This document shows positions 1-64,000 of a stretch of DNA of 64,000 nt, in pieces. Origin of the DNA: Chloroflexia bacterium (lineage in GTDB: Bacteria > Chloroflexota > Chloroflexia > DTKN01). The notes beneath the pieces are model-generated. The model saw only the letters and a list, made by a program, of their open reading frames with translations, was not told the origin of the DNA and ran no database searches. The translations under genes were made by a program, and so were the position numbers. Positions within the stretch are counted from its first letter, which is position 1; each line of letters starts with the position of its first letter. Where the stretch lies: assembly GCA_041082245.1 (NCBI GenBank), contig JBDOIE010000110.1, forward strand, positions 1,276 to 65,275, given 5' to 3'.

Positions 1-810
1 CGCGCTCACGCCGGTGCCGGTGGGACTGCGGTCCACTTCGCCCTCGGCAAAGACGCAGATGTGCCGGCTGTGCACGCCTTCGCTCTGGGCAGGCGCTACA
101 AAGATCGTCCCGTAGAGGAAGCCCAGGTCCGATTCGGAGGGATGGTCGATCGGGCGGGAAGCCGCGATTGCGCGTTTGATGGCCCGGCCGCAGGCGATCA
201 GGTCGTGCAGTTCCGTCGCTACCCCGCGAAGCCCGAGGGCCTCGACGCGCACAAAGGCGTAGAAGGCGCCCCCGAAGGCCAGGTCGTAGCGGATGTACCC
301 CAGGCCGGGCAACCGCACCCGCTCGTCCAGCGCCAGCACGAACGAAGGGACGTTCTCGAAGCGCACGCTCGCCACGTGGCCGTCGCGGATGCGCGCCCGT
401 GCGGTGACCAGGCCGGCCGGCGTGTCCAGCCGCACGGTGGTTTCCGGCGCTTGCACGGGCAATACGCCGGTCTCCAGCAGCGCCTTCACCACACCGATCA
501 CCCCGTGGCCGCACATCGTGCTGTAGCCTTCGTTGTGCAGGAACAGGATCCCGACGTCGGCTTCCGGGCTGACCGGCGGGGTCACGATGCATCCATACAT
601 GTCCGCGTGGCCGCGGGGCTCCCACATCAGCGCTGTACGCAGGTGATCCCAGCGTTCCCGCAGGTACCGCCGGCGATCCAGGATCGTCCGGCCCTCGGGC
701 ATCGGAAAGCCGCTCACGATCACCCGCAGCGGTTCGCCTTCCGTGTGCACGTCCACCGCGGTGATGCGCAACCAGTCAGCGGGCGGTTCCCACCGCTCCA
801 GCGCTTCCAT
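1..810 (-). CDS. proline racemase / 4-hydroxyproline epimerase family protein (partial, 3' end beyond window)
   Basis: Minus-strand ATG at about 808-810 preceded by GAGGAAAGCG. Product MEALERWEPPADWLRITAVDVHTEGEPLRVIVSGFPMPEGRTILDRRRYLRERWDHLRTALMWEPRGHADMYGCIV... matches the family N-terminus. The frame stays open to position 1 and is absent from the ORF track because no stop lies in the window. Confidence 0.7.
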   Translation of the reverse strand, partial: MEALERWEPPADWLRITAVDVHTEGEPLRVIVSGFPMPEGRTILDRRRYLRERWDHLRTALMWEPRGHADMYGCIVTPPVSPEADVGILFLHNEGYSTMCGHGVIGVVKALLETGVLPVQAPETTVRLDTPAGLVTARARIRDGHVASVRFENVPSFVLALDERVRLPGLGYIRYDLAFGGAFYAFVRVEALGLRGVATELHDLIACGRAIKRAIAASRPIDHPSESDLGFLYGTIFVAPAQSEGVHSRHICVFAEGEVDRSPTGTGVSA

Positions 811-1489
811 CGCTTTCCTCCCCGGTTTGAGCGACGCCGTAGGCGCATCGGTCCAAGAGCGGGCAAGAGGAGCAACGGGGCCCGCGCTTGCGGCAGCGTT
901 CCTTGCCGTGGCGCACGATCAGGGCGTGGTACTCGTTAAAAAGCTGCGGATCGGGAGGCAAGTGCGCCATAAAGAGCGTCCGACAGTCCGCGTAAGATGC
1001 CCCCGCCGGGAGCAGCCCCAGCCGCTCTAGGAGGCGCATCGTATAGGCATCGACCACGAAAGTCGGATGGCCGGCCCCGTAGAGGAGGATGCTATCGGCC
1101 GTCTCCGGCCCGATACCCGGAACAGCAAGCAGCGCGCGGCGCACTGTTTCGAGCTCCCCTTGCGCCAGGCGCCCGGGGTCGCCCTCGTGCACGCGAAACA
1201 GGTACTCGAGAAAGGCGCGCAGGCGCGCCGCTTTCACCCGGTAGGTGCCGGCCGGCCGGAGTCGTTCCGAAAGTTCTTCCAGCGGGAGCGCGTACAGCCT
1301 CTCCGGCGAGAGCAGGCCCTCAGCCTTCAGTCGCGCAAGCGCGCGTTCTACGTTCCGCCAGGAAGTGTTCTGTGTCAGGATTGCGCCCACCATGATCTCG
1401 AAGGGGCTCTCTCCGGGCCACCAGCCCTGGGGCCCGTACGCCTGATACAGCCTGTGGTAGATTTCTATCAGGCGGGAACCCAGCTCCAC
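776..1489 (-). CDS. nth: endonuclease III (HhH-GPD DNA glycosylase with C-terminal 4Fe-4S Cys cluster)
   Basis: C-terminal 238 aa of ORF 776..2161: ...PFEIMVGAILTQNTSWRNVERA...VPGIGPETADSILLYGAGHPTFVVDAYTMRLLERLG...CRKRGPRCSSCPLLDRC. The upstream 220 aa are Arg/Pro-rich low-complexity, so I trimmed to the GTG at 1489, 3 nt after the stop of the upstream gene. Confidence 0.8.
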   Translation of the reverse strand: MELGSRLIEIYHRLYQAYGPQGWWPGESPFEIMVGAILTQNTSWRNVERALARLKAEGLLSPERLYALPLEELSERLRPAGTYRVKAARLRAFLEYLFRVHEGDPGRLAQGELETVRRALLAVPGIGPETADSILLYGAGHPTFVVDAYTMRLLERLGLLPAGASYADCRTLFMAHLPPDPQLFNEYHALIVRHGKERCRKRGPRCSSCPLLDRCAYGVAQTGEESDGSAGAVGTAR

Positions 1490-1493
1490 GATC

Positions 1494-2276
1494 CTATCTC
1501 CGACGCCGCACCCAGAGCCAGAGCGCCAGGAACACGAGCACTGTGCCCCCGAATGCCCAGGCCTCGAGGGACACCCGGAGCGGCCGGCGGCCTTTCTCCG
1601 GAGCAGCGGGCGACGGGACGGCCGTCGGCAGCGGCGTCGCGCTCGGGATGGGCGACGGCACCGCTTCCGTGGGGGAAAGCATCCGCAGCGCCGGAGTAGC
1701 ACTCGGGGAAACCGTCGGCGAAGGCGGGACGGTCGGGACGAGGGAAGGGGACGGGGTTGCCGGGGGCGCCGGAGATGTCGGGGTAGGGGTAGGCGCCGCT
1801 GCCTGCGCGAGCATCTCCTCCCAGGTTGCGAGCCCGGGAGGCGTCTTGCCGTCCCCCCAGACCCAGCCGTCCGCATCGCCGTCGCGCAGGTGGCGCTCCC
1901 CTGCGCCGACAGGCGAATAAATCCAGCCGGCATCGCTCCACTGAAAATAGCTCCAGTAGCGGCAGGGAGTTCCCCGACAGGCGCAGAAACATTCCTGCGG
2001 CATCGGGAGACATCCGACGCCTTCGATCGCACAGAGCGCTGTACCAATGCCAAAGCCGGGGAGCAGTGCGACGTCCAGCCCTGAGCGCTGCAGCAGCTCG
2101 ACGCCGGTGATCGATTCCTCCGCGAACTCGACCAGACGCACGACGATCCGCCCGTCCCCAAAGTCCACCACGAGCGCTGCGCGATGGGGCCCCTGTGCCT
2201 CCCCGGGCCCCGGTACGAGGGCTACCGCAAGGACCGATATCGCCGCAATCGCCCACCACAGTTGCCGTTTGCCCAC
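1494..2276 (-). CDS. secreted DUF4430-like (transcobalamin beta-domain-like) protein with Pro/Thr-rich linker and C-terminal TM anchor
   Basis: ORF 1494..2417 trimmed to GTG (V48) preceded by ACGGAG. Signal peptide KRQLWWAIAAISVLAVALVPGPGEAQG. Domain ...SITGVELLQRSGLDVAL...RYWSYFQWSDAGWIYSPVGAGERHLRDGDADGWVWGDG fits the W/G/DGD pattern of PF14478. It is followed by a PTPTPTSPAPP linker and the hydrophobic tail TVLVFLALWLWVRRRR. Confidence 0.6.
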   Translation of the reverse strand: MGKRQLWWAIAAISVLAVALVPGPGEAQGPHRAALVVDFGDGRIVVRLVEFAEESITGVELLQRSGLDVALLPGFGIGTALCAIEGVGCLPMPQECFCACRGTPCRYWSYFQWSDAGWIYSPVGAGERHLRDGDADGWVWGDGKTPPGLATWEEMLAQAAAPTPTPTSPAPPATPSPSLVPTVPPSPTVSPSATPALRMLSPTEAVPSPIPSATPLPTAVPSPAAPEKGRRPLRVSLEAWAFGGTVLVFLALWLWVRRRR

Positions 2277-2376
2277 GGGCTGCTCCGTATGCAAAACGTC
2301 GCCGTGAATCCCCGTAATCCTTCCCTTGGGGTAGACGAAGGCAATGCCTTCGTCCACCCCAAGGGAGGAACCATCG

Positions 2377-2916
2377 CTAATACTCGATCCCCGCACGCGC
2401 GGGCACCCCGGATGCATAGGGATGCTTGATCTCCCGCATCTCGGTCACGAGGTCCGCCCGCGCGAGCAGTTCTTGCGGCGCGCGCCGTCCGGTGAGGATC
2501 AGCTCGACCTGCTCGGGACGCTCGTCGAGCAGCCCCAGTACCTCGCGAAGCGAAAGGAGCCCGAAATGAAGGGCAACGCACACCTCATCCAGGACGACGA
2601 TGTCATAGCAGCCGCTGAGAAGGGCTTCCCGGGCCCGGGCGAGGCCGTCGCGGGCGCAGCGGATGTCCTCCGGGGTGGCCCGCTCGACGTGCACGAAGGA
2701 AGGCCGGCCGTACTGCTCGATCGTCAGATAGGGGGTAAGAAGGCGGGCGGCCTCGAGCTCCCCGTACGGCTGGCCCTTCATGAACTGGCCGATGTAGGTG
2801 CGCAGGCCGTGCCCTGCTGCGCGCAGCGCCAGCCCGAGCGCAGCCGTCGTCTTTCCCTTGCCGTCCCCGGTATACACCTGCACCAGTCCGCGACGTTGTT
2901 CCCTTGCCTGGGCCAT
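2377..2916 (-). CDS. cobO: cob(I)yrinic acid a,c-diamide / cob(I)alamin adenosyltransferase (CobA/CobO/BtuR family)
   Basis: MAQAREQRRGLVQVYTGDGKGKTTAALGLALRAAGHGLRTYIGQFMKG... P-loop GDGKGKTT typical of the family. Internal ATG (M28 of the ORF) has a GGAGG RBS. The first 27 aa of the ORF are treated as a spurious extension. Confidence 0.85.
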   Translation of the reverse strand: MAQAREQRRGLVQVYTGDGKGKTTAALGLALRAAGHGLRTYIGQFMKGQPYGELEAARLLTPYLTIEQYGRPSFVHVERATPEDIRCARDGLARAREALLSGCYDIVVLDEVCVALHFGLLSLREVLGLLDERPEQVELILTGRRAPQELLARADLVTEMREIKHPYASGVPARAGIEY

Positions 2917-2941
2917 AGGGACCTCCACTGTTAGCGCTTGA

Positions 2942-4021
2942 TCAGCGATGCGCGCAGGCGCGCCAACGCAGGGCGAGCCCCAGGAGCATTGCCACACCGC
3001 CGACGCCCGCCAGCACTGCTGGTCCCTGACCCGGCAGCCCGGTCTTGGGCAAGAGTACGGGCTCGGCGAGCGGTGTGTGCACGAGCGGGAACGGGCGCAG
3101 CATGAGCGCCACGATCGCCTGGTAGGTGGCGAGCGCGTTTTCCCCCGGGACTGCCGCCTGCCACAGGAACGCCCCGCTGGGAAGCTGAAGGTTCAGGAGC
3201 GCGTGCAAGGGGGTTTTCCCGTTCCGGGTCCAGGAGGGGCCTTCTGGGTCCTCCCCCGCAGCCACCAGCGCCTGGATGACGTACGCCGTGGAATTTGCAT
3301 CCGTGTCCGTGCCCCAGGGGCTGGGCTTCTGGTAGGGAAAGCCTCCGTCGTCGTTCTGCTGGGTGTGCAGGTAGGCGAGAGCATTCTGAATGGCTGCCTC
3401 TCCGGCCGGAACACCGGCCGCAATAAGCGCCTGGATGGCCAGCGCGGTGGAGTTCGTGTCGGCGCCGCCGGGCGCGGGGTCCCCGCTCCACGACCAGCCA
3501 CCTTCCGGGGTCTGTGCCTGCTTCAGCCAGCGTACGGCGGGATCCGGGATGGGCCGGCCGACCGAGGCGAGGGCGAGCATCGCGAAGGCGTGGCCGGCAA
3601 GGTCGGTCCCGTAATGTCCCGACGCGGGGTCATAGCTCTTGTCCAGGGCCGCCAGCAGATCCACCCCTCCGAAGGCCCGCGGATCCTTGCCCGCGCAAAC
3701 TGCGGCCAGGATCGTCTTGGCGGCGCTGCCTGCGCTCGCAGCGACTTCAGCGGCGTGTTGACCCAGGTAGGAAATCGGCGAATTGCCTTCCCGAAGGAAA
3801 CCGTTCGGGTCGCCATCCACAGCACAGATGGCAAAGACGGCATCCGCGGTAGACCCCGGGCCGAAACCAGGGAAGCTGCCGTCCGGTTGCTGTTGGGCGG
3901 CGACCCACGCCAGCGAGCCGAGCGCGGCACCGCGGTATGGCCCGGCGGCTTGTACGGTGGCTACAGGGACGATCGCGTACACGACCAGAGCCAGCGCCAT
4001 AAGGAAACGAGAGGTGCGCAT
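2942..4021 (-). CDS. prenyltransferase/terpene-cyclase (alpha6-alpha6 barrel) repeat protein, secreted, LPXTG cell-wall anchored
   Basis: ATG (M8 of the ORF) preceded by AGGAGGATACTGT. Signal peptide MRTSRFLMALALVVYAIVPVATVQA. Repeated Q-x-x-DGG-(F/W) motifs (QQQPDGSF, QTPEGGWSW, QQNDDGGFPY, QLPSGAFLW). C-terminal LPKTG + hydrophobic stretch + RWRACAHR sortase signal. Confidence 0.7.
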   Translation of the reverse strand: MRTSRFLMALALVVYAIVPVATVQAAGPYRGAALGSLAWVAAQQQPDGSFPGFGPGSTADAVFAICAVDGDPNGFLREGNSPISYLGQHAAEVAASAGSAAKTILAAVCAGKDPRAFGGVDLLAALDKSYDPASGHYGTDLAGHAFAMLALASVGRPIPDPAVRWLKQAQTPEGGWSWSGDPAPGGADTNSTALAIQALIAAGVPAGEAAIQNALAYLHTQQNDDGGFPYQKPSPWGTDTDANSTAYVIQALVAAGEDPEGPSWTRNGKTPLHALLNLQLPSGAFLWQAAVPGENALATYQAIVALMLRPFPLVHTPLAEPVLLPKTGLPGQGPAVLAGVGGVAMLLGLALRWRACAHR

Positions 4022-4040
4022 ACAGTATCCTCCTGTTGGC

Positions 4041-4070
4041 AAAACAAGAACCCCCTCCTTTCGGAGGGGG
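4041..4070 (-). terminator. riboswitch expression-platform intrinsic terminator (8-bp GC stem CCCCCTCC/GGAGGGGG, loop GAAA, then UUCUUGUUUU)
   Basis: On the minus strand the hairpin ccccctccgaaaggaggggg is followed by ttcttgtttt, directly upstream of the AGGAGG RBS of the 4021 gene and downstream of the cobalamin aptamer. Confidence 0.55.
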
Positions 4071-4134
4071 AAAGCAATCGGACAAATTCTTCTTGCTCTC
4101 TCACCCCCTTTCCGCGAAGGTGGTCAAGAGAACG

Positions 4135-4290
4135 GACGGAGGTGGGCGACCTGGCTTGGGTGGGATAGGGATCCCCACCCTCACAGTTGCGGGACAGCAC
4201 CGGACTTGCACCGGTTTCCCCCTGGTTAGCCCTAGCATCCGGGCATCGGGCGCCTCCGCCGGCCGGGTTGACAATGTACCGCATTACCAC
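4135..4290 (-). ncRNA. cobalamin (B12) riboswitch aptamer
   Basis: The minus strand reads ...AACCAGGGGGAAACCGGTGCAAGTCCGGTGCTGTCCCGCAACTGTGAGGGTGGGG... This is the conserved GGGAA-N-GGTGnAAnTCC ... CCCGC(C/A)ACTGTGA core and B12 box of the cobalamin riboswitch class. Confidence 0.8.
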
Positions 4291-4297
4291 TGTCGTC

Positions 4298-4326
4298 AAT
4301 TTAGCACAAGGCGGGCCTCCTGTCAA
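4298..4326 (-). promoter_or_regulatory. sigma70-type promoter (TTGACA - 17 nt - TAAATT) driving the riboswitch leader
   Basis: The minus strand reads TTGACAggaggcccgccttgtgcTAAATT immediately upstream of the aptamer 5' end. Confidence 0.55.
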
Positions 4327-4818
4327 ACAGAACGCCCCCAGTGGTAGCGTACGGTTTATTCAGGATGCGCTCATGCGCCCTTCAAGCTGGCTTTCAGTGG
4401 AAATGGCGGAGCTGGAAAGGAACCCGGCTGTAAAAGTCCGGCTTTTCTCAGGCCCTCGGCCCCGTCCCTGATCAGCAACCGCAACCCGGCTGCGGGGGTT
4501 AAACCCCGGGCATGAAGGGATAAGGCGAACTACCGTGTACGCGGGACGCGCGGGGGCAGCTGCACAGGGTGCAGCAATACACGGGCGCGTTGAACCTCGG
4601 TCCCGACCGGAGCAGCCCGCTCGAGGTATATGCCACGACGAACCACACGATGCCTGAACCGGCTCTTAAGCGCCGTGGTGAGGGACGGATGTGCCGGAAG
4701 TACAGCGAGTCCTACGCCTACGAACAACGGCAAGATCGGATGCAGCCCGGGCGCGCGCCATGCCTGTAAGGATCAGGCTGCTTTGGCACCGCGTTTCCTC
4801 GGCGTGAAAGCTCGCGAT

Positions 4819-4847
4819 TTGACAAAGCGCTTCTTCTCTGTTATCAT
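4819..4847 (+). promoter_or_regulatory. sigma70-type promoter (TTGACA - 17 nt - TATCAT) for rplU-rpmA
   Basis: tttgacaaagcgcttcttctctgttatcat lies about 45 nt upstream of the rplU GTG. Confidence 0.5.
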
Positions 4848-4889
4848 TTGGCGTTGCGAAACGAAACCGATCGCTGTGAGGAGCAAACC

Positions 4890-5201
4890 GTGTTCGCCAT
4901 TGTTCGAACGGGAGGAAAGCAATACCGGGTCGAACCGGGGCAGACGATCCTCGTGGAGCGCTTGCCCGTCGAGCCCGGTCACCAGGTTGAGCTGGATCAG
5001 GTACTCCTGGTTGCCGGCGCGGAAGGCGTCCGCGTGGGTTCCCCCGTGGTCCCGGAAGCCCGGGTGCGCGCGACCGTGCTCGCCCACGAGCGCGGGCCCA
5101 AGATCGTCGTCTTCAAGTACAAGCCGAAGAAGCGGTACCGGGTCCGCTCGGGGCACCGTCAGGAGTTGACCCGCCTGCTCATCGATGCCATCGAAGCCTA
5201 G
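4890..5201 (+). CDS. rplU: 50S ribosomal protein L21
   Basis: VFAIVRTGGKQYRVEPGQTILVERL...KPKKRYRVRSGHRQELTRLLIDAIEA. GTG start with a GAGGAG RBS. The ORF's upstream 14 aa are trimmed. Confidence 0.9.
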   Translation: MFAIVRTGGKQYRVEPGQTILVERLPVEPGHQVELDQVLLVAGAEGVRVGSPVVPEARVRATVLAHERGPKIVVFKYKPKKRYRVRSGHRQELTRLLIDAIEA

Positions 5202-5219
5202 CAGGCGAGGAGGAAAGCC

Positions 5220-5477
5220 ATGGCCCACAAGAAAGGCGTCGGTAGTACACGGAACGGTCGGGATAGCCATTCGAAGCGGCTGGGAGTCAAGCGGTACGCG
5301 GGGCAGTGGGTCCGCGCGGGGACGATCCTGGTCCGCCAGCGCGGGACCCGCATCAAGCCCGGCAACAACGTCGGGCTTGGGCGCGATTACACCATCTATG
5401 CCCTGATCGACGGTTATGTGCGCTTTGAGCCGTGCTCCCGCCAGCAGAAGCGCGTGAGCGTCTACCCGACCCTCTGA
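5220..5477 (+). CDS. rpmA: 50S ribosomal protein L27
   Basis: [43 protein letters not shown]... The canonical L27 N-terminus. GAGGAGG RBS. Confidence 0.95.
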
Positions 5478-5488
5478 GGAGGTTCCCT

Positions 5489-5803
5489 TTGAAGCCAGGG
5501 ATTCACCCGGAATATGTCGAAGCGACCGTCATCTGTGCTTGCGGCAACACCTGGAAGACGCGCTCCACGCGCCCGCTGTTAAAGACGGACATCTGCTCCA
5601 AGTGCCATCCCTTCTACACCGGCGAGCAGCGGATCGTGGACACGGCTGGCCAGGTGGAGCGCTTCATGCAGCGCGTCGAGACAAGCCAGCGCCTGCAGCA
5701 GGTCTCTGAGGAGCGCCGACGCGCGAAAGAGGAGCGGCGCCAGGCCCGGCTGATCATCGAACTGCCGGATGAACAGGGCTCGCCTGCGGAGGAGGCCGAC
5801 TAG
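5489..5803 (+). CDS. rpmE: 50S ribosomal protein L31
   Basis: (L)[28 protein letters not shown]...[24 protein letters not shown]. Zinc-ribbon L31 with the C16/C18/C37/C40 pattern. TTG start after GAGGAGG. Confidence 0.85.
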
Positions 5804-5832
5804 TTGCCTCCTGCCGTTCGGTCACATCCTGA

Positions 5833-5871
5833 GGAGGAGGCAGCCGAAGCGTAGGCCTCCTCCTTTTCTTT
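5833..5871 (+). terminator. intrinsic terminator after rpmE (GGAGGAGGC/GCCTCCTCC stem then TTTTCTTT)
   Basis: ggaggaggcagccgaagcgtaggcctcctccttttcttt lies 30 nt after the rpmE stop. Confidence 0.55.
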
Positions 5872-5910
5872 AGGCGTCGACCGGAAACCGTGATGGAGAG
5901 GAGCCGGAGG

Positions 5911-6501
5911 ATGAGCGGCATACCCCAGCGCGGACAGATCGAAGTGATCTGCGGGAGCATGTTCAGCGGCAAGACGGAGGAACTGATCCGACGCGTGCGC
6001 CGCGCCCAGATCGCCCGCCAGAAGGTGCAGGTTTTCAAGCCCAGCCTGGACGCCCGCTACACCACGGAACAGATCGCTTCGCACAACGGCCTCCGGGCGG
6101 CCGCCGTGCCCGTGGACAACGCCGCCGAGATCGCTGCCCGCATCGATCCGGATACCGACGTGGTCGCGATCGACGAAGCCCAGTTCTTCGACGAGAGCAT
6201 CGTGGAGCTGTGCGAAAGCCTGGCCAACCGGGGCATCCGGGTGATCGTTGCTGGCCTGGATATGGACTTTCGCGGCGAACCGTTCGGGCCAATGCCGCTC
6301 CTGATGGCCCGGGCCGAAGAGGTGGATAAGCTGCGGGCCATCTGCGTGCGCTGCGGAGCTCCGGCCAGCCGCACCCAGCGGCTGATCGACGGCGAGCCGG
6401 CGTCCTACGACGACCCGGTCATCCTCGTGGGCGCAGCCGAACGGTACGAGGCACGCTGCCGCCATTGCCACGAGGTGCGGCGGCCCGCCCGGCCCGAGTA
6501 G
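5911..6501 (+). CDS. tdk: thymidine kinase
   Basis: [28 protein letters not shown]...AIDEAQFF...[14 protein letters not shown]...CRHC. P-loop and zinc-ribbon of Tdk. Start taken at the ATG after GGAGAGGAG; alternative GTG/ATG at 5890/5893. Confidence 0.85.
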
Positions 6502-6528
6502 CACGAGACGACGAGGAGTACACGGCCG

Positions 6529-7038
6529 ATGCCGGACGCGCAGGTACACGATGCGGTTACCCTGGCAGGGGCAACCTTGCTGATCCCCGCAACTTGGGCC
6601 ATCCCGTCGGACAACCGATGGCTCTCCTGCGCGATGGTGAGTGGTGGACACCTCCTTTCGGGATGGATGTTCTCGTGCGATCTGGACGTATCGAGCGAAC
6701 AGGCACACCGCTGGGGACCACTGCGCTGGCTCTGGTGGCCGTACGAACGCCTGGTAGCACACCGCAGCTGGCTTTCGCACGGGTTGATCGTCGGGCCTCT
6801 CTTGCGCGTGCTCTATTTTGCGGTGATCTTGGAGGGTACGATCGCGGGGCTGTGCCTGGGGCTACAGGCGGTGGGCGGGCCAGGGCTCCTGTGGCTGGAC
6901 GGATGGCACCGGTTCTGGCAGGACATCGCTCTGCGGTACCCGCGGCGCGTTCTGGAGTTCGCAGTCGGATTCGTCCTCGCCGGCACTTCTCACTCCGTGT
7001 TGGACTGGATCCAGACCGGGATCCGGCGGGTCGCATAA
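6529..7038 (+). CDS. uncharacterized His-rich membrane protein (possibly DUF2227/COG2389-like metal-binding family)
   Basis: MPDAQVHDAVTLAGATLLIP...HRSWLSHGLIVGPLLRVLYFAVILEG... Hydrophobic segments with conserved-looking His residues. Function not recognised with confidence. Confidence 0.5.
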   Translation: MPDAQVHDAVTLAGATLLIPATWAIPSDNRWLSCAMVSGGHLLSGWMFSCDLDVSSEQAHRWGPLRWLWWPYERLVAHRSWLSHGLIVGPLLRVLYFAVILEGTIAGLCLGLQAVGGPGLLWLDGWHRFWQDIALRYPRRVLEFAVGFVLAGTSHSVLDWIQTGIRRVA

Positions 7039-8507
<1,469 letters not shown>

Positions 8508-8508
<1 letters not shown>

Positions 8509-8864
8509 TGCCACGGGAAAAGGTCCTGTGGGTGCGTGAACCCTACCTCGAACAGATCCTCGCGGGGCGCAAGACCGTCGAGGTGCGCGTGGCCTACACA
8601 AACATCGCACGGCTGGAGCCCGGGGACATCCTGCGCCTGAACGATCGCCACCCCGTGCGCATTCGCCGGATCGCCCGGTATCGCTCCTTCGAGGAGCTCC
8701 TGGCCCAGGAAGAGCCCAGGGCCATCGCCCCGGACCTGGATCGGGCGGCACTGCTGGCTGCCCTGCGGGAACTCTACCCTCCGGAGAAGGAAGCGCTCGG
8801 AGTCGTTGCCCTCGAGGTGGAACTCCTGGAAGGAGCGCCATGCCGGTCGAGCGGTTCGGCTTAG
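8508..8864 (+). CDS. ASCH-domain protein
   Basis: MPREKVLWVREPYLEQILAGRKTVEVRVAYTNIARLEPGDILRLNDRHPVRIRRIARYRSFEEL... The ATG overlaps the proS TGA (ATGA). It lies in the frame of spurious ORF 7215..8864. Confidence 0.6.
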
Positions 8865-9868
8865 CAGAGCGGGAACAGTGGGATGCGTTCGTGGCCGCCC
8901 ACCCACAGGGCCATCTCTTGCAGTCCTTCGCGTGGGGAGAGCTGAAAGCACACTTCGGCTGGGAGCCGTTGCGCCTCGCCCTGGTCGAGCGGGGAAACAT
9001 CCGGGCCGCGGCCCAGCTCCTGCTGCGCCGATGGCCTTTTTTCACGATCGCCTATGTGCCGCGGGGCCCGGTCGTCGATTGGACGGACGAAGAGGCCGTG
9101 CGCGTCCTCCTGCAGGCCCTCGTGGAAACGGCGCGCACGCGGCGAGCGGTTTTCTTGCGGGTCGAGCCGAACCACCCGGAAGCGCTTCCTTTTCCGCTGG
9201 AAACGATGGGCTTCCGTCCGGGGACGCCGGTGCAGCCGCAGAGCACCCTGGTCGTCGCCCTTACCGTGGACGACGAATCCCTCCTGGCACGGATGAAGCC
9301 GAAGACGCGCTACAACATCCGCCTCGCGATGCGGCGGGGCGTGAGCGTGCGGCCGGCACGCGGCATCGAGGAAGTCCCGCTCTTTTACCGGCTTCTGGAG
9401 GAGACCGCCCGCCGCGACCGTTTCGGCATCCATACGCTTCCGTACTACCAGGCCTTTTACCGCCTGTTCAACGAGACTGAATGCGCCCGTCTGTTCTTCG
9501 CCGAGCGGGAAGGGCAGGTACTCGCCGCCCTCTGGGCAGCAGCGTTCGGAAGGGAAGCCATCTATATGTACGGCGCTTCCCGCAGCGAGGGCCAGGAGCA
9601 TATGCCCTCCTACCTTTTGCAGTGGGAAGCGATGCGCTGGGCCCGGGAGCGGGGCTGCACACGCTACGATCTGTGGGGCATCCCGGATAGCGTAGCGCGA
9701 GGCGAGGACCCCCGGGCCGGACGGCGTGAGAAGAACGTGCGGGACGGACTGTGGGGAGTGTACCGCTTCAAGCAGGGCTTCGGTGGACAGCTCGTCCGCA
9801 CGACGGGCGCCTGGGACCTCTCCCTCCACACCTGGATCTACCGGCTGTACCGCCGGATCGGCCGGTAG
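8840..9868 (+). CDS. FemAB-family aminoacyl-tRNA-dependent transferase (FemX/lipid II glycyltransferase-like GNAT fold)
   Basis: ...KTRYNIRLAMRRGVSVR...IYMYGASRSEGQEHMPSYLLQWEAMRWARERGCTRYDLWGI...WGVYRFKQGFGG. A GGAAGGAG RBS. Overlaps the ASCH gene's 3' end by 25 nt. Confidence 0.7.
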   Translation: MPVERFGLAEREQWDAFVAAHPQGHLLQSFAWGELKAHFGWEPLRLALVERGNIRAAAQLLLRRWPFFTIAYVPRGPVVDWTDEEAVRVLLQALVETARTRRAVFLRVEPNHPEALPFPLETMGFRPGTPVQPQSTLVVALTVDDESLLARMKPKTRYNIRLAMRRGVSVRPARGIEEVPLFYRLLEETARRDRFGIHTLPYYQAFYRLFNETECARLFFAEREGQVLAALWAAAFGREAIYMYGASRSEGQEHMPSYLLQWEAMRWARERGCTRYDLWGIPDSVARGEDPRAGRREKNVRDGLWGVYRFKQGFGGQLVRTTGAWDLSLHTWIYRLYRRIGR

Positions 9869-9924
9869 CAGCGGCACAGGGGACGCCGGCGATCGGCTTC
9901 TTCCGATCCGTCCCCGCTGCTCCC

Positions 9925-11001
9925 TCACGCCGCTGGGGGGAGCGGGTCGCCCGGCCGGGGCACTTCGGCAGGCCGCACCCGACCGTGGAACGTAGGCAGG
10001 GATCGCGCCAGGAAAAATCCAGCCAGAAGAGGAAACCAGAACGCCACTCCGCGGTACGCCAGCGTAACCGCCCAGGCGCCGTCGCGCGGCAGCCCCAGCG
10101 AGCGCAGTACGGTCACCATGGCCCCTTCCGTAAACCCGATGCCCTGCGGCGTGGGAGAGATGTTCGTCACCACACTGCTCAGGCTGTACCCTACCAGCAC
10201 GACAGGGACGGTCCCCTGCTGACCGAGCGCACGCACAACGAAGTAAAGGACCAGCGCGCTGGCCCCCTGGCCCAGGAGCGCCCACAGGGCGGCAACCGCC
10301 AGCCGACGTGGCTGCCGCACGATCTCGTGCACCGCCTGATGCAGCTGCAGCACAGCGCTCTCAGCGCTGCGAAAAGGGCGTGTGGACGGTCGGCCAAGCC
10401 GCTTCCTCAGCTTCCGAAATAGCCTCTGCACCCGGTCGAAGAAGCCCACAAGCCACACCGGCGCCCAACCCGCCAGCCCCAGGAGGAGAAGCAGCGCCGC
10501 CAGTCCCAGCCCGAGCACCACACCCGACCATTTCTGGTAGGAGCGGAGCAACCCCTGCTGGTACAGGTCGACCAGGGCGACGAGAAAGACCACCCCCAGG
10601 CTGGCGTAGCAGAAGGCAACGTAGGTGACCCCGGCAATGATCGCGCGTTCCGACCGCATCCCCCGTTGCCGGGCGTCGTCCGCCAGCAGCGCGATCACCG
10701 AAACCCCGCTGCTCGGGGCAACGACGCTCATGAACGGCATCACGACCACCAGCGGGAGAAGATGGCGATAGCGATAAGGGAGACCGGCAGAATGGCCGAT
10801 CTCCCGGTACAGGCCCGCCTGGGCGAGAAAGTAGCCGAACTGCGCCAGGCAGGCCAGCGCGAGCATAACGGGGTCGCATCGCGCAAGCACGCGGAGCACC
10901 TGCACCGCTTCGTTCCAGCGGATGACCACCGCAAGCAAAAAGAGGATCAACAGGGCGATATAGAGCATCGAACGAAGCGGGGGCGCCCTGCGCTCATCCA
11001 T
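9925..11001 (-). CDS. flippase-like domain membrane protein (UPF0104 / lysylphosphatidylglycerol synthase TM-region family)
   Basis: Eight or more predicted TM segments (MLYIALLILFLLAVVIRW...VVLGLGLAALLLLLGLAGW...). Family-typical polytopic architecture. The start is 3 nt after the PIG-L gene stop. Confidence 0.7.
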   Translation of the reverse strand: MDERRAPPLRSMLYIALLILFLLAVVIRWNEAVQVLRVLARCDPVMLALACLAQFGYFLAQAGLYREIGHSAGLPYRYRHLLPLVVVMPFMSVVAPSSGVSVIALLADDARQRGMRSERAIIAGVTYVAFCYASLGVVFLVALVDLYQQGLLRSYQKWSGVVLGLGLAALLLLLGLAGWAPVWLVGFFDRVQRLFRKLRKRLGRPSTRPFRSAESAVLQLHQAVHEIVRQPRRLAVAALWALLGQGASALVLYFVVRALGQQGTVPVVLVGYSLSSVVTNISPTPQGIGFTEGAMVTVLRSLGLPRDGAWAVTLAYRGVAFWFPLLAGFFLARSLPTFHGRVRPAEVPRPGDPLPPAA

Positions 11002-11004
11002 CGG

Positions 11005-11823
11005 CTACCCCAATCCGGCGAAGAGGTCATCTTCTGGCCCCTCGATCGCTACCCCTCGGGATGCGGCCAGCGTGAACCACTCGTAGCCCCAAAGCTCGGC
11101 CATCTCCTCGGGCGGCAACCGAAGCCAGGGGCTCGTCGGGGCGAGCTGCGTACGGTGACAGCGCAGCGCCTGCCGTTTGATCTCGAGATAGGAGCGGATG
11201 TCCAGCCGGGTGGTCACCTGTTCGTCAGGAAGGGCGAAACGTTCGATCTCCTCTTCACTTGGGGGACGGTCGACCAGACCGAGCTCCCACATCTTCTGCC
11301 GCAGGCGGCGCAACGCCGACCGGGGCCGTGCCAGGAAGTACAGTTTGCGCGGCGGGCCTTCGGGTTCGGCGGCTCGTTCCCAGGCGAGACGCACGTACCG
11401 GTGCACCGCCACGTGGTCCGGATGGCCGTAGCCTCCGTCCGGGCCGAACGTCACCACAACCTCGGGGCGGAACTCGCGGAAGAGCGCCAGGATGCGGGAA
11501 ACGACCTCCTCCGGGTCGGCCTGGATGAGCGCCCGAGGATCGTGGTTGTCCGGAGCCCCGGACATACCGGAATCGCGATACCCCAGGAAGCGGAGTTCCT
11601 CAACCCCGAGCACGCGGCATGCACAGCGGAGTTCCTCTTCCCGTACCCGCCCCATGTCTTCGGGCTGTGGTACCCCCTCTTCGTGCACGATCCCCGCTTC
11701 CCCTCGGGTCGCGCACCCGAGCACCACCCGCACGCCCGCCCGCGCATACCGGGCAAGGGTACCTCCGGTGGCGAACGATTCGTCGTCCGGATGGGCAAAA
11801 ACAGCAAGAAGGGTTCGCCGCAT
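11005..11823 (-). CDS. PIG-L/LmbE family N-acetylglucosaminyl deacetylase
   Basis: MRRTLLAVFAHPDDESFATGGTLARYARAGVRVVLGCATRGEAG...VVTFGPDGGYGHPDHVAVH. Zn-binding AHPDDE and HPDH motifs. Confidence 0.8.
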   Translation of the reverse strand: MRRTLLAVFAHPDDESFATGGTLARYARAGVRVVLGCATRGEAGIVHEEGVPQPEDMGRVREEELRCACRVLGVEELRFLGYRDSGMSGAPDNHDPRALIQADPEEVVSRILALFREFRPEVVVTFGPDGGYGHPDHVAVHRYVRLAWERAAEPEGPPRKLYFLARPRSALRRLRQKMWELGLVDRPPSEEEIERFALPDEQVTTRLDIRSYLEIKRQALRCHRTQLAPTSPWLRLPPEEMAELWGYEWFTLAASRGVAIEGPEDDLFAGLG

Positions 11824-11834
11824 CGCGTCTTTCC

Positions 11835-14639
11835 CTATTTCAAGTCTCCCCAGGTCGGGCCCGTGTGCGCCTCCACCCGGAGCGGCGCAGCCAGCGGGTA
11901 GGCGCCTTCCATGATCTCGACCACCATGGGCGGTACGGTCTCTACCTCCTCCTCTGGCACCTCGAGCACCAGTTCGTCGTGCACCTGGAGGAGCATACGG
12001 CTTCGCAGTCCCTGCTCCTTGAGCGCTCGGTGCAGGCGCACCATTGCGATCTTGATAATGTCCGCCGCGCTCCCCTGGATCGGGGCGTTGATCGCTTCGC
12101 GCTCGGCGGCGGCACGGACGTTGCGGTTGCTGGCGTTCAGTTCGGGGATGTAACGCCGTCGTCCCAGGATCGTGGAGACGTAGCCCAGTCGCCGTCCTTC
12201 CTGTACGGTCTTTTCCAGGTAGCGCCGCACCGCGGGATAGCGCTGAAAATAGGTCGCGATAAAGCGCGCTGCTTCCTCCTGTTCGATCCCCAGCCGCTGG
12301 GCGAGTCCGTATTCGCTCATCCCATACATCAGGCCAAAGTTCACCGTCTTGGCCATACGGCGCTGCTCCGGCGTCACTTGATCCGTGGGCACACCGAAGA
12401 GGGTGGAAGCCGTGCTCGCGTGGATATCCTCGCCGCGAGCAAACGCCTCGAGCAGGCCCGGATCGCCAGAAAGATGGGCGAGGATGCGCAGCTCCACCTG
12501 GGAGTAGTCGGCGGAAAGGAGCACCCAGCCGGGGTCCGCGATGAACGCGCGGCGTACTTGCTTCCCGATCTCCCCACGGACCGGGATGTTCTGCAGGTTG
12601 GGGTCGGACGAGGAGAGCCGGCCGGTTGCGGTGATCGTCTGGTTGAACGAAGTGTGCACCCGGCCCGTGCGCCGGTTGACGAGCAAGGGAAGTGCATCCA
12701 CGTAGGTCGATTTGATCTTCGCCAACTCCCGGTAATTCAGCACCGCCTCGACGATCGGATGGGCCGAGCGGAGCTTTTCCAGGACATCGCTCGCGGTGGA
12801 GTATCCGCCCGACTTTAGCCGGCTGGTCGCCGTGGTGGGAAGGCCCAGTTCCTGGAACAGCACCTCGCCGAGCTGCTGGGTAGAGTTGATATTGAAAGGG
12901 TGGCCGGCCAGGCGGTAGATTTCCCTCTCAAGGGCGACCATCTCTTCGTGCAGCTGGCGCGACATCTCCTGCAGGAACGGGACGTCCAGCCGCACACCGG
13001 TGCGCTCCATCTCCAGCAGCACTTCGACCAGCGGCATCTCCAGGTCCGTGAAGAGGCGCAGCAGTTCCGGCTCTTCGGCCAGCCGCGCCGCGAGCACCTG
13101 CTGGAGGCGGCACGTCATATCCGCATCGGCACAGGCGTAGGGACCGACCTCCTCGATCGCCGCGCGGTCCATCGTGCGCTGCCCTTTCCCCTTCCCCAGG
13201 ATGTCGCCGATCTCCTTCATCTGGACGCCCAGGTAGAGAAAAGCCAGGTTCTTGAGCCCTACCGAGCGGTCAGCCCGCTGGGCCGCGCTCAGGGCCGCCT
13301 CCCCTTCTTCGCCCGAAAGCCCCGATCGTCCCCCAAGCAGGTAGGCGGCGATCATCGTGTCGAAGACAACACCTTGCACCGGAAGCCCATGCTCGAGGAG
13401 CACGAGCATATCGAACTTGGCGTGATGCGCATACTTGGGGATAGCCGGATCGCCCAGCAGTGGCGCCAACCGATCCCGCACCTCCTCCCAGGGGAGCTGG
13501 CCCGGGAGCGGCCGGCCAAGCGCGTCCCGGTGACCCACCGGGACGTACCAGGCCCGGCCATCCGGCACCGCGAAGGAAAGGCCCACAAGGTCTGCCTGGA
13601 GCGGCTGAAGCGAGGTCGTCTCCGTATCCAGGGCGAAAGGCCCCTTTCCGAGCGCCGCGAGCATCTCCGCAAGCGCCTGCCGCTCACGCACGATGTGGTA
13701 GGCCGGAGGGGCCCCTTCGACCGAAAAAAGCGGCAACTGGCGTGTGGCCGCGGGCGCCTCAGCCTCCTTCCGTGGTTTCGGCAGGCGACTCAGGAGGCTG
13801 CGGAACTCCAGTTCGCGAAAGATCGCCAGGGCCGCTGACTCGTCGTAGAAGCCGAAACGGCTTTTCTCCAGGTCGAGTTTCACCGGAACGTCCGTACGGA
13901 TCCTCGCGAGGTCCCGGCTGAGGAAGGCCTGGTCCCGGTGGGCCTCGAGCATCTTCCGGTAGCGTTCTGGAACCTGGTCCAGGTTGCGATAGACGCCGTC
14001 CAGGTCGCCGTATCGCACGACAAGCTCCTGCGCCGTCTTGTCGCCGATCCCGGGAACGCCCGGGATGTTGTCGGAGGGGTCGCCCTTGAGCGCCTTGAAC
14101 TCGATGAGCTGTCGTGGGGAAAAGCCGTACCGTTCTTGTACTGCCTCCGGATCGTAACGGAGCGTATCCGCGTACTTGCGTCCGGGGACCAGCACGTGGG
14201 TCTGTTCGTCCACCAGCTGCAGCGCATCCGCGTCCCCGGTGACGATGAGCGTCTGCAGCCCGGCCTCCTTCGCCTGGCGGGCCAGCGTGCCGATCAGGTC
14301 ATCCGCCTCGTAGCCATCCAGCCCGCAGACGCGGATGCCCAGCGCCTGGAGCACCTCTTCCGTGCGCGCAACCTGAGGGCGCAGGTCGTCGGGCATCTTC
14401 GCCCGATGTGCCTTGTACTCGGGATACAGGTCGTGACGGAAGGTCGGGCCCCGATCCATGCAGACGATCACATACTCGGGGTTTTCCTCGGCGAGCACCT
14501 TCAGCACGGTCGAGAGAAAGCCGTAGATGGCGTTCGTCGGTTCTCCCTTCGAGGTGATCATGGTTGCCGGGAGTGCATGGTAGGCCCGGTAGAGCAGGGC
14601 ATGCCCGTCGATCAATACCAGCTTCGGACGCTCGGCCAT
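11835..14639 (-). CDS. polA: DNA polymerase I
   Basis: MAERPKLVLIDGHALLYRAYHALP... 5'-3' exonuclease domain, then 3'-5' exo-like domain, then the Pol A motifs (DYSQVELRILAHLS, QVHDELVLE). ATG (M21 of the ORF) after GGAGGAGG. Confidence 0.95.
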   Translation of the reverse strand: MAERPKLVLIDGHALLYRAYHALPATMITSKGEPTNAIYGFLSTVLKVLAEENPEYVIVCMDRGPTFRHDLYPEYKAHRAKMPDDLRPQVARTEEVLQALGIRVCGLDGYEADDLIGTLARQAKEAGLQTLIVTGDADALQLVDEQTHVLVPGRKYADTLRYDPEAVQERYGFSPRQLIEFKALKGDPSDNIPGVPGIGDKTAQELVVRYGDLDGVYRNLDQVPERYRKMLEAHRDQAFLSRDLARIRTDVPVKLDLEKSRFGFYDESAALAIFRELEFRSLLSRLPKPRKEAEAPAATRQLPLFSVEGAPPAYHIVRERQALAEMLAALGKGPFALDTETTSLQPLQADLVGLSFAVPDGRAWYVPVGHRDALGRPLPGQLPWEEVRDRLAPLLGDPAIPKYAHHAKFDMLVLLEHGLPVQGVVFDTMIAAYLLGGRSGLSGEEGEAALSAAQRADRSVGLKNLAFLYLGVQMKEIGDILGKGKGQRTMDRAAIEEVGPYACADADMTCRLQQVLAARLAEEPELLRLFTDLEMPLVEVLLEMERTGVRLDVPFLQEMSRQLHEEMVALEREIYRLAGHPFNINSTQQLGEVLFQELGLPTTATSRLKSGGYSTASDVLEKLRSAHPIVEAVLNYRELAKIKSTYVDALPLLVNRRTGRVHTSFNQTITATGRLSSSDPNLQNIPVRGEIGKQVRRAFIADPGWVLLSADYSQVELRILAHLSGDPGLLEAFARGEDIHASTASTLFGVPTDQVTPEQRRMAKTVNFGLMYGMSEYGLAQRLGIEQEEAARFIATYFQRYPAVRRYLEKTVQEGRRLGYVSTILGRRRYIPELNASNRNVRAAAEREAINAPIQGSAADIIKIAMVRLHRALKEQGLRSRMLLQVHDELVLEVPEEEVETVPPMVVEIMEGAYPLAAPLRVEAHTGPTWGDLK

Positions 14640-14713
14640 CGCGCACCTCCTCCGTCGACGGCGTAGCCGCATTGTACACCATCGGTGAAGACCGCGCAAA
14701 CTGAGCTCCGCGC

Positions 14714-14741
14714 TTGACTTCCGCTGCCGTCTCGTTACAAT
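14714..14741 (+). promoter_or_regulatory. candidate promoter TTGACT - 16 nt - TACAAT
   Basis: gcgcTTGACTtccgctgccgtctcgtTACAATagg in the polA upstream intergenic region, reading away from polA. Confidence 0.35.
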
Positions 14742-14773
14742 AGGGCCGTCAAGGATGGTGCAAGGCCATAAAG

Positions 14774-15010
14774 GTGCTGGTCAAACCTCGTATGGCCGCA
14801 TGGTTGGCGCAGCGGCGCAAGGCCGAGGAACGGCTACGCCTGGAACGGCTGGAGAGGATGGAACACCTCACGCCTGAGGAGTCTTTGCGGGCCTATCCTG
14901 CGCTGTGGGAATTTCGCCCCGCAACTCGCGTGGACATCCCCCCTTTGATCCGCGCAATGCGGAAGGCCGCCGACGCGTTGAACCGGAGGAAGACCCGTGG
15001 GTCTCCTTGA
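14774..15010 (+). CDS. hypothetical small protein (78 aa)
   Basis: GTG-start ORF MLVKPRMAAWLAQRRKAEERLRLERLERMEHLTPEESLRAYPALWEFRP... downstream of the candidate promoter. No recognisable family. Overlaps a downstream truncated nucleotidyltransferase-like frame. Confidence 0.3.
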   Translation: MLVKPRMAAWLAQRRKAEERLRLERLERMEHLTPEESLRAYPALWEFRPATRVDIPPLIRAMRKAADALNRRKTRGSP

Positions 15011-15215
15011 CGCGGCCCGGCAGGTAGCGGAGCTTCTCGCGCAGCGACGCATCCCACAAGCCTGGATCGGCGGCCTTGCGCTCCGGCATTGGGGCGAACC
15101 TCGCCTGAGCTACGAAATGGCTTTCCGGCTTCAGGGAAGTGACAGAGGAGCACGATCCTCTGGCGCTATTTGAGCACTGTCTGCACGAGGCGTCTGGGTC
15201 AGCGCAAGAACAGCC

Positions 15216-16889
15216 GTGGAACCATCTTTCGAGCAAGTGCGCCGTGCAATCCGCGAGTGCCTGCGCAAGGGAGAAAAGGAACAGGCACTGGTCACGGTAG
15301 AAGCTTTCCTTAAGAAGGCACCGGATAGCGTCCCTGCCCTGATCTGGTATGCCGGCCTTACGCCCGACCTGGAAAAGGGCATCCAGGCACTGGAGCGCGT
15401 TCTCGAACTCGACCCGCAGAATCCGCGTGCCCGCGCTGGGCTTCAGGACCTGCGCGCGCGGCTCGCCAGCATACGTCCCACGGAGGAACCCCCTGCACAG
15501 GAGGACGGCGAGCTGGCGGCCTCGACCGGTATCCCGGCCCCAGCGGCTGGCGCGGAGTCGCTCATTGGCGCTACGGTGCACGGGGACGAGGTGATCGCAT
15601 TCGCCGAAAGCCTGATCTGGCCGTTCCGGGGGCTAAACCGCCCCATCGGAGAGCTGCTGAAGGAAGGCAATATCCGAGACAAGGACCTCGCCTGGGCCGG
15701 CGGGAACGCGCGCGATCCCCGCCTGCGGTGGGCAGCGGGCATCCTTCTGCGCCGCAGCGAGCTCCGGGGGAAAGAATTCCCGGTGGATGCCGCCCGGACG
15801 GCGGTGTGGCCGTTCCGGGGGTTGAACCGGCCTATCGGCGAGCTTGTAGCCGCAGGCACGGTGCGACTGGAGGATCTGGCATACGCCCTGCTCCAGGGAA
15901 GGGAGGCTTCCCTGCGTTGCGCCGCCGCAGTGGTGGGGTATGCAATCGTGCGCGGCAGCGCGCAGTGCATGCCCGCCAAGGAAGCGAAGAGCGAGCGCGT
16001 GCCGGAGCGGCCTGTGGAAGCCGCGCCCGGCAAACCGCTGGCACAGGGCGCGACGCACGTGTCAGCGGCGGGGCGTGCCCGTCCCCAGGAAGAAGCCGCT
16101 GTGGAAGCACCGCCTCCGGGCCGCCTGGAGGTCGTTCTGGAGAGCGGGTACCTCGAAAAGCAACAGCGAGCCCACCGGGAGAAGCGCAAAAGGATCATCA
16201 GATGGGTGCTGATGCTTCTCGCCCCGCTTGCATTCGTGACGATGTTGAGCGGTATCCTGCTCCCCACGCGTAAGGTGCCTCTACACATCGCTGTCGCTCT
16301 GCTGTTTGCCCTGTGGGTGATCGAAGGCTTGCTCGATCGGACCATCGTGCCGATCGTGAACCGACTCAGGAGGGAAGAAGAGGCCTACGCGCGCGGCAGG
16401 GCGGCCGAGGATCGGTTGGCGGCGCTGTTGAGCAAGCATTTGGACTCCGCCTGGACGCTCTTTCGCAACGTCGTCCTTCCCGGCCGGCCGGACGATATCG
16501 ACGCGGTCCTGCTCGGACCACGCGGCCTGTACGCGCTGGAGGTGAAGGCCTACAGCGGGTTGTACCGCAATGTGGGAGAGCGGTGGGAATACCGCCACGG
16601 GCGATTCTGGCGAGAGGCCGACGAAAACCCGACCGCGCAGGCCCTTGGGAACGCCGCGCGGCTCCGGGATTACCTGCGCGAGATCGTGGGAACGGAGGTC
16701 TGGGTGGAACCGCGCGTCGTCTGGGGCGGAAACCACCGGGTGGTCTTCGAGCAGTCGCGGGTGCGCATCTGGGAACTGGGACGACCCGATTACTGGCTCC
16801 GCGAGCTTTGCAACGGGAAGCCTCTGCCGAAAGAGACGGTCGAACGCATCCGGGTCGCCCTGAGGGCGGTCTGCTCCACGTTGCGGTGA
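15216..16889 (+). CDS. TPR-like / tandem-repeat / two-TM / C-terminal NERD (nuclease-related) domain protein
   Basis: N-terminal TPR-like helices. Two roughly 60-aa repeats, each containing WPFRGLNRPIGEL. TM helices IIRWVLMLLAPLAFVTMLSGILL and HIAVALLFALWVIEGLL. C-terminal ...GRPDDIDAVLLGPRGLYALEVKAYSG... is the NERD signature. GTG start. Confidence 0.7.
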   Translation: MEPSFEQVRRAIRECLRKGEKEQALVTVEAFLKKAPDSVPALIWYAGLTPDLEKGIQALERVLELDPQNPRARAGLQDLRARLASIRPTEEPPAQEDGELAASTGIPAPAAGAESLIGATVHGDEVIAFAESLIWPFRGLNRPIGELLKEGNIRDKDLAWAGGNARDPRLRWAAGILLRRSELRGKEFPVDAARTAVWPFRGLNRPIGELVAAGTVRLEDLAYALLQGREASLRCAAAVVGYAIVRGSAQCMPAKEAKSERVPERPVEAAPGKPLAQGATHVSAAGRARPQEEAAVEAPPPGRLEVVLESGYLEKQQRAHREKRKRIIRWVLMLLAPLAFVTMLSGILLPTRKVPLHIAVALLFALWVIEGLLDRTIVPIVNRLRREEEAYARGRAAEDRLAALLSKHLDSAWTLFRNVVLPGRPDDIDAVLLGPRGLYALEVKAYSGLYRNVGERWEYRHGRFWREADENPTAQALGNAARLRDYLREIVGTEVWVEPRVVWGGNHRVVFEQSRVRIWELGRPDYWLRELCNGKPLPKETVERIRVALRAVCSTLR

Positions 16890-16948
16890 ACCGTCGATGC
16901 TCGAGGTTGTGCTATAATTGCTATGCCAGCATGTCTAGCCCGTGAGAG

Positions 16949-16989
16949 GGGCACCCAGCTGGGTTTCCGGCTGGGTGCCCGTTCTTTTA
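16949..16989 (+). terminator. intrinsic terminator (14-bp stem GGGCACCCAGCUGG/CCGGCUGGGUGCCC then GUUCUUUUAG)
   Basis: A perfect long GC stem with a 4-nt loop and a U-tract lies 60 nt after the NERD gene stop and 20 nt before the SBP gene RBS. Confidence 0.55.
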
Positions 16990-17008
16990 GCAGAAGGAGG
17001 AAACTGAA

Positions 17009-17968
17009 ATGGCCAGGACATTGAGCGTCCTTGCGCTCTGTATGCTGCTCGTCGCCGCCTGCGGGCGGACTCAGCCGGCCGGGCCGGTACAGATCGGCGT
17101 GCGTACCGCCAACGACCATGTCCCGTTCTACATCGCCGACAAAGAAGCGCTCTACCGGCAGGTCGGCCTCGAAGCGACCGTGCGCCTCATCCCCAGCAAC
17201 ACCGAGATCGTGGAGGCGCTCCAGCGCGGCGACCTCCAGATCGGCGCGATCCCCGTGACCACCGCCATCACTGCGATCGACCACGGCGCGGACCTCCGGA
17301 TCGTCGCGATGACCGGGCGCGGCAGCGACGGTCTCCTGGTGCGCCGCGACAGCGGCATTACAAGCTGGGAAGACCTGAGAGGGAAACGCATCGCGACGAT
17401 CCGCGCCTCTATCCTGGACGTGCTCTTGCTTCAGGCGCTCGAAACACACGGCTTGGACCCCAGCCGCGACGTGACGCTTGTGTACTTCCAGAAGCTCGGG
17501 GATATGATCAGCGCCCTCAAGACGGGCCAGGTCGATGCTACCTCGAACACCGAGCCGTTTATGACCGACGCCGTCCGCCAGGGATGGGGCCATATCCTTG
17601 GGTACTACACCGAGCAGTGGCCGGACCATCCTTGCTGCGTGGTCGTAGCGCGCGGCGACCTGCTGAGGCAGCACCCGGAGACGGTCGAACGGGTGCTCAG
17701 GGCGCACATCCAGGCCGTGGAACGGGCGTGTACGGACCGCGCCTACGCCGCCCGGGTGATCGTGGAATACCTGCAGGCGTTCAATCCGGAGCTGGTAGAA
17801 GCCTCCCTGGCCCCGGAGAAGATGCGGGTGGACTATCACCTCACCCAGGAAGAGATCGCCCGTATGGCGGAACTGATGTACCGACAGGGGTTGTTGGAAC
17901 ATCCTCCGGAAGAGACCCAGTTCACCGACCTGGGTCCGCTCCAGCGCGTGATGGGGGAACAGAAATGA
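17009..17968 (+). CDS. ABC transporter substrate-binding lipoprotein, NMT1/THI5-like (SsuA/TauA/ThiY family)
   Basis: Lipoprotein signal MARTLSVLALCMLLVAACG. NMT1-like periplasmic binding fold. AAGGAGG RBS. Confidence 0.8.
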   Translation: MARTLSVLALCMLLVAACGRTQPAGPVQIGVRTANDHVPFYIADKEALYRQVGLEATVRLIPSNTEIVEALQRGDLQIGAIPVTTAITAIDHGADLRIVAMTGRGSDGLLVRRDSGITSWEDLRGKRIATIRASILDVLLLQALETHGLDPSRDVTLVYFQKLGDMISALKTGQVDATSNTEPFMTDAVRQGWGHILGYYTEQWPDHPCCVVVARGDLLRQHPETVERVLRAHIQAVERACTDRAYAARVIVEYLQAFNPELVEASLAPEKMRVDYHLTQEEIARMAELMYRQGLLEHPPEETQFTDLGPLQRVMGEQK

Positions 17969-18744
17969 AGCGTCAGGCGGAATGGCGTGGGGGCCTGCTC
18001 CTCGCGGTCCTGCTGATCGCTTGGGAGGTGATCCCCCGGCTGGGGTGGGTCGACCCGCTCCTCCTGCCGCCCTTTTCGCGCGTGGGCACCCGCCTGCTCA
18101 CGCTGGCCGTCTCGGGCGAGCTCGTGCAGCACGCCGCGGCGAGCCTGGGGCGGGTGCTCACGGGCTACGGCCTGGCGCTGGCTGTGGCCCTGCCCCTGGG
18201 GTTCCTCCTGGGGTTGAGCGAGCCGGCCGAGCAGTTTGCCCGCCTGACGGTACAGCTCCTGCGGCCGCTTTCTCCCCCGGCATGGATCCCGCTCGCCATC
18301 CTCTGGTTCGGCATCGGCAACGCACCGGCGATCTTTATCATCTTCGTGGGGACATTCCTCACCCTGCTTACCGGGACGATCGCCGCCGTACGGGGCGTAG
18401 ATCGGCGCCTGGTGCAGGCGGCACGCACCCTGGGATGCAGCCGTCGGAGTGCCATCCTGCGCGTGGTGCTGCCCGCGGCGCTGCCGGAGCTGCTCACACT
18501 GGTGCGCCTCGGGCTCGGGCTGGCTTGGATGTGCGTGATGGCTGCGGAAATGGTCGCGGTTTCGCGAGGGCTGGGTTTCCTGATGCTGGAAGCCCGCAAT
18601 CTCTTCCGCACCGACACCGTCCTGGCCGGCATGCTCACCGTGGGGTGCCTGGGACTGCTCCTGGACGGGATATTGCGCCTTGTGCAGGCGCGCCTCCTGC
18701 GGTGGCAGGTCGGGAGGAGGGCCTATGAAATGCCTGGAGATTGA
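17965..18744 (+). CDS. ABC transporter permease (SsuC/TauC-like, BPD_transp_1)
   Basis: MKRQAEWRGGLLLAVLLIAWEVIP... Six TMs. ATG overlaps the SBP stop (ATGA). The ORF's upstream 127 aa are trimmed. Confidence 0.8.
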   Translation: MKRQAEWRGGLLLAVLLIAWEVIPRLGWVDPLLLPPFSRVGTRLLTLAVSGELVQHAAASLGRVLTGYGLALAVALPLGFLLGLSEPAEQFARLTVQLLRPLSPPAWIPLAILWFGIGNAPAIFIIFVGTFLTLLTGTIAAVRGVDRRLVQAARTLGCSRRSAILRVVLPAALPELLTLVRLGLGLAWMCVMAAEMVAVSRGLGFLMLEARNLFRTDTVLAGMLTVGCLGLLLDGILRLVQARLLRWQVGRRAYEMPGD

Positions 18745-19465
18745 GGCCCTCTCCAAGGTCTACCCCGGCCCGGACGGGCCCATCGAGGCGATCCGGCGCG
18801 TGGACCTCGCGGTGCGCGAAGGCGACTTTGTGGCGATCGTGGGGCCCAGCGGGTGCGGCAAGAGCACGCTCCTGCAGATCGTTGCCGGGCTCGAGCGGCC
18901 GACGAGCGGTCGGGTTCTGTTCCGGGGCCAGCCGGTTCGCGGGAGCAGCCACGAGCGCACGCTGATCTTCCAGGAGAGTGCCCTGTTCCCATGGCTCACG
19001 GCCCAGGGGAACATCGAGTTCGGCCTGCGCAACCTGGGCCTGGCGGCGGCGGAGCGTCGGGCCCGTGCCCGGGAGGCGCTGCGGTGGCTCGGGCTGGAGG
19101 CGTTCGCCGGCCTGTACCCGCACCAGCTGTCCGGGGGGATGCAGCAGCGCGTCGCGCTCGCCCGGGCTCTGGCGGTCGATCCCGCCCTGCTGCTGATGGA
19201 CGAGCCGTTCGCCGCCCTGGATGCCCTGACCCGCCGGCGCCTGCAGGAGGAGGTGCGCCGCATCCAGGAGGAACGCCGGCAGACGGTGCTGCTGGTCACC
19301 CACAGCGTCCGGGAGGCGCTCTCCCTGGCCGACCAGGTCGTCGTGCTGAGCGGCCGGCCGGCCGTGGTTCGCACGACCATGCCCATCCCGCACCCGCTCT
19401 CTCCCAGCGCGCTTGTGGAGTGGGAGGAAGCCATCCATCGCTACCTGATGGATGAGTTGTGCTAG
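18725..19465 (+). CDS. ABC transporter ATP-binding protein
   Basis: MKCLEIEALSKVY...GPSGCGKSTLLQ...LSGGMQQRVALARAL...LLMDEPFAALD. Walker A/B and the ABC signature. Confidence 0.85.
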   Translation: MKCLEIEALSKVYPGPDGPIEAIRRVDLAVREGDFVAIVGPSGCGKSTLLQIVAGLERPTSGRVLFRGQPVRGSSHERTLIFQESALFPWLTAQGNIEFGLRNLGLAAAERRARAREALRWLGLEAFAGLYPHQLSGGMQQRVALARALAVDPALLLMDEPFAALDALTRRRLQEEVRRIQEERRQTVLLVTHSVREALSLADQVVVLSGRPAVVRTTMPIPHPLSPSALVEWEEAIHRYLMDELC

Positions 19466-19500
19466 AATGGCCGGTGACGGGCTTACGAAAGGAGGTCGGC

Positions 19501-20262
19501 ATGCGCCTCGCAGGTAAGGTAGCCCTGATCACGGGGGGCACGTCGGGCATCGGCCGGGCCACGGCGCTCCTGTTCGCGCGAGAAGGTGCGCGGGTAGCGA
19601 TCGTCGGCCGGAACGAGGAACGCGGCCGGCAGGTCGTCGAAGAGATCCGCGCAAACGGAGGAGAAGCGCGCTTTGTGCCCGGTGATGTCCGGGTGGCCGA
19701 CGATTGCCGGCGCGCGGTGGAGGAAACGGTGCGCGCCTTCGGCCGGCTGGACATCCTCTTCAACAACGCCGGGGTTTTCGTCCCGAACACCGTGGTGGAG
19801 TGCAGCGAGGAGGAGTGGGATCTCCAGCTGGACGTCAACCTGAAGGGCGCTTTCCTGATGTCCAAGTACGCCCTTCCGGTGATGATTGCCCAGGGTAGCG
19901 GGGTGATCATCCACAACGCCTCCGGCTGGGGCCTGGTGGGAGGCGATCGCGCGGCCGCGTACTGTGCCGCAAAAGGGGGGCTTGTGCTCCTCACGAAGGC
20001 CATGGCGATCGACCACGGGCCCCAGGGGATCCGCGTGAACTGCGTCTGTCCCGGGGACACAGACACCCCGATGCTGCTCGAGGACGCCCGCATGCGGGGG
20101 ATGTCGTGGGATGCATACCTCGCCGCAGCATCCAACCGGCCATTGCGACGGATCGGCCGACCGGAGGAGGTGGCGCAGGCCGTGCTGTTCCTCGCCTCCG
20201 ATGACGCGTCCTACATCACAGGCGCCGTGCTCGCCGTCGACGGCGGAGGTACGGCCGATTGA
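19501..20262 (+). CDS. SDR-family short-chain dehydrogenase/reductase
   Basis: MRLAGKVALITGGTSGIGRA...NNAGV...YCAAKGG... TGxxxGxG motif and the YxxxK catalytic motif. AAAGGAGG RBS. Confidence 0.85.
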   Translation: MRLAGKVALITGGTSGIGRATALLFAREGARVAIVGRNEERGRQVVEEIRANGGEARFVPGDVRVADDCRRAVEETVRAFGRLDILFNNAGVFVPNTVVECSEEEWDLQLDVNLKGAFLMSKYALPVMIAQGSGVIIHNASGWGLVGGDRAAAYCAAKGGLVLLTKAMAIDHGPQGIRVNCVCPGDTDTPMLLEDARMRGMSWDAYLAAASNRPLRRIGRPEEVAQAVLFLASDDASYITGAVLAVDGGGTAD

Positions 20263-20284
20263 CAGCCGGAATCAGGAGGTCGCC

Positions 20285-20716
20285 GTGTCCAGGCCAGAAC
20301 AGGCGGTAGCGCTCTTCGAGGCGGGCGCAAACTGCGCCCAGTCCGTCCTTTCCGTCTTTGCACCGACATACGGAATCGAACCGGGGCTTGCCATGCGGAT
20401 CGCCGCCGCATTCGGGGGCGGAATGGCGAGGACCGGGGAGGTATGTGGGGCCATCAGCGGCGGTCTGATGGTGATCGGGCTGCACTGCGGACCGGACCGG
20501 CCTGCGGAAGAGGAAAGGGACCGCTGCTACGAACTGACACGCACCTTTCTCCAGCGATTCCGGGAAAAAGAGGGCGCCCTGCTCTGCCGGGAGCTTCTGG
20601 GGTGCGAGATCCTGACCCCCGAAGGGAGGAAGCGCGCCCACGAGATCGGGCTGATCCAGAAGCGCTGCCCGGGTTTTGTCCGGCGCGCGGTGGAGCTGCT
20701 GGAGGAGTTACTGTAG
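20285..20716 (+). CDS. C_GCAxxG_C_C family redox-active protein
   Basis: VSRPEQAVALFEAGANCAQSVLSVFAPTYGIE...GEVCGAISGGLMVIGLHCG...C-terminal CPGF. GTG after CAGGAGG, 20 nt after the SDR stop. Confidence 0.6.
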   Translation: MSRPEQAVALFEAGANCAQSVLSVFAPTYGIEPGLAMRIAAAFGGGMARTGEVCGAISGGLMVIGLHCGPDRPAEEERDRCYELTRTFLQRFREKEGALLCRELLGCEILTPEGRKRAHEIGLIQKRCPGFVRRAVELLEELL

Positions 20717-20724
20717 CCGGGAAA

Positions 20725-20756
20725 AGCCTCCGGGCGCGCGGCCCGGAGGCTTTATC
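20725..20756. terminator. bidirectional terminator hairpin between convergent genes (12-bp stem AAGCCTCCGGGC/GCCCGGAGGCTT)
   Basis: aaagcctccgggcgcgcggcccggaggcttt is flanked by T/A runs on both strands, between the 20716 (+) and 20777 (-) gene ends. Confidence 0.45.
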
Positions 20757-20776
20757 CACGGATGAGGCGGTCGTCG

Positions 20777-21412
20777 CTACGAGCCGATCAACGCCCGCGC
20801 GACCTCGACCGCGGTCGCGGCGTCCGGCGCGTAGGCGTCGGCACCGATCTCACGGGCATAGGCATCCGTCAAAGGCGCGCCGCCGACCATCACTTTAACC
20901 CTGTCCCTCAGGCCTGCGCTCCGGAGTGCCTCGATCGTATCGCGCATCCGCACCATCGTCGTTGTGAGCAGCGCGCTCATCCCCACGATCTGCGGCCGAT
21001 GCTCTTCCACCGCGGCCACAAAGCGTTCCGGCGCGACGTCGGTCCCCAGGTCGATTACCTCAAAGCCGGCGCCCTCGAGCATCATGCGGACAAGGTTCTT
21101 GCCGATATCGTGGAGATCTCCCTGCACGGTCCCGATCACGTACGTGCCGATGCGCGGCACCCCGGTCTCGGCAAGCAAGGGCCGCAACACGGCCATCCCG
21201 GCATGCATGGCCCGCGCGGCAACCAGCACCTCAGGGACAAATAGCTCCCCGGCCTTAAAGTCCCGCCCGACACGGTCCATCCCTGCGATAAGGCCGGAAA
21301 GCACCTCCGCCGGCGAGTGGCCGCGTCCAAGGGCTTCCTGCACCAGCGCGGCAACCTCGGTGTGCTTTCCCTCGTACAGCTTTTCGGCGATTCGTTCCAG
21401 GATCTCCGACAT
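20777..21412 (-). CDS. corrinoid (B12-binding) protein of methyltransferase systems (MtbC/MttC/MtgC-like)
   Basis: MSEILERIAEKLYEG... N-terminal B12-binding_2 helical domain, then ...GTVQGDLHDIGKNLVRMMLEGAGFEVIDLG (DxHxxG cobalamin-binding motif) and the Rossmann B12-binding domain. Confidence 0.85.
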   Translation of the reverse strand: MSEILERIAEKLYEGKHTEVAALVQEALGRGHSPAEVLSGLIAGMDRVGRDFKAGELFVPEVLVAARAMHAGMAVLRPLLAETGVPRIGTYVIGTVQGDLHDIGKNLVRMMLEGAGFEVIDLGTDVAPERFVAAVEEHRPQIVGMSALLTTTMVRMRDTIEALRSAGLRDRVKVMVGGAPLTDAYAREIGADAYAPDAATAVEVARALIGS

Positions 21413-21445
21413 CGAGATGACCTCCTCACTGTAGGGAACGTCGTG

Positions 21446-22666
21446 TCAGGATCGGATCACTTCCCCCTCGCGGACGACGAGCCGCACCCGGTCGAGCGCC
21501 CCGATGTCCGCAAGCGGATCCCCTTCCACGGCGATCAGGTCGGCCAGCTTGCCGGGCTGTAGCGAACCGATCTCGTCCCAGCCCATAGCCTGGGCCGGCC
21601 AGAGCGTTGCCGCCTGGATCGCCTGCATCGGGGAGGCACCGTATGCCACAAGCCAGCGTACCTCGTCGGCCATCGCGGCAAAGCGCACACCGCCCAGCCA
21701 GGAGTCCGTGCCGGCCGCGATCTTCAACCCCGCCTGGAGAGCGCAGGCCATCGAGGCATGCTTCTTCTCCCGGTATTCCAGCGTTTCCTCGTATTCCTTC
21801 TGCGCGCGCCGGGCAACCTCCGGATCGGGATCGAAGCGCCGTCGGTCGCACCACTTCAGGTACTCCTCGCCGATGTTCAGCGTGGGCACCCAGGTGATCC
21901 CCCGGGCAGCTGCCAGTTCGATCTCCTCGGGCGAGGGAGTGCCATGTTCGAAGGTATCCACACCGGCCTCGATCGCCATGCGCTGGGAGGGCGGTTTGGA
22001 GGTATGGCAGGTCACCTTCTTCCCGAGCCGGTGCGCCTCGTCGACCGCGGCGTTCAGCTCTTCCTGTGTCAGGTCTGCCCCGTTGTTCGCCAGTTTGATG
22101 AAATCGGCCCCTGCCCGCACCTCCTCGCGCACCGCGCGCCGGAAACCGTAGGGGCCGTCCGCCTCGTTCGCCAGGCCAGGAAGGTAATGCACATGCCCAC
22201 CGGTCGGGACGATCAGCCGGCCGGAAACGTACACCTTGGGGCCCGGGATGCGCCCCCGTTCGATCGCCCGCTTGACGTCGAACATGATCTGGTCCACCGA
22301 GCCGGTATCCCGCACGGTGGTGATCCCGGCCCAGAGCGCCTCGCGCAGCCGCTGAGCAGCGACCAGGGCGATCATGACCGGGGAGTAGACGAGGGCGTTT
22401 TCGGGCTCGTAAGTGTAAGTGGCAGAGTCGGGTTCTTCCCAATAGTAGGTCGGGTGGACGTGCATGTCGATCAACCCGGGAAGGAGGCACCCGTCCGGGT
22501 ACTCGAGCACCCGGGCTTCGGGCGGCGGAGTGGGCGCACCGGCCGCCGGACCGGCGTAGACGATCCGCCTGCCGGAAACGGCGACTGCGCCGGGCGATAT
22601 GGCAGGGCCACCCAGCCCGTCGATCAGCCAGCGCGCGCGCACGAGCAGCGTGATCGGTTCGCTCAT
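21446..22666 (-). CDS. amidohydrolase-family metal-dependent hydrolase
   Basis: ...LLPGLIDMHVHPTY... (HxH), ...KVTCHTSKP..., ...AAGTDSWLG... The amidohydrolase_1 metal ligands. ATG overlaps the upstream MttB-family stop (ATGA). Confidence 0.8.
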   Translation of the reverse strand: MSEPITLLVRARWLIDGLGGPAISPGAVAVSGRRIVYAGPAAGAPTPPPEARVLEYPDGCLLPGLIDMHVHPTYYWEEPDSATYTYEPENALVYSPVMIALVAAQRLREALWAGITTVRDTGSVDQIMFDVKRAIERGRIPGPKVYVSGRLIVPTGGHVHYLPGLANEADGPYGFRRAVREEVRAGADFIKLANNGADLTQEELNAAVDEAHRLGKKVTCHTSKPPSQRMAIEAGVDTFEHGTPSPEEIELAAARGITWVPTLNIGEEYLKWCDRRRFDPDPEVARRAQKEYEETLEYREKKHASMACALQAGLKIAAGTDSWLGGVRFAAMADEVRWLVAYGASPMQAIQAATLWPAQAMGWDEIGSLQPGKLADLIAVEGDPLADIGALDRVRLVVREGEVIRS

Positions 22667-24165
22667 AGGGCACCTCCCGCGCGGGCATCCGCCTCCGCGA
22701 CGATCGCCCGCAGCGTTTCCTGCACCTGGGGCGGGAGAGGCTTCGGTTCGTGGGAAGCCAGAATCGAGCGCGCGAACTCACGGGCGTTCCGCACGGCATC
22801 CGGCCGGCCGGCATCCACCCAGGCAGCATAGGCCCGCCGATCGAACAGGCGCGGGTACCACACCTCGCGGTAGTGGCGCGCCGTGTGCGGCGACTCAAGG
22901 AAATTCCCGCCCGGGCCCACCTCGTGGATCACGTCCAGTGCGAGCGTCTCGGGGGTGATCTCGATCCCGCGGAGCAGGCGGCGCACCAGCCCGATCACCT
23001 CGTTCCCCAGGACGATCATCTCGTAGGAGCAGGTCAGGCCCGATTCGATATAGCCGACATCGTGCACGAGGTTCGCGCCGGAGAGGGCGGTCCAGAGGAT
23101 CCAGAGCGCGCTCTCGACCCCGGCTTGCAGGTCGGCCGCTTTCGAGTCCGAGCAGCCGGCAAACCCCCACACCGGCAGGTGGTAGTAGTAATGGGCCAGT
23201 TCTGCCATCGCCATGCAGTGGAGCATGAACTCGGGACCCGCGTAGACGCCCACCATCGTGCGCATGTCGAGCGGGCCGCTCCCCGAGCCCCACACGAACG
23301 GGGTTCCCGGCCGACGCAGCTGCGCGATGACCAGGCCGCTCAGCACCTCCGCGTTGGCCATCGCCAGGCTACCGGCCGAGGTGACCGGCGCCGAAGCCCC
23401 TTCCAGCGGCCCCGGCGCGTACACGAGCGGCAGGCCGTGATCCGCCATACGGAGCAGCTTCCGCAGCACAACCTCGGAGTGACGCAAAGGGGAGGAGGGT
23501 TCCAGGTAGGCCAGGAGGAACGGCTTGAGAGCGAGCTCCCGGGGCCCGCCGGCGACTGCCTCGGCCATGGCGATGATGTCCGCAAGGCCCCGATCGTCCC
23601 ATGCGGTGAACACGATCGGCTTGACCGTGTTTTCGAGCATCGCCAGGAACGAGTGACGGTCCGCGGTTTCGGCCGGCACGTCTGACGGGAGCGCCATCGA
23701 CATGACAAAGTCGAGGTGGGGGAGGGCATCCGTCAGGCGGGCCGTCTGCGCGACGTCCGAAAGGCGCGAAGGCCGGCGCTCTCCCGTCTCCAGGTCGATC
23801 GTGTTCGGCAAGTCCGAGCCGGTGCCGAAGTAGCAGCGATGCCCTTCGAGAAAGGCGCGTGGCTCGCCGGTGCGGTCGCACAGCACCACGCGCGAGGGGG
23901 CGCGCTGCAACGCCTCTTCCACCACCGCAGCAGGGAACCGCACGAGCGTCTCGTCGCTCACGATGCAGCCGGCTTCCTGGAGCAGGGTGCGCGCTTCGGC
24001 CTCGTACACGCGTACGCCGGTACGACGGAGGATTTCGAGCGAGGCCAAGTGGATCTCCTCCAGCTGGGCATCCGAGAGCATCCGAAAGCCGGAGGGGCGA
24101 GGGCTCACCGGTTCGACGGAATCCGAGAGCCCCGGTTTCCTGGGCGAGAGCGGTACGTTCGACAT
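22663..24165 (-). CDS. MttB-superfamily (non-pyrrolysine) quaternary-amine:corrinoid methyltransferase (MtgB/MtpB/MtcB-like)
   Basis: MSNVPLSPRKPGLSDS...RMLSDAQLEEIHLASLEILRRTGVRVY... TIM-barrel MttB family. The ORF is uninterrupted, so there is no in-frame UAG. ATG (M52 of the ORF) after GAGGAGG. Confidence 0.85.
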   Translation of the reverse strand: MSNVPLSPRKPGLSDSVEPVSPRPSGFRMLSDAQLEEIHLASLEILRRTGVRVYEAEARTLLQEAGCIVSDETLVRFPAAVVEEALQRAPSRVVLCDRTGEPRAFLEGHRCYFGTGSDLPNTIDLETGERRPSRLSDVAQTARLTDALPHLDFVMSMALPSDVPAETADRHSFLAMLENTVKPIVFTAWDDRGLADIIAMAEAVAGGPRELALKPFLLAYLEPSSPLRHSEVVLRKLLRMADHGLPLVYAPGPLEGASAPVTSAGSLAMANAEVLSGLVIAQLRRPGTPFVWGSGSGPLDMRTMVGVYAGPEFMLHCMAMAELAHYYYHLPVWGFAGCSDSKAADLQAGVESALWILWTALSGANLVHDVGYIESGLTCSYEMIVLGNEVIGLVRRLLRGIEITPETLALDVIHEVGPGGNFLESPHTARHYREVWYPRLFDRRAYAAWVDAGRPDAVRNAREFARSILASHEPKPLPPQVQETLRAIVAEADARAGGAL

Positions 24166-24182
24166 CGGACCTCCTCTAGAGC

Positions 24183-25151
24183 CTATTGTAGCCGCACACG
24201 CGGGTCGATCACCGCGTAGAGCAAGTCCACGACGAAATTCATCACCACGATGGCCACCGCGGCGAAGGTGATCGTGCCGACGATCACCGGCACGTCCAGG
24301 TTGCGGATGGCGCGCCACATCTCGAAGCCGATCCCGGGCCAGGAAAAGACCGCCTCGATGAGCACCAGGCCGCCCAGGTAGTAGGCAAGGTCCATACCGA
24401 TCATGCTGACGATCGGCTGGATCGCGTTGCGCAGGACGTGGCGAAAGAGCACCGCCGTTTCGGAAAGGCCCTTGGCACGGGCCGTGCGCACGAAATCGGC
24501 CTGCAGGATGTCCAGCATGCTGGAGCGGAGCATCCGCGCGTACCAGGCGGCACCGGCCAACCCCAGGGTGATCGCCGGCAGGATGAGATGTTTGAAACTC
24601 CCGTGGCCCCCCAGCGGCAGGATCGGCCAGCGGTAGCCAAAGAGGTAGAGCAACACCAGCCCGAGCCAGAACGAGGGCGCGGAGACGCCAAAGAGCGCCA
24701 GCAGCATCGCCGTGCGGTCCCAGATGCTGCGCTGCTTGTAGGCAGAAACGATACCTACCGGGATGCCGAGTACCACCTCCACGATCACACCGGAAACGGC
24801 CAGTTGCGCGGTGGCGGGGATCCGCTGGGCGAGGATCTCGGCCACGGGGCGCTGCTGGTAGTAGGAGGTGCCCAGATCTCCGTGCAGCAGGTGGTTCAGG
24901 TAACGCAGGAATTGCGTATCGACCGCGCGCGCCAGGTCTCCCGCGAAGAGCGCCCCGAGGTCCAGGAAAAGGGGACGGTTCAGGCCGAGGTGTTCACGGA
25001 TGAGCTCCAGCGTTTCAGGACGGGCCCGAGGGCCGGCAACCGCACGCGCCGGGTCGGCCGGGATCATATAGGCGATGACAAAGGTCACCACCAGGATAGC
25101 GCCGACCACGAGCAGCATACCGAGGAAGCGGCGGATGATGTAACGGACCAT
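24183..25151 (-). CDS. ABC transporter permease, DppB/OppB-like
   Basis: MVRYIIRRFLGMLLVVGAILVVTFVIAYMIPADPAR... The canonical DppB N-terminus and the BPD_transp_1 core. Confidence 0.85.
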   Translation of the reverse strand: MVRYIIRRFLGMLLVVGAILVVTFVIAYMIPADPARAVAGPRARPETLELIREHLGLNRPLFLDLGALFAGDLARAVDTQFLRYLNHLLHGDLGTSYYQQRPVAEILAQRIPATAQLAVSGVIVEVVLGIPVGIVSAYKQRSIWDRTAMLLALFGVSAPSFWLGLVLLYLFGYRWPILPLGGHGSFKHLILPAITLGLAGAAWYARMLRSSMLDILQADFVRTARAKGLSETAVLFRHVLRNAIQPIVSMIGMDLAYYLGGLVLIEAVFSWPGIGFEMWRAIRNLDVPVIVGTITFAAVAIVVMNFVVDLLYAVIDPRVRLQ

Positions 25152-25160
25152 CGGACCCTC

Positions 25161-26084
25161 CTACCGGCGCTGCTGCGGGTCAAGGGCGTCGCGTAGCCCG
25201 TCGCCCATCAGGTTGAAGCCCAGTACGGTCAACATGAGCATGAACCCGGGGCTCAGGATCAGCCATGGGGCGCTGCGATAGTAGGTCTGGCCTTCGCTGA
25301 TCATTCCGCCCCACGAGGCGGTAGGCAGGCGGATGCCCAGCCCGAGGTAGGAGAGTTCCGCCTCCATGAGCACCGTGCTCGCCACGCCCAGCGTGGCATA
25401 GACCACGGCGACGGACACCAGGTGCGGCAGGATATGGCGGGTCAGGATGCGCCACCGGCTGGCGCCGATCACCTGGGCGGCGAGCACGAACTCCATCTCG
25501 CGCAGCGACAGGACTCGCCCGTGCACGATCCGGGCGAGGTAGACCCAGTACACCAGGGCGATGATGACGATCAGGATGTCGATCCCGGGCCGCAGGACCG
25601 CGCCGAGAGCGATGGCCAGCAGCAGGGTGGGAAAGGCCATCATGACGTCCGTCAGGCGCATGAGCACCGTCTCCACCCATCCGCCGAGGAAAGCGGCCGT
25701 AGCCCCGATCAGCAGAGCGATGATCACAGCGAGCCCATTGCCGACAATCCCCACGAAGAGCGAAACGCGCGCTCCCCAGATGAGCCGGCTGAGCACATCC
25801 CGCCCCAGGTGGTCCGTACCCAGCCAGAAGGTCCGGCTGGGAGGCAGCGGCGCTCCGACCGCTGTGAGGCCATGGGGGTGCTGCCAGTTGGGGTCGTAAG
25901 GGGCGATCCACGGCGCAAAGATGGCGAGGACGATGAGGATGACACAGATCACCGCCCCCACGATTGCTGCGCGGTCCCTCTTCAGTCGGCGCCATGCGTC
26001 CGACCAGAGGGTGTTGACGCGCTCAACCTCGCGCTCTTTCCCCCATCGAGGCCTGGCTTTCTCCGAGACGTCCGTGCTGTCCAT
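25161..26084 (-). CDS. ABC transporter permease, DppC/OppC-like
   Basis: ...LWSDAWRRLKRDRAAIVGAVICVILIVLAIFAPWIAPYDP... The DppC-type N-terminus and six TMs. Confidence 0.85.
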   Translation of the reverse strand: MDSTDVSEKARPRWGKEREVERVNTLWSDAWRRLKRDRAAIVGAVICVILIVLAIFAPWIAPYDPNWQHPHGLTAVGAPLPPSRTFWLGTDHLGRDVLSRLIWGARVSLFVGIVGNGLAVIIALLIGATAAFLGGWVETVLMRLTDVMMAFPTLLLAIALGAVLRPGIDILIVIIALVYWVYLARIVHGRVLSLREMEFVLAAQVIGASRWRILTRHILPHLVSVAVVYATLGVASTVLMEAELSYLGLGIRLPTASWGGMISEGQTYYRSAPWLILSPGFMLMLTVLGFNLMGDGLRDALDPQQRR

Positions 26085-26275
26085 CGCTTCCTACCAGTTC
26101 GTCCTGCCGGGCATGGCCGCTCGAAAGCGGGAAGGGGACGAGGGTACATCCCTCGCCCCTTCCCTTTCCCCACAGGACTGGGGTCCGATACCCTATCCCA
26201 TGGTGGGCCCGCACATCCTCCAGAACTTGCCCGGACAGAGAGCGGCATTGCCTCTCCCTGCGCGGAAAGGTGCTG

Positions 26276-27910
26276 CTACGGCTGGATCCACATCCGCTCG
26301 AAGAAGGGTCCGTACTCCGAGCGCGAGTAGAAGCCCTGGATGCGCGGGTTGTGCAGGTAGAAGGAGATACCGGTGAACAGTGGCACGTGTACTGCATCCT
26401 CCATCAGGATGTGCTCGATCTGCCGGTACAGCTCCAGCCGTTTCGCGCGGTCCTGTTCGGCCAGGGCCTGGCGTCCCAGCTCGTCCACCTTCGGGTTGGA
26501 GTAAAAGTCATAGTTGCTGCCCGCACCGCTCATATAGAGGTTGTTGATCAGGTCGGCGGGATCCGGCTGGATCATGTACCAGGAGTTCAGGAACAGTTCG
26601 GTCTCCCCGGCGACCATCATATCGTAGACCACCGTGTCGGAAGCCTGCTTGATCTCGATCTGGATACCGATCTGGCCCAGGTCCTGCTGGATGGCCTGCG
26701 CCACGGTCGATGCGAGCGGGTCCTCGCCGATCAGGAGCTCCAGGGTTAATCCTGTGGAAACGCCGGCCTCGGCCAGTTTCTGTTTGGCTGCCTCCGGGTC
26801 GTACGGATAGGGCTTGTAGTTGGGATCGTATCCCGGAGCGGTAGAGGGATAGATAGCATAGAGCGGTTCTCCCTTGCCGCCTGTCAGGCGGGCGATCTTT
26901 TCCCGGTCTATCGCCATGTTGAGCGCCTGGCGCAGGGCGAGGTTGTCAAGCGGCGGCTTGGTGTTGTTCACCCCAAGCCACCAGGTGTACATCGACGGCT
27001 CCCGGAAGAGCCACGACTCGTACTTCGGGTCGTTCACGATCCGGGCAAAGTCGGCGGCCGGGATCATATCCCCGAAGAGCACGTCCAGCTCTCCTTTTTC
27101 CAGGCGCAGAAGCGCGGTCGAGGGATCGACCCCGAAGTACATGATGGTCTCATCGATGTACGGCTGGCCCTCGTGGAAAAAGTCGGGGTTGCGCACAAAG
27201 ACGGCTTTCTCTCCAGGGACAAACTCTTTCAGTATGAAGGGGCCGGTCCCTACCGGATGCATCCCGAACTCTTTGCCCCATTTCTCCACCTCTTCCCGCG
27301 GCACTACCCAGTTGTTGGGCAGGGCAAGCACATTCAGGAAGGTCATATCCGGGGCGACCAGCTCTACGCGCAAGGTGTACTTGTCCAGTACCTTCACCCC
27401 GGCGAGCTCCTTGGTCTGCCCGTCGATGATCTCCTGGGCACCTTTGATGCTCAGGAGGTAGTAGTTGGCCCACGATTCCCACTCCGGGTCCAGGCACCGC
27501 TCCCAGGAGTACTTGAAGTCGGCCGCTTCGACCTCGCGGCCGTTGTGGAACTTGATGCCGGGCTTCAGGGTAAAGGTATAGACTGTGCCGTCAGCGCTGA
27601 TCTGGGGGAAATCGGCCGCCATATCGGGAACGGCACGATCCCCTTCGTAGATCATCAGGCCGCGGTACAGGTTCATCAGGCTCTGCCAGGCGGGAAGGTT
27701 GTAGCCCAGGATGGCGTCCATCGAGTTCGGGTCTTCTGTGAAGGCCAGCGTGACCGTGCCTCCCCGCACCGGGCCGGCCGGAGTGGGCGTTTCTGCCACG
27801 GCCGTCGGGGGCGGCGATGTGGGGGAGGGACGGCTGGGCCCACAGGCGGCCAGGGTAACCAGGAGCCATACGGCCACGACGAGCGCACCGATGCGCACCT
27901 TCTTTACCAT
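26276..27910 (-). CDS. ABC transporter substrate-binding lipoprotein, family 5 (peptide/nickel/opine type)
   Basis: MVKKVRIGALVVAVWLLVTLAACG. A lipobox, then the family-5 SBP fold. ATG (M7 of the ORF) after GAGGAGG. Confidence 0.85.
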   Translation of the reverse strand: MVKKVRIGALVVAVWLLVTLAACGPSRPSPTSPPPTAVAETPTPAGPVRGGTVTLAFTEDPNSMDAILGYNLPAWQSLMNLYRGLMIYEGDRAVPDMAADFPQISADGTVYTFTLKPGIKFHNGREVEAADFKYSWERCLDPEWESWANYYLLSIKGAQEIIDGQTKELAGVKVLDKYTLRVELVAPDMTFLNVLALPNNWVVPREEVEKWGKEFGMHPVGTGPFILKEFVPGEKAVFVRNPDFFHEGQPYIDETIMYFGVDPSTALLRLEKGELDVLFGDMIPAADFARIVNDPKYESWLFREPSMYTWWLGVNNTKPPLDNLALRQALNMAIDREKIARLTGGKGEPLYAIYPSTAPGYDPNYKPYPYDPEAAKQKLAEAGVSTGLTLELLIGEDPLASTVAQAIQQDLGQIGIQIEIKQASDTVVYDMMVAGETELFLNSWYMIQPDPADLINNLYMSGAGSNYDFYSNPKVDELGRQALAEQDRAKRLELYRQIEHILMEDAVHVPLFTGISFYLHNPRIQGFYSRSEYGPFFERMWIQP

Positions 27911-27976
27911 CGCAGACCTCCTCGGCACTCCTTGCCGGGGACCTTGCCCCGAATCCGGTGCAACTGCTCTCTTGCG

Positions 27977-29251
27977 TTAAGGCCTCCTTTCCTGCGGACC
28001 TCCCGGCTGCCTTCCCTGTGCTCCTCCGGGGCAGGTGTGCGCGGTCGCGATCAGCGTGTCGATCAGGCGGGGATTCGTATCCAGGGGGAACGGGCTTCCG
28101 GTGCTGACGACGAACCCACGTGCCCGCGCGCCGATCGCCGCCTGTCTCCGGACCTCGGCAGCCATCTCCTCCAGCGTGGCGTGCAGACCGAAGCGGATGG
28201 CGTCGATGTTGCCAAAGACTGTCACGCGATCGCCCACCCGTTCGACCACATCCTCCAAGTCGATGCGGAACGACTTCTTGCTCTCCTCCACGGCGACAGC
28301 GTCGATTTCCAATTGGGCGATACGCTCCAGCCGCGGGATCACATCGCCGCACACGTAATGGATGGAGAGCAATCCCAGGCGGCGCATATGCTGGAAATAG
28401 GGCCGGTTGTAGGCAAACACGAATTCGTCGTAACTGCGGGGCGAAATCACATCCGCCCCGGTGAACACTTCTTCCACGTAAACCCCGTGGATACCGGCTT
28501 TGGCCCACGCTGCCATGACCTCCATGGTCTGGCGCAGCTTGCGCTCCAGGAGGTAATGAAGCAGGTCAGGGTTGTCGTGCTGGATCAGCATCAACCCCTG
28601 GAACCCCAGCAGGTCGTACGCATCGGAGAACGGGGTGTCCAGCACGGTGGAAAGAAAGTAGCGGTCTCCGTATTCGCTGACGATGAGGCGCGGAAGGTCC
28701 CAGTCACCCCGGGCCAAAAGTTGCTCGCAATCCAGGATCGGAAGCCGTGCGTCCACGTCCTCCGGACCGCACAGTTGGTCGGAGAGATCCCAAAGGTCGC
28801 TCTGCGAGGCGTTGGGCGGGGCCAGGACCGCATCGCCGGTGGGGATGGGAACCTGATCCATCGGTACCTGCATCCCGGTTTCGCGGTCGCGGTAGCAGAG
28901 CATACCGTCACCAAGCTGCACGATCTCCGTGCGCTCGGCCCAGGCGCGGCTTGCTCCCCGGTGGATCTCCATCCAATCCGGCCGCACCTTGAAGATGCCG
29001 TAGGACTGGTAGATCGCCTCGGCCCGCAGGCGGGTGTCTTCTTCGTGGTCGATCGGGTAGACGGATCGGCCGCGCATGCGGCGCCGGTACAGTTCGATGT
29101 AGTAGGCACGCTCGAAATCCGCAAGGAACAGGCTCAGGTAAGCGGGCGCTGCCGGAAGGACGTCGACCTGATCGCCGCGCAGCGCGCGACGCATCCGCTC
29201 AACGGGGGCAAGGTTGTCCGTCTCCCCAGGCTCTATATCCGCCATGGGCAT
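27977..29251 (-). CDS. uroporphyrinogen decarboxylase (URO-D) family protein, MtaA/MtbA-like methylcorrinoid methyltransferase candidate
   Basis: MPMADIEPGETDNLAPVERMRRALRGDQVDVLPAAPAYLS... URO-D TIM-barrel family. ATG (M66 of the ORF) after AAGGAGGAG. The ORF's first 65 aa are treated as spurious. Confidence 0.7.
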   Translation of the reverse strand: MPMADIEPGETDNLAPVERMRRALRGDQVDVLPAAPAYLSLFLADFERAYYIELYRRRMRGRSVYPIDHEEDTRLRAEAIYQSYGIFKVRPDWMEIHRGASRAWAERTEIVQLGDGMLCYRDRETGMQVPMDQVPIPTGDAVLAPPNASQSDLWDLSDQLCGPEDVDARLPILDCEQLLARGDWDLPRLIVSEYGDRYFLSTVLDTPFSDAYDLLGFQGLMLIQHDNPDLLHYLLERKLRQTMEVMAAWAKAGIHGVYVEEVFTGADVISPRSYDEFVFAYNRPYFQHMRRLGLLSIHYVCGDVIPRLERIAQLEIDAVAVEESKKSFRIDLEDVVERVGDRVTVFGNIDAIRFGLHATLEEMAAEVRRQAAIGARARGFVVSTGSPFPLDTNPRLIDTLIATAHTCPGGAQGRQPGGPQERRP

Positions 29252-29463
29252 CGTGGGCTCCTCCTTCTTACGAAGCCGCCGATGACTTGGGAAAGCGCTG
29301 CCCGAGAAGGCAACGCGGACGAGAGGTCTGGAAAGTCGCGTTCCGATAAAAGTATAGCACTCGGGGAAACCCCTGTCAATGGTTGCGGGACGCCTGAGCT
29401 TGTAGTACAATACGGGCGGTCTGCCCCTGAGGGCATATACAATCATCCTTTAGGGAGGCATCG

Positions 29464-31554
29464 ATGCTGGAAGCCTTCTTCAATCCCCGCAGCGTGGCGG
29501 TGATCGGAGCCTCGGCCACCCCCGGCAAGATGGGCTATATCCTGATGGACAATCTCATCCGCGGCGGGTACAAGGGAAAGATCTACCCGATCAACCCGAA
29601 AGGCGGCGAGATCCTGGGGTATCCCGCCTACCCGACCATCGGCGATGTCCCCGGACCAGTGGACCTCGCGGTCATCGTGATCCCTGCGCCGGCCATCCCG
29701 GATGTGGTGGACGAGTGCGGCCGCAAGGGTGTCCAGGGGTTGCTCATCATCTCTGCCGGATTTCGGGAAACGGGCCCCGAGGGCGCACGGCGCGAGCGCG
29801 AGGTGGTGACGCGGGCCCGGAAGTATGGGATGCGCATCCTGGGGCCCAATGTACTTGGGCTGATCGACACGATTTCGTGTCTGAACGCCACGTTTGCCAC
29901 CACGATGGCCAAGCGCGGCGAGATCGCGTTCTTTTCGCAGTCCGGCGCCCTCGGCTCGGCCATCCTCGACTGGTCGCGTGAGGAGGAGATCGGGTTCTCC
30001 CATTTCGTCTCGCTCGGCAACAAGGCGGACATCAACGAGATCGACCTGCTCGAGGCGTGGGAAGATGACCCGCATTCCAAGGTGATCCTCGCGTACCTGG
30101 AGGGGATCAGTGACGGCGTGCGCTTCATGGAAGTCGCGCGCCGCGTCACCCGCAAGCGCCCGGTGATCGCGATCAAGTCGGGGACCACCGCGGCCGGCAC
30201 GCGCGCGATCTCTTCGCACACCGGGAGCCTGGCAGGTTCGGAAAAAGCGTACGAGGCCGCGTTCCGCCAAACCGGGATCATCCGTGCCCAGTCGGTCCAG
30301 GACCTGTTCGACTTTGCCGAGATCTTTGCCTACCAGCCGATGCTCCGGGGGAACCGGATCGCCATTGTCACCAACGCCGGAGGTCCGGGCATCCTGGCCA
30401 CCGATGCCCTCGAACGGGTGGGGTTGACCCTGGCCCATTTTGCGCGGGAGACCATCGAGGCCATGGCGCCGCACCTTCCGGAGACGGCCAACCTGTACAA
30501 CCCGGTGGATGTGATCGGAGATGCCCGCTCGGACCGCTACCGGGCGGCTCTGACCGCGGTGCTGCGCGATCCCGGGGTGGACGGTGTGGTCGTGCTGCTG
30601 ACCCCCCAGGCAATGACCGACGTGCTGGATATTGCCCAGACGGTGCTCGAGATCGCCAGGGCGTACGACAAACCGGTCGTGACCTCGTTCATCGGGGGAG
30701 AGGTAGTCGAACCCGCGGTTCGCCTTTTCCGGCAGAACCGGATCCCGACCTATCCTTTCCCCGAACGCGCCGTGATGGCGCTGGGAGCGATGGAAGCTTA
30801 CCGGCGGTGGCTGGAGCGTCCCCCCCAGCGGTTGGTTACACTACCCGTAGATCGCGAGCGGGTCCGCGGCATCTTTGCACGGGCCCGGCAGGAAGGTCGG
30901 CTGAACCTGGGGGAGGTAGAGGCACGCGAGGTGATGGAGGCCTACGGGCTGCGTGTGCCCAAGGCGGAACTGGCTCGTTCTGCCGACGAAGCGGTGCGGA
31001 TCGCCAGCGAGATCGGCTATCCCGTGGTGATGAAGATCGCCTCCCCCGACATCCTCCACAAGTCGGATATCGGCGCGGTCAAGCTGGGCCTCTCGACCCC
31101 AACCGACGTCCGCGATGCTTACGAGCTGATCGAGTACCGCGCCCGGCGCCACCACCCGGACGCCGACATCTGGGGCGTGCTCGTACAGCAGATGATCCGC
31201 GGCGGAAAAGAGGTCATCATCGGGATGAGCCGCGATCCACAGTTCGGTCCTATGTTGATGTTCGGACTCGGCGGCATTTACGTTGAAGTGATGAAGGACG
31301 TGGTCTTCCAGATCGCGCCGATCGACCGCACCGAAGCGCGGGAAATGGTCGAGGGGATCCGTTCCTACCCGCTTCTCAAGGGGGTGCGCGGTGAACCTCC
31401 CGCGGACATCGACGCGATCATCGATACCCTCCTGCGCGTTTCACAGCTGGTGACCGATTTCCCCGAGATTGTGGAAATGGACGTGAATCCGCTTATCGTC
31501 CATGAGAACGGACAGGGGGCCACCGTGCTGGACGCGCGCATCATCCTGCAGTAG
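29464..31554 (+). CDS. acetate--CoA ligase (ADP-forming), fused alpha/beta subunits (NDP-forming acyl-CoA synthetase)
   Basis: MLEAFFNPRSVAVIGASATPGKMGYILMDNLI... CoA-binding domain, then a succinyl-CoA-synthetase-like flavodoxin domain, then a C-terminal ATP-grasp (..GYPVVMKIASPDILHKSDIGAVKLG..). Confidence 0.85.
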   Translation: MLEAFFNPRSVAVIGASATPGKMGYILMDNLIRGGYKGKIYPINPKGGEILGYPAYPTIGDVPGPVDLAVIVIPAPAIPDVVDECGRKGVQGLLIISAGFRETGPEGARREREVVTRARKYGMRILGPNVLGLIDTISCLNATFATTMAKRGEIAFFSQSGALGSAILDWSREEEIGFSHFVSLGNKADINEIDLLEAWEDDPHSKVILAYLEGISDGVRFMEVARRVTRKRPVIAIKSGTTAAGTRAISSHTGSLAGSEKAYEAAFRQTGIIRAQSVQDLFDFAEIFAYQPMLRGNRIAIVTNAGGPGILATDALERVGLTLAHFARETIEAMAPHLPETANLYNPVDVIGDARSDRYRAALTAVLRDPGVDGVVVLLTPQAMTDVLDIAQTVLEIARAYDKPVVTSFIGGEVVEPAVRLFRQNRIPTYPFPERAVMALGAMEAYRRWLERPPQRLVTLPVDRERVRGIFARARQEGRLNLGEVEAREVMEAYGLRVPKAELARSADEAVRIASEIGYPVVMKIASPDILHKSDIGAVKLGLSTPTDVRDAYELIEYRARRHHPDADIWGVLVQQMIRGGKEVIIGMSRDPQFGPMLMFGLGGIYVEVMKDVVFQIAPIDRTEAREMVEGIRSYPLLKGVRGEPPADIDAIIDTLLRVSQLVTDFPEIVEMDVNPLIVHENGQGATVLDARIILQ

Positions 31555-31574
31555 TGAGAGGTGAGGGAACGGCC

Positions 31575-32267
31575 ATGCCAACCGGAGTCCACTTGACAGC
31601 CTGGACGGCGATCGGACTGGGGGCGGTGCTGTTCTTCTCGCTGTTGGTGAGAGGCGCTCAGGCGCTTCTGCGCCGTCTGCAGCCGATGAACGTCTGGGCG
31701 CGCTACGCGGAGGAATCGAGCCCTTACCGGCGCCGGCGTGGACACACCCTGGGCTGTCTGGGAGCGCTGCTCCTGTTCGTGGGGGGTGTGCTGCTGCTGG
31801 GCGCTGGCTGGGGGCTTCTGGCACTCGATCGGGCGCTCGAGGCCTACGCTCCGCTTCCGACCGATGGGGTGGTGGCGAGCCTCCGCTGCTGGCCGGGCGC
31901 GGAGGAACCTCCGGGAACGATGGGGTGCGCTCTAACAGTAGAACATCCGGCCTACAGCGAGACCCTTTCCCTGCGCGGAAGCCGGTGGGGGCTGGAAGCG
32001 GAGGTGCTGGTGTGGGACCCGGCACTCGAACAGTTCGGGCTGCGCTCCGGTGTGCGCCTGATCCGTGTGCTCGGGCTGAGTACGGATGGGGAAACGCTCG
32101 ATCAGGCCCTGCTTCCCACATCTTCCGGCGGGTTGGACGCGCGCTGGCTGCGGCCGGCCGGCCGACTGCTCTTTTACCAGCGGCAGCTCCTGCAGGGAGA
32201 GGTAGTCCCCGATCGCTTCTACGAGGTCACCGTCTCCCGCAGCGGTCTTGCTGTGCGCTCGTGGTGA
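31575..32267 (+). CDS. hypothetical membrane protein
   Basis: MPTGVHLTAWTAIGLGAVLFFSLLV... plus a second TM CLGALLLFVGGVLLLGAGWGLLAL. No family recognised. ATG after GAGGTGAGGG; alternative GTG at 31554. Confidence 0.45.
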   Translation: MPTGVHLTAWTAIGLGAVLFFSLLVRGAQALLRRLQPMNVWARYAEESSPYRRRRGHTLGCLGALLLFVGGVLLLGAGWGLLALDRALEAYAPLPTDGVVASLRCWPGAEEPPGTMGCALTVEHPAYSETLSLRGSRWGLEAEVLVWDPALEQFGLRSGVRLIRVLGLSTDGETLDQALLPTSSGGLDARWLRPAGRLLFYQRQLLQGEVVPDRFYEVTVSRSGLAVRSW

Positions 32268-32289
32268 TCTGATGCTTCAGGAGGAGCCC

Positions 32290-33369
32290 ATGGAAACGGT
32301 ACTGGTGGTCTCGGCAGAGACCTTCTCAGGGAAAAGCGCCGTCTGCATCACCCTGGGCCAGCGCCTCCGACGCGACGGCTACCGGGTGGGCTATATGAAG
32401 CCGATCTGCGTGCGCGTGCGCCGCGCCGAGGAGGCGGCTTACGACGAGGACACGGCCTTTGTCAAGCAGGTTTTCGAGCTGGAAGAGCCTCTGGATGTGC
32501 TCTCCCCGGTCCTCCTGACCCCCCGGCTGGTAGAAGGTGTCCTGAAGGGGGAAGAGCAGCCCGACTACGGCGCGCGCGTCCAGGAAGCGTTTCGCACCGC
32601 CTCTCAGGGCAAGGACTTGATGCTCCTGGAAGGCCCCAACGACTGGTCGGAGGGGACGATCGTGGGCTTGCCCGCGGCCCGGGTGGCCGACCTCTTCGGA
32701 GCGCGAGTGCTGATGGTCTCGAATTTTCGCTCTTCGCTCGAGGTCGACAACATCCTCGCGCTGCGCGAGGCGATGGCCGGGCGGGAGTTCCTGGGTGTGG
32801 TACTGAACAACGTGCCCCGTGCGCGCACGGACCTGGCGGAACGACTCGTACGGCCGTTCCTAGAGAAGCAGGGCATCCCGGTGCTGGGCGTGTTGCCCCA
32901 GGACCCGCTCCTTTGCTCCGTGAGCGTAGCCGAACTGGCGGAACAGCTGAACGCCGAGATCCTCTGCTGCCCGGATCGGGCCGAAGAGCTCGTGGAAACG
33001 CTTATGGTCGGCGCGATGAGCGTCGACAGTGCCCTATCGTACTTCCGCCGTCAGGCGAACAAAGCGGTGGTTACGGGCGGTGACCGGGTGGATATCCAGC
33101 TCGCGGCCCTGGAGACCCCCACGACCTGCCTCATCCTCACCGGAAACCTGCGCCCGAACCCCCTGATCGTCGCACGGGCGGAGGAACAGTGCGTCCCGAT
33201 CCTGCTGGTGGCCACGGATACGATGACCACCGTGCGCCGCGCCGAGGAACTGTTCGGACGGGCACGTTTCCGCCAGACGAGCAAGATCGAGCGCTTCGAA
33301 TCGCTGCTCGAGGCACGGTTCGACTTTGCGCGGTTCTACGGGGCGCTGGGGTTGAAAGCACGGGCGTGA
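32290..33369 (+). CDS. phosphotransacetylase-N-terminal-like protein (CobQ/AAA-like domain + DRTGG domain)
   Basis: METVLVVSAETFSGKSAVCITLGQRL... P-loop-like. ...KAVVTGGDRVDIQLAALETPTTCLILTGNLRP... is the DRTGG motif region. ATG after CAGGAGGAG. Confidence 0.7.
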   Translation: METVLVVSAETFSGKSAVCITLGQRLRRDGYRVGYMKPICVRVRRAEEAAYDEDTAFVKQVFELEEPLDVLSPVLLTPRLVEGVLKGEEQPDYGARVQEAFRTASQGKDLMLLEGPNDWSEGTIVGLPAARVADLFGARVLMVSNFRSSLEVDNILALREAMAGREFLGVVLNNVPRARTDLAERLVRPFLEKQGIPVLGVLPQDPLLCSVSVAELAEQLNAEILCCPDRAEELVETLMVGAMSVDSALSYFRRQANKAVVTGGDRVDIQLAALETPTTCLILTGNLRPNPLIVARAEEQCVPILLVATDTMTTVRRAEELFGRARFRQTSKIERFESLLEARFDFARFYGALGLKARA

Positions 33370-33378
33370 GGAGGCAGG

Positions 33379-34761
33379 ATGGAGAGCGCTTTTCGCGCCC
33401 TGCCGGCCGTGGATCGGGTGCTCCAGGAGCTGCGGACGCTCCCGGAAGCAGGGGCATATCCGCACGCCCTGACGGTAGAGGCGATCCGGCTCACGCTGGA
33501 TGATGCGCGCCGCGCGATCGCTGCCGGTGAGGTCATACCTTCTTTGGCTGAACTGTGCAACCGGGCAATGGCACGGCTGCGCACATGGCTGGAACCCACC
33601 CTCCGCCCCGCGATCAACGCGAGCGGGGTGATCCTGCACACGAACCTGGGTCGGGCGCCGCTGAGCCGCGCGGCGCTGGAGGCGGTGCGGCGGGTGGGCG
33701 AGGGGTATTGCAACCTGGAGTACGACCTGGAGGCCGGCCGTCGGGGTTCCCGCCATGAGCACGCCCGGAGGTTGCTCTGCCGACTGACGGGTGCCGAGTC
33801 GGCACTCGCAGTGAACAACAACGCTTCCGCTGTATTGCTTGCCCTGTCCGCGCTCGCGCGCGGCCGTGAGGTGATCGTGTCCCGGGGGCAGGCGGTGGAA
33901 ATCGGCGGCGGCTTTCGCATCCCCGAGGTCCTCCAGCAGAGCGGCGCCCAGCTCGTGGAGGTCGGCACGACGAACCGTACCTACCTGCGCGATTACGAGG
34001 CGGCCATCACCCCGCAGACCGCAGCCCTGCTGCGCGTGCACCGGAGCAACTTTGCCCTGATCGGCTTCGTGGAGGACGTCGCGCTGGCCGACCTGGTGGC
34101 GCTCGCGCATCGCCACGGCCTGATCGTGATCGACGATCTGGGGAGCGGTACGCTGCTAGACACGACCCGTTTCGGTTTGGCCCACGAACCAACGGTTACC
34201 GAGAGCGTGCAGGCAGGGGCCGACGTAGTCTGCTTCAGCGGCGATAAACTGCTCGGCGGCCCCCAGGCCGGCCTGGTCGTGGGCCGTGCGGAGTGGATTG
34301 CCCGGATGGAGCGCCATCCGCTGGCCCGTGCGGTGCGGCTCGACAAGATGGCCCTGGCTGCCCTGGAAGCGACCCTCCTGCACTACCTGCGCGAGGAGGC
34401 GCTGCGCGAAATCCCGATCTGGCGCATGATTTCCGAGCCGGCCGCGCACGTACGTCGCCGTGCCCGGCGCTGGCAGCGCGCCCTGGCTGCGGCAGGATTG
34501 CGCGCAAGCGTCGTCCCGTCCGAGACGGCGGTTGGAGGCGGTTCCCTCCCGGGGCAAACGCTGCCCACTTGGGCGGTGGAAGTCGCCTGGGACGGCCCGG
34601 CGGAGGAGGCGGCCCGGAAGCTGCGGGAAGGAGAACCTCCGATCGTGCCGCGTATCGAGGGGGAGCGGTTGCTCCTCGACCCGCGTACTGTGCTTCCGGA
34701 ACAGGAGGCAGTGTTACTGCGCGAGGTCGTCGCCCGGCTGAGCGGCACCCGCCTCGCTTGA
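33379..34761 (+). CDS. selA: L-seryl-tRNA(Sec) selenium transferase
   Basis: MESAFRALPAVDRVLQEL...INASGVILHTNLGRAPL...VVCFSGDKLLGGPQAGLVVG. The SelA PLP-lysine motif FSGDKLLGGPQAG. GTGAGGAGG RBS. Confidence 0.9.
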   Translation: MESAFRALPAVDRVLQELRTLPEAGAYPHALTVEAIRLTLDDARRAIAAGEVIPSLAELCNRAMARLRTWLEPTLRPAINASGVILHTNLGRAPLSRAALEAVRRVGEGYCNLEYDLEAGRRGSRHEHARRLLCRLTGAESALAVNNNASAVLLALSALARGREVIVSRGQAVEIGGGFRIPEVLQQSGAQLVEVGTTNRTYLRDYEAAITPQTAALLRVHRSNFALIGFVEDVALADLVALAHRHGLIVIDDLGSGTLLDTTRFGLAHEPTVTESVQAGADVVCFSGDKLLGGPQAGLVVGRAEWIARMERHPLARAVRLDKMALAALEATLLHYLREEALREIPIWRMISEPAAHVRRRARRWQRALAAAGLRASVVPSETAVGGGSLPGQTLPTWAVEVAWDGPAEEAARKLREGEPPIVPRIEGERLLLDPRTVLPEQEAVLLREVVARLSGTRLA

Positions 34762-34800
34762 GGCGGGTGCCTGTATCTGTGGGGCGAAAAGGAGGCGGAA

Positions 34801-35337
34801 GTGGCCGAGACCCGATCGGTGAGCGAGATCTTGAGCCGCGCACAACAAGCGGTGCGCGAAAAACGGCGCGAGGCAGCGCGGGAGCTGCTGCTGCAGGCGA
34901 TCGAGATCGACGAATGGAACGAGCAGGCATGGCTCTGGCTCAGCGCGGTGGTGGACGACCCGCGCGACATGCAGGTGGCACTGGCCAACGCGCTCACCAT
35001 CAACCCGAATAACGACCAGGCGCGGAAAGGGTTGGAGCTCCTGCGCCAGCGGTATGGGAACCTCCTTACCCCCGAAGAGGAACCGCCCGCACCCGGCGCG
35101 GTGTCGCGCGCCGAGCCCGAACATAGAGAAGAAGAGACAGGTCGGGTGCTCCTCTGCTACCGTTGCCAGGCCGAAGTCTACGACGTCGCGGACTACTGCT
35201 GGAACTGCCACGCGGTAGTCCACTGCTGCCAGAACTGCGTGTACCTCCGGGAGACGGCCTGCAAAGAGCGGATGGGCATACGCGGTCCGGCAGCCAGCAT
35301 CACACGGAACAGCTGCCCCGATTGGACGCCGCGCTAG
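34801..35337 (+). CDS. hypothetical protein with TPR-like N-terminus and Cys-rich zinc-ribbon-like C-terminus
   Basis: GTG after AAAAGGAGG. ...EIDEWNEQAWLWLSAVVDDPRDMQVALANALTINPNNDQARKGL... then CYRCQAEVYDVADYCWNCHAVVHCCQNC. Confidence 0.5.
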   Translation: MAETRSVSEILSRAQQAVREKRREAARELLLQAIEIDEWNEQAWLWLSAVVDDPRDMQVALANALTINPNNDQARKGLELLRQRYGNLLTPEEEPPAPGAVSRAEPEHREEETGRVLLCYRCQAEVYDVADYCWNCHAVVHCCQNCVYLRETACKERMGIRGPAASITRNSCPDWTPR

Positions 35338-35584
35338 GAGCATTGCGCTCGCTCCCCGGTTCTTCCTGCGGGTCGTACCCCACCAGGAAGTGGTGTCGCT
35401 GCACGTGGGGTGCGGCGCGTACCTGGACTGTCCGGTGCGGCACGCACTCCTCGCGGTGTACCAGGCACAGGTTCGGCCGCCTTCCGAAGCGCAGGATGTA
35501 GCGCTCCACTGCCTCGTCGATCTTGGCCTCGACTGGCTTCTTCGGATTGTCGTCGAACCATCCCAGGTATACTCCCTCCTTCAT
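35300..35584 (-). CDS. hypothetical small protein (94 aa)
   Basis: MKEGVYLGWFDDNPKKPVEAKIDEAVERYILRFGRRPNLCLVHREECVPHR... ATG after GGAGGAGGAACT. It is the C-terminal part of ORF 35300..36010, whose upstream 142 aa are spurious. Confidence 0.45.
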   Translation of the reverse strand: MKEGVYLGWFDDNPKKPVEAKIDEAVERYILRFGRRPNLCLVHREECVPHRTVQVRAAPHVQRHHFLVGYDPQEEPGSERNAPSAASNRGSCSV

Positions 35585-35928
35585 AGTTCCTCCTCCTGTC
35601 CCACAACCGTGAACTCGCGCGGTGCGGGCGACCCAAGCAAGCGGCCTGGCAGGAACGGTTCTGCAGCGCGAGCCGTCTGCAACACGATCACTGGAGGGGC
35701 GGCGGCCGGCCGCCGCTCGAGCTCCGCGAGCTGTTGCTGGACGCGCAGCCGCTCCCCACGCTCCCGCCACCACAGGTAGAGCACGGCTCCCACTGCCGGG
35801 AGGGCAGCGGCTACCCCGCAGAGCACCCCGACGACCACCGCCAGGCTCCGGCTGTCCAGCCGCAGACCTCCGAGCAGCGCAAGCCCGGCGCCCACCACGA
35901 TAGCGATCCAGTAGAACTTTTCCTTCAT
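35581..35928 (-). CDS. small two-TM membrane protein (116 aa)
   Basis: MKEKFYWIAIVVGAGLALLGGLRLDSRSLAVVVGVLCGVAAALPAVGAVLYLWWRERGERLR... ATG after GGGAGGTGGGG, overlapping the FtsK-like gene stop (ATGA). Confidence 0.55.
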   Translation of the reverse strand: MKEKFYWIAIVVGAGLALLGGLRLDSRSLAVVVGVLCGVAAALPAVGAVLYLWWRERGERLRVQQQLAELERRPAAAPPVIVLQTARAAEPFLPGRLLGSPAPREFTVVGQEEEL

Positions 35929-37103
35929 CCCCACCTCCCGGACACCGCGGCCCGGTCCGCGTTCCCGGTGCTGGGCTGTGTCCCCCGGACGGCTCGAAGC
36001 AGGCGCGCAACCCACTGTCCCGGCAGAAGGCGTCCCCCCTGCGCCGGCGCGGAGGGTCGAGCTTCTCTCGCCCGGAAAGCCAGCTGTTCCTCCTGAAGCA
36101 TCGACACCATCGCGCGGATCTCGTCCGCGCCGATGTAGGCCGCCTGGAACCGGATCAGCTCGCCACCGGCCACCAGGACAAAGTCGCCACGGCCCAGGAG
36201 CTGTTCCGCGCCGGTCCCCCGGATGCCGGAGGCAAGGACGGCCTCCTGAGCGCTTACCACGCGCCCGACGAGCCGACAGGGCAGGTTGGCCCGCAGGAGG
36301 CTCCCAAGCGCTTCGGCGGTGGGCTTCTGGGTGCACAGCATCAGGTGCAGCCCCGCCGACCGTCCGCGGGCCGCAATGCGGGTCAGCAGCTCTCCAAGCG
36401 CAGGCTCTGTCGCGAGCAGGTCGGCGACTTCGTCCACCGCGAGTAGAACCCTTGGTGTCCGGATCCCCGTCTCTTCCCTCCAGACCATCTCCTCAACCAG
36501 CCCCTCGAGCCGCTGGGAGAGCTCCGGGCCCCCGCGCAGGATCGGGCCCGCCAGGTGCGGTAGCCCTAAGAAGGGGGAGAAGCCGTGACCCTTCGGGTCC
36601 ACGAGGAGGAAACGTAGCTCGTCCGGGTCATTCGCCAGGGCCAGGGAGGAAAGGATCGCTCGGGCGAGCGCCGTCTTCCCGGAGCCCGTCGTGCCAGCGA
36701 TCAGGAGGTGTGCGACCTCGGGCGCCGAGAGGCGCAGGAGGAGGGGTGCCCCGGTGCTGTCCTGGCCGAGTAGCGCGGTGAATGGAGGAAGCGGATCCAG
36801 GGAGGCCTGTAGCCGCAGCAGCGCGACGTTTACGGGCTGCGGCCGCGGCACTTCTACTGCGACGACGCCTCCATCGCGGCAAATCCGGACCTTTGGCACT
36901 TCGAGGACGAGTGCGAGTTCCTCCTCCAGGGCAAGCAGGCGCTTCAGGGGAATGCTGGGGGACACGAGCAGGTGAAAGCGCACCAGACGAGGCGTGACAA
37001 TGCCGCCCTGGCACTGCACCCACAAGTGTCGGGCCTCGCAGAGTCGTTCGATGCGTTCCGCCTGCTGCTCCAGCCACGGGCGCAGCGGGTGATCGTGAGC
37101 CAT
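35925..37103 (-). CDS. FtsK/SpoIIIE-family DNA-translocase motor ATPase, standalone (no N-terminal TM domain, no gamma/KOPS domain)
   Basis: ...PEVAHLLIAGTTGSGKTALARAIL...LRFLLVDPKGHGFSPFLGLPHL...LLAVDEVADLL...GLHLMLCTQKPTAEAL...RLVGRVVSAQEAVLASGIRGTGAEQLLGRGDFVL. Walker A/B and arginine-finger-region motifs of the FtsK beta domain. GAAGG RBS. Confidence 0.75.
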   Translation of the reverse strand: MAHDHPLRPWLEQQAERIERLCEARHLWVQCQGGIVTPRLVRFHLLVSPSIPLKRLLALEEELALVLEVPKVRICRDGGVVAVEVPRPQPVNVALLRLQASLDPLPPFTALLGQDSTGAPLLLRLSAPEVAHLLIAGTTGSGKTALARAILSSLALANDPDELRFLLVDPKGHGFSPFLGLPHLAGPILRGGPELSQRLEGLVEEMVWREETGIRTPRVLLAVDEVADLLATEPALGELLTRIAARGRSAGLHLMLCTQKPTAEALGSLLRANLPCRLVGRVVSAQEAVLASGIRGTGAEQLLGRGDFVLVAGGELIRFQAAYIGADEIRAMVSMLQEEQLAFRAREARPSAPAQGGRLLPGQWVARLLRAVRGTQPSTGNADRAAVSGRWG

Positions 37104-37152
37104 GGTGTACCTTCAGCGCGTCGCGCGGTCGTTTTCGCAGAAGCGCAACGCC

Positions 37153-37181
37153 ATTATACCAGAACATCTGTTCTACGTCAA
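37153..37181 (-). promoter_or_regulatory. sigma70-type promoter TTGACG - 17 nt - (TGg)TATAAT for the FtsK-like operon
   Basis: The minus strand reads TTGACGtagaacagatgttctggTATAATgg, about 45 nt upstream of the 37103 ATG. Confidence 0.55.
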
Positions 37182-37860
37182 GTGGGGGGTCTCCGAGGTT
37201 GGGACCTCAGGAAACATCGTCATTAGCCTGTCGTCCACTGCCCCGTGCGCACTCAGGTGTGAAACTCACGACTGTCTTGCCCCGCTCCCTTGCAGTGCTG
37301 CGCGGCGCACGGGGGATCGATAGGGGAGGGGGCAAAGTCGCCCCCCGCCCCCCGTTCCTTCATGCTTGCAGGGCAGGGTAATGGGACCGTGTCCCGACAA
37401 GTTCGAACCTCGGGGGGCCGGCCGATCTCGGGCTACGAGTCCGGATGGAGAGACCCTCGTTCGACCGCCTGACCACCCAACTCCCCTCTCTTCTTGCGGC
37501 TGGGGCAACCGTCGCAGCAGTACGCCGGAGCGCATAGGTCCAGGCTAGACCGAGCGTTTCGGTTGTCATGCCAAGTGCAACGGCCCGGCCGCAACAGCCT
37601 CACCCGCACCTTACCAGCGGCCAGCGCGCGGAGCAGGCGACCGCTCCCTTCGGAAAAGCCTGCAGGGGCGCCCCGTCGTCGCCCCTGCAGGTTGGGCCCG
37701 GCTTGTCGGCGGTTTTCCCTGGACAGCTCCCTTCGTTATGGGCCCGCGGCTTGGATGGAGGTGTAAACAAACGAGAGAAGGACCCCGGCATTGCCGGACG
37801 GCCTTATCATCGTTTCCGGAGGATAGCGCATCGTCAGCGTCAGGTTGCAGTCCGGTTACC

Positions 37861-37903
37861 AAAGAGATCCCCCTCCCGCCCGCTGCGGCATGGCGGGAGG
37901 GGG
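37861..37903 (-). terminator. intrinsic terminator of the long fum-hdr operon (12-bp stem CCCCCTCCCGCC/GGCGGGAGGGGG then AUCUCUUU)
   Basis: The hairpin starts 13 nt after the 37916 stop on the minus strand. Confidence 0.5.
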
Positions 37904-37915
37904 CAGGCCAAAGCG

Positions 37916-39517
37916 CTATCGCTTTCCGACGTAGTCAGGAAGCAGGATCGGCGCGCGTTCCTGGGGGTCCAGCCCGGCCTCGCGCAGTTGCTGCTCCCAT
38001 TCCACGAGGTGCTGGAGCGTCGGCCGGCCCGGTACGACCTCGCGCGCCCGCTTGGCGGCAGCGATACCGGCCCGACGCCCGAACACGGTGATGTCCAGGA
38101 GCGAGTTGCCCATGAGCCGGTTTCGCCCGTGGATTCCGCCCACGACTTCTCCCGCGGCAAAGAGGTTGGGGATCTCGGTCGCGCCGTTGACATCGATCTT
38201 GATCCCCCCGTTCTGGTAGTGCAGCGTGGGGTAAACGAGCATCGGCTCCTTGGTGATGTCCACGCCGAAGCGGGCGAACTGGCGTACCATGGCCGGGAGG
38301 TCCCGTGCGACCGTCCCTGGCCCGTGGATGAGATCGATCATCGGGGAGTCAAGCCATACCCCCAGAAAGCCCGAAGGTGTGCGCACCCCCTTGCCCCGTT
38401 CCTGGCACTCGCGGATGATCGCGGCCGATTCTACGTCGCGGGTCTCCCGGGGGTTCACGAACTGCACGCCGTCGACGTTGAGCACCTGGGCGCCCAGGCC
38501 CCGCACCTTCTCGGTCACCAGGAAGCCGAGGATCTGCTCAGGAAAGGCCGCCCCCGTAGGGTGGTATTGCATGGTATCGATATGGAGCAGATGGGCTCCT
38601 GCCCGGTAGGCGAGCACCAGGCCGTCCCCGGTGGCCCCGTAGTGGTTCGTGGTGGCAAAGCCCTGGTAATGGAGCCGGCCGCTTCCGCCGGTAGCCAGGA
38701 TGGTGCACTTGGCGCGGGCCACGAGGTACTCTTCCGTCTCCATGTTCAACAGCACCGCGCCCACGCATTGTCCCTTGTCGTCCAGGATCAGCTCCACCGC
38801 AGCGGTAAACTCCAGGACAAAGATGCCGCTACGGTTGCGCACTTCGTCCCGCAGGGTACGCATGATCTCCGCGCCCGAGTAGTCGCGCGCAGAATGCATC
38901 CGCTTGCGCGAGGTACCTCCGCCGTGGATCGTGATCATCGTGCCGTCGGGCTCCTTGTCGAACATGCAGCCCAGCGATTCCAACCACAGGATCACTTTCG
39001 GCGCATCGAGCACCAGCGCTTCCACGAGATCCGGATCGTTTGCATAGTGCCCTCCGCCCATAACATCTAGGTAATGGATGGCCGGAGAATCGTTCGGCTT
39101 GTCGGCGGCCTGGATCCCTCCCTGGGCCATCATGGTGTTCGCGTCGCCGTGGCGCAGTTTCGTGACCAGCACCACACGGGCACCGTTCTCCTCGGCCATC
39201 AGCGCGGCCGCCGATCCGGCGCCACCGCCTCCGATCACAAGGACATCGGTTTCGATATCGGTCCTCGTGACGTCGAAATCCGGCGGGATGACCGGCCGCG
39301 CCTGGAGCAGCCGGGCCAGTTCGTGGGGCGCTTTTCCTCCCTTGTTCGGTCCCACCTGGAGTGTGGCGAACGCTTCCGGGATGAAATCCGGGTGGAAACG
39401 GCGCAGGAGGTCTTCCTTCTCCTGGGCCGAAAGCCGGGGAAAAGTCTCGGAAAGGCGCGCGGAGCGCGTGGCTTCGACCCGCTTGAGCGATTCGTACATT
39501 TCCGGGGTGTAGATCAT
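37916..39517 (-). CDS. FAD-binding flavoprotein, fumarate reductase/succinate dehydrogenase flavoprotein-like (FrdA/TfrA/NadB family, non-covalent-FAD type)
   Basis: ...DVLVIGGGGAGSAAALMAEENGARVVLVTK...DANTMMAQGGIQAA...ILATGGSGRLH... GGAGGAAG RBS. Confidence 0.8.
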   Translation of the reverse strand: MIYTPEMYESLKRVEATRSARLSETFPRLSAQEKEDLLRRFHPDFIPEAFATLQVGPNKGGKAPHELARLLQARPVIPPDFDVTRTDIETDVLVIGGGGAGSAAALMAEENGARVVLVTKLRHGDANTMMAQGGIQAADKPNDSPAIHYLDVMGGGHYANDPDLVEALVLDAPKVILWLESLGCMFDKEPDGTMITIHGGGTSRKRMHSARDYSGAEIMRTLRDEVRNRSGIFVLEFTAAVELILDDKGQCVGAVLLNMETEEYLVARAKCTILATGGSGRLHYQGFATTNHYGATGDGLVLAYRAGAHLLHIDTMQYHPTGAAFPEQILGFLVTEKVRGLGAQVLNVDGVQFVNPRETRDVESAAIIRECQERGKGVRTPSGFLGVWLDSPMIDLIHGPGTVARDLPAMVRQFARFGVDITKEPMLVYPTLHYQNGGIKIDVNGATEIPNLFAAGEVVGGIHGRNRLMGNSLLDITVFGRRAGIAAAKRAREVVPGRPTLQHLVEWEQQLREAGLDPQERAPILLPDYVGKR

Positions 39518-39547
39518 CGGCTTCCTCCGTTCATCCTTGCGGGCACG

Positions 39548-40228
39548 CTAGTCCGGCTCGATGTCCCTGCTGTTGTACTTCTCGGCCAGTTCCTCTTTCG
39601 ACATCGCCTTGAGGGCCGCGATCTCGGCGTCGTACTTGCCCGCTTCGATCTCCCGCACCCGTTCCGCCAGGTGCTGGGCGCGGGGCGCGATGTATCGCCC
39701 GTAGAGCCGCCGACAAAGGATGGCGATGTTGTACTGCACCTCCTCTGCCGGGCAGCGTGCTGCGCAAAGGCCGCACATGATGCAGTCGAACGACTTGTCG
39801 GCCACCGCCGCGATATCCCCGCGCATTGCGGCGGCCATATAAGCGCGCACGTCGATGTTCTGCGGGCACGCCTTCGTGCAGGTGCCGCACTGCAGGCAAC
39901 GAAGCACCTCAGGGTAAATCGAAAAGAGGGTTTCCGGGGTTGCCTTCAGTTCCTCCAGTTTGTACGGCCGGCGCTCGGCAGGGAAGAACGGGATCTGGGT
40001 GAGGTACATGTTCGGCTGCACAAGCGTGGCGCACGCCAGTCCGATGTGCAGCCGATAGTCCCCGGCAATCCGGTACACCGTCGCGCAGGCGCCACAGAAG
40101 CCGGCCCGACATCCACATCCCCGAAGGAGCCGATATCCGGCATACTCCATGGCACGCTGGATCGTCAGCGACGGGGGGACCATATACCGTTTGCCCATAA
40201 TGTAGATCGGGATGAGCTCCTCGGACAT
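39548..40228 (-). CDS. iron-sulfur subunit, SdhB/FrdB-like ([2Fe-2S] + two [4Fe-4S]-type Cys clusters)
   Basis: ...GCGCRAGFCGACATVY..., ...CLQCGTCTKACP..., ...CIMCGLCAARCP... AGGAGGAA RBS. Confidence 0.8.
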   Translation of the reverse strand: MSEELIPIYIMGKRYMVPPSLTIQRAMEYAGYRLLRGCGCRAGFCGACATVYRIAGDYRLHIGLACATLVQPNMYLTQIPFFPAERRPYKLEELKATPETLFSIYPEVLRCLQCGTCTKACPQNIDVRAYMAAAMRGDIAAVADKSFDCIMCGLCAARCPAEEVQYNIAILCRRLYGRYIAPRAQHLAERVREIEAGKYDAEIAALKAMSKEELAEKYNSRDIEPD

Positions 40229-40239
40229 CTCGGTTCCTC

Positions 40240-41367
40240 CTATCGCTCCACAACGTGCAGTTCATCCTCGCGGAAGACGGCCAGGGGCAGCTCTTCCTCC
40301 AGGCTTCGCCCGGCCTCGTAGTCGAAGAGCGCCTGGACCTCCTGCCCGATCGCGCGGAAGATGACCGTCAGCGGGATGTCGCTCGGACAACCATCCTCGC
40401 AGACCCCACACCCCACGCAGGAAGCCACCATGTGGTTCAAACGGGTGATCTGGAAGAGCAAGGTATCGGTCGGCATCCGCACGGCTCCCCGACGCCCAGC
40501 CCACTTCAGATACTGTTCCGAGGCGTGGTCGAACGTGGGGGTGCGGAAGATGCACTCCCGACAATAGCAGATCGGGCAGGTCACCGTGCAGTTGTGGCAC
40601 CGCAGGCACGCGGAAAAGAGCGAAAGCAACCCCTCACGGGTGCGTACCTGCTCGCGGAAAGCGGCGAAAGCCTCGTCGCGGCGCGCCAGCCGCGCCTCGC
40701 GTAGCCGGGCGATCGCCTCCTGCCGACCCGGCAGATCCCCCTCCTGAAGCCCCAGGACCCCGGCGAGTTCCGCGTGTGTCTCCTTCAGCTCCACCCCGAT
40801 TTCCTTCCGCGGATCCGTGCCGATCCACTCCAGCCGCACATCCACGCCCTGCGGCACGAAATGTTCGCAGATGCGGCAGGCCGTGCGCAGCTCCCGGTTC
40901 GGCCAGCGGAACCCTTCGGTCGGCTCGACGCTCTCCAGCAACCGCATCGTCAGGTCGGGTGTCTCCGCAACCATCGCGCCGTAATCGAGCACCCGGAAGG
41001 CACCGTAGCAGTCGACGCCGACGGTCAGCACACGGGCGAGGTTCACCTGGCGAAGCTTGGTCAACTCGACCGTGGCCCGCCACTCACACGGTTTCAGCAC
41101 CACGGCCAGCCGTTCCCGGGGTTCGGTGAAGGTCAACTGGGAAACCACCCGCGCCGATTGGATCGGCATCACCGGCGCGATCGGGTCGGCTTCCGCAAGG
41201 TGCGCCGGATCGCGCACCAGCGTTGGGACCAGGTTGCGCCCGTCGGGGGTAGCCACCGGGACCAGGACGCCGTCGACGACATTCTGCTCAAGCAGGAGAG
41301 CAAGCAGCCGCCTGAGCGTCCCCAGCGTGTCCCCTTGGGCAACAGGAACCGTTCCGCGAATTGGCAT
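40240..41367 (-). CDS. FrhB/FdhB/FpoF-like flavin- and FeS-binding protein (coenzyme F420 hydrogenase beta family) with C-terminal 2x[4Fe-4S] ferredoxin motifs
   Basis: ...CLRCHNCTVTCPICYCREC... and ...CVGCGVCEDGCP... AAGGAG RBS. Confidence 0.7.
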   Translation of the reverse strand: MPIRGTVPVAQGDTLGTLRRLLALLLEQNVVDGVLVPVATPDGRNLVPTLVRDPAHLAEADPIAPVMPIQSARVVSQLTFTEPRERLAVVLKPCEWRATVELTKLRQVNLARVLTVGVDCYGAFRVLDYGAMVAETPDLTMRLLESVEPTEGFRWPNRELRTACRICEHFVPQGVDVRLEWIGTDPRKEIGVELKETHAELAGVLGLQEGDLPGRQEAIARLREARLARRDEAFAAFREQVRTREGLLSLFSACLRCHNCTVTCPICYCRECIFRTPTFDHASEQYLKWAGRRGAVRMPTDTLLFQITRLNHMVASCVGCGVCEDGCPSDIPLTVIFRAIGQEVQALFDYEAGRSLEEELPLAVFREDELHVVER

Positions 41368-41400
41368 CTTTGGACTCCTTGTACGGTAGCCGGATCGTGT

Positions 41401-41826
41401 TCAGATCGCCCACTCCTTACGCATCGGGTTAGGGCCTTTCTCCTTAAGGTATTGCACCATCTCGGTCACGGTGTCGGCGAAGCGCCGCCCCTCGCTGGCG
41501 CTGATCCAGCGCAGCCACACACGGTCTTCTTCCAGGCCCAACTGTCGCAGCACGCTCTGGAGAATGGCCACCCGGCGGCGCGCCTTGTAGTTGCCGCTCT
41601 GGTAGTGGCAGTCCCCCGGGTGGCAACCGCCGATGAGGACGCCGTCCGCGCCCTCGATGAGCGCTTTCAGCACATAGACGGGGTCGACCGCCCCGCTGCA
41701 CATCAGCCGGATGATGCGGATGTTCGGCGGGTACTGGATGCGCGAGGTCCCCGCCAGGTCGGCGCCCGTGTAGGTGCACCAGTTACACAGGAAGGCGACG
41801 ATGCGGGGTTCGAACTCTTCGGGCAT
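41401..41826 (-). CDS. mvhD: methyl-viologen-reducing hydrogenase delta subunit (MvhD)-like [2Fe-2S] protein
   Basis: MPEEFEPRIVAFLCNWCTYTGADLAGTSRIQYPPNIRIIRLMCSGAVDPVYVLKALIEGADGVLIGGCHPGDCHY. The MvhD/FlpD family pattern. GGAGGAG RBS. The ORF's first 49 aa are trimmed. Confidence 0.75.
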   Translation of the reverse strand: MPEEFEPRIVAFLCNWCTYTGADLAGTSRIQYPPNIRIIRLMCSGAVDPVYVLKALIEGADGVLIGGCHPGDCHYQSGNYKARRRVAILQSVLRQLGLEEDRVWLRWISASEGRRFADTVTEMVQYLKEKGPNPMRKEWAI

Positions 41827-41896
41827 CGATGTCTCCTCCGCTCGCAAACGGACGTGCCGCAGGGCGGGAGCGCGGCTCCCGCCCTGCCCGTCCGGA

Positions 41897-42541
41897 CTAG
41901 GTCGTGCGGATGTCGCGCAGTTCGGCATCCGCCTGCTGCACCGCCGTACGCACTTGGTCTTCCGTGATCCCACGTACCTTCATCGTGATGCGGCCGTGGC
42001 TGCGGTCCTCGCCGTAGAAGGTGCCCAGAGAGAGGATGTCGCCGCCCTGGCCAGCGATCGCGGAGGCGAGCCGGGCAAGCGAACCGGGCTCGTTTCGGAC
42101 CGCTACGCTGACCCGCAGCCCCTGCTCTCGGGCCCCCAGCATCTCCAGGAAGACCTTGAAGAGGTCTGTCTCGGTGATGATCCCCACCAGCCGGCCGTCC
42201 TCGACCACTGGCAGCCCACCGATCTTGTGGTCGACCATGATGCGCGCCGCCTCTTCGATCGGGCAATCCGGGCAAACGGTGATCACCTCGCGCGTCATGA
42301 TCTCCTTCACCTTGAGCTTGGAGAGCAGGTAGCCGATCTCGTAGACGCTCAGGCTGGTTGCGGGAGAAGGGGATGCGTAGAGCAGGTCCTTTTCCGAAAC
42401 GATCCCGAGAAGGTTTCCGTGTCGGTCGATCACAGGCAGGCGACGAACACGGTTCTGCCGCATGAAGCTCAGCGCTTCGGTCACCGAGGTATCCGGCTCG
42501 ATGGTAATCGGATGGGTGGACATACGCTCCTTTACCAGCAT
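41897..42541 (-). CDS. CBS-pair + ACT domain protein
   Basis: MLVKERMSTHPITIEPDTSVTEALSFMRQNRVRRLPVIDRHGNLLGIVSEKDLL...IMTREVITVCPDCPIEEAARIMVDHKIGGLPVVEDGRLVGIITETDLF... Then an ACT-like tail. GAGGAGGAG RBS. Confidence 0.7.
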   Translation of the reverse strand: MLVKERMSTHPITIEPDTSVTEALSFMRQNRVRRLPVIDRHGNLLGIVSEKDLLYASPSPATSLSVYEIGYLLSKLKVKEIMTREVITVCPDCPIEEAARIMVDHKIGGLPVVEDGRLVGIITETDLFKVFLEMLGAREQGLRVSVAVRNEPGSLARLASAIAGQGGDILSLGTFYGEDRSHGRITMKVRGITEDQVRTAVQQADAELRDIRTT

Positions 42542-42557
42542 GGCACTCCTCCTCTGT

Positions 42558-45500
42558 TCACTCCAGCGCCTCGTCGACCATCGCCACCAGCTGGGCTTTC
42601 TCGAAGCCCAGATGCTGGGTCGCACCGCTCGGACAAGCTACCGCACAGGCTCCGCATCCCTGGCAGAGGACCTCGATAACCTCCGCGACGCGGGTTTCTT
42701 CGTTCAGCACACGGGCATCGTACGGACAAACGGCCACGCAGAGGCCACACCCCTTGCAGAGCCGGCTGTTCACCTGGGCGACGATCGCCTGGCCTTCCAG
42801 ACGATCCTTGCTGAGCAGGGTGGCCGCCCGGACGGCGACTCCCTGTGCCTGCGCGATCGCATTCTCGATCGGCATCGGCGAGTGCGCCAGGCCGCAGAGG
42901 AAGATGCCGTCAGCGGCAAAGTCGAGCGGGCGCAGCTTCACGTGCGCCTCCAGGAAAAAGCGATCCTGCGTGAGCGGCACCTTGAGCATCTGCGCCAGGG
43001 CAGCCTGCTCCGGGCGCGGCACGATCCCCGTGCTCAGCACGAGCCAGTCGGCCGGCAGGCCGATCGGTTCTTCCCCCGGGCTGCGGACGGTGATACGCAG
43101 CGAATCGCCTTCCACACTGACCTCCGGCGGTTCCTCCGGCCGGTATTCGAGAAACACGACGCCCTGGCGCCGCGCCTCTTCGTAGTAGACTTCCTGGAAA
43201 CCGTAGGCGCGGATGTCGCGGAAGAGCACTGTTACCCGGGCGAGCGGTTCGAGACGTTTGAGCCGCAGCGCGTTCTTGAGCGCCGAAGCGCAGCAGATGC
43301 GCGAGCACCAGGGGTGCTCCTCGTTCCGCGATCCCACGCACTGGATCATCACCACGGAAGGCGGGCGCCCCAATCCGAGCACGGCGCCCGAGTGGTTCAC
43401 GAGCTGCGCCTCGAACTCCCGCTGGGTCAGGACGCGTGGATGCTGGCCGTACAGGTACTCCCCGGGCTTCGGTTCGTAGGCCTCCGCTCCGGTCGCAACG
43501 ACGATCGCGCCATGGGCGATCTCCTCCACGCGCCCTTCGCTGGCCAGGTGCACCCGGCTCACAAAGCGTCCCACGTATCCGCCGACCTCGAGCAGTTCGG
43601 CACGGGTATAGACACGGACGCGCGGATGCGCAAGCACCCGGGCGACCGTCTCCTGAAGGAGCGCCTGGGGGTCGTTCCCGTAAAGCGTGTAGTGGAGATG
43701 GCGGAGATGTCCGCCCAGTTCCGCTTCACGCTCGATCAGGGTGACCGGGAAGCCCTGCTCCGCCAGCGCAAGCGCGGCAACCATACCGGAGAGGCCCCCG
43801 CCGATCACCAGTGCGCTCTGCTCGATCTCGATCGACGGCCGGTAGATCGGGCGCAATCGCAACGCCTTGGCGACCGCCATGCGCACGAGGTCCTTGGCCT
43901 TTTCCGTCGCTTCCTCCGGTGTCGCCTTGTGCACCCAGGAATCCTGTTCCCGGATGTTCGTCATCTCGAAGAGGTAAGGGTTCAGTCCCGCTTCGCGGAT
44001 CGTGTCCTGGAAGAGCGGCTCATGGGTGCGCGGGGTACACGAGGCCACGACCACGCGGTTCAGGCGCAGCTCGCGCACGGTGTCCGTGATCTTCTTCTGG
44101 GTATCCTGCGAGCAGGTATACAGGTTATGCTCCGCGTACGCGACGCCCGGCAGGGTGCGCGCATACTCCACCACCGCAGGGACATCTACCACGCTCCCGA
44201 TGTTGATCCCGCAGTGGCAGATGAACACCCCGACGCGCGGTTCCTCGAAACGCACGTCCAGTTCGGGCGGGTAGGTCTTGCTTCGCGTGAGCGTGCCACG
44301 CGCGGGGGCCAGCAGCCGGGCCGCGGCTGCTGCTGCCGCCGACGCTTCCACCACCGTTTCCGGGATGTCCTTCGGCCCCCGGAAGGCCCCGGCGACAAAG
44401 ATCCCCGGGCGCGAAGTCTCGACCGGCGCAAACTCGGACGTCTGGGCGAAACCGTAGCGGTTCAACCGCACCCCCAGCCGCTCCGCAAGCGCCCGCGCCT
44501 CCGTTCCCGCGACCAGCCCCACCGACAGGACAACGAGGTCGAACTGCTCCTCCACCACCGCCCCGTCGGGCCGGGTGTAGGTGAGACGCAGGTCGCGGGT
44601 CTCGGGGTCCTCCTTCAGCGAGGAGATGAAGGAACGGATGTAGCGCACCCCGTGCTCGCGCATCGCGGTCTCGTAGTAGGCATCGAACCCCTTCCCGAAT
44701 GCCCGCACATCCAGGAAAAAGATCGTCGGCTCGATATCCGGCGCGTGCTCACGGGCGATGATCGCCTCCTTGGTCGCGTACATGCAGCAGACCGAAGAGC
44801 AGTAGTTCTGGTCGCAGCGGCTTTCGCGCGAGCCGATGCACTGGATCCAGGCGATGCGGCGGGGTTCGCGTCCGTCGGAAGGGCGGGTGATGTGCCCGGC
44901 GAAGGGACCCGAGGCCGAGAGCATCCGTTCGAACTCGATCGAGGTGAGGACATTCGGATACCGGCCGTAGCCGAACTCTTCCTTCAGCCGGGCATCGTAC
45001 AGCCCGACCCCCGGGGTCAGGATGACCGCCCCCACCTCGAGCGCCCGCACCTCTTCCGTCATCTCGTGGTTGACCGCTCCGGCCTTGCAGGCGCGGGCGC
45101 ACGCGAGGCATTCGGAGCAGATGCCGCACTCCAGGCACCGCTCCGCCTCTGCGCGTGCTTCTTCCTCACTCAGCGGGAGATCCACTTCCACGAAGGAACG
45201 TATCCGTTCTTCCACCGGCCGCTGCTTCTTCTGCAGCCGTGGCCGCATCACGATTCGCCCCTCTGCCCGGGCGGAGGCAATCTCCTCGTCGCTCAGCTCG
45301 ACCACCGGCTGCAGCACCGGTTCCCGCAGCCCCGCTTCGCCGCGCAGGTAGCGATCGATCGCGCGCGCGGCGCGGTGTCCGGCGGCGATCGCGTCGACCA
45401 CGAACGTGGTTCCGGTCACCGCGTCGCCCCCGGCAAAGACGCCCGGACGGGACGTCATCAGCGTCTCCGGATCCACGACAAGCGTGCCGTTCCGGCGCAC

Positions 45501-47030
45501 TTCCAGCCCGGCCGCGGCGAAAAAGCCGGTCTGCGGCACCTGACCGATGGCAAAGATCACCACGTCGGCCGGCAGGACGTGCTCCGTACCGGGCCGCACG
45601 TCCATATCCGGCCGTCCGTCCGGGTGAAAGCCGCGGAAATCCACTTCTGCGCACCGGACGCCGGCCACGTGCCCATCCCGGGAAACGATCTCCAGGAAGG
45701 TGCGGGAGGGAAAGATCCGCACGCCCTCTTCCTCCGCCTCCTCGATCTCCCAGGGGTGCGCAGGCATCTGGCCGCGCGATTCCAGGCAGGCCGCGCCGAC
45801 CTCCCGGGCCCCCAGGCGAAGCGCGGTGCGGGCGCAGTCCATCGCGACGTTTCCGCCTCCCAGCACAAGCACCTGCTTGCCCGTAAGGTCGGGCGGCCGG
45901 CCCAGGGCGGTCTCGCGGAGGAACTCGGTGTTCAGCAGCACCTCCGGCAGGTCCGCCCCGGGTATCGAGAGTTTGCGCCCCTGGTGCGCGCCCACGGCCA
46001 GGAACACGGCCTGGAAGCCGGAGGAGAATAGCGCGTCCAGATCCTCGACCCGCGTATTCAGTTTCAACTCCACTCCCTGGGCCAGGATGGCATCGATCTC
46101 GCGCTGCACAAGCTCGTAAGGCAGCCGGTAGGCCGGGATCCCCACGCGCATCATCCCGCCGGCGACCGGCAGCGCTTCAAAAACGGTCACCTGGTAGCCT
46201 AACCGGGCCAGATCGAGCGCGCAGGTAAGCCCTGCCGGCCCGGCGCCCACGACCGCCACCCTCCCCAGCGGCTCCTGGTCGGGGGAGCGCTTTTCCTGAG
46301 CGGCAGGCACAGAAACGCCGTTCGTCCATGCCCAATCGACGACGAAGCGCTTGAGGCGCATGATGGAAAGTGGCTCGTCCACACGGCCTCGCGAGCAGGC
46401 GTCTTCGCAGCGGTGGTTGCAGATGCGGCCGCAGATCGCCGGGAAGGGGTTGTCCTCCAGGATGGTACGGTACGCTTCCTCGTACCGGCCCTGGTGGACG
46501 AGCGCGATGTACCCCTCGGCGCGCTGGTGGATCGGGCAGGCGTTGCGACAGGGCGCTGTACCCCGTTTCTCGATCGCGAAGGCGTTCGGTGTGGCTTGGG
46601 GATAGAGCTTGTAAGTCGCTTTGCGCGTGGAGAGGTTCGCGTTGAACGGGTCCGGCAGCACGATAGGGCAGGCCTCGGCACAGTCGCCGCAGCCCGTGCA
46701 CTTGCTCAGGTCGATGAAGCGCGGCCGCTGGCGCACGTATGCGGTAAAGCGCCCTGGTTCCCCTTCGACTCGCTCGAGCTCGGCCATGGTGAGGATCTCG
46801 ATGTTCAGGTGTCGGCCGCACTCGACGAGCTTCGGGGAGAGGATACACATCGCGCAGTCGTTTGTGGGGAACGTCTTGTCCAGCATGGCCATCGTTCCCC
46901 CGATGGCCGCGGCCTTTTCCACAAGGTAGACCTTGAAGCCGGAGTTCGCCAGGTCGAGAGCGGCCTGCATCCCTCCGATGCCGCCGCCCACAACGAGTAC
47001 CGCGCCGACAACGCCTTTCTCTTCCATCAT
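42558..47030 (-). CDS. 1490-aa multi-domain flavo-FeS oxidoreductase: HdrA-like + glutamate-synthase-small-subunit(GltD)/NfnB-like + second HdrA-like module + ferredoxin domains
   Basis: MMEEKGVVGAVLVVGGGIGGMQAALD... is the HdrA FAD site. It has several CxxCxxCxxxCP clusters, a GltD-like segment (RVAVVGAGPAGLTCA...VLVLGGGNVAMDCA), and a second HdrA-like module with CCMYATK / VASCTPRTHE motifs. It ends in 2x[4Fe-4S] (CKGCGLCVAVCP, CQGCGACAVACP). Confidence 0.8.
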   Translation of the reverse strand: MMEEKGVVGAVLVVGGGIGGMQAALDLANSGFKVYLVEKAAAIGGTMAMLDKTFPTNDCAMCILSPKLVECGRHLNIEILTMAELERVEGEPGRFTAYVRQRPRFIDLSKCTGCGDCAEACPIVLPDPFNANLSTRKATYKLYPQATPNAFAIEKRGTAPCRNACPIHQRAEGYIALVHQGRYEEAYRTILEDNPFPAICGRICNHRCEDACSRGRVDEPLSIMRLKRFVVDWAWTNGVSVPAAQEKRSPDQEPLGRVAVVGAGPAGLTCALDLARLGYQVTVFEALPVAGGMMRVGIPAYRLPYELVQREIDAILAQGVELKLNTRVEDLDALFSSGFQAVFLAVGAHQGRKLSIPGADLPEVLLNTEFLRETALGRPPDLTGKQVLVLGGGNVAMDCARTALRLGAREVGAACLESRGQMPAHPWEIEEAEEEGVRIFPSRTFLEIVSRDGHVAGVRCAEVDFRGFHPDGRPDMDVRPGTEHVLPADVVIFAIGQVPQTGFFAAAGLEVRRNGTLVVDPETLMTSRPGVFAGGDAVTGTTFVVDAIAAGHRAARAIDRYLRGEAGLREPVLQPVVELSDEEIASARAEGRIVMRPRLQKKQRPVEERIRSFVEVDLPLSEEEARAEAERCLECGICSECLACARACKAGAVNHEMTEEVRALEVGAVILTPGVGLYDARLKEEFGYGRYPNVLTSIEFERMLSASGPFAGHITRPSDGREPRRIAWIQCIGSRESRCDQNYCSSVCCMYATKEAIIAREHAPDIEPTIFFLDVRAFGKGFDAYYETAMREHGVRYIRSFISSLKEDPETRDLRLTYTRPDGAVVEEQFDLVVLSVGLVAGTEARALAERLGVRLNRYGFAQTSEFAPVETSRPGIFVAGAFRGPKDIPETVVEASAAAAAAARLLAPARGTLTRSKTYPPELDVRFEEPRVGVFICHCGINIGSVVDVPAVVEYARTLPGVAYAEHNLYTCSQDTQKKITDTVRELRLNRVVVASCTPRTHEPLFQDTIREAGLNPYLFEMTNIREQDSWVHKATPEEATEKAKDLVRMAVAKALRLRPIYRPSIEIEQSALVIGGGLSGMVAALALAEQGFPVTLIEREAELGGHLRHLHYTLYGNDPQALLQETVARVLAHPRVRVYTRAELLEVGGYVGRFVSRVHLASEGRVEEIAHGAIVVATGAEAYEPKPGEYLYGQHPRVLTQREFEAQLVNHSGAVLGLGRPPSVVMIQCVGSRNEEHPWCSRICCASALKNALRLKRLEPLARVTVLFRDIRAYGFQEVYYEEARRQGVVFLEYRPEEPPEVSVEGDSLRITVRSPGEEPIGLPADWLVLSTGIVPRPEQAALAQMLKVPLTQDRFFLEAHVKLRPLDFAADGIFLCGLAHSPMPIENAIAQAQGVAVRAATLLSKDRLEGQAIVAQVNSRLCKGCGLCVAVCPYDARVLNEETRVAEVIEVLCQGCGACAVACPSGATQHLGFEKAQLVAMVDEALE

Positions 47031-47031
47031 C

Positions 47032-50000
47032 CTATGCCTCGTGGTCCTTCAGAGGGTGCGTTTCCCCTGCCGGCAGGGCAATATAGAAAGTTGCCCCCTG
47101 GCCCGGTTCGCTCTTGACCCAGACGTGCCCTCCGTGGGCACGGACGAGCAGCCATGCAATGTGAAGCCCCAGTCCGGTTCCTTCTTCCTGTCGCACGAGC
47201 GGATGGTCGCTCCGGAAAAAGCGGGTGAAGAGGCGACGCTGGTCCTGCCGGCTGAGGCCGATCCCGGTATCCTGCACGGTCAGCACGATACAGGGAAGCT
47301 GTATCACCCGCTCGACCTGTCCATCCCCTGGGATCTGCTCCGGATCCTCAACCCTCCGGAGCCTCACGACGACCGTCCCGGGCGCCGGAGTGTACTTGTA
47401 TGCGTTCGACAGCAGGTTGTCGAGCACCTGGACCATGCGCTCCCGGTCCGCCTCCACGGCCGGGACGTCGTCGGGCAGATCCAGCTCCAGCCGAAGCCCC
47501 TTACGCTCCATCCGCGGCCGCCAGGTGGCCGCGCACTCCAGGGCCACTTCCTGAAGGTAGAGCGGAGCCCTACGGAGCTGGATACGACCGGCCTCGATGC
47601 GGCTGACCTCGAGGAGGTCCTTCACCAGTGCGTCCAGTCGGGCGATGTTCGACTTGAGCACGGCCAGGAAGCCGCGCAATGTCCCGACATCCACCCGTTC
47701 GCCTTCCTGCTCGATCAACTCGGCATAGCCCCAGATGGTCCCCATCGGAACCTGCAGCTCATGGGCCACCCGGGAGAGGAACTCTCCTTTCGCCTCGTAG
47801 GCCTGCCGGAGCGCCTGGTAGAGGCGCGCGTTCTCGATCGCCGTCGCGGCCTGGTTCGCAAAGATCTCCAGCATTTCGATCGTATCCCGCGAAGGGACCT
47901 GGCGGTCGGCCGGGTCATCGACCGAAAGGATCCCGAGGAGGCGGTCCCGCCCGCGGAGCGGGACAAAGAGCGCACACCGCTCGTTCCACTCTCCAGGCTG
48001 ACGCGGGCCGAGATCCGGGATGTAGACCCCCTGGTCGCCGTGCGGCTCCCACTGGAGCGCCTCCTCAGGGCCGATCAGGTAGCTGTGGCTGACGCGCCAC
48101 TCCGGGCGCATTACTGCCTCGTACATCGCGAGCGGTGGATGCTCTGCCTGCATCCGCTTCAGCACCGCAGGATCCAGGCCGACTGCTGCCGCGCGCCGTA
48201 CGACGGTCGGGTCCTCCTCATCGGCCAGACTGAGCAGGACGATACGGAAACCCAGCGTATCTCGGATCGCCTCGACCACGAGCTGCAACACCTGGTCGAG
48301 CTCCATGTTCGCCCGCAGGGCGTTTCCCAACTTGAGCACCTCGGCGAGGTGACGCGCACGTCGATCCAGGCCGTCCCGCTGCTGGACAAGTTGCTGGTAG
48401 AGGAGCGCGTTCTCGAGCGCGACGGCGGCGTGGTCCGCCACATGGCGGAGAAACAGCCGGGCATCTTCATCGACCGTCCGCCCGGGTGCCATCACCAGGT
48501 GCAGAAAGGCCAGCAGGTTGTCCTCGCGGATGAGCGGGCAGAACAGGTGCAACGGATTTCCCTCGAGCGGGGGGGCTCCTGCGGGGATCGCGTCGTGGGG
48601 CAGCGCGAGCACCGGTTCCTCTGCCTCCAGCAGTGCCGGCAAGAGCGCTTGCCAAACCTCGTGCCATCGCGCGTCCGAGGGCCACTCGACGGTGACCAGG
48701 GGAGAACAGCTCTGGGCTTCCCCCTGGCAATGCACGAGCGCGCCCTGTGTCGCTTCGATCGCTTCACAGGCTACCTCAAGCGTCTCTTCCGCGACCTGCC
48801 TGGGGTCCAGCGCAACACAGGCCAGGGTGCGCGCAAAGCGAGCCAGCCGGCTGAGTTCCTCGAGCCGCCGGTCCAGCGCCCGATCCATCTGCTCGATGAG
48901 CCGGGCGTTCTCGATGGCAACGGCTGCCTGGTTCGCGACCGCGCTCAGGAGCGTCAGGTCTTCGACTTCGAACGTGCGCTCGGGGTCGTGGCTGTGCACC
49001 GCCAGGAACCCCAGCGGCCGGCCGGCGTGCACGATCGGCACGCCCATCCAGGCAGTCGGTGTGCGGCCACTCCCATCCAGCCCCAGGCTGCGAACCGTCT
49101 CCTCCACCTGTTCCCGAATCAGCAAGGGTTGCTTGGTCCGAATCAGGTAATCGCCCAGACGGTTGCCGCCACGGCGCGGCGGGCGGAAAACGCGTTGCCC
49201 GTCTTCCGTAGCGATCGGGAAGGACATCTCATCGCGCTCGCTATCGTACAGGCCCAGCTCAAAGTTTGTCGTATCCAGAACCTTGCCCGTCAGCTCGTAG
49301 ATCGCCTCCAGCACCTCGGATAGCCGATGCGCAGCGTTGATCTCGCGGCCGATCTCGTTCAACGCCGCAAGTTGCCGCACGCGCCGTTCGCGCTCCGAGA
49401 AGAGACGCGCATTTTCGACCGCGACCGCTGCCCGGTCCGCGAGCGCCTCCAGCAGTTCCAGCTCCTCGGCGTCGTACCGCTCACCGGATCGCTTCTCGCC
49501 AAGGTTGAGCCACCCGACCAGCCGCCCCTGGATCGATAAGGGGAGAAAGAACGCCGCCTGCAAGCGAGCGACGCGTTGACGCTCTTCCTCGGGCAAGGTG
49601 TTCAGCCACCGCTCTCTCATCGGATCGTTTGGCACCGCTGCACGGGTACCGTGCAACCGGGTAACCAACCGGTCCGTTTCGTGAAAGACGGGCGCCTGCG
49701 CCGGGTCGAGAGCGGGGACGCTCCCGTAGAGACGGTAATGGCCCCGGGAAGGCTCGAAGAGGTACAGGGACGCCCGATCCAGGTGCATCGCCCCCACGAT
49801 CCGCTGCAGGATGGTGTCGCACAGGTCGGGCAGGGCCATCAGTTGTCCCAGCGATTGAGCGAATGCCTGCACCGTGCGGCGAAAGTTCACACGCTCCCGA
49901 TACAGCAACCGATCGACCGCCTCGCGCAGGTACCGTTGTAGCGGGGCGACCAGGATGGCCGCCAGGATAATCAGGAAGGCCAGGCCAACTGGTTCGTCTG

Positions 50001-51171
50001 GCCGGATCCATCCGGGGGCGATCCGGCTTGCGGCCAGCACGATGGCCAGGAACGCTCCCGTGGCCAGGATCACAAGCAGGCTATAGACCAACCCCTGGCG
50101 CAGGACATAGTCCAGGTCCAGGAGCTGCTCCCGCGCGACGGCATAGGCCAGCGCCATTGGAAAAGCGAGCAGTGGCCCATATATGAGGAGGAGGTGCGCA
50201 TCGTAGCTGAGGAAGGCCAACCCGGAGAGAAATGCGAAAGCTGCTGGCAGGAAGGCCATCGTGCTGCCGATCAGGATCGCGCGCGCTTGCCGGCGCACGC
50301 GCGCGTCAAGAGGGAAGTACAGCCTCCAGAGCATGCTGCCAATCAGGACCAGGGCAGCCAGGCACACCCAGACATATATCCACCGCCACGGCCGCAAAAA
50401 CGCTTCCGGATCGACACCCAGCGACCGGTTTCGCTGGTCCCAGGCGATGAGTGCCGCTGCAGGGAGGTAGCCCAGCCAGGCCAGCCCGGGGCGTCGACGC
50501 AATCCGGGTAACGGTTGGGGGAACAGCAACGCCAGGTGGATGCCCCCCGCCGCTGTGAGCGGAAGGCCCAACGCCCAGACATGGTGCAGATGCTGGCCGG
50601 TAAACGCGTCGAAGAACAGGGCGCTGCTCAGGGCGATCCCGGCGCACAACATCGTGCACGCTGCGGCATCCGCTTCCGCGCGCCCGTGAAAAACCCACAA
50701 GCCACAGGACAGGTATGTCAGGGCGACTACGTAGGGGCCCCAGAAGAGCAGCGCAAGGTCCCGCGTCCGCCACCTGCCCACCGGCACGGCGACCGTTTTC
50801 CGCTGGCCGTCGGGATCTTCCACGTCGTAGCGCACGATAGAACCAGGTGCGAGCCCCCTGAGGTAAACGTAGAGATCGGCCGGCCGTCGAATCGTGAGAC
50901 CGTCTGCCCCAACAATCCGCTGCGGAAAGCGCAGTCCGGCAGCCAGTCCGGCCCACTCGGGGCGTCCGATGCGGCTCACAGCCCGGGTGGGCTCCACAAG
51001 AAAACCCGGAAAGGGCCGATGCCCCTGCTCAAGCGCCAGGAAAGGTGTCACGAGGCACGCCAGAGTGGCCACTGCAAGCCAGATGCCCGCAACCACCCGC
51101 TCCAGGCGTCGGCCCGGGGAAAGGTTTCGTCCTTTCCTGTTGCCCCGAAACAGCTTGAAACGCGGAGACAT
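47032..51171 (-). CDS. multi-GAF sensor histidine kinase with N-terminal membrane/sensor region
   Basis: An N-terminal TM, a roughly 110-aa extracytoplasmic segment and about 7 TM helices. At least four GAF domains. HisKA (VAHELQVPMGTIWGY), then HATPase_c (DTGIGLSRQDQRRLFTRFFR...GTGLGLHIAWLLV). ATG after GAGGG; alternative GTG at 51192. Confidence 0.85.
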   Translation of the reverse strand: MSPRFKLFRGNRKGRNLSPGRRLERVVAGIWLAVATLACLVTPFLALEQGHRPFPGFLVEPTRAVSRIGRPEWAGLAAGLRFPQRIVGADGLTIRRPADLYVYLRGLAPGSIVRYDVEDPDGQRKTVAVPVGRWRTRDLALLFWGPYVVALTYLSCGLWVFHGRAEADAAACTMLCAGIALSSALFFDAFTGQHLHHVWALGLPLTAAGGIHLALLFPQPLPGLRRRPGLAWLGYLPAAALIAWDQRNRSLGVDPEAFLRPWRWIYVWVCLAALVLIGSMLWRLYFPLDARVRRQARAILIGSTMAFLPAAFAFLSGLAFLSYDAHLLLIYGPLLAFPMALAYAVAREQLLDLDYVLRQGLVYSLLVILATGAFLAIVLAASRIAPGWIRPDEPVGLAFLIILAAILVAPLQRYLREAVDRLLYRERVNFRRTVQAFAQSLGQLMALPDLCDTILQRIVGAMHLDRASLYLFEPSRGHYRLYGSVPALDPAQAPVFHETDRLVTRLHGTRAAVPNDPMRERWLNTLPEEERQRVARLQAAFFLPLSIQGRLVGWLNLGEKRSGERYDAEELELLEALADRAAVAVENARLFSERERRVRQLAALNEIGREINAAHRLSEVLEAIYELTGKVLDTTNFELGLYDSERDEMSFPIATEDGQRVFRPPRRGGNRLGDYLIRTKQPLLIREQVEETVRSLGLDGSGRTPTAWMGVPIVHAGRPLGFLAVHSHDPERTFEVEDLTLLSAVANQAAVAIENARLIEQMDRALDRRLEELSRLARFARTLACVALDPRQVAEETLEVACEAIEATQGALVHCQGEAQSCSPLVTVEWPSDARWHEVWQALLPALLEAEEPVLALPHDAIPAGAPPLEGNPLHLFCPLIREDNLLAFLHLVMAPGRTVDEDARLFLRHVADHAAVALENALLYQQLVQQRDGLDRRARHLAEVLKLGNALRANMELDQVLQLVVEAIRDTLGFRIVLLSLADEEDPTVVRRAAAVGLDPAVLKRMQAEHPPLAMYEAVMRPEWRVSHSYLIGPEEALQWEPHGDQGVYIPDLGPRQPGEWNERCALFVPLRGRDRLLGILSVDDPADRQVPSRDTIEMLEIFANQAATAIENARLYQALRQAYEAKGEFLSRVAHELQVPMGTIWGYAELIEQEGERVDVGTLRGFLAVLKSNIARLDALVKDLLEVSRIEAGRIQLRRAPLYLQEVALECAATWRPRMERKGLRLELDLPDDVPAVEADRERMVQVLDNLLSNAYKYTPAPGTVVVRLRRVEDPEQIPGDGQVERVIQLPCIVLTVQDTGIGLSRQDQRRLFTRFFRSDHPLVRQEEGTGLGLHIAWLLVRAHGGHVWVKSEPGQGATFYIALPAGETHPLKDHEA

Positions 51172-51216
51172 CGGCCCTCGATTCAGTCGCACCCTCGCGG
51201 CCCCTGCGCCGCGGTG

Positions 51217-52929
51217 CTACAGTTCCAAGGCATCGACCATCGCAAGGATCTGATCCGCGCTCCAGTTGTGCACCTGGGAAGCCTTGTTCGGGCAGGCCGC
51301 GACACACGCCCCACACGACTGGCACAGCGCTGGGTTCACAACGGCAACCCGGCGGCGGGCGTCCACCGTGCGTGCGCCGTACGGGCAGGCGCCGACGCAG
51401 ATCCCGCAGCCGGCGCAGATCTCCTCGATCACATAGGCCACCGTCGGCTCCTGGACCAGTTCCTGCTGGGAGAACAGGGCCAGCACCTTGGCCGCAGCGC
51501 CGCTCGCCTGTGCCACAGTATCCGGGATGTCCTTGGGAGCCTGGGCCGCTCCAGCAAGGAAAATGCCGGCGGTCAGGCTTTCCACCGGCCGCAGTTTCGG
51601 GTGGGCTTCGCTGAAAAACCCGTAAGGGTCGGTAGCCACACGGAGGCGCTGGGCGAGCTCCACAGCCCCCTCAGAGGACACAGCGGCCGTCGCCAGCACC
51701 ACGAGGTCTGCCGCGACTTCGATCGTCCGTCCACTGAGCGTGTCGACCCCCCAGACGATCGTGTGGTCTCCTTGCGGAAAGACCTTCGCCACCCGACCGC
51801 GAAGGTACAGGATGCCATCTGTCTCCATCGCTGCCTGGACGAACTCCTCGTACCCCTTTCCGGCGGAGCGGATGTCGATGTAAAAGACGGTGGCGTGTCC
51901 GTCCGGCACGCGCTGACGGAAGAGCCGCGCCTGCTTGGCAGTGTACATACAGCAGATCCGCGAACAGTACGGCATCCCGCGCTCGGGATCCCGCGAACGC
52001 ACGCACTGCACAAAGACGACTTCCTTCGGCACTTTGCCGTCGGAGGGGCGGCGCAGGCCGTCCGGTCGGGCGAGCATACGCTCGAACTCGAGCGCGCTGA
52101 CGACGTCCGCGTAGGCTCCGGCACCGTACTCGCCGAGCAGTCGCATCGGGAAAAGGTCGAACCCCGTGGCCACGACGATCGCCCCGACGTCCAGGGGGTC
52201 GCCGGCCGCGCTATCCGCTGCCCCGGCCGGCTTGAGGCGTGCCCGGAAGTTGCCGATATATCCTTCCAGCGAGGCTAGCTCGGTCTGCAGGTGCACTTCG
52301 ATGCGCGGGTGCTCCTCGACCGCCCGAATCCGCTCGGCGATCAGGTCCGGCCCGCCCCGGAAGTTGAGGTAAACGCCAGAAAGCTGCGCCACCTTCCCGC
52401 CCAGACGGTCGCTTCGTTCCACCAGCACGACCGGGTAGCCGGCATCCGCAATATCCAGCGCGGCCTGAAGGCCGGCAAGCCCCCCACCGAGGATCAGCGC
52501 CCGCCGGGTGATCGGCATCGCAAGGGGCTGGAGGGCCTCATCGCGCGCGGTCTTGGCAACCATCGTCCGGACGATTTCCGTCGCCTTGAGCGTCGCTTTC
52601 TCCGGCTCGGCCTGGTGCACCCAACTGCACTGTTCCCGGATGTTCGCGATCTCGCAGCAGTAGGGGTTGAGGCCCGCGGAAGCGCTTGCCTTGCGGAAGG
52701 TCGTTTCGTGCATCGCCGGCGAGCAGGCCGCGACAATCACGCCGTCCAGGTTCTGTTCGGCGATCGCCTGACGGATCAGGTCCTGGCCGGGTTGGGAGCA
52801 CATATACTTGTAGGTGGTGGCGTACACCACGTGCGGCTCGCTGCGGAGCGCTTCCGCCACCGCTTCTACGTCGACCGTCCCGGCGATGTTCAGCCCGCAG
52901 TGGCAGATAAAGACGCCGATCCGACGCAT
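51217..52929 (-). CDS. hdrA: heterodisulfide reductase subunit A (HdrA) homolog
   Basis: MRRIGVFICHCGLNIAGT...LILGGGLAGLQAALDIADAGYPVVLVE...CVRSRDPERGMPYCSRICCMYTAKQA...C-terminal CAGCGICVGACP / CQSCGACVAACP. Confidence 0.85.
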   Translation of the reverse strand: MRRIGVFICHCGLNIAGTVDVEAVAEALRSEPHVVYATTYKYMCSQPGQDLIRQAIAEQNLDGVIVAACSPAMHETTFRKASASAGLNPYCCEIANIREQCSWVHQAEPEKATLKATEIVRTMVAKTARDEALQPLAMPITRRALILGGGLAGLQAALDIADAGYPVVLVERSDRLGGKVAQLSGVYLNFRGGPDLIAERIRAVEEHPRIEVHLQTELASLEGYIGNFRARLKPAGAADSAAGDPLDVGAIVVATGFDLFPMRLLGEYGAGAYADVVSALEFERMLARPDGLRRPSDGKVPKEVVFVQCVRSRDPERGMPYCSRICCMYTAKQARLFRQRVPDGHATVFYIDIRSAGKGYEEFVQAAMETDGILYLRGRVAKVFPQGDHTIVWGVDTLSGRTIEVAADLVVLATAAVSSEGAVELAQRLRVATDPYGFFSEAHPKLRPVESLTAGIFLAGAAQAPKDIPDTVAQASGAAAKVLALFSQQELVQEPTVAYVIEEICAGCGICVGACPYGARTVDARRRVAVVNPALCQSCGACVAACPNKASQVHNWSADQILAMVDALEL

Positions 52930-54251
52930 CAGCCCTGCTCCTTCTGGGTCCAGCGCTGGAAGAGCGCGAGCACCTTAGCCGCGGCACCGCTCGCCTGAGC
53001 CACGGTATCGGGGATGTCCTTGGGACTCTGGGCGGCACCCGCAAGGTAGATGCCCGGACGCGTGCTCTCCATCGGCCGCATCGCCTCGTCGGCCTCCCGG
53101 AAGAAGCCGTGCTCGTCCACCTCGATCCCCAGGATGGCGGCAAGCTCCTGCGCGGAAGGATCGGCCACCACGGCCGTAGCCAGGACGACCATATCGGCGG
53201 CAACCTCGACCGGTTTGCCGGTGAGCGTGTCCGTTCCCCACACGATCACCTTGCCGTCCTGGGGGAAGAGCCGGGAGACGCGTCCGCGGATATAGAGCAC
53301 GCGCTCCTCTTCCATCGCGCGCTGGACGAACTCCTCATAGTTCTTGCCGGCGGAGCGGATGTCGATGTAGAAAACGTACGCCTGGCCGTCGTGCACGCGG
53401 TGCTTGTAGAGCATGGCGTGCTTGGCGGTGTACATACAGCAGATGCGCGAACAGTAGGGCATCCCGCGCTCGGGATCCCGTGAGCGCACACACTGCACAA
53501 AGACGACCTCTTTCGGCTCCTTCCCATCGGACGGGCGCCGGATCTGACCCGCCGTCGGACCGCTGGCGGAGAGCAGCCGCTCGAACTGGATACCCGTCAG
53601 CACATCCGCGAGCGCTCCTGCGCCGTACTCCCCGATTTCGGCCGGCGGATAGAGGCCGAAGCCTGTCGCCACCACGATGGCGCCCACCTCTTCCTCGACC
53701 GTCGTCTCCTGCTGGTCGAACGCGATCGCGCCGGTCGGGCACAGTTTTTCGCAGGCCCGGCACTTGCCCCGCTGGAAGTAGATGCAGGAGGCGGGATCGA
53801 TCACCGGCTTGTTGGGCACAGCCTGAGGGGAAAGGGTGTAGATCGCCTTGCGGCGGCCGACGCCTTCATCGAAATCCGACAGAACCCGAGCGGGGCACTT
53901 TTCCTGGCAAAGGCCGCACCCCGTGCAGCGGCTCCAGTCCACGTAGGCCGGCCGGCGACGGATCCGGGCGCGGAAACGGCCGACATCCCCCTCGAGCCCG
54001 ACTACCTCCGAGTAGGTGTAGAGGCGGATGCGCGGGTGCTGCCCCACTTCCACGGTGCGCGGGGTCAGGATGCACTGGGCACAGTCGAGGGTGGGAAAAG
54101 TCTCGGAGAGCTGCAGCATATGCCCGCCGATGGAGGGCCGGCGTTCCACGAGCACGACCTCGAAACCGGCGTTGGCGATATCCAGTGCTGCCTGCATTCC
54201 GGCAATGCCGGCCCCGATCACGAGGGCGCGCGGGATGCCGTCCGTCTTCAT
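52929..54251 (-). CDS. hdrA: heterodisulfide reductase subunit A (HdrA) homolog, second copy
   Basis: MKTDGIPRALVIGAGIAGMQAALDIANAGFEVVLVE...CTGCGLCQEKCP...CVRSRDPERGMPYCSRICCMYTAKHA. ATG overlaps the hdrB stop (ATGA). The ORF's first 104 aa are spurious. Confidence 0.85.
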   Translation of the reverse strand: MKTDGIPRALVIGAGIAGMQAALDIANAGFEVVLVERRPSIGGHMLQLSETFPTLDCAQCILTPRTVEVGQHPRIRLYTYSEVVGLEGDVGRFRARIRRRPAYVDWSRCTGCGLCQEKCPARVLSDFDEGVGRRKAIYTLSPQAVPNKPVIDPASCIYFQRGKCRACEKLCPTGAIAFDQQETTVEEEVGAIVVATGFGLYPPAEIGEYGAGALADVLTGIQFERLLSASGPTAGQIRRPSDGKEPKEVVFVQCVRSRDPERGMPYCSRICCMYTAKHAMLYKHRVHDGQAYVFYIDIRSAGKNYEEFVQRAMEEERVLYIRGRVSRLFPQDGKVIVWGTDTLTGKPVEVAADMVVLATAVVADPSAQELAAILGIEVDEHGFFREADEAMRPMESTRPGIYLAGAAQSPKDIPDTVAQASGAAAKVLALFQRWTQKEQG

Positions 54252-55129
54252 GGTGTGCCCACCTTCTCGGGAATGCGCGCCAGGAGCGGGGATGGATCGA
54301 CCGTGTGCCGCTCGAAGCCGAAGCCCTCCGTTTCCAGCCCGAGGGCGATCCCCAACACCTGGGTGATGTAGAACACCGGCAACGGCCGGAAACCCGGATA
54401 ACGCACGGCCATCTCCTGCTGGGGATGGTCCAGGTTGTAGTGGCAGAGGGGACAGCTTGTGACCAGGGCATCCGCACCGCTGACACGCGCCGCATGCAGG
54501 ATACGGTAGGAGGCATCGCGCGCGATATCTGGCGCTCCCACCGCCAGGTAGGACCCGCAGCACTCCCCGCGATGGGGATACAGCACCGGCTCAGCCCCGA
54601 GCGCCGCGAGGAAATCCTCGAACAGGTGCGGCATTTCCGGGTCGTCCAGAGCGATCTCGTCGGCCGGGCGAAGTAGGAAGCAGCCGTAGTAGGCGGCCAG
54701 CCGCAGGCCCTCCAGCGGTCGCACCACGCGCTGGCGCAGCGCTTCGAACCCGAGCCGGTCACGCAACAGGTCGAGCAGGTGCAAGACACGGACGCGCCCA
54801 TCGTACTGTGCTTCGATGAAGGCGTTGATCCGCTCGCGCCGCGCCTCATCCTCGCGCATCACCCGATTGGCACGCTTGGTCACGTTGTAACAGGTCGAGC
54901 AAAGTGCCAGGAGCTCTTCCTGTCCCATTTCGGCGGTGCGCACCAGGTTGCGCACCGCGCCGGCCAGCCGAAGGTCATCGTTGGTCAGAGGAAATGCCGC
55001 TCCGCAGCAGTTCCACTCGGGGATCTCGCGCAACACGATCCCCAGCGCTTCCAGGGATGCCCGCGCGGAACGATCGAGCCCCTGGGCCTTGGTGCTCAGG
55101 GTACATCCGGGGAAATAGGCGATCTCCAT
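54248..55129 (-). CDS. hdrB: heterodisulfide reductase subunit B (two CCG domains)
   Basis: MEIAYFPGCTLSTKAQ...EWNCCGAAF...YYGCFLLRP...GECCGSY...TSCPLCHYN. Two CCG motifs. Confidence 0.85.
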   Translation of the reverse strand: MEIAYFPGCTLSTKAQGLDRSARASLEALGIVLREIPEWNCCGAAFPLTNDDLRLAGAVRNLVRTAEMGQEELLALCSTCYNVTKRANRVMREDEARRERINAFIEAQYDGRVRVLHLLDLLRDRLGFEALRQRVVRPLEGLRLAAYYGCFLLRPADEIALDDPEMPHLFEDFLAALGAEPVLYPHRGECCGSYLAVGAPDIARDASYRILHAARVSGADALVTSCPLCHYNLDHPQQEMAVRYPGFRPLPVFYITQVLGIALGLETEGFGFERHTVDPSPLLARIPEKVGTP

Positions 55130-55154
55130 CTCCCGGTCTCCTTCTCAGCGGCCC

Positions 55155-55562
55155 TTAGATGGAGTACTTGCGGAAACCGCCGACGAACGCCTGCTGGGGC
55201 ATCTCCGCCAGAACTTCCGGGGGGAACTCCTCGATAGCGATGTGGCGGATACCCTGCTCCAGCGCCAGAGTGCGAAGCGCCTCCGTCAGGCGTGCCACGT
55301 CGATCCCCTTTGGGCAGCGGGCTTCGCACGTCAGGCAGGCCGCGCAGTACCAGATGGCACGCGCACGCAGCGCTTCCTCCACGCAGCCCAGCTGCAGCAG
55401 GCGCACGATCTGGTTGGGAAGCAGGTCCATCGCGCCCGCGGCAGGACAGCCGGCCGAACAGTTGCCGCACTGGTAGCAGGCCATCACGTCCTGGCCGCTC
55501 AGGTCTTCCACACGGCGGACAAGTTCGCTCCCCAGGGTGGACGGATTCAGAACGAGGCGCAT
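55155..55562 (-). CDS. hdrC: heterodisulfide reductase subunit C (2x[4Fe-4S])
   Basis: ...CYQCGNCSAGCP... and ...CAACLTCEARCP... Confidence 0.8.
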   Translation of the reverse strand: MRLVLNPSTLGSELVRRVEDLSGQDVMACYQCGNCSAGCPAAGAMDLLPNQIVRLLQLGCVEEALRARAIWYCAACLTCEARCPKGIDVARLTEALRTLALEQGIRHIAIEEFPPEVLAEMPQQAFVGGFRKYSI

Positions 55563-55583
55563 CTTCGTACCTCCAGGCGCGAC

Positions 55584-56132
55584 CTATACCTGCCGGTACA
55601 TCCTTTTCCCATCTTCGTAGGCATCCCCGCCGTAGATATCGTTCACCACGATCGCCGGGAAATCGACAACCCGTAGCCGGAGCAGCGCTTCCGCCCCCAG
55701 CTCGGGGTAGGCGATGACTTCGGACTCGACGATCGAACGGGCGATCAGTGCGCCGGCCCCCCCGATGGCGGCAAAATAGACCGCGCGGTACTCCTGCAGT
55801 GCCCGGCGCACGGCCTCGGAGCGGTTCCCTTTTCCGATCATCCCCTTGAGACCTGCCTGCAGGAGCGGGATCGTGTAGGGGTCCATCCGCCCGCTCGTCG
55901 TGGGGCCGGCCGAACCGGAGACCTGCCCGGGTTTGGCGGGAGCCGGGCCCATGTAGTAGATCACCTGCCCCCGGGGATCGAAGGGCAGGGGCTTTCCCTC
56001 TTGAAGCAGTGCCACAAGCCGCTTGTGCGCGGCATCGCGCCCGACGTAAAGCGTCCCGGTGATGAGCACCTGGTCGCCCGCCCGGAGGTCGGCGATCACT
56101 TCCTCCGTCAGTGGGGTGGAGATGTGCTTCAT
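55584..56132 (-). CDS. class I fumarate hydratase / Fe-S hydro-lyase beta subunit (FumB/TtdB-like)
   Basis: MKHISTPLTEEVIADLRAGDQVLITGTLYVGRDAAHKRL...YYMGPAPAKPGQVSGSAGPTTSGRMD...GMIGKGNRS. AAGGAGGAG RBS. Confidence 0.8.
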   Translation of the reverse strand: MKHISTPLTEEVIADLRAGDQVLITGTLYVGRDAAHKRLVALLQEGKPLPFDPRGQVIYYMGPAPAKPGQVSGSAGPTTSGRMDPYTIPLLQAGLKGMIGKGNRSEAVRRALQEYRAVYFAAIGGAGALIARSIVESEVIAYPELGAEALLRLRVVDFPAIVVNDIYGGDAYEDGKRMYRQV

Positions 56133-56152
56133 CGTCGATCTCCTCCTTGCCG

Positions 56153-56998
56153 CTACAGGACCGCTTCCTTGTGCCGTGCGGCGTGGCACTGGAGGTTCAC
56201 CGCCACGGGCAGGCTAGCAATGTGGCAAGGCTCTGCCTCCACGTGCACCGCAAGCGCCGTGATCCGCCCGCCGAAGCCCTGGGGGCCGATCCCCAACCGG
56301 TTGATGCGCTCCAGCAGTTCCTGCTCCAGTTCGTCGAGTTCTGGGTCCGGGTTCCGCGTGCCGATCTCGCGCAGGAGCGCGTGCTTGGCCAGGAAGGCCA
56401 CGCGCTCGAAAGTCCCCCCGATGCCGACTCCCACCACGATGGGCGGGCAGGGGTTTGCGCCCGCCTCGTCCACCGTGCGGACGACGAAATCGATGATCCC
56501 CTGGCGGCCGGCCGCAGGCGTGAGCATCGCCAGCCGGCTCATGTTCTCGCTTCCTCCGCCTTTGGGAGCTACCGTGATCCGCAGTTGCTCCCCGGGGACA
56601 ATCCGGGTATGGATAATCGCCGGGGTGTTGTCTCCGGTGTTGACACGCGCCGAAAACGGCTGCCGCACGGACGACTTTCGGAGGTAACCGTCGCGGTATC
56701 CACGGCGGACCCCCTCGTGGATCGCCTCGTACAGGTCGCCGCCCACGATATGCAGGTCCTGCCCCAGCTCGAGAAACACAACCGCGAGACCCGTATCCTG
56801 GCACATCGCCATCTGGGTCTCGCGGGCGATCCGCGCGTTCTCCAGGATCTGCTGGAGTACGACCCGTCCAGTTTCGGACTCTTCGCGCCGGAGGGCATCC
56901 TCCAACGCCGCGACGACGTCGGCGCCCAGATCGTAGTTGGCTTCCATGCACAAGCGTGCCACTGTCTCTGTGACGACACTGGCCGGCAGTTCCCGCAT
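56153..56998 (-). CDS. class I fumarate hydratase / Fe-S hydro-lyase alpha subunit (FumA/TtdA-like)
   Basis: MRELPASVVTETVARLCMEANYDL...QMAMCQDTGLAVVFLE...ANPCPPIVVGVGIGG...GFGGRITALAVHVEAEPCHIASLPVAVNLQCH. AAGGAGG RBS. Confidence 0.8.
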   Translation of the reverse strand: MRELPASVVTETVARLCMEANYDLGADVVAALEDALRREESETGRVVLQQILENARIARETQMAMCQDTGLAVVFLELGQDLHIVGGDLYEAIHEGVRRGYRDGYLRKSSVRQPFSARVNTGDNTPAIIHTRIVPGEQLRITVAPKGGGSENMSRLAMLTPAAGRQGIIDFVVRTVDEAGANPCPPIVVGVGIGGTFERVAFLAKHALLREIGTRNPDPELDELEQELLERINRLGIGPQGFGGRITALAVHVEAEPCHIASLPVAVNLQCHAARHKEAVL

Positions 56999-57156
56999 CG
57001 GTTCCTCCTTACGGCTTCCATGGACGAAAGGGACACCGTTCCGCTTACCTTCCCCGGCGGTGGCGGTGTCCCTTGAAAGCGGGCCATACCCGCATCCGCC
57101 ACTCCGCTGTGGCCCTTTCCAGCCGGTCAGCCCCATTGCTGCCCAGGCTGGCGCTC

Positions 57157-57186
57157 ATTATACACCTTACACCTCGCTTTGTCCAA
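57157..57186 (-). promoter_or_regulatory. sigma70-type promoter TTGGAC - 18 nt - TATAAT for the fum-hdr operon
   Basis: The minus strand reads TTGGACaaagcgaggtgtaaggtgTATAATgagcg, about 150 nt upstream of the fumA-like ATG. Confidence 0.5.
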
Positions 57187-57212
57187 TGATCGAGATCACA
57201 TATTGTGCGGGT

Positions 57213-57241
57213 TTGACAGGGCTTTACCGGTGCGCTAAGAT
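57213..57241 (+). promoter_or_regulatory. sigma70-type promoter TTGACA - 17 nt - TAAGAT for the divergent SBP gene (near-leaderless)
   Basis: gtTTGACAgggctttaccggtgcgcTAAGATgggtgtacaATG. The predicted transcript start is only a few nt before the ATG. Confidence 0.45.
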
Positions 57242-57250
57242 GGGTGTACA

Positions 57251-58519
57251 ATGCGCTGCCGAGTCTGGGTCGCGATCTTGTTGTTGTTCGCCGTCGCCTG
57301 TGGGCGCGGCCCTACGCCGGCTCCTTCCCCCTCGTCCTCGCCGGCGTCGCCATCCCCTGCTCCGGCTACCCCCCGTGGCGAAAAGGCAGTGCTCACCGTA
57401 TGGCATTCGTGGGAACCGTCGGAAGAAGCGATCGTGCGCACCTTGCTCGAGGACTACCGGTCGCTAAAGCCTGACGTCACGGTCCGCCTGCGCCGCGTTC
57501 CTGTGGATCGCATCCTGAGCGAGTACCAGGAGGCGGTGCTGGCGGGCGAAGGTCCGGACCTGCTGATCGGGCGCAGTTCCTGGATCGGGTACCTGGCCGA
57601 CGGTCACACGATCGTGTCGCTGGAGAGCCTCCTCGAAAACGGCTTCTGGGACGCTTACTATCCGTTTGCCGTGGAGGGCGTACGCTACAACGGCGAACGG
57701 TACGGCGTCCCTTTTGCCTGCGAGACGGTGGCCCTGTACTACAACAAAGCCTTCGTTCTCGATCCGCCCACGAGCACGAACCGCTTGCTCGAGCTTGCGG
57801 CCGTCTGGCAGGGGGAAGAGCAGGCCGGATTGGCTTTCCCGCTTAGCTTCTACAACACGATCGGCTACCTCTACGCCTTCGGAGGACAGCTCTTCGACGA
57901 GCAGGGCAACTCGCTCCTCGACACCCCCGAGACGAGGGCGTGGCTCTTCTGGCTCTATCAGGTCAAGACTTCGCCGGGCGTGGTGGCAACGGACAACTAC
58001 AGCGATGCGGACGCGCGCTTCAAGGCCGGGCGCGTGGCGATGACCGTAAACGGCTCCTGGGCGCTCTCGGACTATGTCCAGGCACTAGGGGAAGGCAAAC
58101 TGGGTGTGGCGCGGCTCCCAATGGTGTCCTCTACCCGGGCGTGGCCGACCCCCTTCGTTGGCTGCCAGGTCCTTCTGGTGAACCCGGCAACCCTGCCGAG
58201 CCATCCGAAGACCACGCTCGACCTCTTGCGCTTCCTCGGCGGGCCCGTCTTTCAGCGGCTCCTGGTGGCCCGTTCCCGCACCATCCCGACCTGGAAGGAG
58301 ATCGACCTTTCCGGCGATCCCTTGCTGAAGGCCTTCCTGGAGCAAGCTCAGGCCGGCCGGCCGAGGCCGACCGGCGGTCGTCTGGAAGTGTACTGGGACG
58401 CGACGGAGGCCCTTATCTACAACGTCACTACCCGCCGCGTGCCGGTGGATGTGGCACTCGAAGAAACGCGTCGCCAGCTGGAGAAGGCGCTGGCGGAGCC
58501 GGAGGGAAGCGCCCCCTGA
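57251..58519 (+). CDS. ABC transporter substrate-binding lipoprotein, family 1 (carbohydrate-type)
   Basis: MRCRVWVAILLLFAVACG. A lipobox and a Pro/Ser-rich linker, then the SBP_bac_1 fold. Confidence 0.8.
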   Translation: MRCRVWVAILLLFAVACGRGPTPAPSPSSSPASPSPAPATPRGEKAVLTVWHSWEPSEEAIVRTLLEDYRSLKPDVTVRLRRVPVDRILSEYQEAVLAGEGPDLLIGRSSWIGYLADGHTIVSLESLLENGFWDAYYPFAVEGVRYNGERYGVPFACETVALYYNKAFVLDPPTSTNRLLELAAVWQGEEQAGLAFPLSFYNTIGYLYAFGGQLFDEQGNSLLDTPETRAWLFWLYQVKTSPGVVATDNYSDADARFKAGRVAMTVNGSWALSDYVQALGEGKLGVARLPMVSSTRAWPTPFVGCQVLLVNPATLPSHPKTTLDLLRFLGGPVFQRLLVARSRTIPTWKEIDLSGDPLLKAFLEQAQAGRPRPTGGRLEVYWDATEALIYNVTTRRVPVDVALEETRRQLEKALAEPEGSAP

Positions 58520-58536
58520 AGGGACCGAAAAGGGCG

Positions 58537-58585
58537 GAACAACGCGCTTGTCACGTTGTCCCGCCCGGTGTTTCTGTCGCTCTCC
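58537..58585. terminator. hairpin terminator between convergent SBP and grpE genes
   Basis: gggcggaacaacgcgcttgtcacgttgtcccgccc has one mismatch in a 13-bp stem. It is followed by GGUGUUUCUGUC on the plus strand and UUUUCGG on the minus strand. Confidence 0.4.
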
Positions 58586-58741
58586 TTCGCAACTTGCCCC
58601 GCCCAACTTGCGGATCGTGTCCGCCAGGTCCACGCCCGTGAGCGCCTCCGCCGGCGCAGGCAACAGCGCGACGATCTGGGTGATGCTCTGGATGATCCGC
58701 CGAGCACCGATGCCGTCGCCCCGCCGGTGGCCCCGACGATC

Positions 58742-59251
58742 TCAGCGCCGCACGATCACGCGGGCCGGCCGCAGCAACCGCCCACGGTAGCGGTAGCCCT
58801 TCTGGACCTGTTGCACGACCTTCCCGGCTTCCTCTCCGCCCTCCTCGACCACTCCTACCGCTTCGTGGAGTTGAGGATCGAAACGTTCCCCTTCCGCGGG
58901 GACTTCCTCCACTCCTTCTTTCTCCAGGAAACGGCGGAATTTCTCCCAGGTCGCCCGCAGCCCTTCGCGCAACCCGGGCTGTTCCTGGAAAGCGAGCGCC
59001 CGCTCCAGGTGGTCGCCCAGGGCGAGGAACTCGCGTAGCAGGCGGGCACGCTCTTCTTCTATCGCTTCCCGTGCCCGTTCCTGCATCCGCCTCCGAAAGT
59101 TCGCCATGTCCGCGAGCGCCCGCAGGTAGAGATCGCGGTAATCGGCTTCCGGCTGCGGGACTTCCGCCTCCGCCGGAGAAGCCGGCATAGCCTGCTCGAC
59201 AGGTTCGGGGGACACCTGGGGCTCTTCTGCACCGGATACCGGAATGCGCAT
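58742..59251 (-). CDS. grpE: nucleotide exchange factor GrpE
   Basis: ...DYRDLYLRALADMANFRRRMQERAREAIEE...C-terminal KGYRYRGRLLRPARVIV. GAGGTGAG RBS. Confidence 0.9.
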   Translation of the reverse strand: MRIPVSGAEEPQVSPEPVEQAMPASPAEAEVPQPEADYRDLYLRALADMANFRRRMQERAREAIEEERARLLREFLALGDHLERALAFQEQPGLREGLRATWEKFRRFLEKEGVEEVPAEGERFDPQLHEAVGVVEEGGEEAGKVVQQVQKGYRYRGRLLRPARVIVRR

Positions 59252-59309
59252 CGCTCACCTCGCCGCGGGCGGCGCGCCGACACCGGGGGTGCCGGCGCGC
59301 CGGCACCCG

Positions 59310-61193
59310 TTATACCTCTCGGAATTCCCCTTCGACGGTATCCGGTCCGCTCTGTTGCGAGCGCCCGGTGTCTCCCGATGCCGCGCTGGCCGGCTGGCCG
59401 TAGATCTGGCTGGAAACACGGTAGAGCGTCTGCTGGAGTGCTTCCATATCGCGCCGGATGGCCGGCGTGTTCTGAGCCGCGATGCTCTCGCGCAGCGCTT
59501 TCACGCGCGTTTCGATCTCGCTCCGCACCGCAGGATCGAGCCGGCCGCCGGCCTCGCGGAGCGTACGCTCCGCGCTGTAGGCGAGTTGATCCGCCTGGTT
59601 GCGCAGCTCGACCTCCTCGCGCCGGCGCCGGTCCTCCTCAGCGTGTGCTTCCGCTTCGCGCACGAGCCGCTCGACCTCTTCCTTGCTCAGGTTCGTGGAA
59701 GCGGTGATCGTGATGCGCTGTTCGCGCCCGGTCGCCTGATCGCGCGCGGACACGTGCAGGATGCCGTTCGCGTCGATATCGAACGTGACCTCGATCTGCG
59801 GGACGCCACGCGGCGCGGGCGGAATCCCCTCCAGGCGGAAGCGGCCCAGGGTGACGTTGTCCTCGGCCATCGGCCGCTCGCCCTGAAGGACGTGGATATC
59901 CACCGCTGTCTGGCCGTCCTCGGCCGTGGTAAAGATCTCGGTCTTGCGGGTCGGGATGGTCGTATTGCGCGGGATGAGCACCGTCATCACGCCGCCGAGC
60001 GTCTCCACGCCGAGCGAAAGCGGTGTGACATCGAGCAGGAGGACGTCCTTGACCTCGCCGCCCAGCACCCCGGCCTGAATGGCCGCCCCGACCGCCACCA
60101 CCTCGTCCGGGTTCACGCCCTTATGGGGCTCCTTGCCGGTCAGTTCCCGCACGAGCGCCTGCACGGCCGGCATCCGTGTGGCACCGCCGACCAGGATCAC
60201 TTCGTCCAGGTCCTCGGGCTTCAGGTGAGCATCCTGGAGCGCCTGGAAGAACGGCCCCTTCAGCCGTTCCGTGAGATCGGCGGTCAGCTGTTCAAAGCGC
60301 GCGCGGGTGAGGCGCATCTGCAGATGCTTCGGTCCGGAGGCGTCTGCCGTGATGAAGGGGAGGTTGATTTCGGTCTCCAGGAGCGTGGAGAGCTCGATCT
60401 TGGCCTTCTCCGCTGCTTCCTTCAGCCGCTGGAGCGCCATCCGGTCCTGGGAAAGGTCGATCCCCGTCTCCTTGCGGAACTCCTCCACCAGCCAGTTGAT
60501 GATGCGCTGGTCATAGTCGTCGCCTCCCAGGTGCGTATCGCCACTCGTAGCCTTCACTTCAAAGACGCCGTCGCCGACCTCAAGGATCGAGACGTCGAAC
60601 GTGCCGCCGCCCAGGTCGAACACGAGGATCGTCTCGTCCTTCTTCTTGTCCAGGCCGTAGGCGAGGGCGGAGGCGGTGGGCTCGTTGATGATGCGCAGCA
60701 CCTCCAGGCCGGCGATGCGGCCGGCGTCTTTGGTGGCCTGGCGCTGGCTGTCGTTGAAGTAGGCAGGGACGGTGATAACGGCCTTGGTGACCGGCTCGCC
60801 CAGGTAGGCCTCGGCGTCCTGCTTCAGTTTCTGCAGGATCATCGCCGAGATCTCCTGCGGCGTGAACTCGCGGCCGGCAGCAGGGATATAGACGCGCGCA
60901 TCGCCCCGGCTACCCCGTACCACCCGGTAGGGCACCATCTCCCGCTCACGGGCCACCTCATCGTACGAGCGCCCTATGAAGCGCTTGATGGAGAAGACGG
61001 TGTTCTCCGGGTTCGTAATCGCCTGGCGGCGTGCGAGCTGTCCGACGAGCCGCTCTCCGTTCTTTGTAAATGCCACAACCGAAGGCGTGAGCCGGCTTCC
61101 TTCCGCGTTCGGAATCACGGTGACCTCGCCGCCCTCGAGTACAGCGATCACCGAGTTGGTCGTACCCAGGTCAATGCCAACGATCTTTCCCAT
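59310..61193 (-). CDS. dnaK: molecular chaperone DnaK (Hsp70)
   Basis: [29 protein letters not shown]...[13 protein letters not shown]... ATG 8 nt after GGAGGTGG. The ORF-track start at 61208 is a TTG five codons upstream. Confidence 0.95.
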
Positions 61194-61287
61194 CGCAACC
61201 ACCTCCAAAGGTTAGGTTCGCAGGTATCCTAAGGCCGGGGCATTAGAGTTTTGCTAGAAAAGCGTTGGCAGGCCGTTGGTGGGCACA

Positions 61288-61316
61288 TTTGACGCTCGCG
61301 CCGCTTCCGGTTATAC
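61288..61316 (+). promoter_or_regulatory. candidate promoter TTGACG - 17 nt - TATACT
   Basis: cattTGACGctcgcgccgcttccggtTATACTggg lies about 70 nt upstream of the MoaD-like gene. Confidence 0.4.
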
Positions 61317-61384
61317 TGGGCCTGCCCGGGCGGAGCCGTTCGGTTCTGGGAAGAAAAAGGTCGTGTACCGAGAGCGGGAGAGCG

Positions 61385-61618
61385 ATGTCTGGCGTGCGTG
61401 TGATTCCTGTGGGGATGTTGCGCCAGTACGTGGGGGGGCAGGAGGCCCTATGGCTGGAGGGGTGGGCCGGCCGAACCGTCCGCGAAATGCTGGACGCGCT
61501 CGGCATTCCTTCGGCCGTAGTGGGCGGGGTCTTTGCCGGCAATACGCTGGTGCAGAAGGATTACCGCCTGCAGGAGGGAGACGAGATCCGGTTGATCGCA
61601 CTCCTGGGCGGCGGATAG
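61385..61618 (+). CDS. MoaD/ThiS-family ubiquitin-like sulfur-carrier protein (C-terminal GG)
   Basis: MSGVRVIPVGMLRQYVGGQEALWLEGWAGRTVREMLDALGIPSAVVGGVFAGNTLVQKDYRLQEGDEIRLIALLGGG. A beta-grasp protein ending in Gly-Gly. GGGAGAG RBS. Confidence 0.65.
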   Translation: MSGVRVIPVGMLRQYVGGQEALWLEGWAGRTVREMLDALGIPSAVVGGVFAGNTLVQKDYRLQEGDEIRLIALLGGG

Positions 61619-61659
61619 GGGCATGGGGGCCCCGGAAAGAACTCAGAGAGGAGGAAACG

Positions 61660-62829
61660 ATGCGACTTGCTGAACGGATGAACCGTCTGGGCACCGAGAC
61701 CGCCTTCGAAGTGCTCGTGCGCGCCCGAGCCCTGGAAGCAAAGGGACGGGAGGTCATCCACCTGGAGATCGGGGAACCGGACTTTGATACGCCGCCTAAC
61801 ATCATCGCCGCGGCGGAACGGGCCCTGCGGTCGGGGCACACCCACTATACTCCATCGGCCGGGATCCCGGAACTGCGCCAGGCGGTGGCAGAAGAGGTCT
61901 CCCGTACCCGCCGCATCCCGGTCAAGCCGGAAAACGTGGTCATCGTTCCGGGCGGAAAGCCGATCATCTTCTTCACGATGCTCGCGCTCGTGGAGGAAGG
62001 GGATGAGGTCGTCTACCCCAACCCCGGCTTTCCGATCTATGAATCGATGATCCAATTCCTCGGAGCGCGGCCCGTTCCGATCCCGTTGCTCGAGGAGAAC
62101 GACTTTGCCTTCGATCTGGACGTGCTGCGGCGCAGCATCGGCCCCCGCACGAAGCTCGTGATCATCAACTCGCCCCATAACCCCACGGGCGGGGTGCTCA
62201 GCGAAGCGGACCTGAAGGAAATCGCGGAGCTCGTGCAGCGGTACGACTGTTACGTGCTTTCGGACGAGATTTACTCCCGCACCCTGTACGAAGGCAAGTT
62301 CGTCAGCATCGCTTCGCTCCCTGGCATGCAGGAGCGCACGATCATCCTGGACGGCTTTTCCAAGACCTACGCGATGACCGGCTGGCGGCTCGGGTACGGC
62401 GTGATGCCGGAGGCGCTCGCGGCGGCCGAGGCGCGGCTGATGACGAACAGCAATTCGTGCACGGCAGCTTTTACCCAGATAGCGGGGATCGAGGCGCTGC
62501 GCGGACCCCAGGACGAGTCGTACCGGATGGTGGAGGAGTTCCGCCGCCGGCGCGACGTCATCGTCGAGGGGCTGAACGCGATCCCGGGCGTTTCCTGTCG
62601 GAAGCCGGCCGGTGCGTTCTACGTTTTCCCCAACGTCAAGTCGTTTGGGCGTCCGTCGAAGGAGATCGCCGACTACCTGCTCGAGGAGGCCGGGGTAGCA
62701 GTCCTCTCCGGCACCGCCTTCGGCGCCTACGGCGAAGGCTACCTGCGCCTCTCTTATGCCAACTCGATCGAGAACATCCGTAAGGCGCTGGAACGCATGG
62801 AAGCGGCGTTGAGCCGCCTGCGTCGCTAG
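61660..62829 (+). CDS. class I/II pyridoxal-phosphate-dependent aminotransferase (aspartate aminotransferase-like)
   Basis: MRLAERMNRLGTETAFEVLVRARALEAKGREVIHLEIGEPDFDTP...NPTGGVL...DEIY...GFSKTYAMTGWRLGY... is the PLP-Lys motif. AGGAGGAAACG RBS. Confidence 0.85.
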   Translation: MRLAERMNRLGTETAFEVLVRARALEAKGREVIHLEIGEPDFDTPPNIIAAAERALRSGHTHYTPSAGIPELRQAVAEEVSRTRRIPVKPENVVIVPGGKPIIFFTMLALVEEGDEVVYPNPGFPIYESMIQFLGARPVPIPLLEENDFAFDLDVLRRSIGPRTKLVIINSPHNPTGGVLSEADLKEIAELVQRYDCYVLSDEIYSRTLYEGKFVSIASLPGMQERTIILDGFSKTYAMTGWRLGYGVMPEALAAAEARLMTNSNSCTAAFTQIAGIEALRGPQDESYRMVEEFRRRRDVIVEGLNAIPGVSCRKPAGAFYVFPNVKSFGRPSKEIADYLLEEAGVAVLSGTAFGAYGEGYLRLSYANSIENIRKALERMEAALSRLRR

Positions 62830-62859
62830 GGTCATCGCAAAGGACCTGTAGAGGCATAT

Positions 62860-63921
62860 ATGCAGATCCAAGAGGTGCGTGACGGCGCGGCGTGGGACCA
62901 GGCGCTGCTTTCCCTGCCGTGCCCGCACGTCCTTCAATGCTTCCTCTGGGGAGAGGTGAAACGGATCACCGGGTGGGTTCCCCGGAGGTTCCTCTTTCTG
63001 GAAGGCACCGAAGTGCGGGCTGCTGCGAGCGTGCTTGCGCGCCGACTCCCTCTGCTCGGAGCACCGATCCTCTATGTCCCCAAGGGGCCGCTCCTCGCCG
63101 AACTCGGCGACGCCCGCCTGATGGAAGAGGTGCTCGGATTCCTGGAGCAGTTCGGACGGGAAGTGGGGGGCATCCTGCTCAAGATCGACCCGGACTGGCC
63201 GGCGCACACCCCTGAGGCGCGGGATCTCCTGGCACGCCGCGGATGGCGAGCGGGAGAACCGGTACAGTTTCGCAACACGGTGCGCGTGGATCTGCGGGCG
63301 GACGAGGCGACACTGCTCGCGCGCATGAAGCAGAAGACGCGCTACAACATCCGCCTGGCGGAGCGGCACGGGGTCCTGGTGCGGCCCGGAGGGCTAGAGG
63401 ACTTGCCGGCGTTCTATGCGCTGTACCAGGAAACGGGGCACCGTGACGGCTTCCTCATCCGCCCCTACACGTATTACCGCGCCGTGTGGCAGGCGTTCCT
63501 CGAAGCCAGGCTGGCTCAGCTGTTCCTTGCGGAGCACGAGGGGCAATTGCTGGCCGGCGTGCTGGCGTTTCGCTTCGGGCCGACGGTCTGGTACATGTAC
63601 GGGGCTTCGGCGAGCGAGAAACGGGAACTGATGCCGAACTATTTGCTCCAGTGGGCGGTGATACGCTGGGCCAAGGACCAGGGGTGCACAACCTACGACC
63701 TGTGGGGCGCGCCCGAGCGGCTGGAGGAGACAGACCCGCTCTGGGGCGTGTACCGCTTCAAGGCGGGATTCGGGGGGCAGTTCGTGGCGCAGATCGGGGC
63801 CTACGATTACCCCATCCGGCCGGTGCTCTACCGCTTGGTGACCTGGGGGCTTCCGCGGCTGCTCGCGCTCTGGCGGTGGATCCGCAGGCAGCCGACCTTG
63901 CGCGCCGCCGGGCCATCGTAG
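62860..63921 (+). CDS. FemAB-family aminoacyl-tRNA-dependent transferase, second paralog
   Basis: ...KTRYNIRLAERHGVLVR...WYMYGASASEKRELMPNYLLQWAVIRWAKDQGCTTYDLWGAPERLEETDPLWGVYRFKAGFGG. About 50% identical to the 8840..9868 product across the conserved core. Confidence 0.7.
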   Translation: MQIQEVRDGAAWDQALLSLPCPHVLQCFLWGEVKRITGWVPRRFLFLEGTEVRAAASVLARRLPLLGAPILYVPKGPLLAELGDARLMEEVLGFLEQFGREVGGILLKIDPDWPAHTPEARDLLARRGWRAGEPVQFRNTVRVDLRADEATLLARMKQKTRYNIRLAERHGVLVRPGGLEDLPAFYALYQETGHRDGFLIRPYTYYRAVWQAFLEARLAQLFLAEHEGQLLAGVLAFRFGPTVWYMYGASASEKRELMPNYLLQWAVIRWAKDQGCTTYDLWGAPERLEETDPLWGVYRFKAGFGGQFVAQIGAYDYPIRPVLYRLVTWGLPRLLALWRWIRRQPTLRAAGPS

Positions 63922-64000
63922 CGGCCTCTCAGCTCGCATCCGCTCGCCGGGGCACCGGGTATCCTGTAGCGAAGGGCAGGACTGGCGGGTCCGGACAGCC

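Follow-up and report, generated by a model that had tools for sequence, protein, structure and literature searches.

The window, a 64-kb stretch of DNA from a Chloroflexia bacterium, contains close to its start a run of minus-strand genes which is headed by a riboswitch leader. The leader opens with a σ70-type promoter (TTGACA-17-(TG)cTAAATT, 4326..4298) that matches the consensus at 10 of 12 positions and carries a TG extension. It is the sole σ70-like site between positions 500 and 4800; shuffled sequences yield 0.5. Downstream lies a cobalamin riboswitch aptamer (4272..4124), which matches Rfam model RF00174 over its full length with 59.3 bits (E 3.6e-12; gathering score 31.5 bits). This is the single Rfam hit within the 64-kb window. 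The P6 region is short, 58 model positions being represented by 12 nt. The expression platform is an intrinsic terminator (4070..4041) with an 8-bp GC stem and a GAAA loop; the hairpin at 4070..4051 reads CCCCCTCC-GAAA-GGAGGGGG and is succeeded by the tail TTCTTGTTTT. An alternative pairing of this U-tract with the region of the ribosome-binding site is possible. The latter, AGGAGG (4034..4029), was read from the sequence and is located 7 nt upstream of the ATG at 4021. Promoter, aptamer, GC hairpin with U-tract and ribosome-binding site had all been named in an earlier sequence-only reading of this DNA, and all are present on the minus strand. The layout of promoter and terminator recurs in two relatives, L005, with TTGACA-17-TATATT 25 nt ahead of the aptamer in the same geometry as in the window, and L006, with TTGACA-17-TACAGT. 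A simple hairpin-plus-T-tract scan flagged terminators in 29 of 49 homologous leaders, mostly with a stem of 8-12 bp and about 40-70 nt 3' of the aptamer.

Gene 1 (4021..2942, minus strand) codes for an α/α-toroid protein of 359 aa, the proposed α half of a corrinoid binder. It possesses a signal peptide and an LPKTG motif followed by a hydrophobic stretch and a basic tail, i.e., it is a secreted, sortase-anchored protein. The α6-α6 prenyltransferase/terpene-cyclase-repeat assignment made earlier is borne out by Pfam matches to SQHop_cyclase_C (1.5e-9) and Prenyltrans (2.8e-6). An LPxTG-type sorting tail is found in almost all of 47 toroid homologues. Seven of these 47 match PF01122; neither gene 1 nor gene 3 of the window does.

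Gene 3 (2276..1494, minus strand; start refined to the GTG at 2276) encodes the proposed β half, a transcobalamin-β-like SLBB protein of 260 aa. A signal peptide is followed by a Cys-rich SLBB domain of about 115 aa, a Pro/Thr/Ser stalk of about 85 aa (28% Pro) and a C-terminal TM-RRRR anchor. Six cysteines at residues 82-105 are conserved in the alignment. The Pfam family is PF28005 ('SCO2322'). Gene 3 had been called DUF4430-like. At the level of sequence this does not hold, as a search of gene 3 with PF14478 (DUF4430) gives no hit at E<=0.1; the same model misses six β-domain proteins of related loci even at E<=1. The structural likeness stands. In the AF2 model pLDDT exceeds 90 across most of the globular domain (means of ten-residue blocks, 81-97), and the 17 best PDB matches in Foldseek are either β domains of transcobalamin, haptocorrin or intrinsic factor or 3u7z, a bacterial DUF4430 structure. 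Against the transcobalamin β domain 5no0 the E-value is 1.7e-4 and the target-normalised TM score 0.67. Further, the model has a β-hairpin immediately after the helix, the insert which defines the transcobalamin-like SLBB clade (Burroughs et al., 2007; PMC1796856). Judged by the predicted model, then, the likeness of gene 3 to DUF4430 and the transcobalamin β domain is visible at the fold level only.

Between these two genes lies gene 2 (2916..2377, minus strand; 179 aa), a cobO/cobA/btuR ATP:cob(I)alamin adenosyltransferase, as had been proposed. It matches PF02572 with 6e-64, scores 184 bits against TIGR00708 (cut-off 167.75) and also exceeds the cut-off of NF004637. Its start was refined to the ATG at 2916, which is preceded by the Shine-Dalgarno sequence GGAGG. 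Gene 4 (1489..776, minus strand; 237 aa) encodes a DNA glycosylase of the HhH-GPD/EndoIII-like type, with a cluster of Cys residues at its C-terminus (HhH-GPD 5.4e-14; every NCBIfam match stays below its cut-off). Its refined GTG start at 1489 is positioned 4 nt past the stop of gene 3, and gene 4 is translationally coupled to gene 3. A glycosylase gene adjoins the β gene also in loci L002-L005. The four co-directional genes described previously are thus found. The run does not end at 776, however: a fifth gene, a member of the proline racemase/hydroxyproline epimerase family (810..1, minus strand, partial; PF05544 Pro_racemase 3.6e-87), starts at 810, overlaps the end of gene 4 by 35 nt and continues beyond the start of the window. 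No connection between B12 and genes 4 and 5 is known, and this counts against a reading as B12 salvage, as does the six-cysteine loop of the gene 3 product.

A comparison of gene context in 64 related loci from Chloroflexota and Actinomycetota reveals a consistent picture. The toroid gene adjoins the β gene in 55 of the 64, and in 46-48 a cobalamin riboswitch heads the cluster. The Rfam gathering score is reached by seventeen Chloroflexota leaders, among them the nine that scored weakest with our own model; a leader from Bifidobacteriaceae (L061), which sits exactly at this score, is likewise confirmed. Genes for an ECF transporter (S, T and a fused AA') are situated downstream of the pair in 47/64 loci. 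Their identities were verified: CbiQ/EcfT, an ATPase with a double ABC_tran domain, and an S component of the ECF_trnsprt family. The EcfT-like T components match EcfT chains of the 6fnp type; for the S component, no similarity in sequence to a solved chain could be detected. Thirteen of the 64 loci contain an adenosyltransferase, and two unrelated types occur, CobA/O and PduO (PF01923, 5.7e-60). In the Actinomycetota loci L060-L065 the order is riboswitch, toroid, β, ecfT, ecfAA', ecfS. Single-chain β-toroid fusions exist in P0241, P0243, P0255 and P0292 and in open reading frames of nine loci. The toroid-β pair normally accompanies an ECF importer as an accessory and belongs to an ECF transporter operon, a membership which the sequence-only reading had overlooked.

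The window deviates from this arrangement. No ecfT or ecfS homologue was found anywhere in its 64 kb, and the window as well as its closest relatives of the same layout, L005 and L006, lack ECF genes within 10 kb downstream. Since there is no transporter gene in the window operon, the hand-over step of the mechanism proposed below is without a partner in view. Two other relatives are informative. L007 has the order of the window, toroid-cobO-β, with ecfT and ecfAA' directly after it; in L003 a near-identical riboswitch precedes ecfT-ecfAA'-ecfS about 3 kb from the β gene.

The animal transcobalamin family (transcobalamin, intrinsic factor and haptocorrin; PF01122 plus the C-terminal β domain, PF14478) shares with the window pair the (α/α)6 toroid, the β-grasp SLBB domain with hairpin insert and the extracellular location. 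In the animal proteins one cobalamin is sandwiched by the two domains. The differences are considerable: in the window the halves are separate polypeptides, one with an LPXTG wall anchor, the other with a stalk plus TM helix; the β domain has a six-cysteine loop; fused bacterial relatives run in reversed order, β then α; and sequence identity is just 11-18%, with the Pfam models missing the window proteins. Systems of this kind are not new to the literature: one paper predicted them in 2007, and a split α/β pair together with an ECF module was reported from L. sakei in 2019. Burroughs, Balaji, Iyer and Aravind (2007; PMC1796856) predicted that bacterial transcobalamin-like SLBB proteins and toroids scavenge B12 or its precursors. 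Shared with their systems are the secreted or Gram-positive-anchored SLBB protein, the fusion or association with toroids and operons with the CbiO ATPase and the membrane protein CbiQ. Riboswitches, Chloroflexi and Streptomyces do not figure in their paper, and the window clade differs as a separate Pfam family (PF28005), with the halves in separate genes, cobO between them and no transporter following. The best NCBIfam hits belong to the SCO2321 and SCO2322 families (NF053823, NF040672; PF28005), at 1.7e-34 for gene 1 and 5.5e-6 for gene 3, with scores far under the curated cut-offs (119 vs 300 and 26.8 vs 85, respectively). The consecutive locus tags suggest that SCO2321 and SCO2322 are neighbouring genes in S. 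coelicolor; in the literature searched we found no function for these families and no binding data for any member of the family. ECF-CbrT, BtuM, BtuG and BtuH perform the same task, cobamide capture and import, usually under cobalamin riboswitches. In contrast to known B12 ECF or solitary S components, the S component of the related loci is without sequence match to solved chains. We know of no extracytoplasmic partners for the CbrT and BtuM systems.

In our reading, to which we give a probability of about 0.7, the locus is a transcription unit repressed by B12 that serves a monoderm Chloroflexia bacterium in corrinoid salvage. The fold matches of gene 3, the conserved context in 64 related loci and the fusions support the earlier interpretation as a surface-displayed, two-polypeptide counterpart of transcobalamin, and the anchoring signals agree with it. 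The organism needs corrinoid, because the window encodes a corrinoid protein (B12-binding plus B12-binding_2, 20777-21412) and an MttB-family methyltransferase (22663-24318), i.e., the B12-dependent methyltransferase machinery claimed before. Going by the behaviour of the riboswitch class and the terminator at 4070-4041, plentiful cobalamin would permit terminator formation and stop transcription; scarce cobalamin would allow read-through into the genes. The gene 1 product would be exported and joined to the cell wall by sortase. The gene 3 product would be exported and membrane-held via its C-terminal helix, with a flexible stalk, about 85 residues long, carrying its globular domain. Toroid and β-grasp domain may then form a heterodimer and clamp one corrinoid between them, as the α and β domains do in single-chain transcobalamin. 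In most relatives the pair would feed the dedicated ECF importer encoded directly downstream; in the window lineage the ECF module is presumably located elsewhere under a riboswitch of its own, compare L003. Inside the cell CobO would adenosylate the imported corrinoid.

Other ligands have to be considered. In Latilactobacillus sakei, the one homologous system that has been studied, the split α/β pair Lsa1840/Lsa1839 is encoded with an ECF module (Lsa1836-1840); the authors propose that the pair scavenges outside the cell on behalf of the S component, assign the ligand to haem and, in the passages covered, make no mention of a B12 riboswitch (bioRxiv 10.1101/864751, 2019). They report the operon to be effective in haem uptake, having tested a deletion mutant; haem could also be docked into the modelled heterodimer. 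Large planar macrocycles do fit transcobalamin-type pockets. Capture of haem or another non-corrinoid tetrapyrrole is nevertheless improbable at the present locus, where riboswitch and adenosyltransferases indicate a corrinoid: a cobalamin-clan riboswitch heads about 48 of the 64 related loci, a cobalamin adenosyltransferase lies inside the cluster in 13 loci and in the window, and no haem-related gene is among the annotated genes. The window operon also differs from that of L. sakei in the absence of ECF genes. We assign a similarly small chance to a supply of cobalt, or of some other metal, for the de novo synthesis of B12, in which the Cys-rich β domain would bind the metal outside the cytoplasm and pass it to a transporter of the CbiQ/CbiO type. 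Importers of cobalt, CbiMNQO for example, are commonly controlled by cobalamin riboswitches, the T component of related loci matches Pfam 'CbiQ', gene 3 has six conserved cysteines, and its structural neighbour 3u7z was deposited as 'putative metal binding protein'. Yet the ECF_trnsprt-type S component matches neither CbiM nor NikM, toroid plus SLBB is the transcobalamin architecture, with both fused in many relatives, and key enzymes of B12 biosynthesis are usually missing from bacteria that possess such proteins (Burroughs et al., PMC1796856).

It is unlikely, too, that the pair is a surface store or competitive sink for corrinoids with no dedicated ECF partner, uptake proceeding via another route. 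The missing ECF genes in the window, L005 and L006 would suit such a role, and surface B12-binding accessory proteins are known from Bacteroidetes, BtuG and BtuH. BtuG and BtuH differ in fold from the window pair. Against a mere sink argue the direct coupling to ECF genes in 47/64 loci, the run of toroid-cobO-β straight into ecfT and ecfAA' in L007 and the riboswitch-led ECF operon which the close relative L003 retains near its β gene. Hardly credible is an enzymatic function of gene 1, be it as terpene cyclase/mutase, prenyltransferase or wall-polymer-modifying toroid, with its position downstream of the riboswitch incidental. By sequence as well as by structure, gene 1 best matches domains of squalene-hopene cyclase and of class II terpene cyclases, and public records name homologues 'terpene cyclase/mutase family protein'; but the catalytic motifs DxDD and DDxxD are absent from all 47 homologues scanned, a single toroid domain with signal peptide and LPXTG anchor is placed outside the compartment of isoprenoid diphosphates, and linkage to β gene and riboswitch is maintained across two phyla.

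The 111-nt spacer between cobO and gene 3 contains a strong hairpin (2365..2323, minus strand) with a 21-bp stem and no U-tract. It is absent in L005-L007. The spacer folds with -62.8 kcal/mol (z -7.4), and the hairpin possibly has a role in mRNA processing or stability.

All features of the locus are located on the minus strand. Its leader carries everything that the sequence-only reading had claimed for it, i.e., a promoter, a cobalamin aptamer, a hairpin with a U-tract and a ribosome-binding site. The sigma-70-type promoter (TTGACA-17-TAAATT with a TG extension; 4326-4298) is the sole such site between 500 and 4800. After 26 nt it is followed by a cobalamin riboswitch (4272-4124) which in a covariance-model search matched RF00174 over its full length (model positions 1-189) with 59.3 bits vs. 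a gathering score of 31.5 (E 3.6e-12); no other Rfam family was detected across the 64 kb. A terminator hairpin (4070-4051), CCCCCTCC-GAAA-GGAGGGGG with the tail TTCTTGTTTT, is positioned about 54 nt past the aptamer, and the ribosome-binding site AGGAGG (4034-4029) precedes the ATG at 4021. Aptamer and terminator-bearing expression platform lie together in the 5' leader, and B12-related genes follow in the same orientation. Because all these elements are in place and the layout recurs in relatives, the observation is confirmed. Both the TTGACA-17 promoter and the GC-rich terminator are preserved in the closest relatives that share this gene order; in the related locus L005 the promoter lies 25 nt ahead of the aptamer. 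A scan for a hairpin plus T-tract was positive in 29 of 49 homologous leaders, most of them with a stem of 8-12 bp some 40-70 nt past the aptamer, a few weak in appearance. The same scan returned no convincing terminator in Actinomycetota leaders, where the gene start is 58-114 nt past the aptamer. An antiterminator pairing was sought in the window leader and no clear one was found. A terminator-like site inside the glycosylase gene (1146-1130) was taken as a chance occurrence because two sites were found where 2.4 are expected.

The leader is followed by a toroid gene (gene 1), cobO (gene 2), a beta-domain gene (gene 3) and a HhH-GPD/EndoIII-like glycosylase gene (gene 4). The identity of gene 2, located between toroid and beta genes, as cobO is backed by scores above the curated NCBIfam cut-offs. 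Its product, a CobA/CobO/BtuR adenosyltransferase (2377-2916; ATG 7 nt past GGAGG), scores 184 with TIGR00708 vs. 167.75 and 198 with NF004637 vs. 185, in addition to 215.8 bits with PF02572. The glycosylase gene (776-1489) starts 4 nt past the gene 3 stop. It is translationally coupled to the beta gene, and this position is kept in L002-L005, loci of its closest Chloroflexia relatives, including relatives without a toroid gene. A run of four co-directional genes ending at 776 had been proposed; the four are correct as far as they go, but the run does not end there. Gene 5 (1-810), which by its match to PF05544 (3.6e-87) belongs to the proline-racemase/hydroxyproline-epimerase family, shares 35 nt with the 3' end of gene 4 and is cut off by the window edge. 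The run behind the riboswitch therefore comprises at least five genes.

Gene 1 (2942-4021) encodes 359 aa with a signal peptide ending in VQA, matches to SQHop_cyclase_C (37.8 bits vs. a gathering score of 26.1) and Prenyltrans, and an LPKTG motif ahead of a hydrophobic stretch and a basic tail. The C-terminus reads ...LLPKTGLPGQGPAVLAGVGGVAMLLGLALRWRACAHR, which together with the N-terminal signal peptide is the layout of an LPXTG sortase signal. An LPxTG-type sorting signal is present in nearly all of 47 toroid homologues, three of which match PF00746. The predicted model (pLDDT 92.9) is an (alpha/alpha)6 toroid which can be superposed on the alpha domains of transcobalamin (TC), intrinsic factor (IF) and haptocorrin (HC). 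The claim of a toroid-repeat protein stands, yet it does not extend to the cobalamin-binding family model: PF01122 (Cobalamin_bind) is not matched by gene 1 at E<=0.1, and singly by 7 of the 47 homologues (best E 3.6e-7). A profile of the 47 homologues retrieved squalene-hopene cyclase from the PDB at 1e-22; transcobalamin was absent from these matches and from a single-sequence search with gene 1. That gene 1 is specifically akin to the TC alpha domain is plausible, such comparisons alone being no proof of it. A class II terpene cyclase or a protein prenyltransferase was considered and judged very improbable: neither the class II motif DxDD nor the class I motif DDxxD exists in gene 1 or in 46 homologues, and a signal peptide plus LPKTG does not agree with a cytoplasmic or membrane-face location. 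Because the motifs are lacking in the homologues and nearly all of them carry the sorting signal, gene 1 is, judged by its sequence, a toroid-superfamily protein that is exported and non-catalytic.

Gene 3 (1494-2276) encodes 260 aa from a GTG start which agrees with the N-terminus of an 80%-identical homologue of equal length. A signal peptide is followed by a globular domain of about 115 residues, a stalk of about 85 residues (28% proline) and a C-terminal transmembrane helix ending in RRRR. The assignment of this protein as DUF4430-like, i.e., transcobalamin-beta-like, holds at the level of the fold and fails at the level of the Pfam model: PF14478 is not matched by gene 3 at E<=0.1, nor by six related beta-domain proteins at E<=1. 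Public precomputed data record a match to PF28005 ('SCO2322'), marked 'faint'. Single-sequence and profile searches of the PDB gave only matches to the proline-rich linker, which were set aside as low-complexity noise, and no transcobalamin. The AlphaFold2 model of the domain, built with 40 homologues, has a pLDDT >90 over most of its length (ten-residue block means 81-97). When it was compared with the PDB by Foldseek, the top 17 matches were all beta domains of TC, HC or IF, or the bacterial DUF4430 structure 3u7z. First among them is 5no0, the isolated human TC beta domain (E 1.7e-4; target-normalised TM 0.67). After these 17 the E-value jumps to >=0.17 and ubiquitin-like folds follow. The modelled secondary structure comprises strands 31-38 and 44-51, a helix 58-63, a hairpin 69-75/78-84 and strands 107-141, i.e., a beta-hairpin straight after the helix on a beta-grasp core. 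According to Burroughs et al. (2007; PMC1796856), this hairpin insert is the mark of the transcobalamin-like SLBB clade.

Just past the insert, residues 82-105 (window 1962-2033, minus strand) contain six cysteines spaced C-x6-C-x6-C-x-C-x-C-x4-C. Over 40 homologues three are invariant and a fourth nearly so; in the 12 closest all six are invariant, and fused beta-toroid paralogues retain four. Disulfide bonding, binding of a metal and ligation of cobalt are all conceivable roles for them.

The beta-domain profile collected 3,747 clusters at 50% identity (E<=1e-3). Among the best matches are P0241, P0243, P0255 and P0292, homologous proteins in which the beta domain is N-terminal and a Prenyltrans/SQHop toroid C-terminal; P0241 matches both the SCO2321 and the SCO2322 NCBIfam models. 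Further, in nine related loci the first 'beta' and 'toroid' matches are one open reading frame of 448-769 residues, with neither signal peptide nor linker between the domains. By domain content, these fused chains qualify as bacterial full-length transcobalamin-like proteins with reversed domain order. Since such single chains exist, the two genes in the window can be read as a split version.

The fused beta-toroid proteins have neither LPXTG nor a transmembrane anchor (L009:8517-9893, L014:6780-8546, L021:7872-9860, L032:2019-4163, L044:11-1357, L045:8461-9846, L056:9800-12109, L058:8233-9765; also P0241 and P0243). They end in short tails, e.g., YFPFISR, YLPLILR, YLPVVFK, YMPVVIK, HLPTIAR, FLPVIAKQR and YLPIIQKN, in about half of the fused proteins with a Cys a few residues ahead. 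Such a tail may serve as a C-terminal signal for sorting or docking which has so far gone unrecognised.

One genome per species was scanned with a beta-domain profile (a 12-sequence alignment of the domain alone), which yielded 64 loci. Fifty-eight are from Chloroflexota (Chloroflexia, Anaerolineae, Thermoflexia, Ardenticatenia, Caldilineae, Dehalococcoidia) and six from Actinomycetota, including one Bifidobacteriaceae MAG. Genes were typed by tblastn with reference queries; single-linkage clustering of open reading frames was dropped as it put nearly all in one cluster, probably via linkers and fusions. A toroid gene adjoins the beta gene on the same strand in 55 of the 64 loci, and four of the nine exceptions are at a contig edge; in the window the two are co-directional and parted only by cobO. 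A cobalamin riboswitch is ahead of the cluster in 46-48 loci, 11 of the others being cut by a contig edge. These riboswitches were sought with a covariance model of our own, built from ten Rfam-confirmed leaders. The Rfam gathering score was reached by 17 Chloroflexota leaders, including the nine weakest matches of our model. Three Actinomycetota leaders were compared with Rfam: that of L061 (Bifidobacteriaceae) is exactly at the score, those of L063 and L064 belong to the cobalamin clan but are below it. ECF genes, i.e., EcfT/CbiQ, a fused double ATPase and an ECF_trnsprt S component, follow the pair in 47 of the 64 loci. Thirteen clusters contain a cobalamin adenosyltransferase, of the CobA/O type in four and of the PduO type in nine. 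That two non-homologous enzymes with one and the same activity have been recruited argues strongly for a corrinoid as ligand.

Some loci deviate in their arrangement. In L017 (8449-18300) two toroid/beta modules, each with its own riboswitch, are arranged in tandem on the same strand and precede one ECF module; L011 (8888-18780) has two modules with a riboswitch before the second only. Others have the orders beta-toroid-beta or toroid-toroid-beta-beta, and L038 encodes a double toroid of 672 aa. In two Anaerolineae loci a tRNA-Sec gene is positioned divergently, just upstream of the riboswitch (L007:6-101, L010:1715-1810). The ECF S component (L010:6901-7677 and homologues) matches Pfam ECF_trnsprt; no solved structure, those of the known B12 ECF transporters included, has a chain detectably related to it in sequence.

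The operon in the window has cobO between the two halves and no ECF genes; homologues of ecfT and ecfS were found nowhere in the 64 kb. The order riboswitch-toroid-cobO-beta is common to L005 and L006, with the glycosylase gene next in L005, and in L007 toroid-cobO-beta is directly followed by ecfT and ecfAA'. In L003, a close Chloroflexia relative, beta and glycosylase genes have no neighbouring toroid gene. About 3 kb away on the other strand a riboswitch much like that of the window (132 bits with our own model) leads only ecfT-ecfAA'-ecfS (L003:9443-13259, minus strand). In this lineage the regulon seems to be divided among several units. Read most simply, a single ancestral operon was fragmented in the lineage of the window into units with a riboswitch each; the importer would then lie outside the window.

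Proteins of this kind are known as a prediction. Burroughs, Balaji, Iyer and Aravind defined the SLBB superfamily; they described transcobalamin-like members from bacteria which carry signal peptides, anchors of the Gram-positive type and a toroid fused at either end and are located in operons with CbiO and CbiQ, and they predicted B12 scavenging (Burroughs et al., 2007; PMC1796856). The word 'riboswitch', Chloroflexi and Streptomyces are absent from that paper. Gene 3 carries a signal peptide and an anchor; CbiQ/CbiO-type transporter genes are found in 47 of the 64 relatives and are absent from the window. According to a preprint, lsa1836-1840 of L. sakei encode an ECF module and, as individual chains, exported proteins of beta-like and of alpha-like type; haem uptake is argued for them (Verplaetse et al., 2019; bioRxiv 10.1101/864751). 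With the NCBIfam models SCO2321 (NF053823) and SCO2322 (NF040672; Pfam counterpart PF28005) both proteins score below the curated cut-offs: gene 1 has 119.4 bits vs. 300, gene 3 has 26.8 bits vs. 85. The searchable literature yielded no function for SCO2321/SCO2322, nothing relevant on DUF4430 with riboswitch, ECF with cobalamin riboswitch and Chloroflexi, or SLBB with ECF, and no biochemical test of any family member. What this locus adds to the prediction is an operon of altered order whose regulation is clearly tied to B12.

We consider the locus real and its transcobalamin-like interpretation largely right; fold, linkage and fusions speak for it, and the Pfam models PF01122 and PF14478 do not match the window proteins. 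We assign a probability of roughly 0.7 to a B12-repressed, two-part corrinoid binder which feeds an ECF S component, with CobO adenosylating the cargo. The computed part covers the RNA elements, the folds of the two proteins and their signals for export and anchoring, the linkage of the pair to riboswitch, ECF and adenosyltransferase genes, and the fusions. In the presence of B12 the operon would be switched off by transcription termination. The toroid, anchored to the wall, and the beta domain, held on its stalk, would close on one corrinoid as in transcobalamin, a notion to which the fused beta-toroid relatives lend indirect support. The corrinoid would then be handed to the ECF S component and adenosylated by CobO. 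B12-dependent methyltransferase machinery, which had also been claimed, is indeed encoded: at 20777-24318 (minus strand) a corrinoid protein (B12-binding and B12-binding_2), an amidohydrolase and an MttB-family methyltransferase are in a row, adjoining Opp/Dpp-type ABC permeases. With such a methyl-transfer system the organism needs corrinoid.

Other explanations have to be weighed. Haem as ligand, as argued for L. sakei, is opposed most heavily by the riboswitch and the adenosyltransferases. Riboswitch linkage in two phyla and two unrelated adenosyltransferase types together amount to regulatory evidence for a corrinoid, which is absent from the cited passages of the 2007 paper and of the L. 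sakei preprint; it bears on whether the L. sakei relative truly carries haem. Supply of cobalt would be another purpose; the family of the S component and the fused chains weigh against it. That gene 1 encodes a true terpene enzyme is at odds with its export signals and its lack of catalytic motifs. Hoarding of corrinoid at the surface, with no ECF partner, is a further but improbable alternative. The lack of an extracytoplasmic substrate-binding protein is what defines ECF transporters as a class. A bolder proposal, which we regard as rather improbable, is a two-part relay in which toroid and beta domain serve as just such a binding protein for ECF, the Cys loop might have a role that transcobalamin lacks, e.g., in ligating cobalt or removing the upper ligand, and the pair has, in this lineage, been uncoupled from the transporter operon and joined to cobO.

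Cobamide uptake in monoderms outside Firmicutes is poorly known, both in Chloroflexota (with the corrinoid-dependent Dehalococcoidia) and in Actinomycetota (with Streptomyces and Bifidobacteriaceae). For both phyla the corrinoid-binder reading provides a directly testable, well-supported candidate B12 receptor, and herein, together with the correction of an annotation, is its main value. Public records label the family 'hypothetical', 'cell wall anchor protein' or, misleadingly, 'terpene cyclase/mutase family protein'. Confirmation of binding would mean that ECF importers do work with accessory binding proteins, and that many 'terpene cyclase' annotations in Chloroflexota and Actinomycetota need correcting.

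The spacer of about 100 nt between cobO and gene 3 contains a hairpin (2323-2365, minus strand) with a near-perfect 21-bp stem and a 3-nt loop. The spacer folds at -62.8 kcal/mol (z -7.4), and no U-tract follows the hairpin. It has no second copy in the window, i.e., it is not a repeat, and the corresponding spacers of L005-L007 lack it. Possibly it acts in processing or stabilising the mRNA and thereby sets the ratio of upstream to downstream products.

Follow-up and report, generated by a model that had tools for sequence, protein, structure and literature searches.

Seven genes on the minus strand of the window, the whole 64,000-nucleotide stretch of Chloroflexia bacterium DNA (GCA_041082245.1 JBDOIE010000110.1:1276-65275) that was analysed, form one operon that extends from a promoter-like site to a terminator hairpin. 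The features, with the divergent neighbouring gene, are:

29464-31554, plus strand: ADP-forming acetyl-CoA synthetase gene, divergent from the operon
29351-29379, minus strand: promoter-like site TTGACA-17 nt-TATACT (11 of 12 matches in the scan; upstream TG)
27977-29251, minus strand: URO-D/MtaA-like protein, 424 aa (Pfam URO-D)
26276-27928, minus strand: SBP_bac_5 lipoprotein, 550 aa (Pfam 316 bits; LAAC lipobox)
25161-26084, minus strand: ABC permease of the OppC/DppC type, 307 aa (Pfam OppC_N and BPD_transp_1)
24183-25151, minus strand: ABC permease of the OppB/DppB type, 322 aa (Pfam BPD_transp_1_N and BPD_transp_1)
22663-24165, minus strand: non-pyrrolysine MttB-superfamily methyltransferase, 500 aa (Pfam MTTB)
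21446-22666, minus strand: COG1228-type binuclear metallo-amidohydrolase, 406 aa (Pfam Amidohydro_1)
20777-21412, minus strand: corrinoid (B12-binding) protein, 211 aa (Pfam B12-binding and B12-binding_2)
20722-20750, minus strand: intrinsic-terminator-like hairpin GCCTCCGGGC-cgcgc-GCCCGGAGGC followed by TTTT (read from the sequence)

The operon has one promoter-like site, located within the 212 nt that separate the operon from the divergent ADP-forming acetyl-CoA synthetase gene, and one terminator, which is 27 nt past the stop codon of the corrinoid protein gene, faces the end of a convergent C_GCAxxG_C_C gene, and was missed by the terminator scan because its T run consists of only four T. 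Five of the six gene junctions are short (one ATGA overlap of the MttB stop codon TGA with the amidohydrolase ATG, the rest gaps of 9-48 nt), and the sixth, between the genes of the substrate-binding protein (SBP) and the first permease, is 191 nt. The order of the genes carries no information on the order of reactions. Shine-Dalgarno sites can be read before the URO-D-like, MttB and corrinoid genes: the MttB ATG is preceded by GAGGAGG, and the corrinoid gene, 33 nt after the amidohydrolase stop codon, has a GAGGAGG site of its own. The URO-D-like open reading frame as called by the program runs to 29446; the start at 29251 was chosen because of a AAGGAGGAG Shine-Dalgarno sequence, the lengths of the orthologs (390-410 aa) and the presence of the promoter inside the longer frame. 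All three genes described in an earlier note on this DNA are present, and its account of an MttB gene without an in-frame UAG, an ATGA-coupled amidohydrolase gene and a corrinoid protein with a DxHxxG motif is borne out, but the limits that it set to the operon are not: 20777-24165 is only the 3' half of the transcription unit, and four further co-directional genes upstream of MttB (for two Dpp/Opp permeases, SBP_bac_5 and the URO-D-like protein) reach 29251. The operon contains no ATPase gene for the Dpp/Opp importer; ATPase genes are carried by two related loci (L004, L041). A Pfam scan of window ORFs revealed neither a RamA-type activase nor a pterin-binding MT2.

The 22663-24165 product belongs to the MttB superfamily (PF06253), which it matches over its full length (residues 25-493 of 500) with 336.4 bits against a gathering cut-off of 25 (E 2.4e-100), and its proposed role, by homology, is that of substrate:corrinoid methyltransferase (MT1). 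It is not the trimethylamine methyltransferase MttB proper (TIGR02369): its frame is open with no internal stop and no UAG, Cys338 aligns to the pyrrolysine of Methanosarcina barkeri MttB, and its score of 440 bits is under the equivalog cut-off of 525. Among solved relatives, M. barkeri MttB is slightly the best match (228 bits) and MtgB, a TIM-barrel MT1 that aligns over the full length, is nearly equal (218 bits). The glycine-betaine-binding residues of MtgB are Y97, R312, H348 and F356 (PMC13080624), to which S117, W333, H368 and G376 correspond here, H348 alone being kept; the clustering with MtgB that the earlier note had named as grounds for refutation was thus not seen. In MtgB, R312 anchors the acidic group of the substrate and its Leu variant is inactive; the residue is conserved in MtcB, MtpB, MtyB and MthB (PMC13080624), from all of which the window protein is set apart by its Trp. 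This Trp is present in 88 of 89 close relatives, Phe replacing it in the one exception and in a second MttB lineage, and the whole pocket pattern S117/W333/C338/H368/G376 (SWCHG) is kept in 87 of the 89. Where MtgB has R312 and F356, the MttB of Methanosarcina likewise has an aromatic residue and Gly, respectively. Judged by sequence alignment with two structures, the basis of both this argument and that on the SBP below, the pocket appears to fit a substrate with no anionic group beside the quaternary nitrogen, as in an amide.

The corrinoid protein has the attributes of a methyltransferase-cognate corrinoid protein, namely B12-binding_2 and B12-binding domains above cut-off and the motif D99-L-H-D-I-G104 (window 21101-21118). 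It is nearest to the MtgC and pyl_corrinoid models yet below their cut-offs (228 and 193 bits versus 370 and 310 for the MtgC models), and TIGR02370, at 208 bits, is just below its cut-off of 215.3. The URO-D-like protein matches Pfam URO-D with 94 bits in its C-terminal half only, and its AF2 model (pLDDT 89.5) matches the UroD and MtaA folds equally (TM about 0.72-0.75), by which the URO-D fold is confirmed at the level of a predicted structure. Its family is small (445 clusters), and the top hits are all from Chloroflexota. It cannot be assigned to the MtaA/MtbA/CmuA methylcobamide:thiol methyltransferases, given a TIGR01463 score of 63 bits versus a cut-off of 235 and the missing His-x-Cys...Cys zinc site: the single invariant Cys is C301 in IHYVCGD, the His of H298-Y-V-C301 is shifted by one residue from His-x-Cys, and a second conserved Cys, as in the zinc site of MtaA, is absent from 29 homologs. 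Because this canonical site of MtaA and MtbA is missing, the putative function of the protein as the methyl-corrinoid:acceptor methyltransferase (MT2) is uncertain.

The amidohydrolase (Pfam Amidohydro_1, 136 bits), which has no signal-like hydrophobic stretch at its N-terminus, has intact catalytic residues: it possesses the ligand set of the binuclear COG1228 group (H69, H71, K191, H221, H241, D321), corresponding to the HxH (strand 1), carboxylated Lys (strand 4), strand 5 His, strand 6 His and strand 8 Asp of CaeD/Cc2672 (PMC5636949), and these ligands are invariant in 25 orthologs (alignment A1). Its fold is common to Cc2672, Sgx9260b/c, ochratoxinase and CaeD/ColD (PDB 3MTW, 2QS8, 3FEQ, 4C5Y), and alignments with these enzymes, spanning all or most of the length, score 84-154 bits; identity to the best of them is only modest (about 130-154 bits), whereas a paralog 37% identical to the window enzyme reaches 255 bits with Cc2672. 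Nearest among solved structures is Cc2672, whose entry names it as an L-arginine carboxypeptidase; a Xaa-Pro dipeptidase and the ochratoxin amidases are also among the closest. Wherever the substrate of a solved relative is described, the reaction removes an acyl or aminoacyl moiety from a C-terminal amino acid. The window enzyme falls short of the family model for Xaa-Pro dipeptidases of the Caulobacter type (NCBIfam NF051886; 240.6 bits versus an equivalog cut-off of 500). None of these known enzymes is linked to corrinoid methyl transfer.

The best solved relative of the SBP is the L-amino-acid-amide-binding MeAmi_SBP (8UPI, 344 bits), other solved relatives, DppA and OppA included, scoring at most 169 bits. 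Of the ligand set of the MeAmi_SBP group (Tyr32, Trp34, a Met408 insertion, Trp410, Asp413 and Trp435), the window SBP keeps Tyr and Trp410, has Leu, Ile and Ser in place of Trp34, Asp413 and Trp435, and has lost the insertion, which places it outside that group; the replacements hold in the window and in most of seven orthologs, single orthologs having Ile or Val for the Leu or Val for the Ile. It thus keeps neither the Asp413 that reads the free alpha-amine in MeAmi_SBP nor the Trp34, Trp435 and Met408 insertion that narrow the pocket. Both module-linked SBP types (the second aligned at only 26-30% identity) are without the Asp that salt-bridges the free N-terminal ammonium in MeAmi_SBP, DppA and relatives, whereas an unrelated neighbouring Dpp SBP retains it, and this loss would fit a ligand with a blocked or quaternary N-terminus. 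The amidase-associated operons of MeAmi_SBP (bioRxiv 10.1101/2024.02.22.581678) resemble the window operon in combining an SBP_bac_5 ABC importer with an amide hydrolase, but their hydrolase is of the FmdA_AmdA amidase type and they lack a methyltransferase.

The adjacency of MttB and amidohydrolase genes is found again in dozens of independent Chloroflexota contigs, far beyond chance. Orthologs of the amidohydrolase (59-94% identity), all from Chloroflexota MAGs, adjoin an MttB homolog in 21 of 23 distinct Chloroflexota loci with enough flanking sequence (same strand, within 4 kb, usually directly upstream). The orthogroup was not found outside the MttB context in a one-genome-per-species collection, and no MttB gene is near the distant amidohydrolases (23-25% identity) of other phyla. 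Conservation of the amidohydrolase without MttB neighbours, which the earlier note had held would count against a functional link, was therefore not seen, and gene neighbourhood indicates that the enzyme is not there by chance. A URO-D-like ortholog (58-86% identity) joins most of these loci and Dpp/Opp genes join many; those MttB homologs that have both an amidohydrolase and a URO-D-like gene as neighbours fall into one largely unbroken group of a neighbour-joining tree, in which the characterised members placed are MtgB and M. barkeri MttB, both reconstructed from PDB alignments, and the second MttB lineage (43-45% identity) has the same two partners. The converse link is weaker: of 69 close MttB relatives whose downstream sequence is long enough to tell, 21 (about 30%) are followed by the amidohydrolase, which implies that the MttB clade works without it in most genomes, and the varied contexts of the others make a free, non-amide MttB substrate possible. 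Other neighbours of MttB include a COG1228 paralog of the amidohydrolase (37% identity; in L114 and L120 its gene immediately precedes MttB), a Peptidase_S15 X-Pro dipeptidyl peptidase (six loci, in L010 directly after the amidohydrolase), DJ-1/PfpI (L087 and L095), a sulfatase, glycosidases and MFS transporters; Peptidase_M19 comes after the amidohydrolase in L004 and L016 and further downstream in L017. The recurrence of peptidase-type genes near this MttB clade, like the reactions of the solved amidohydrolase relatives, favours a peptide-linked substrate. Directly upstream of the amidohydrolase ortholog in L011 and L019 is a dimethylglycine/sarcosine-dehydrogenase-like gene (DAO-FAO_M-GCV_T), which suggests a further link to N-demethylation.

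The window operon resembles the glycine betaine:THF system of Desulfitobacterium hafniense (MtgB/MtgC/MtgA; PDB 2QNE/9YCE) in that a non-pyrrolysine MT1 adjoins a DxHxxG corrinoid protein, but the amidohydrolase and the Dpp/Opp importer are extra and a URO-D-like gene is present instead of that of the pterin-binding MtgA. In the trimethylamine:CoM system of Methanosarcina (MttB/MttC/MtbA; PDB 7XCL), as here, an MttB-family MT1 and a corrinoid protein have a URO-D-family partner; that system uses CoM, whereas the window host is bacterial and a CoM pathway is not evident, and the window URO-D-like protein lacks the zinc Cys pair of MtbA/MtaA. The phosphocholine system of Eubacterium limosum (MthB/MthC/MthA/MthK) already offers an example of an MttB-family system with an added enzyme that modifies the substrate, the kinase MthK, which is co-clustered with MthB (PMC12155760). 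MthK adds an anionic group, whereas the window accessory enzyme is an amide hydrolase; MthB retains the Arg anchor that the window MttB homolog has lost; and the MT2 of the MthB system is a pterin-binding protein, whereas the window candidate is URO-D-like. To our knowledge, MthK/MthB is the sole precedent for an accessory chemistry step in such a system.

Comparative evidence, namely the synteny and the non-MtgB pocket, supports the proposal of the earlier note that the amidohydrolase points to a variant pathway, with either an amide-bearing substrate or processing of the product, and the operon probably degrades a methylated amine held in an amide (peptide) bond. More specifically, and with a probability of roughly 40%, we infer that it takes up and degrades a small molecule whose quaternary (trimethylammonium-type) nitrogen is attached to the remainder through an amide or peptide bond, demethylation preceding hydrolysis; candidates include betainyl-amino acids and dipeptides that begin with a betaine residue. 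The compound would be imported by the lipoprotein SBP and the two Dpp/Opp-type permeases, with ATPases from elsewhere in the genome; the MttB homolog would take a single N-methyl group off the conjugate, still intact and locally uncharged, and load it onto the corrinoid protein in its Co(I) state; the URO-D-like protein may relay the methyl group of methyl-Co(III) to tetrahydrofolate or a thiol as the cellular acceptor; and the dipeptidase-like amidohydrolase would cut the amide bond of the partly demethylated product to yield ordinary amino or organic acids.

The opposite order of reactions, in which the amidohydrolase first frees the quaternary amine from the imported conjugate (a dipeptide ending in a trimethyl-lysine-type residue would be an example) and the MttB homolog then demethylates the free compound, is unlikely but a serious competitor. 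It agrees with the near-constant association of the amidohydrolase with MttB while MttB is often alone or beside other hydrolases, since the sulfatase, S15, DJ-1/PfpI and second amidohydrolase would fit interchangeable feeders of one MttB substrate; Cc2672, as an L-arginine carboxypeptidase, releases a C-terminal basic residue, and the quaternary nitrogen of a basic residue is far from the carboxylate, which would also explain the missing Arg anchor. A free alpha-betaine, however, has its carboxylate beside the nitrogen, for which all characterised enzymes use the R312 that is absent here, and SBPs without the Asp for a free N-terminus are unexpected for an ordinary Xaa-Lys(Me3) dipeptide. The chances are poorer that two loosely coupled functions are merely co-regulated as separate pathways, the Dpp/Opp transporter and amidohydrolase taking ordinary di- or oligopeptides and the MttB, corrinoid and URO-D-like proteins demethylating a non-acidic amine such as choline or tetramethylammonium. 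Most close MttB relatives indeed lack the amidohydrolase, their contexts include MFS transporters and the sulfatase, which might point to choline sulfate, and a Trp in place of R312 suits any cationic substrate without an acidic group; but so regular a pairing with MttB, in two MttB lineages and with no ortholog seen outside that context in the collection searched, would be surprising for a general dipeptidase, and the ATGA overlap of the two genes and the missing Asp of the SBPs also speak against it.

Ordinary glycine betaine demethylation of the MtgB/MtgC type, with the amidohydrolase as an incidental insertion, is largely refuted by the pocket residues and is the least credible explanation: the best NCBIfam matches of the corrinoid protein are MtgC models and MtgB ranks high among the solved relatives of the MttB homolog, but the former fall short of their cut-offs, the homolog scores equally against the pyrrolysine-containing MttB, no gene for MtgA is in the operon, and the synteny of the amidohydrolase is conserved. 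Scarcely more credible is a biosynthetic or non-amine system in which MttB and the URO-D-like protein move O-, S- or halomethyl groups and the amidohydrolase tailors the product. URO-D-family proteins do serve as MT1 for methoxylated aromatics and chloromethane (PMC13222342), and the URO-D-like protein is atypical and of a small family; yet an importer at the start of an operon is typical of catabolism, no biosynthetic genes were found near the operon, and amine demethylation is the activity of all MttB-superfamily members characterised so far (PMC13080624, PMC12155760).

With the amidohydrolase orthologs not standalone and the MttB homolog not clustered with MtgB, the interpretation with the most support is a variant pathway into which an amide hydrolase is integrated. 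A bolder extension of it, which we consider a long shot, is that the trio of URO-D-like protein, MttB homolog and amidohydrolase, conserved across Chloroflexota, represents a new substrate class of the MttB superfamily, peptide-linked quaternary amines, exemplified by N-terminally trimethylated X-Pro dipeptides (TMAP type) from the degradation of N-alpha-methylated proteins. Corrinoid-dependent demethylation would first unblock the peptide, a dedicated prolidase-like amidohydrolase would then cut it, and the methyl group would be passed on by a previously undescribed zinc-site-variant methyltransferase of the URO-D family.

As the earlier note had read from the sequence, the window encodes an MttB-superfamily protein for which the frame has no internal stop, followed by an amidohydrolase whose ATG overlaps the MttB TGA and by a corrinoid protein with the DxHxxG motif. 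Cys338 of the MttB homolog aligns with the pyrrolysine of M. barkeri MttB. The three genes named there as the unit are present, but they are only the 3' half of an operon of seven genes, which is laid out as follows.

20722-20750, minus strand: terminator-like GC-rich hairpin followed by TTTT, closing the operon
20777-21412, minus strand: corrinoid protein, 211 aa, B12-binding_2 and B12-binding domains, DLHDIG at residues 99-104
21446-22666, minus strand: amidohydrolase (Amidohydro_1), 406 aa, start overlapping the MttB stop (ATGA)
22663-24165, minus strand: MttB homolog, 500 aa, ATG behind GAGGAGG, Pfam MTTB 336 bits
24183-25151 and 25161-26084, minus strand: two Dpp/Opp-type permeases, upstream of MttB and co-directional
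26276-27928, minus strand: SBP_bac_5 lipoprotein, upstream and co-directional
27977-29251, minus strand: URO-D-like gene, start chosen (the mechanical ORF reaches 29446)
29379-29351, minus strand: promoter-like site, near-consensus TTGACA-17-TATACT with TG, inside the longer URO-D-like ORF

The shorter URO-D-like gene was chosen because the promoter-like site lies inside the longer ORF, a AAGGAGGAG Shine-Dalgarno sequence stands ahead of the ATG at 29251, and the length of the orthologs is approximately 390-410 aa. There is no ABC ATPase gene in the operon, including the interval between the second permease and MttB (24165-24183), so the importer must borrow ATPases from elsewhere; versions of the module with another type of substrate-binding protein (related loci L004 and L041) encode oligo_HPY ATPases, either as one fused protein or as two separate ones. 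None of the larger ORFs in the 64-kb window matched a RamA-type activase or a pterin-binding methyl-corrinoid:acceptor methyltransferase (MT2) in Pfam scans, and tblastn detected no second copy in the window of any operon gene, including paralogs of MttB, the corrinoid protein and the URO-D-like protein.

No riboswitch was found ahead of the operon with Rfam, the sole match being a cobalamin riboswitch 16 kb away (RF00174, 59 bits; 4124-4272, minus strand), downstream of which are a prenyltransferase/alpha-alpha-toroid-like ORF and the ATP:corrinoid adenosyltransferase CobA/BtuR (2942-4042 and 2377-2997, minus strand). This set resembles a unit for B12 salvage or handling and shares the window with the corrinoid-dependent operon. 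Converging on the operon terminator are an SDR gene and a C_GCAxxG_C_C "putative redox-active" gene (19459-20716, plus strand); the closest relatives (L001, L027) keep the pair beside the corrinoid gene, the GCAxxG gene is also found there in L009, and these proteins could conceivably help to keep the corrinoid reduced.

The window has a GC content of about 66% and is most closely related to Chloroflexia and Anaerolineae MAGs. An Hdr/Mvh-like redox block (39548-47030 and 51217-55129, minus strand) encodes a 4Fe-4S protein, FlpD/MvhD, a 1490-aa HdrA-like flavo-iron-sulfur protein, two FAD/Fer4 proteins (570 and 544 aa) and a CCG-domain (HdrB-like) protein, is split by a triple-GAF histidine kinase (1386 aa, 47032-51192), and points to an anaerobic, electron-bifurcating lifestyle. 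The selenocysteine synthase gene SelA (33379-34761, plus strand; 465 bits) implies selenoprotein use in this Chloroflexota genome, and two genes of the FemAB family (peptidoglycan interpeptide-bridge transferase-like) lie 53 kb apart (8840-9868 and 62860-63921, plus strand).

The MttB homolog scores about equally against pyrrolysine-containing MttB (7XCL, 228 bits) and the glycine betaine methyltransferase MtgB (9YCE/2QNE, 218 bits), and it falls under the TIGR02369 cut-off. The glycine betaine site of MtgB consists of Y97 and F356, which make cation-pi contacts, and R312 and H348, which contact the carboxylate; the R312L variant is inactive, and R312 is conserved in MtcB, MtpB, MthB and MtyB (PMC13080624, 2026). 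At the positions of Y97, R312, H348 and F356 in a 111-sequence alignment, the window protein has S117, W333, H368 and G376, and the pattern S-W-C-H-G (C being the pyrrolysine position) is kept in 87 of 89 close relatives, while a second MttB lineage has S-F-(A/V)-H-G. Pocket residues and near-equal scores together thus exclude an MtgB, which answers the earlier note's question of tight clustering with that enzyme. The Arg that anchors the acidic group in every characterised non-pyrrolysine member is absent, and this alignment result favours a substrate with no charged group adjoining the quaternary nitrogen.

The amidohydrolase has a complete binuclear ligand set (H69, H71, K191, H221, H241, D321), invariant in 25 orthologs. 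Among solved structures it is closest to the Arg carboxypeptidase Cc2672, Xaa-Pro dipeptidases and ochratoxin amidases, and each of these enzymes splits off the C-terminal amino acid to which an acyl or aminoacyl group is joined; its score is under the NCBIfam cut-off for Xaa-Pro dipeptidase. A database search returned many homologs with 62-93% identity and Chloroflexota in every source name that bears a taxon; the sizes of the longest contigs on which they occur agree repeatedly with those for MttB homologs. A one-genome-per-species scan returned 28 loci with at least 59% identity, all those with a taxonomic name being Chloroflexota MAGs, together with six distant amidohydrolases (23-25% identity) in other phyla. 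When the window proteins were mapped onto the amidohydrolase loci, an MttB homolog was found on the same strand within 4 kb in 21 of the 23 distinct loci with enough flank, nearly always directly upstream with a gap of 0-100 nt. No MttB neighbour was found beside the distant amidohydrolases. The earlier note's check for an amidohydrolase conserved elsewhere independently of MttB therefore does not refute the reading of a linked pair. A URO-D-like ortholog (58-86% identity) is also present in most amidohydrolase-MttB loci; the minimal module is URO-D-like/MttB/amidohydrolase (L013/L040, L023, L024, L030), in fuller modules (L039, L041) these are joined by a corrinoid protein, an AsnC-type regulator and a Dpp/Opp importer that may or may not come with ATPases, and L055 and L022 have amidohydrolase paralogs on both sides of MttB.

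The reverse link is looser. Among 80 metagenomic loci with MttB relatives of 66-93% identity, 69 have at least 400 nt of downstream sequence and only 21 of these have the amidohydrolase directly after MttB, so the idea that every close MttB relative carries it was rejected. The MttB proteins linked to the amidohydrolase and URO-D-like protein form a mostly contiguous group that includes the window protein in a neighbour-joining tree, and a separate MttB lineage (43-45% identity) has the same two partners. Other arrangements are URO-D-like/MttB/corrinoid protein with no hydrolase (L044-L046) and URO-D-like/MttB/DJ-1-PfpI (L087, L095). An MFS transporter stands beside close MttB relatives in 11 loci, a sulfatase in L058 and L060, and a Peptidase_S15 X-Pro dipeptidyl peptidase in six loci (in L010 directly after the amidohydrolase). 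A Peptidase_M19 dipeptidase occurs in L004/L016 and L017, and in L114 and L120 MttB has directly upstream a paralogous COG1228 amidohydrolase that is 37% identical to that of the window and closer to Cc2672. What recurs around this MttB clade is further N-demethylation chemistry alongside hydrolases and transporters of the peptide type. In an Anaerolineae MAG (L039, the same locus as L006), four more MttB paralogs (31-33% identity) surround a Pterin_bind (MtgA/MtqA-type) gene directly after the module (11985-18709, plus strand), a canonical quaternary-amine gene array adjoining a URO-D-linked module. A dimethylglycine/sarcosine-dehydrogenase-like fusion (DAO-FAO_M-GCV_T-GCV_T_C, 803 aa) is directly upstream of an amidohydrolase ortholog in L011 (7527-9938, plus strand) and L019 (37-801, plus strand); no URO-D-like gene was detected in the available sequence of either, which hints that the fusion and the URO-D-like protein may be alternative means of removing further methyl groups.

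The family of the URO-D-like protein is small: 5.8 billion sequences gave 445 clusters, with at least 65% identity in all top matches. A profile search ranked MtaA first (E 1e-8). In a fold search the confident AF2 model (pLDDT 89.5) came about as close to MtaA as to uroporphyrinogen decarboxylases, which does not separate a methyltransferase-like from a decarboxylase-like role. A single Cys is invariant (C301 in IHYVCGD, with the His displaced by one residue), as are E322, E323 and H405. The score and the missing second Cys of the MtaA/MtbA zinc site rule out a canonical MtaA/MtbA; by analogy with MttB/MttC/MtbA, the protein is a putative, not an established, methyl-corrinoid:acceptor methyltransferase.

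In the amino-acid-amide binder MeAmi_SBP (8UPI), Asp413 forms a salt bridge to the free amine of the ligand, as in DppA-type proteins. This position is Ile in the window protein and six of seven orthologs and Val in the seventh; smaller residues replace Trp34 and Trp435, and the Met408 insertion is missing. On these ligand residues a true amino-acid-amide binder like 8UPI was rejected. Unrelated binding proteins that go with other copies of the module (26-30% identity) have no equivalent of Asp413 either; an adjacent, unrelated Dpp binding protein in L002/L027 retains it. A ligand with a blocked or quaternary N-terminus would fit, although low-identity alignments make this only suggestive.

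The gene content, operon structure, intact catalytic motifs, pocket differences and conservation statistics were observed. In the pathway that is proposed as the most likely, the lipoprotein and permeases would take up a small quaternary amine in amide or peptide linkage, the MttB homolog would methylate the Co(I) corrinoid protein at the expense of the intact conjugate, the URO-D-like protein would pass the methyl group to a cellular acceptor, and the amidohydrolase would cut the amide bond of the demethylated product. The main rival is the opposite order, in which a feeder hydrolase acts first and MttB second, and the asymmetric co-occurrence of the two genes suits it equally well. Demethylation before hydrolysis is preferred because hydrolysis of an alpha-betaine conjugate would place a carboxylate beside the nitrogen, which all known enzymes recognise through the Arg that is missing here, and because a quaternary N-terminus would probably block peptidases until demethylated.

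The operon works like the three-component corrinoid methyltransferase systems, the closest set by protein families being methanogen MttB/MttC/MtbA and the closest in being free of pyrrolysine being the bacterial MtgB-type systems, yet it belongs with neither MttB proper, MtgB nor the Arg-anchored enzymes of E. limosum. The mec/cdm halomethane systems were set aside as analogues because their MT1 (substrate:corrinoid methyltransferase) is of the URO-D family and they have no amidohydrolase. The kinase MthK, which accompanies MthB (PMC12155760), is the only known case of an added enzyme that modifies the substrate. Within the library searched for MttB with amidohydrolase, with peptidases or in Chloroflexi/Anaerolineae, no paper was found that describes this set of genes or that links an MttB homolog with an amidohydrolase, a peptidase or a Dpp/Opp importer.

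In environmental MAGs, MttB homologs rank with the commonest "methylamine" annotations (17% of MAGs, notably Anaerolineae, in one floodplain study; PMC11264602) and are routinely taken as evidence of trimethylamine or glycine betaine use, whereas this large Chloroflexota clade is without the residues that bind either compound and sits within peptide-catabolic gene sets. The operon is a clear, testable lead to what may be a new substrate class in a very widely annotated gene family, and the URO-D-like/MttB/amidohydrolase trio is a compact, cloneable protein set for direct testing. If the proposed pathway is correct, amide- or peptide-linked substrates would be an added class for the MttB superfamily, the amidohydrolase would join the MthK kinase as the second kind of accessory enzyme, and fermentative Chloroflexota would have a route to harvest methyl groups from modified peptides.

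Follow-up and report, generated by a model that had tools for sequence, protein, structure and literature searches.

A 13-gene operon of a Chloroflexia bacterium probably encodes a fumarate reductase that works in the cytoplasm, draws on NAD(P)H, is wired into HdrA-type flavins and reduces ferredoxin by electron bifurcation, as judged from its sequence. If so, extra low-potential electrons would probably be gained, in the form of reduced ferredoxin, while malate is turned into succinate. The operon lies in a 64,000-nucleotide stretch of DNA (the window) and is a variant of a logic already proposed for Pseudoclostridium thermosuccinogenes (PMC7282089). The "succinate operon" of that organism unites fumarase, Flx-Hdr and fumarate reductase, and is upregulated ~4-fold on average under CO2 limitation, though not significantly for every subunit; its Flx-Hdr is described as passing electrons "to ferredoxin (and thiols)," and its ferredoxin coupling is a proposal that is biochemically unproven (PMC7282089). 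A module of HdrABC, HdrL, MvhD and an FdhB-like protein has been described in Syntrophobacter and other sulfate reducers (PMC5947623). The statement in a preliminary description of this DNA that such a system was "not described as such" is therefore true only in part.

Operon organization

The 13 co-directional genes of the ORF gene model run on the minus strand from 56998 to 37916 (19 kb), and a Shine-Dalgarno-like sequence precedes most of the ORFs. Pfam and NCBIfam bore out the domain assignments of all 13 products, and every preliminary gene label was confirmed or sharpened. The operon and its flanking elements comprise:

57157..57185, minus strand: sigma-70-like promoter, TGGACA-17-TATAAT, 11/12 consensus matches
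56999..57150, minus strand: structured leader, ~150 nt, minimum free energy -72.4 kcal/mol, z = -3.07
56153..56998, minus strand: fumA-like, class I (Fe-S) fumarate hydratase alpha subunit, 281 aa (Pfam Fumerase)
55584..56132, minus strand: fumB-like, class I fumarate hydratase beta subunit, 182 aa (Pfam Fumerase_C)
55155..55562, minus strand: hdrC, 135 aa, two CxxCxxCxxxCP motifs (Pfam Fer4_8, Fer4_17)
54248..55129, minus strand: hdrB, 293 aa, two intact CCG motifs (Pfam CCG domain, twice)
52929..54251, minus strand: hdrA1, 440 aa, thioredoxin-reductase-like FAD domain with the inserted ferredoxin domain of HdrA
51217..52929, minus strand: hdrA2, 570 aa, N-terminal Fe-S, FAD and C-terminal 2x[4Fe-4S] domains
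51192 or 51171 to 47032, minus strand: sensor histidine kinase, ~1380 aa (four GAF, HisKA, HATPase)
42558..47030, minus strand: hdrL, 1490 aa (blastp against HdrA1/HdrA2; Pfam Fer4_20, Pyr_redox_2)
41897..42541, minus strand: CBS-CBS-ACT small-ligand-binding protein, 214 aa (Pfam)
41401..41826, minus strand: mvhD, [2Fe-2S] adapter, 141 aa (Pfam FlpD, E = 2e-54)
40240..41367, minus strand: FdhB/FrhB-like Fe-S (possibly flavin) subunit, 375 aa (PDB matches)
39548..40228, minus strand: FrdB/TfrB-like iron-sulfur subunit, 226 aa (Cys motifs)
37916..39517, minus strand: FrdA/TfrA-like flavoprotein, 533 aa (TfrA profile, residues, fold)
37869..37903, minus strand: terminator-like hairpin, 12-bp G/C stem, -34.6 kcal/mol, z = -3.2

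The coordinates bear out the reported spacing of -4 to 70 nt: in fumA-to-frdA order, the genes are separated by 20, 21, 25, -4 (ATGA), -1 and 24 or 45 nt and, from the histidine kinase/hdrL junction onward, by 1, 16, 70, 33, 11 and 30 nt. The promoter (57185-57157), earlier read as TTGGAC-18-TATAAT, outscores every other site in the region, and within 37400-57350 no other strong site lies on the minus strand. None of 200 shuffles of the leader folded equally well, and a GC hairpin followed by UUUCGU, a possible attenuator, lies immediately 5' of its ribosome-binding site; an Rfam scan of the whole window at the gathering threshold gave no family match at the leader. The strong terminator called at the operon's end is also recovered, as a hairpin that begins 13 nt past the frdA-like stop codon and has an imperfect U-tract (AUCUCUUUGG). 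Within the operon, terminator-like matches are no more frequent than chance would give (14 vs 9.3 +/- 3.2 expected).

Fumarase, Hdr and adapter subunits

Both fumarase subunits lie above NCBIfam equivalog cut-offs: the fumA-like product (Fumerase, E = 2e-120) scores 420 bits against NF004885 fumarate hydratase (cut-off 276), and the fumB-like product (Fumerase_C, E = 1e-56) scores 253 bits against NF005310 (cut-off 238). HdrC matches NCBIfam HdrC profiles at 70 bits and HdrB matches the HdrB and MFR SdhE profiles at 187 and 169 bits, all below cut-off; the CCG motifs of HdrB read C9..C41C42..C77xxC80 and C150..C190C191..C226xxC229. HdrA1 lacks the N-terminal and C-terminal HdrA domains and keeps the TFPTLDCxxCIL motif, its residues 7-427 aligning to 141-557 of methanogen HdrA (8rvv_A, E = 7e-132). 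The FAD domain of HdrA2 lacks the inserted ferredoxin and has a degenerate TFPTLDC motif; residues 3-233 and 246-567 of this protein align to 13-243 and 327-651 of 8rvu_a (E = 2e-153). The two are 67% identical over 246 aa and, on these alignments, together make up one complete HdrA.

The product previously called an HdrA/GltD-like fusion can be defined more closely as HdrL. Its HdrA1-like part (21-166 and 640-895) is split by a GltD/NfnB-like NAD(P)H/FAD/2x[4Fe-4S] module (~150-660) and is followed by an HdrA2-like part (932-1490); the protein scores 558 bits against NF009410 NAD(P)-binding protein (cut-off 516) and contains the GGGNVAMD motif. MvhD has NCBIfam matches to VhuD and to the HdrA2 C-terminal part. 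The subunit first labeled FrhB-like is more exactly FdhB-like: across its full length it aligns with FdhB, which serves as the adapter in solved Fdh-MvhD-Hdr complexes (9t1s_M, 7e-28; 8rvu_E, 7e-24, residues 11-361 vs 16-372; 7bkb_E, 3e-22), and the Pfam FrhB_FdhB N and C domains match it weakly, below cut-off.

Two further products, the GAF histidine kinase and the CBS-ACT protein, would be lineage-specific regulatory add-ons. The kinase has a hydrophobic, apparently membrane-spanning N-terminal region, and no response regulator is encoded among the 13 operon genes. It is kept at 53% identity in one relative (L006); close relatives L002-L005 lack it, with the last ~15 nt of its ORF remaining before hdrL. 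Because these relatives deleted the gene, the kinase is, by this comparison, accessory and dispensable. The CBS-ACT gene was found only in the closest relatives, L002-L005, and its product possibly has an accessory, regulatory role.

The FrdA-like flavoprotein and its iron-sulfur partner

The FrdB-like protein carries C40x4C45x2C48x17C66 ([2Fe-2S] type) and two CxxCxxCxxxCP motifs, whose cysteines are all invariant or nearly so among 26 homologues. Pfam and motif reading revealed no CCG domain in it, and it matches SdhB/FrdB/TfrB weakly and HdrC equally weakly. At the loci compared, its gene is always next to the FrdA-like gene or about one gene away.

The FrdA-like protein consists of a conserved 88-aa N-terminal extension with FAD and capping domains; domain profiles detected no Succ_DH_flav_C domain. 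In its predicted fold it most resembles E. coli FrdA. Of the NCBIfam profiles, TfrA fits it best (363 bits), and none of the curated cut-offs is reached. TfrA is a fumarate reductase, with which it shares 42-46% identity over the comparisons made (42% over 416 aa for the Methanospirillum protein). The residues H319-P-T, T335-E336, R339, R360-D361, H433 and R467 are all present, and N127 occupies the position of the covalent-FAD His, which TfrA likewise lacks. This catalytic set and N127 are kept in the window and eight relatives, including Bacillota and Aerophobetes, and are invariant in 32 homologues. The preliminary description had left room for an L-aspartate oxidase or an AprA orthologue. 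With TfrA as best profile, we reject both: the NadB profile gives 285 bits against a cut-off of 453, and the sole APS/PAPS-reductase-type PDB match has E = 7e-10. Where NadB has Glu121, FrdA-like proteins have His or Thr.

Conservation of the gene cluster

The mvhD, fdhB-like, frdB-like and frdA-like genes occur together in L001-L010, L013, L034 and L037; in L012, L014 and L061, hdrA-type genes lie between the FdhB-like and FrdB-like genes. Many Chloroflexota have this invariant four-gene core alongside HdrA/HdrL genes, as do single MAGs of Bacillota and Aerophobetes, and Frd genes are carried by all 10 HdrL orthologues of at least 57% identity with enough downstream sequence. MvhD is at least 70% identical across Frd-linked clusters vs 39-61% in the widespread HdrL-MvhD-HdrCB modules without Frd; the exceptions, at 72%, are L038 and L069, where no Frd gene is visible or the contig ends. 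The linkage to MvhD, FdhB-like, HdrA and HdrL across phyla upholds the earlier view that the Frd pair is tied to an Hdr/Mvh-type module.

Not all relatives have fumarase next to the cluster. In the Bacillota MAG (L034), FumA, FumB and malic enzyme genes lie directly upstream of the MvhD/FdhB-like/FrdB-like/FrdA-like cluster, but fumarase adjacency is confined to this locus and the window's clade (L006); its place is taken upstream by FolD and a pterin-binding methyltransferase in L010 and by unannotated ORFs in L008. In marine Gammaproteobacteria, the FrdB/FrdA-like pair is attached to a NuoF-like NADH module, which shows that this soluble terminal reductase is modular and is served by NAD(P)H modules. 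Most relatives have two or three HdrCB or HdrD-like copies. A 406-aa FrdA-like relative (44% identical) lies beside fumarase-like genes, ComA and a phosphatase, a sulfolactate/coenzyme-M-like context.

Proposed electron route

Taken as a whole, the best explanation is a quinone-independent malate-to-succinate branch coupled to HdrA-type flavoproteins, to which we give an even chance. FumAB, whose family assignment passes curated cut-offs, would convert malate to fumarate, and the FrdA-like protein, of TfrA type with non-covalent FAD, would reduce fumarate to succinate, as its conserved catalytic residues suggest. By analogy with solved Fdh-MvhD-Hdr supercomplexes, and given the invariant gene adjacency, the FrdB-like protein ([2Fe-2S] plus 2x[4Fe-4S]), the FdhB-like protein and MvhD would form an iron-sulfur wire between FrdA and an HdrA-type flavoprotein. 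Domain content and motifs point to the GltD/NfnB-like module of HdrL as the entry for NAD(P)H. We hypothesize that an HdrA-type FAD, in HdrL and/or an HdrA1:HdrA2 heterodimer, divides the electron pair, sending one electron downhill to fumarate (E0' ~ +33 mV) and the second uphill to ferredoxin via the C-terminal 2x[4Fe-4S] domains. The net reaction, 2 NAD(P)H + fumarate + 2 Fd(ox) -> 2 NAD(P)+ + succinate + 2 Fd(red), would release about 40 kJ at standard potentials. HdrBC, in which neither CCG motif is damaged, may serve as a thiol/disulfide site.

Several points count against this scheme. In solved complexes, the MvhD/FdhB route feeds HdrA from low-potential donors, whereas here it is proposed as an exit; we know of no precedent for its use as an exit to a +33 mV acceptor. 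Moreover, since HdrBC is intact, the canonical high-potential exit still exists. The limited spread of fumarase adjacency and the weak resemblance of the FrdB-like protein to bona fide FrdB/SdhB, no greater than to HdrC, also count against the scheme. Finally, a hydride donor such as F420H2 could bind directly to the FdhB-like subunit, and HdrL would then not be the required entry point.

Alternative explanations

HdrB, HdrC and the FrdB-like and FrdA-like proteins could instead act like methanogen TfrAB, as a split thiol:fumarate reductase. A thiol would give up its electrons to fumarate, and HdrL/HdrA would use NAD(P)H to turn the disulfide back into thiol, bifurcating to ferredoxin, so that a diffusible thiol/disulfide joins two halves with the same net stoichiometry. 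In TfrB, an FrdB-like Fe-S half and CCG domains are fused; HdrB, HdrC and the FrdB-like protein each match different parts of the TfrB profile NF004898, and TfrA is the closest relative of the FrdA-like protein. The HdrCB/HdrD-like copies in most relatives would suffice for an oxidizing and a reducing site, and Flx-Hdr has been described as passing electrons to thiols as well as to ferredoxin (PMC7282089). We nevertheless consider this unlikely: the window has a single HdrBC pair, the FrdB-like protein lacks a CCG domain, frdBA neighbors mvhD and the fdhB-like gene rather than hdrBC in most loci, and the operon encodes no candidate thiol carrier. Similarly improbable is a simple soluble NAD(P)H (or F420H2):fumarate oxidoreductase that does not bifurcate electrons, in which HdrA/HdrL are input modules or the Hdr genes perform separate disulfide chemistry and are merely co-regulated. 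The NuoF-linked gammaproteobacterial pair without Hdr parts, the role of FdhB/FrhB-family proteins as hydride-transfer modules in methanogens and the wide occurrence of HdrL-MvhD-HdrCB modules without Frd are consistent with it. A simple downhill reaction would, however, hardly explain why three or four HdrA-type FAD domains and two C-terminal ferredoxin domains are kept beside frdAB across three phyla, and the Frd-linked MvhD subtype suggests a specific partnership.

That the flavoenzyme acts on another substrate (L-aspartate, a sulfonated or methylated fumarate analogue or an unknown enoate), with fumarase adjacency incidental, we regard as distinctly improbable. The sub-cut-off profile scores, the context of the 406-aa relative and the patchy fumarase adjacency favor it; the complete and invariant dicarboxylate-binding and proton-shuttle set, the His or Thr in place of NadB Glu121, the equivalog-level FumAB, the malic enzyme and fumarase of the Bacillota cluster and the identity to TfrA argue for fumarate. 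Very unlikely is the reverse direction, raised in the preliminary description, in which succinate is oxidized, as in syntrophic propionate or succinate degradation, and reduced ferredoxin drives NAD(P)H formation by confurcation. Succinate oxidation is an energetic bottleneck in Syntrophus, Smithella and Syntrophobacter, which counts for this direction, but oxidizing succinate efficiently requires covalently bound FAD, and the covalent-FAD His is here replaced by Asn. The potentials are also unfavorable: the mean of succinate (+33 mV) and ferredoxin (~ -450 mV), ~ -210 mV, lies too high for NAD(P)+ (-320 mV) to be reduced. That HdrL modules are common in these three syntrophs (PMC5947623), also among the loci compared, likewise favors this direction, but none of the syntroph HdrL loci compared carries Frd genes.

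A thirteen-gene operon with a predicted fumarase at its head

Codon-position GC and ORF analysis resolves thirteen minus-strand genes in an unbroken series from 56998 to 37916, in a window with a G+C content of 62-70%. In order, they are fumA-like, fumB-like, hdrC, hdrB, hdrA1, hdrA2, a GAF sensor histidine kinase, hdrL, CBS-ACT, mvhD, FdhB-like, FrdB-like and FrdA-like, with intergenic distances of 20, 21, 25, -4, -1, 24/45, 1, 16, 70, 33, 11 and 30 nt. A consensus scan found one strong minus-strand sigma-70-like site, TGGACA-17-TATAAT at 57185-57157 (11/12 matches), giving a leader of about 150 nt. Terminator-like matches within the operon occur at chance level (14 versus 9.3 +/- 3.2 expected), and 13 nt past the last stop codon lies a 12-bp G/C stem (-34.6 kcal/mol, z = -3.2) with an imperfect U-tract. 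Gene spacing, promoter-like site and terminal hairpin were all recovered as the preliminary description gave them, and the thirteen genes are predicted to be co-transcribed. The upstream neighbor, which is divergently transcribed, encodes a solute-binding protein; the downstream neighbor, past a gene-free stretch of ~800 nt, is an FtsK-like gene.

The first two genes are assigned to a two-subunit class I (Fe-S) fumarate hydratase by their profile matches: FumA scored 420 bits against the NCBIfam equivalog NF004885 (cut-off 276) and FumB 253 bits against NF005310 (cut-off 238), with L(+)-tartrate dehydratase profiles far under their cut-offs for both. Fumarase genes also adjoin the cluster in two related loci from other genomes (L006 and L034), and no such adjacency was found in L008 or L010. 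Upstream in L010 lie genes for FolD and a pterin-binding protein. Despite this neighborhood, a Wood-Ljungdahl MetFV-Hdr complex was rejected, as MetF is missing from the L010 gap ORFs scanned.

The terminal gene pair resembles a soluble fumarate reductase

The last two genes of the operon probably encode a soluble fumarate reductase. Among NCBIfam models, the FrdA-like protein scored best with TfrA, the flavoprotein of methanogen thiol:fumarate reductase (TfrAB) (363 bits, cut-off 718), ahead of an Sdh/Frd profile (290 bits) and NadB (TIGR00551; 285 bits, cut-off 453), and it covers positions 5-407 of the 546 in the TfrA profile. Its nearest named family in a 50%-identity library was TfrA of Methanospirillum and Methanoregulaceae (46%), and pairwise alignment with TfrA gave 42% identity over 416 aa. 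Placed on E. coli SdhA numbering via HMMER alignments, the active site is complete: H319-P-T (SdhA H242), T335-E336 (T254-E255), R360-D361 (R286), H433 (H354) and R467 (R399), with R360 aligning to the proton shuttle R286. These catalytic residues are invariant in a 32-sequence alignment. Key residues are also the same in eight relatives, including Bacillota and Aerophobetes, apart from a Thr in the Aerophobetes locus L043 at His198, the residue that aligns with Glu121 of E. coli NadB. The covalent-FAD position (SdhA His45, FrdA His44) is occupied by Asn127, which is Asn in 9/9 sequences checked and throughout the 32-sequence alignment, and Cys in TfrA. Non-covalent FAD favors fumarate reduction over succinate oxidation. 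The protein has a conserved 88-aa N-terminal extension and ends about 40 aa past the FAD domain, and Succ_DH_flav_C (PF02910) gave no match in it. Its model (pLDDT 70.5), nearest in predicted fold to E. coli FrdA (1kf6_A), serves only to confirm the Sdh/Frd fold.

The preliminary description had set its reading against two other identities for this flavoprotein, L-aspartate oxidase and AprA, and the protein is neither. Its NadB score lies under the cut-off, and His198 stands in place of the Glu121 (E. coli numbering) expected of a NadB. A part in AprAB-QmoAB-like sulfur metabolism was rejected as well: the sole APS/PAPS-reductase match in the PDB (8a8o_A) had E = 7e-10, versus 2e-69 to 1e-50 for Sdh/Frd/NadB entries. 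We also rejected a type E succinate:quinone reductase with HdrB as an SdhE-like anchor, since hdrB does not adjoin frdBA and covalent FAD is unexpected.

The FrdB-like protein (226 aa) contains an invariant C-x4-C-x2-C-x17-C motif and two CxxCxxCxxxCP motifs, the cluster set of the N-terminal half of TfrB with the CCG domains missing; no CCG domain was found in it, and a separate HdrB carries this domain. It resembles genuine FrdB/SdhB weakly and no more closely than it does HdrC, and a profile search of the PDB returned weak, ambiguous matches to HdrC and W. succinogenes FrdB. An AlphaFold2 model built from 26 homologues (pLDDT 55, pTM 0.30) was too poor for a fold search. The name of this subunit rests on its architecture and constant pairing with the flavoprotein, not on a passed family test.

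TfrAB is the closest biochemically characterized system to the flavoprotein (42-46% identity over about 410 aa). It also lacks the covalent-FAD histidine, carries [2Fe-2S] and two 4-Cys cluster motifs in its Fe-S subunit, and is soluble and quinone-independent. The FrdA-like protein differs from TfrA in its score (roughly half the TfrA cut-off), in its N-terminal extension and in lacking the C-terminal ~130 aa; TfrB has fused CCG domains, whereas the FrdB-like protein has none and is accompanied by HdrB. This bacterium would not be expected to have CoM or CoB. Complex II (SQR/QFR) shares the flavoprotein fold and catalytic residues, but the operon is without membrane-anchor genes, the covalent-FAD His and Succ_DH_flav_C, and its iron-sulfur subunit is atypical.

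A split HdrA and a fused HdrL

The Hdr proteins carry the features of an HdrABC module: HdrC has two 4-Cys motifs, HdrB has two CCG motifs, both intact, and HdrA has FAD and Fe-S domains, here spread over two complementary polypeptides. HdrA, HdrB and HdrC all fall under the curated methanogen equivalog cut-offs and are therefore Hdr-like rather than orthologues of CoM-S-S-CoB reductase. Two HdrA genes are present, as noted previously, but alignment to methanogen HdrA reveals one HdrA split into complementary halves instead of a tandem pair. HdrA1 (440 aa) corresponds to residues 141-557 (FAD domain with inserted ferredoxin), and HdrA2 (570 aa) to residues 13-243 and 327-651 (N-terminal Fe-S domain, FAD domain without the insert, C-terminal ferredoxin); the TFPTLDCxxCIL motif is intact in HdrA1 and degenerate in HdrA2. 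The C-terminal halves of the two are 50-67% identical in every lineage checked (window 51217-54251; L001, L006, L008, L013, L014), with 70% DNA identity in the window, a pattern suggestive of an ancient duplication kept under a common constraint, or of gene conversion from time to time.

HdrL (1490 aa) repeats the split-HdrA arrangement as a fusion, with an HdrA1-like part (21-166 and 640-895) followed by an HdrA2-like part (932-1490). The former is interrupted by a GltD/NfnB-like NAD(P)H/FAD/2x[4Fe-4S] module that scores above the NF009410 cut-off (558 versus 516 bits). An HdrA protein with an embedded GltD-like NAD(P)H domain and with mvhD and hdrBC as neighbors is the architecture named HdrL in the sulfate-reducer literature (PMC5947623). 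MvhD is canonical (FlpD, E = 2e-54). The protein originally called FrhB-like matches Pfam FrhB weakly and is more specifically FdhB-like; over its full length it matches FdhB of solved formate dehydrogenase-MvhD-Hdr supercomplexes (9t1s_M, 7e-28; 8rvu_E, 7e-24; 7bkb_E, 3e-22). The histidine kinase (four GAF domains, HisKA, HATPase) and the CBS-CBS-ACT protein match the initial description.

Two populations of HdrL loci

Using HdrL as a query against species-representative genomes, we retrieved 80 loci with 10-kb flanks and searched them by tblastn with all 13 proteins. These loci form two populations, one without Frd genes and one linked to them. Full-length HdrL with MvhD and HdrCB but no Frd genes is widespread in Syntrophales, Thermodesulfobacteriota, Acidobacteriota, Dehalococcoidia and others, with HdrL 49-57% identical in the four named groups. 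Where HdrL is at least 57% identical, MvhD (at least 70%) and the FdhB-like, FrdB-like and FrdA-like genes follow downstream in 10/10 loci that extend far enough. The same four-gene set occurs in L001-L004, L037 and the Bacillota MAG L034, and partly in Aerophobetes L043. In Anaerolineae and other Chloroflexota MAGs, FrdA-like and FrdB-like homologues with at least 70% identity are plentiful. The four-gene core is contiguous in most loci; hdrA-type genes separate FdhB-like from FrdB-like in L012, L014 and L061.

Immediately 5' of hdrL, the majority of relatives encode either another HdrC'B' pair or an HdrD-like fusion protein, and the histidine kinase occupies this position in the window and in L006 (kinase 53% identical). 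In L002, L003 (about 2035-2440) and L005 (about 2180-3110), close relatives with proteins 79-97% identical, the 4.1-kb kinase gene is gone and the last ~15 nt of its ORF are left before hdrL. This remnant, together with retention of the gene in the more distant L006, makes a deletion in those loci more likely, and we rejected insertion in the window's lineage on the same grounds. In two other Anaerolineae, response regulator and histidine kinase genes flank the Frd/Hdr cluster (L009, 21219-23382; L061, 6477-8296). Sensor-kinase regulation may be a recurring feature, though the particular kinase differs.

The Bacillota cluster has an unsplit HdrA and a malic enzyme:

L034 (Bacillota MAG JBFLYN010000013), 2397-18303: FumA, FumB, malic enzyme, HdrC, HdrB, unsplit HdrA (650 aa), HdrC', HdrB', HdrL, MvhD, FdhB-like, FrdB, FrdA

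This gene set would cover the path from pyruvate/malate to succinate. Upstream of the cluster are rhodanese and GGDEF genes.

The FrdAB-like pair also occurs apart from Hdr genes. Marine Gammaproteobacteria/Thiotrichales MAGs (L085/L086, 7366-10891) contain a three-gene unit in which a 50% identical FrdA-like protein (545 aa) with the same N-terminal extension is encoded between FrdB-like (212 aa) and NuoF-like genes. The unit looks like an uncharacterized soluble NADH:fumarate reductase, suggesting that the pair is a portable soluble reductase fed by different NAD(P)H-oxidizing modules. Prochlorococcus sp. MIT 1201 has a homologue (WP_413360575, 46% identical). At L087 (10001-14120), a 406-aa FrdA-like relative without the N-terminal extension lies beside genes for Fumerase, Fumerase_C, ComA (phosphosulfolactate synthase) and a histidine phosphatase, a neighborhood suggestive of sulfonated C3/C4 acids as substrates of a fumarase/Frd-like pair. 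Distant relatives 478 and 492 aa long lie in unrelated gene contexts.

A candidate route from NAD(P)H to fumarate and ferredoxin

Starting from the observed gene identities, motifs and conserved linkage, we infer the substrate, the direction of electron flow, the wiring and the point of NAD(P)H entry. The E0' of the succinate/fumarate couple is about +33 mV. Because a couple at this potential cannot be the mid-potential donor in bifurcation, electrons would be expected to flow toward fumarate. The GltD/NfnB-like module of HdrL is the only evident hydride-donor site in the operon, and NAD(P)H would enter there; F420H2 or a comparable donor could bind to the FdhB-like protein. A low-potential output would be expected from the HdrA-type flavins and the two C-terminal ferredoxin domains. 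The corresponding reaction, 2 NAD(P)H + fumarate + 2 Fd(ox) -> 2 NAD(P)+ + succinate + 2 Fd(red), would be exergonic by about 40 kJ at standard potentials and akin to crotonyl-CoA- or heterodisulfide-driven bifurcation. With flow to fumarate, a donor site in HdrL, and HdrA flavins together with ferredoxin domains, this stoichiometry is the most economical model. We give the full mechanistic statement an even chance of being correct. Ferredoxin reduction by bifurcation is its hypothetical component, and we place it somewhat short of even.

It is possible that the proteins, whose HdrBC site is intact, instead operate a thiol shuttle, in which a split Tfr works together with a bifurcating disulfide reductase. 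Such a shuttle would suit relatives with several HdrBC copies; it suits the window less well.

The methanogen supercomplexes (PDB 7BKB, 8RVU, 9T1S, 5ODC) offer a structural parallel for the NAD(P)H-driven model. Their HdrA, HdrB, HdrC, MvhD and FdhB-type subunits are all homologous to those of the window, and their catalytic enzyme is docked on HdrA via FdhB and MvhD. The FrdAB-like genes stand in the place of FdhA, and no gene for an MvhAG or FdhA catalytic subunit was found in the operon or its flanks. Methanogens plug in a low-potential donor (FdhA or MvhAG), whereas the window has a predicted fumarate reductase, a high-potential acceptor, as well as an HdrA in two complementary halves and an extra NAD(P)H-binding HdrL. 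We tentatively envisage a fumarate reductase plugged into HdrA by the MvhD/FdhB adapter with reversed flow, such that an NAD(P)H-driven bifurcating supercomplex of split A1/A2 and fused HdrL would use fumarate as its high-potential acceptor.

Relationship to described systems

The nearest published counterpart is the "succinate operon" of Pseudoclostridium thermosuccinogenes, which combines a fumarate hydratase with a Flx-Hdr complex of seven genes, a fumarate reductase of two genes and a putative transporter (PMC7282089). It was up about 4-fold under CO2 limitation, although not significantly for every subunit, and the authors, pointing to a 2019 preprint, proposed that fumarate reduction is coupled to ferredoxin (PMC7282089). 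That Clostridium system is backed solely by transcriptomics and flux reasoning. By description, the two operons share a fumarase, an Hdr-type putative bifurcating module with an MvhD-type protein (FlxD) and a two-gene membrane-free fumarate reductase. They differ in NAD(P)H input, which would run through HdrL with its GltD-like insertion in the window and through FlxABC in P. thermosuccinogenes: no Flx-type subunits were found in our operon, and MvhD, the FlxD equivalent, is the only part shared with FlxABCD-HdrABC. The window also has a split HdrA, an FdhB-like subunit, an embedded histidine kinase and CBS-ACT protein, and a Chloroflexota host.

The HdrABC/HdrL/MvhD/FdhB-like module is itself known from Syntrophobacter fumaroxidans and other sulfate reducers (PMC5947623). 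Clusters of this kind (S. fumaroxidans Sfum_0819-0824; Desulfobacterium autotrophicum HdrL) have HdrL, MvhD, an FdhB-like Fe-S protein and HdrBC in common with the window but are without the FrdAB-like pair and fumarase, and DsrC or an unknown disulfide has been proposed as their acceptor. The MvhD of these clusters belongs to another subtype, 39-61% identical versus at least 70% in Frd-linked clusters. A passage of PMC5861303 cites a physiological tie between Hdr-Flox and fumarate reduction in Desulfovibrio alaskensis.

Our literature search found no published description of this cluster in Chloroflexi, no biochemical demonstration of a bifurcating fumarate reductase and no use of the phrase "bifurcating fumarate reductase." The functional reading of the preliminary description is broadly right. 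Its claim of novelty holds for the cluster in Chloroflexi but not categorically, as the same logic has been published for P. thermosuccinogenes (PMC7282089). The new elements are HdrL replacing Flx, the split HdrA, the FdhB-like adapter and the different phylum; the kind of system has already been proposed but is unproven.

In anaerobic digesters, sediments and the subsurface, few fermenters are as abundant as Anaerolineae; their energy conservation is poorly understood. If the model is correct, reduced ferredoxin would replace the proton-motive force of quinone-linked fumarate respiration, yielding extra H2 or Rnf-linked ATP per succinate, and the cluster would represent a general, unrecognized means of energy conservation in fermentative Anaerolineae and some Bacillota. 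Fumarate would join crotonyl-CoA, heterodisulfide, pyruvate, NAD+ and menaquinone as a bifurcation acceptor, the system would become the first electron-bifurcating fumarate reductase to be demonstrated, and the MvhD/FdhB docking system of HdrA would serve as a general socket into which unrelated redox enzymes fit. The value of the system lies in its wide conservation in an ecologically dominant group and its sharply testable mechanism. The four-gene core and the simpler NuoF-linked marine gammaproteobacterial version provide clear constructs for a hypothesis raised so far for one Clostridium.

Leader, downstream gap and surrounding genes

The operon leader (window 56999-57150, minus strand) folds far better than shuffled sequence (-72.4 kcal/mol, z = -3.07). 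A 10-bp hairpin, GGGACACCG/CGGUGUCCC, followed by UUUCGU, lies immediately 5' of the fumA RBS, and the leader may act as an attenuator or ligand-sensing element; it had no Rfam match in a gathering-threshold scan of the whole window. The gene-free stretch between the frdA-like terminator and the FtsK-like gene (37112-37915) contains several strong GC hairpins, among them CTGCAGGGGCG...CGCCCCTGCAGG near 37690-37660, and no Rfam match at E <= 1. No tRNA genes, tRNA-Sec included, were found in the window.

Other features of the window are as follows:

2942-4123: ORF with weak prenyltransferase/squalene-hopene-cyclase-type repeats
4124-4272, minus strand: cobalamin riboswitch (59 bits, E = 4e-12)
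8540-9868: FemAB-family gene
20777-21445, minus strand: corrinoid-binding protein
27977-29449, minus strand: URO-D/MtaA-like methyltransferase
29431-31554, plus strand: ADP-forming acetyl-CoA synthetase
33370-34761, plus strand: SelA (selenocysteine synthase)
62830-63921: second FemAB-family gene

The SelA, corrinoid-binding protein, methyltransferase and synthetase genes around the operon fit an anaerobic fermenter. The cobalamin riboswitch lies directly upstream of the ORF at 2942-4123, an unusual gene under B12 control.
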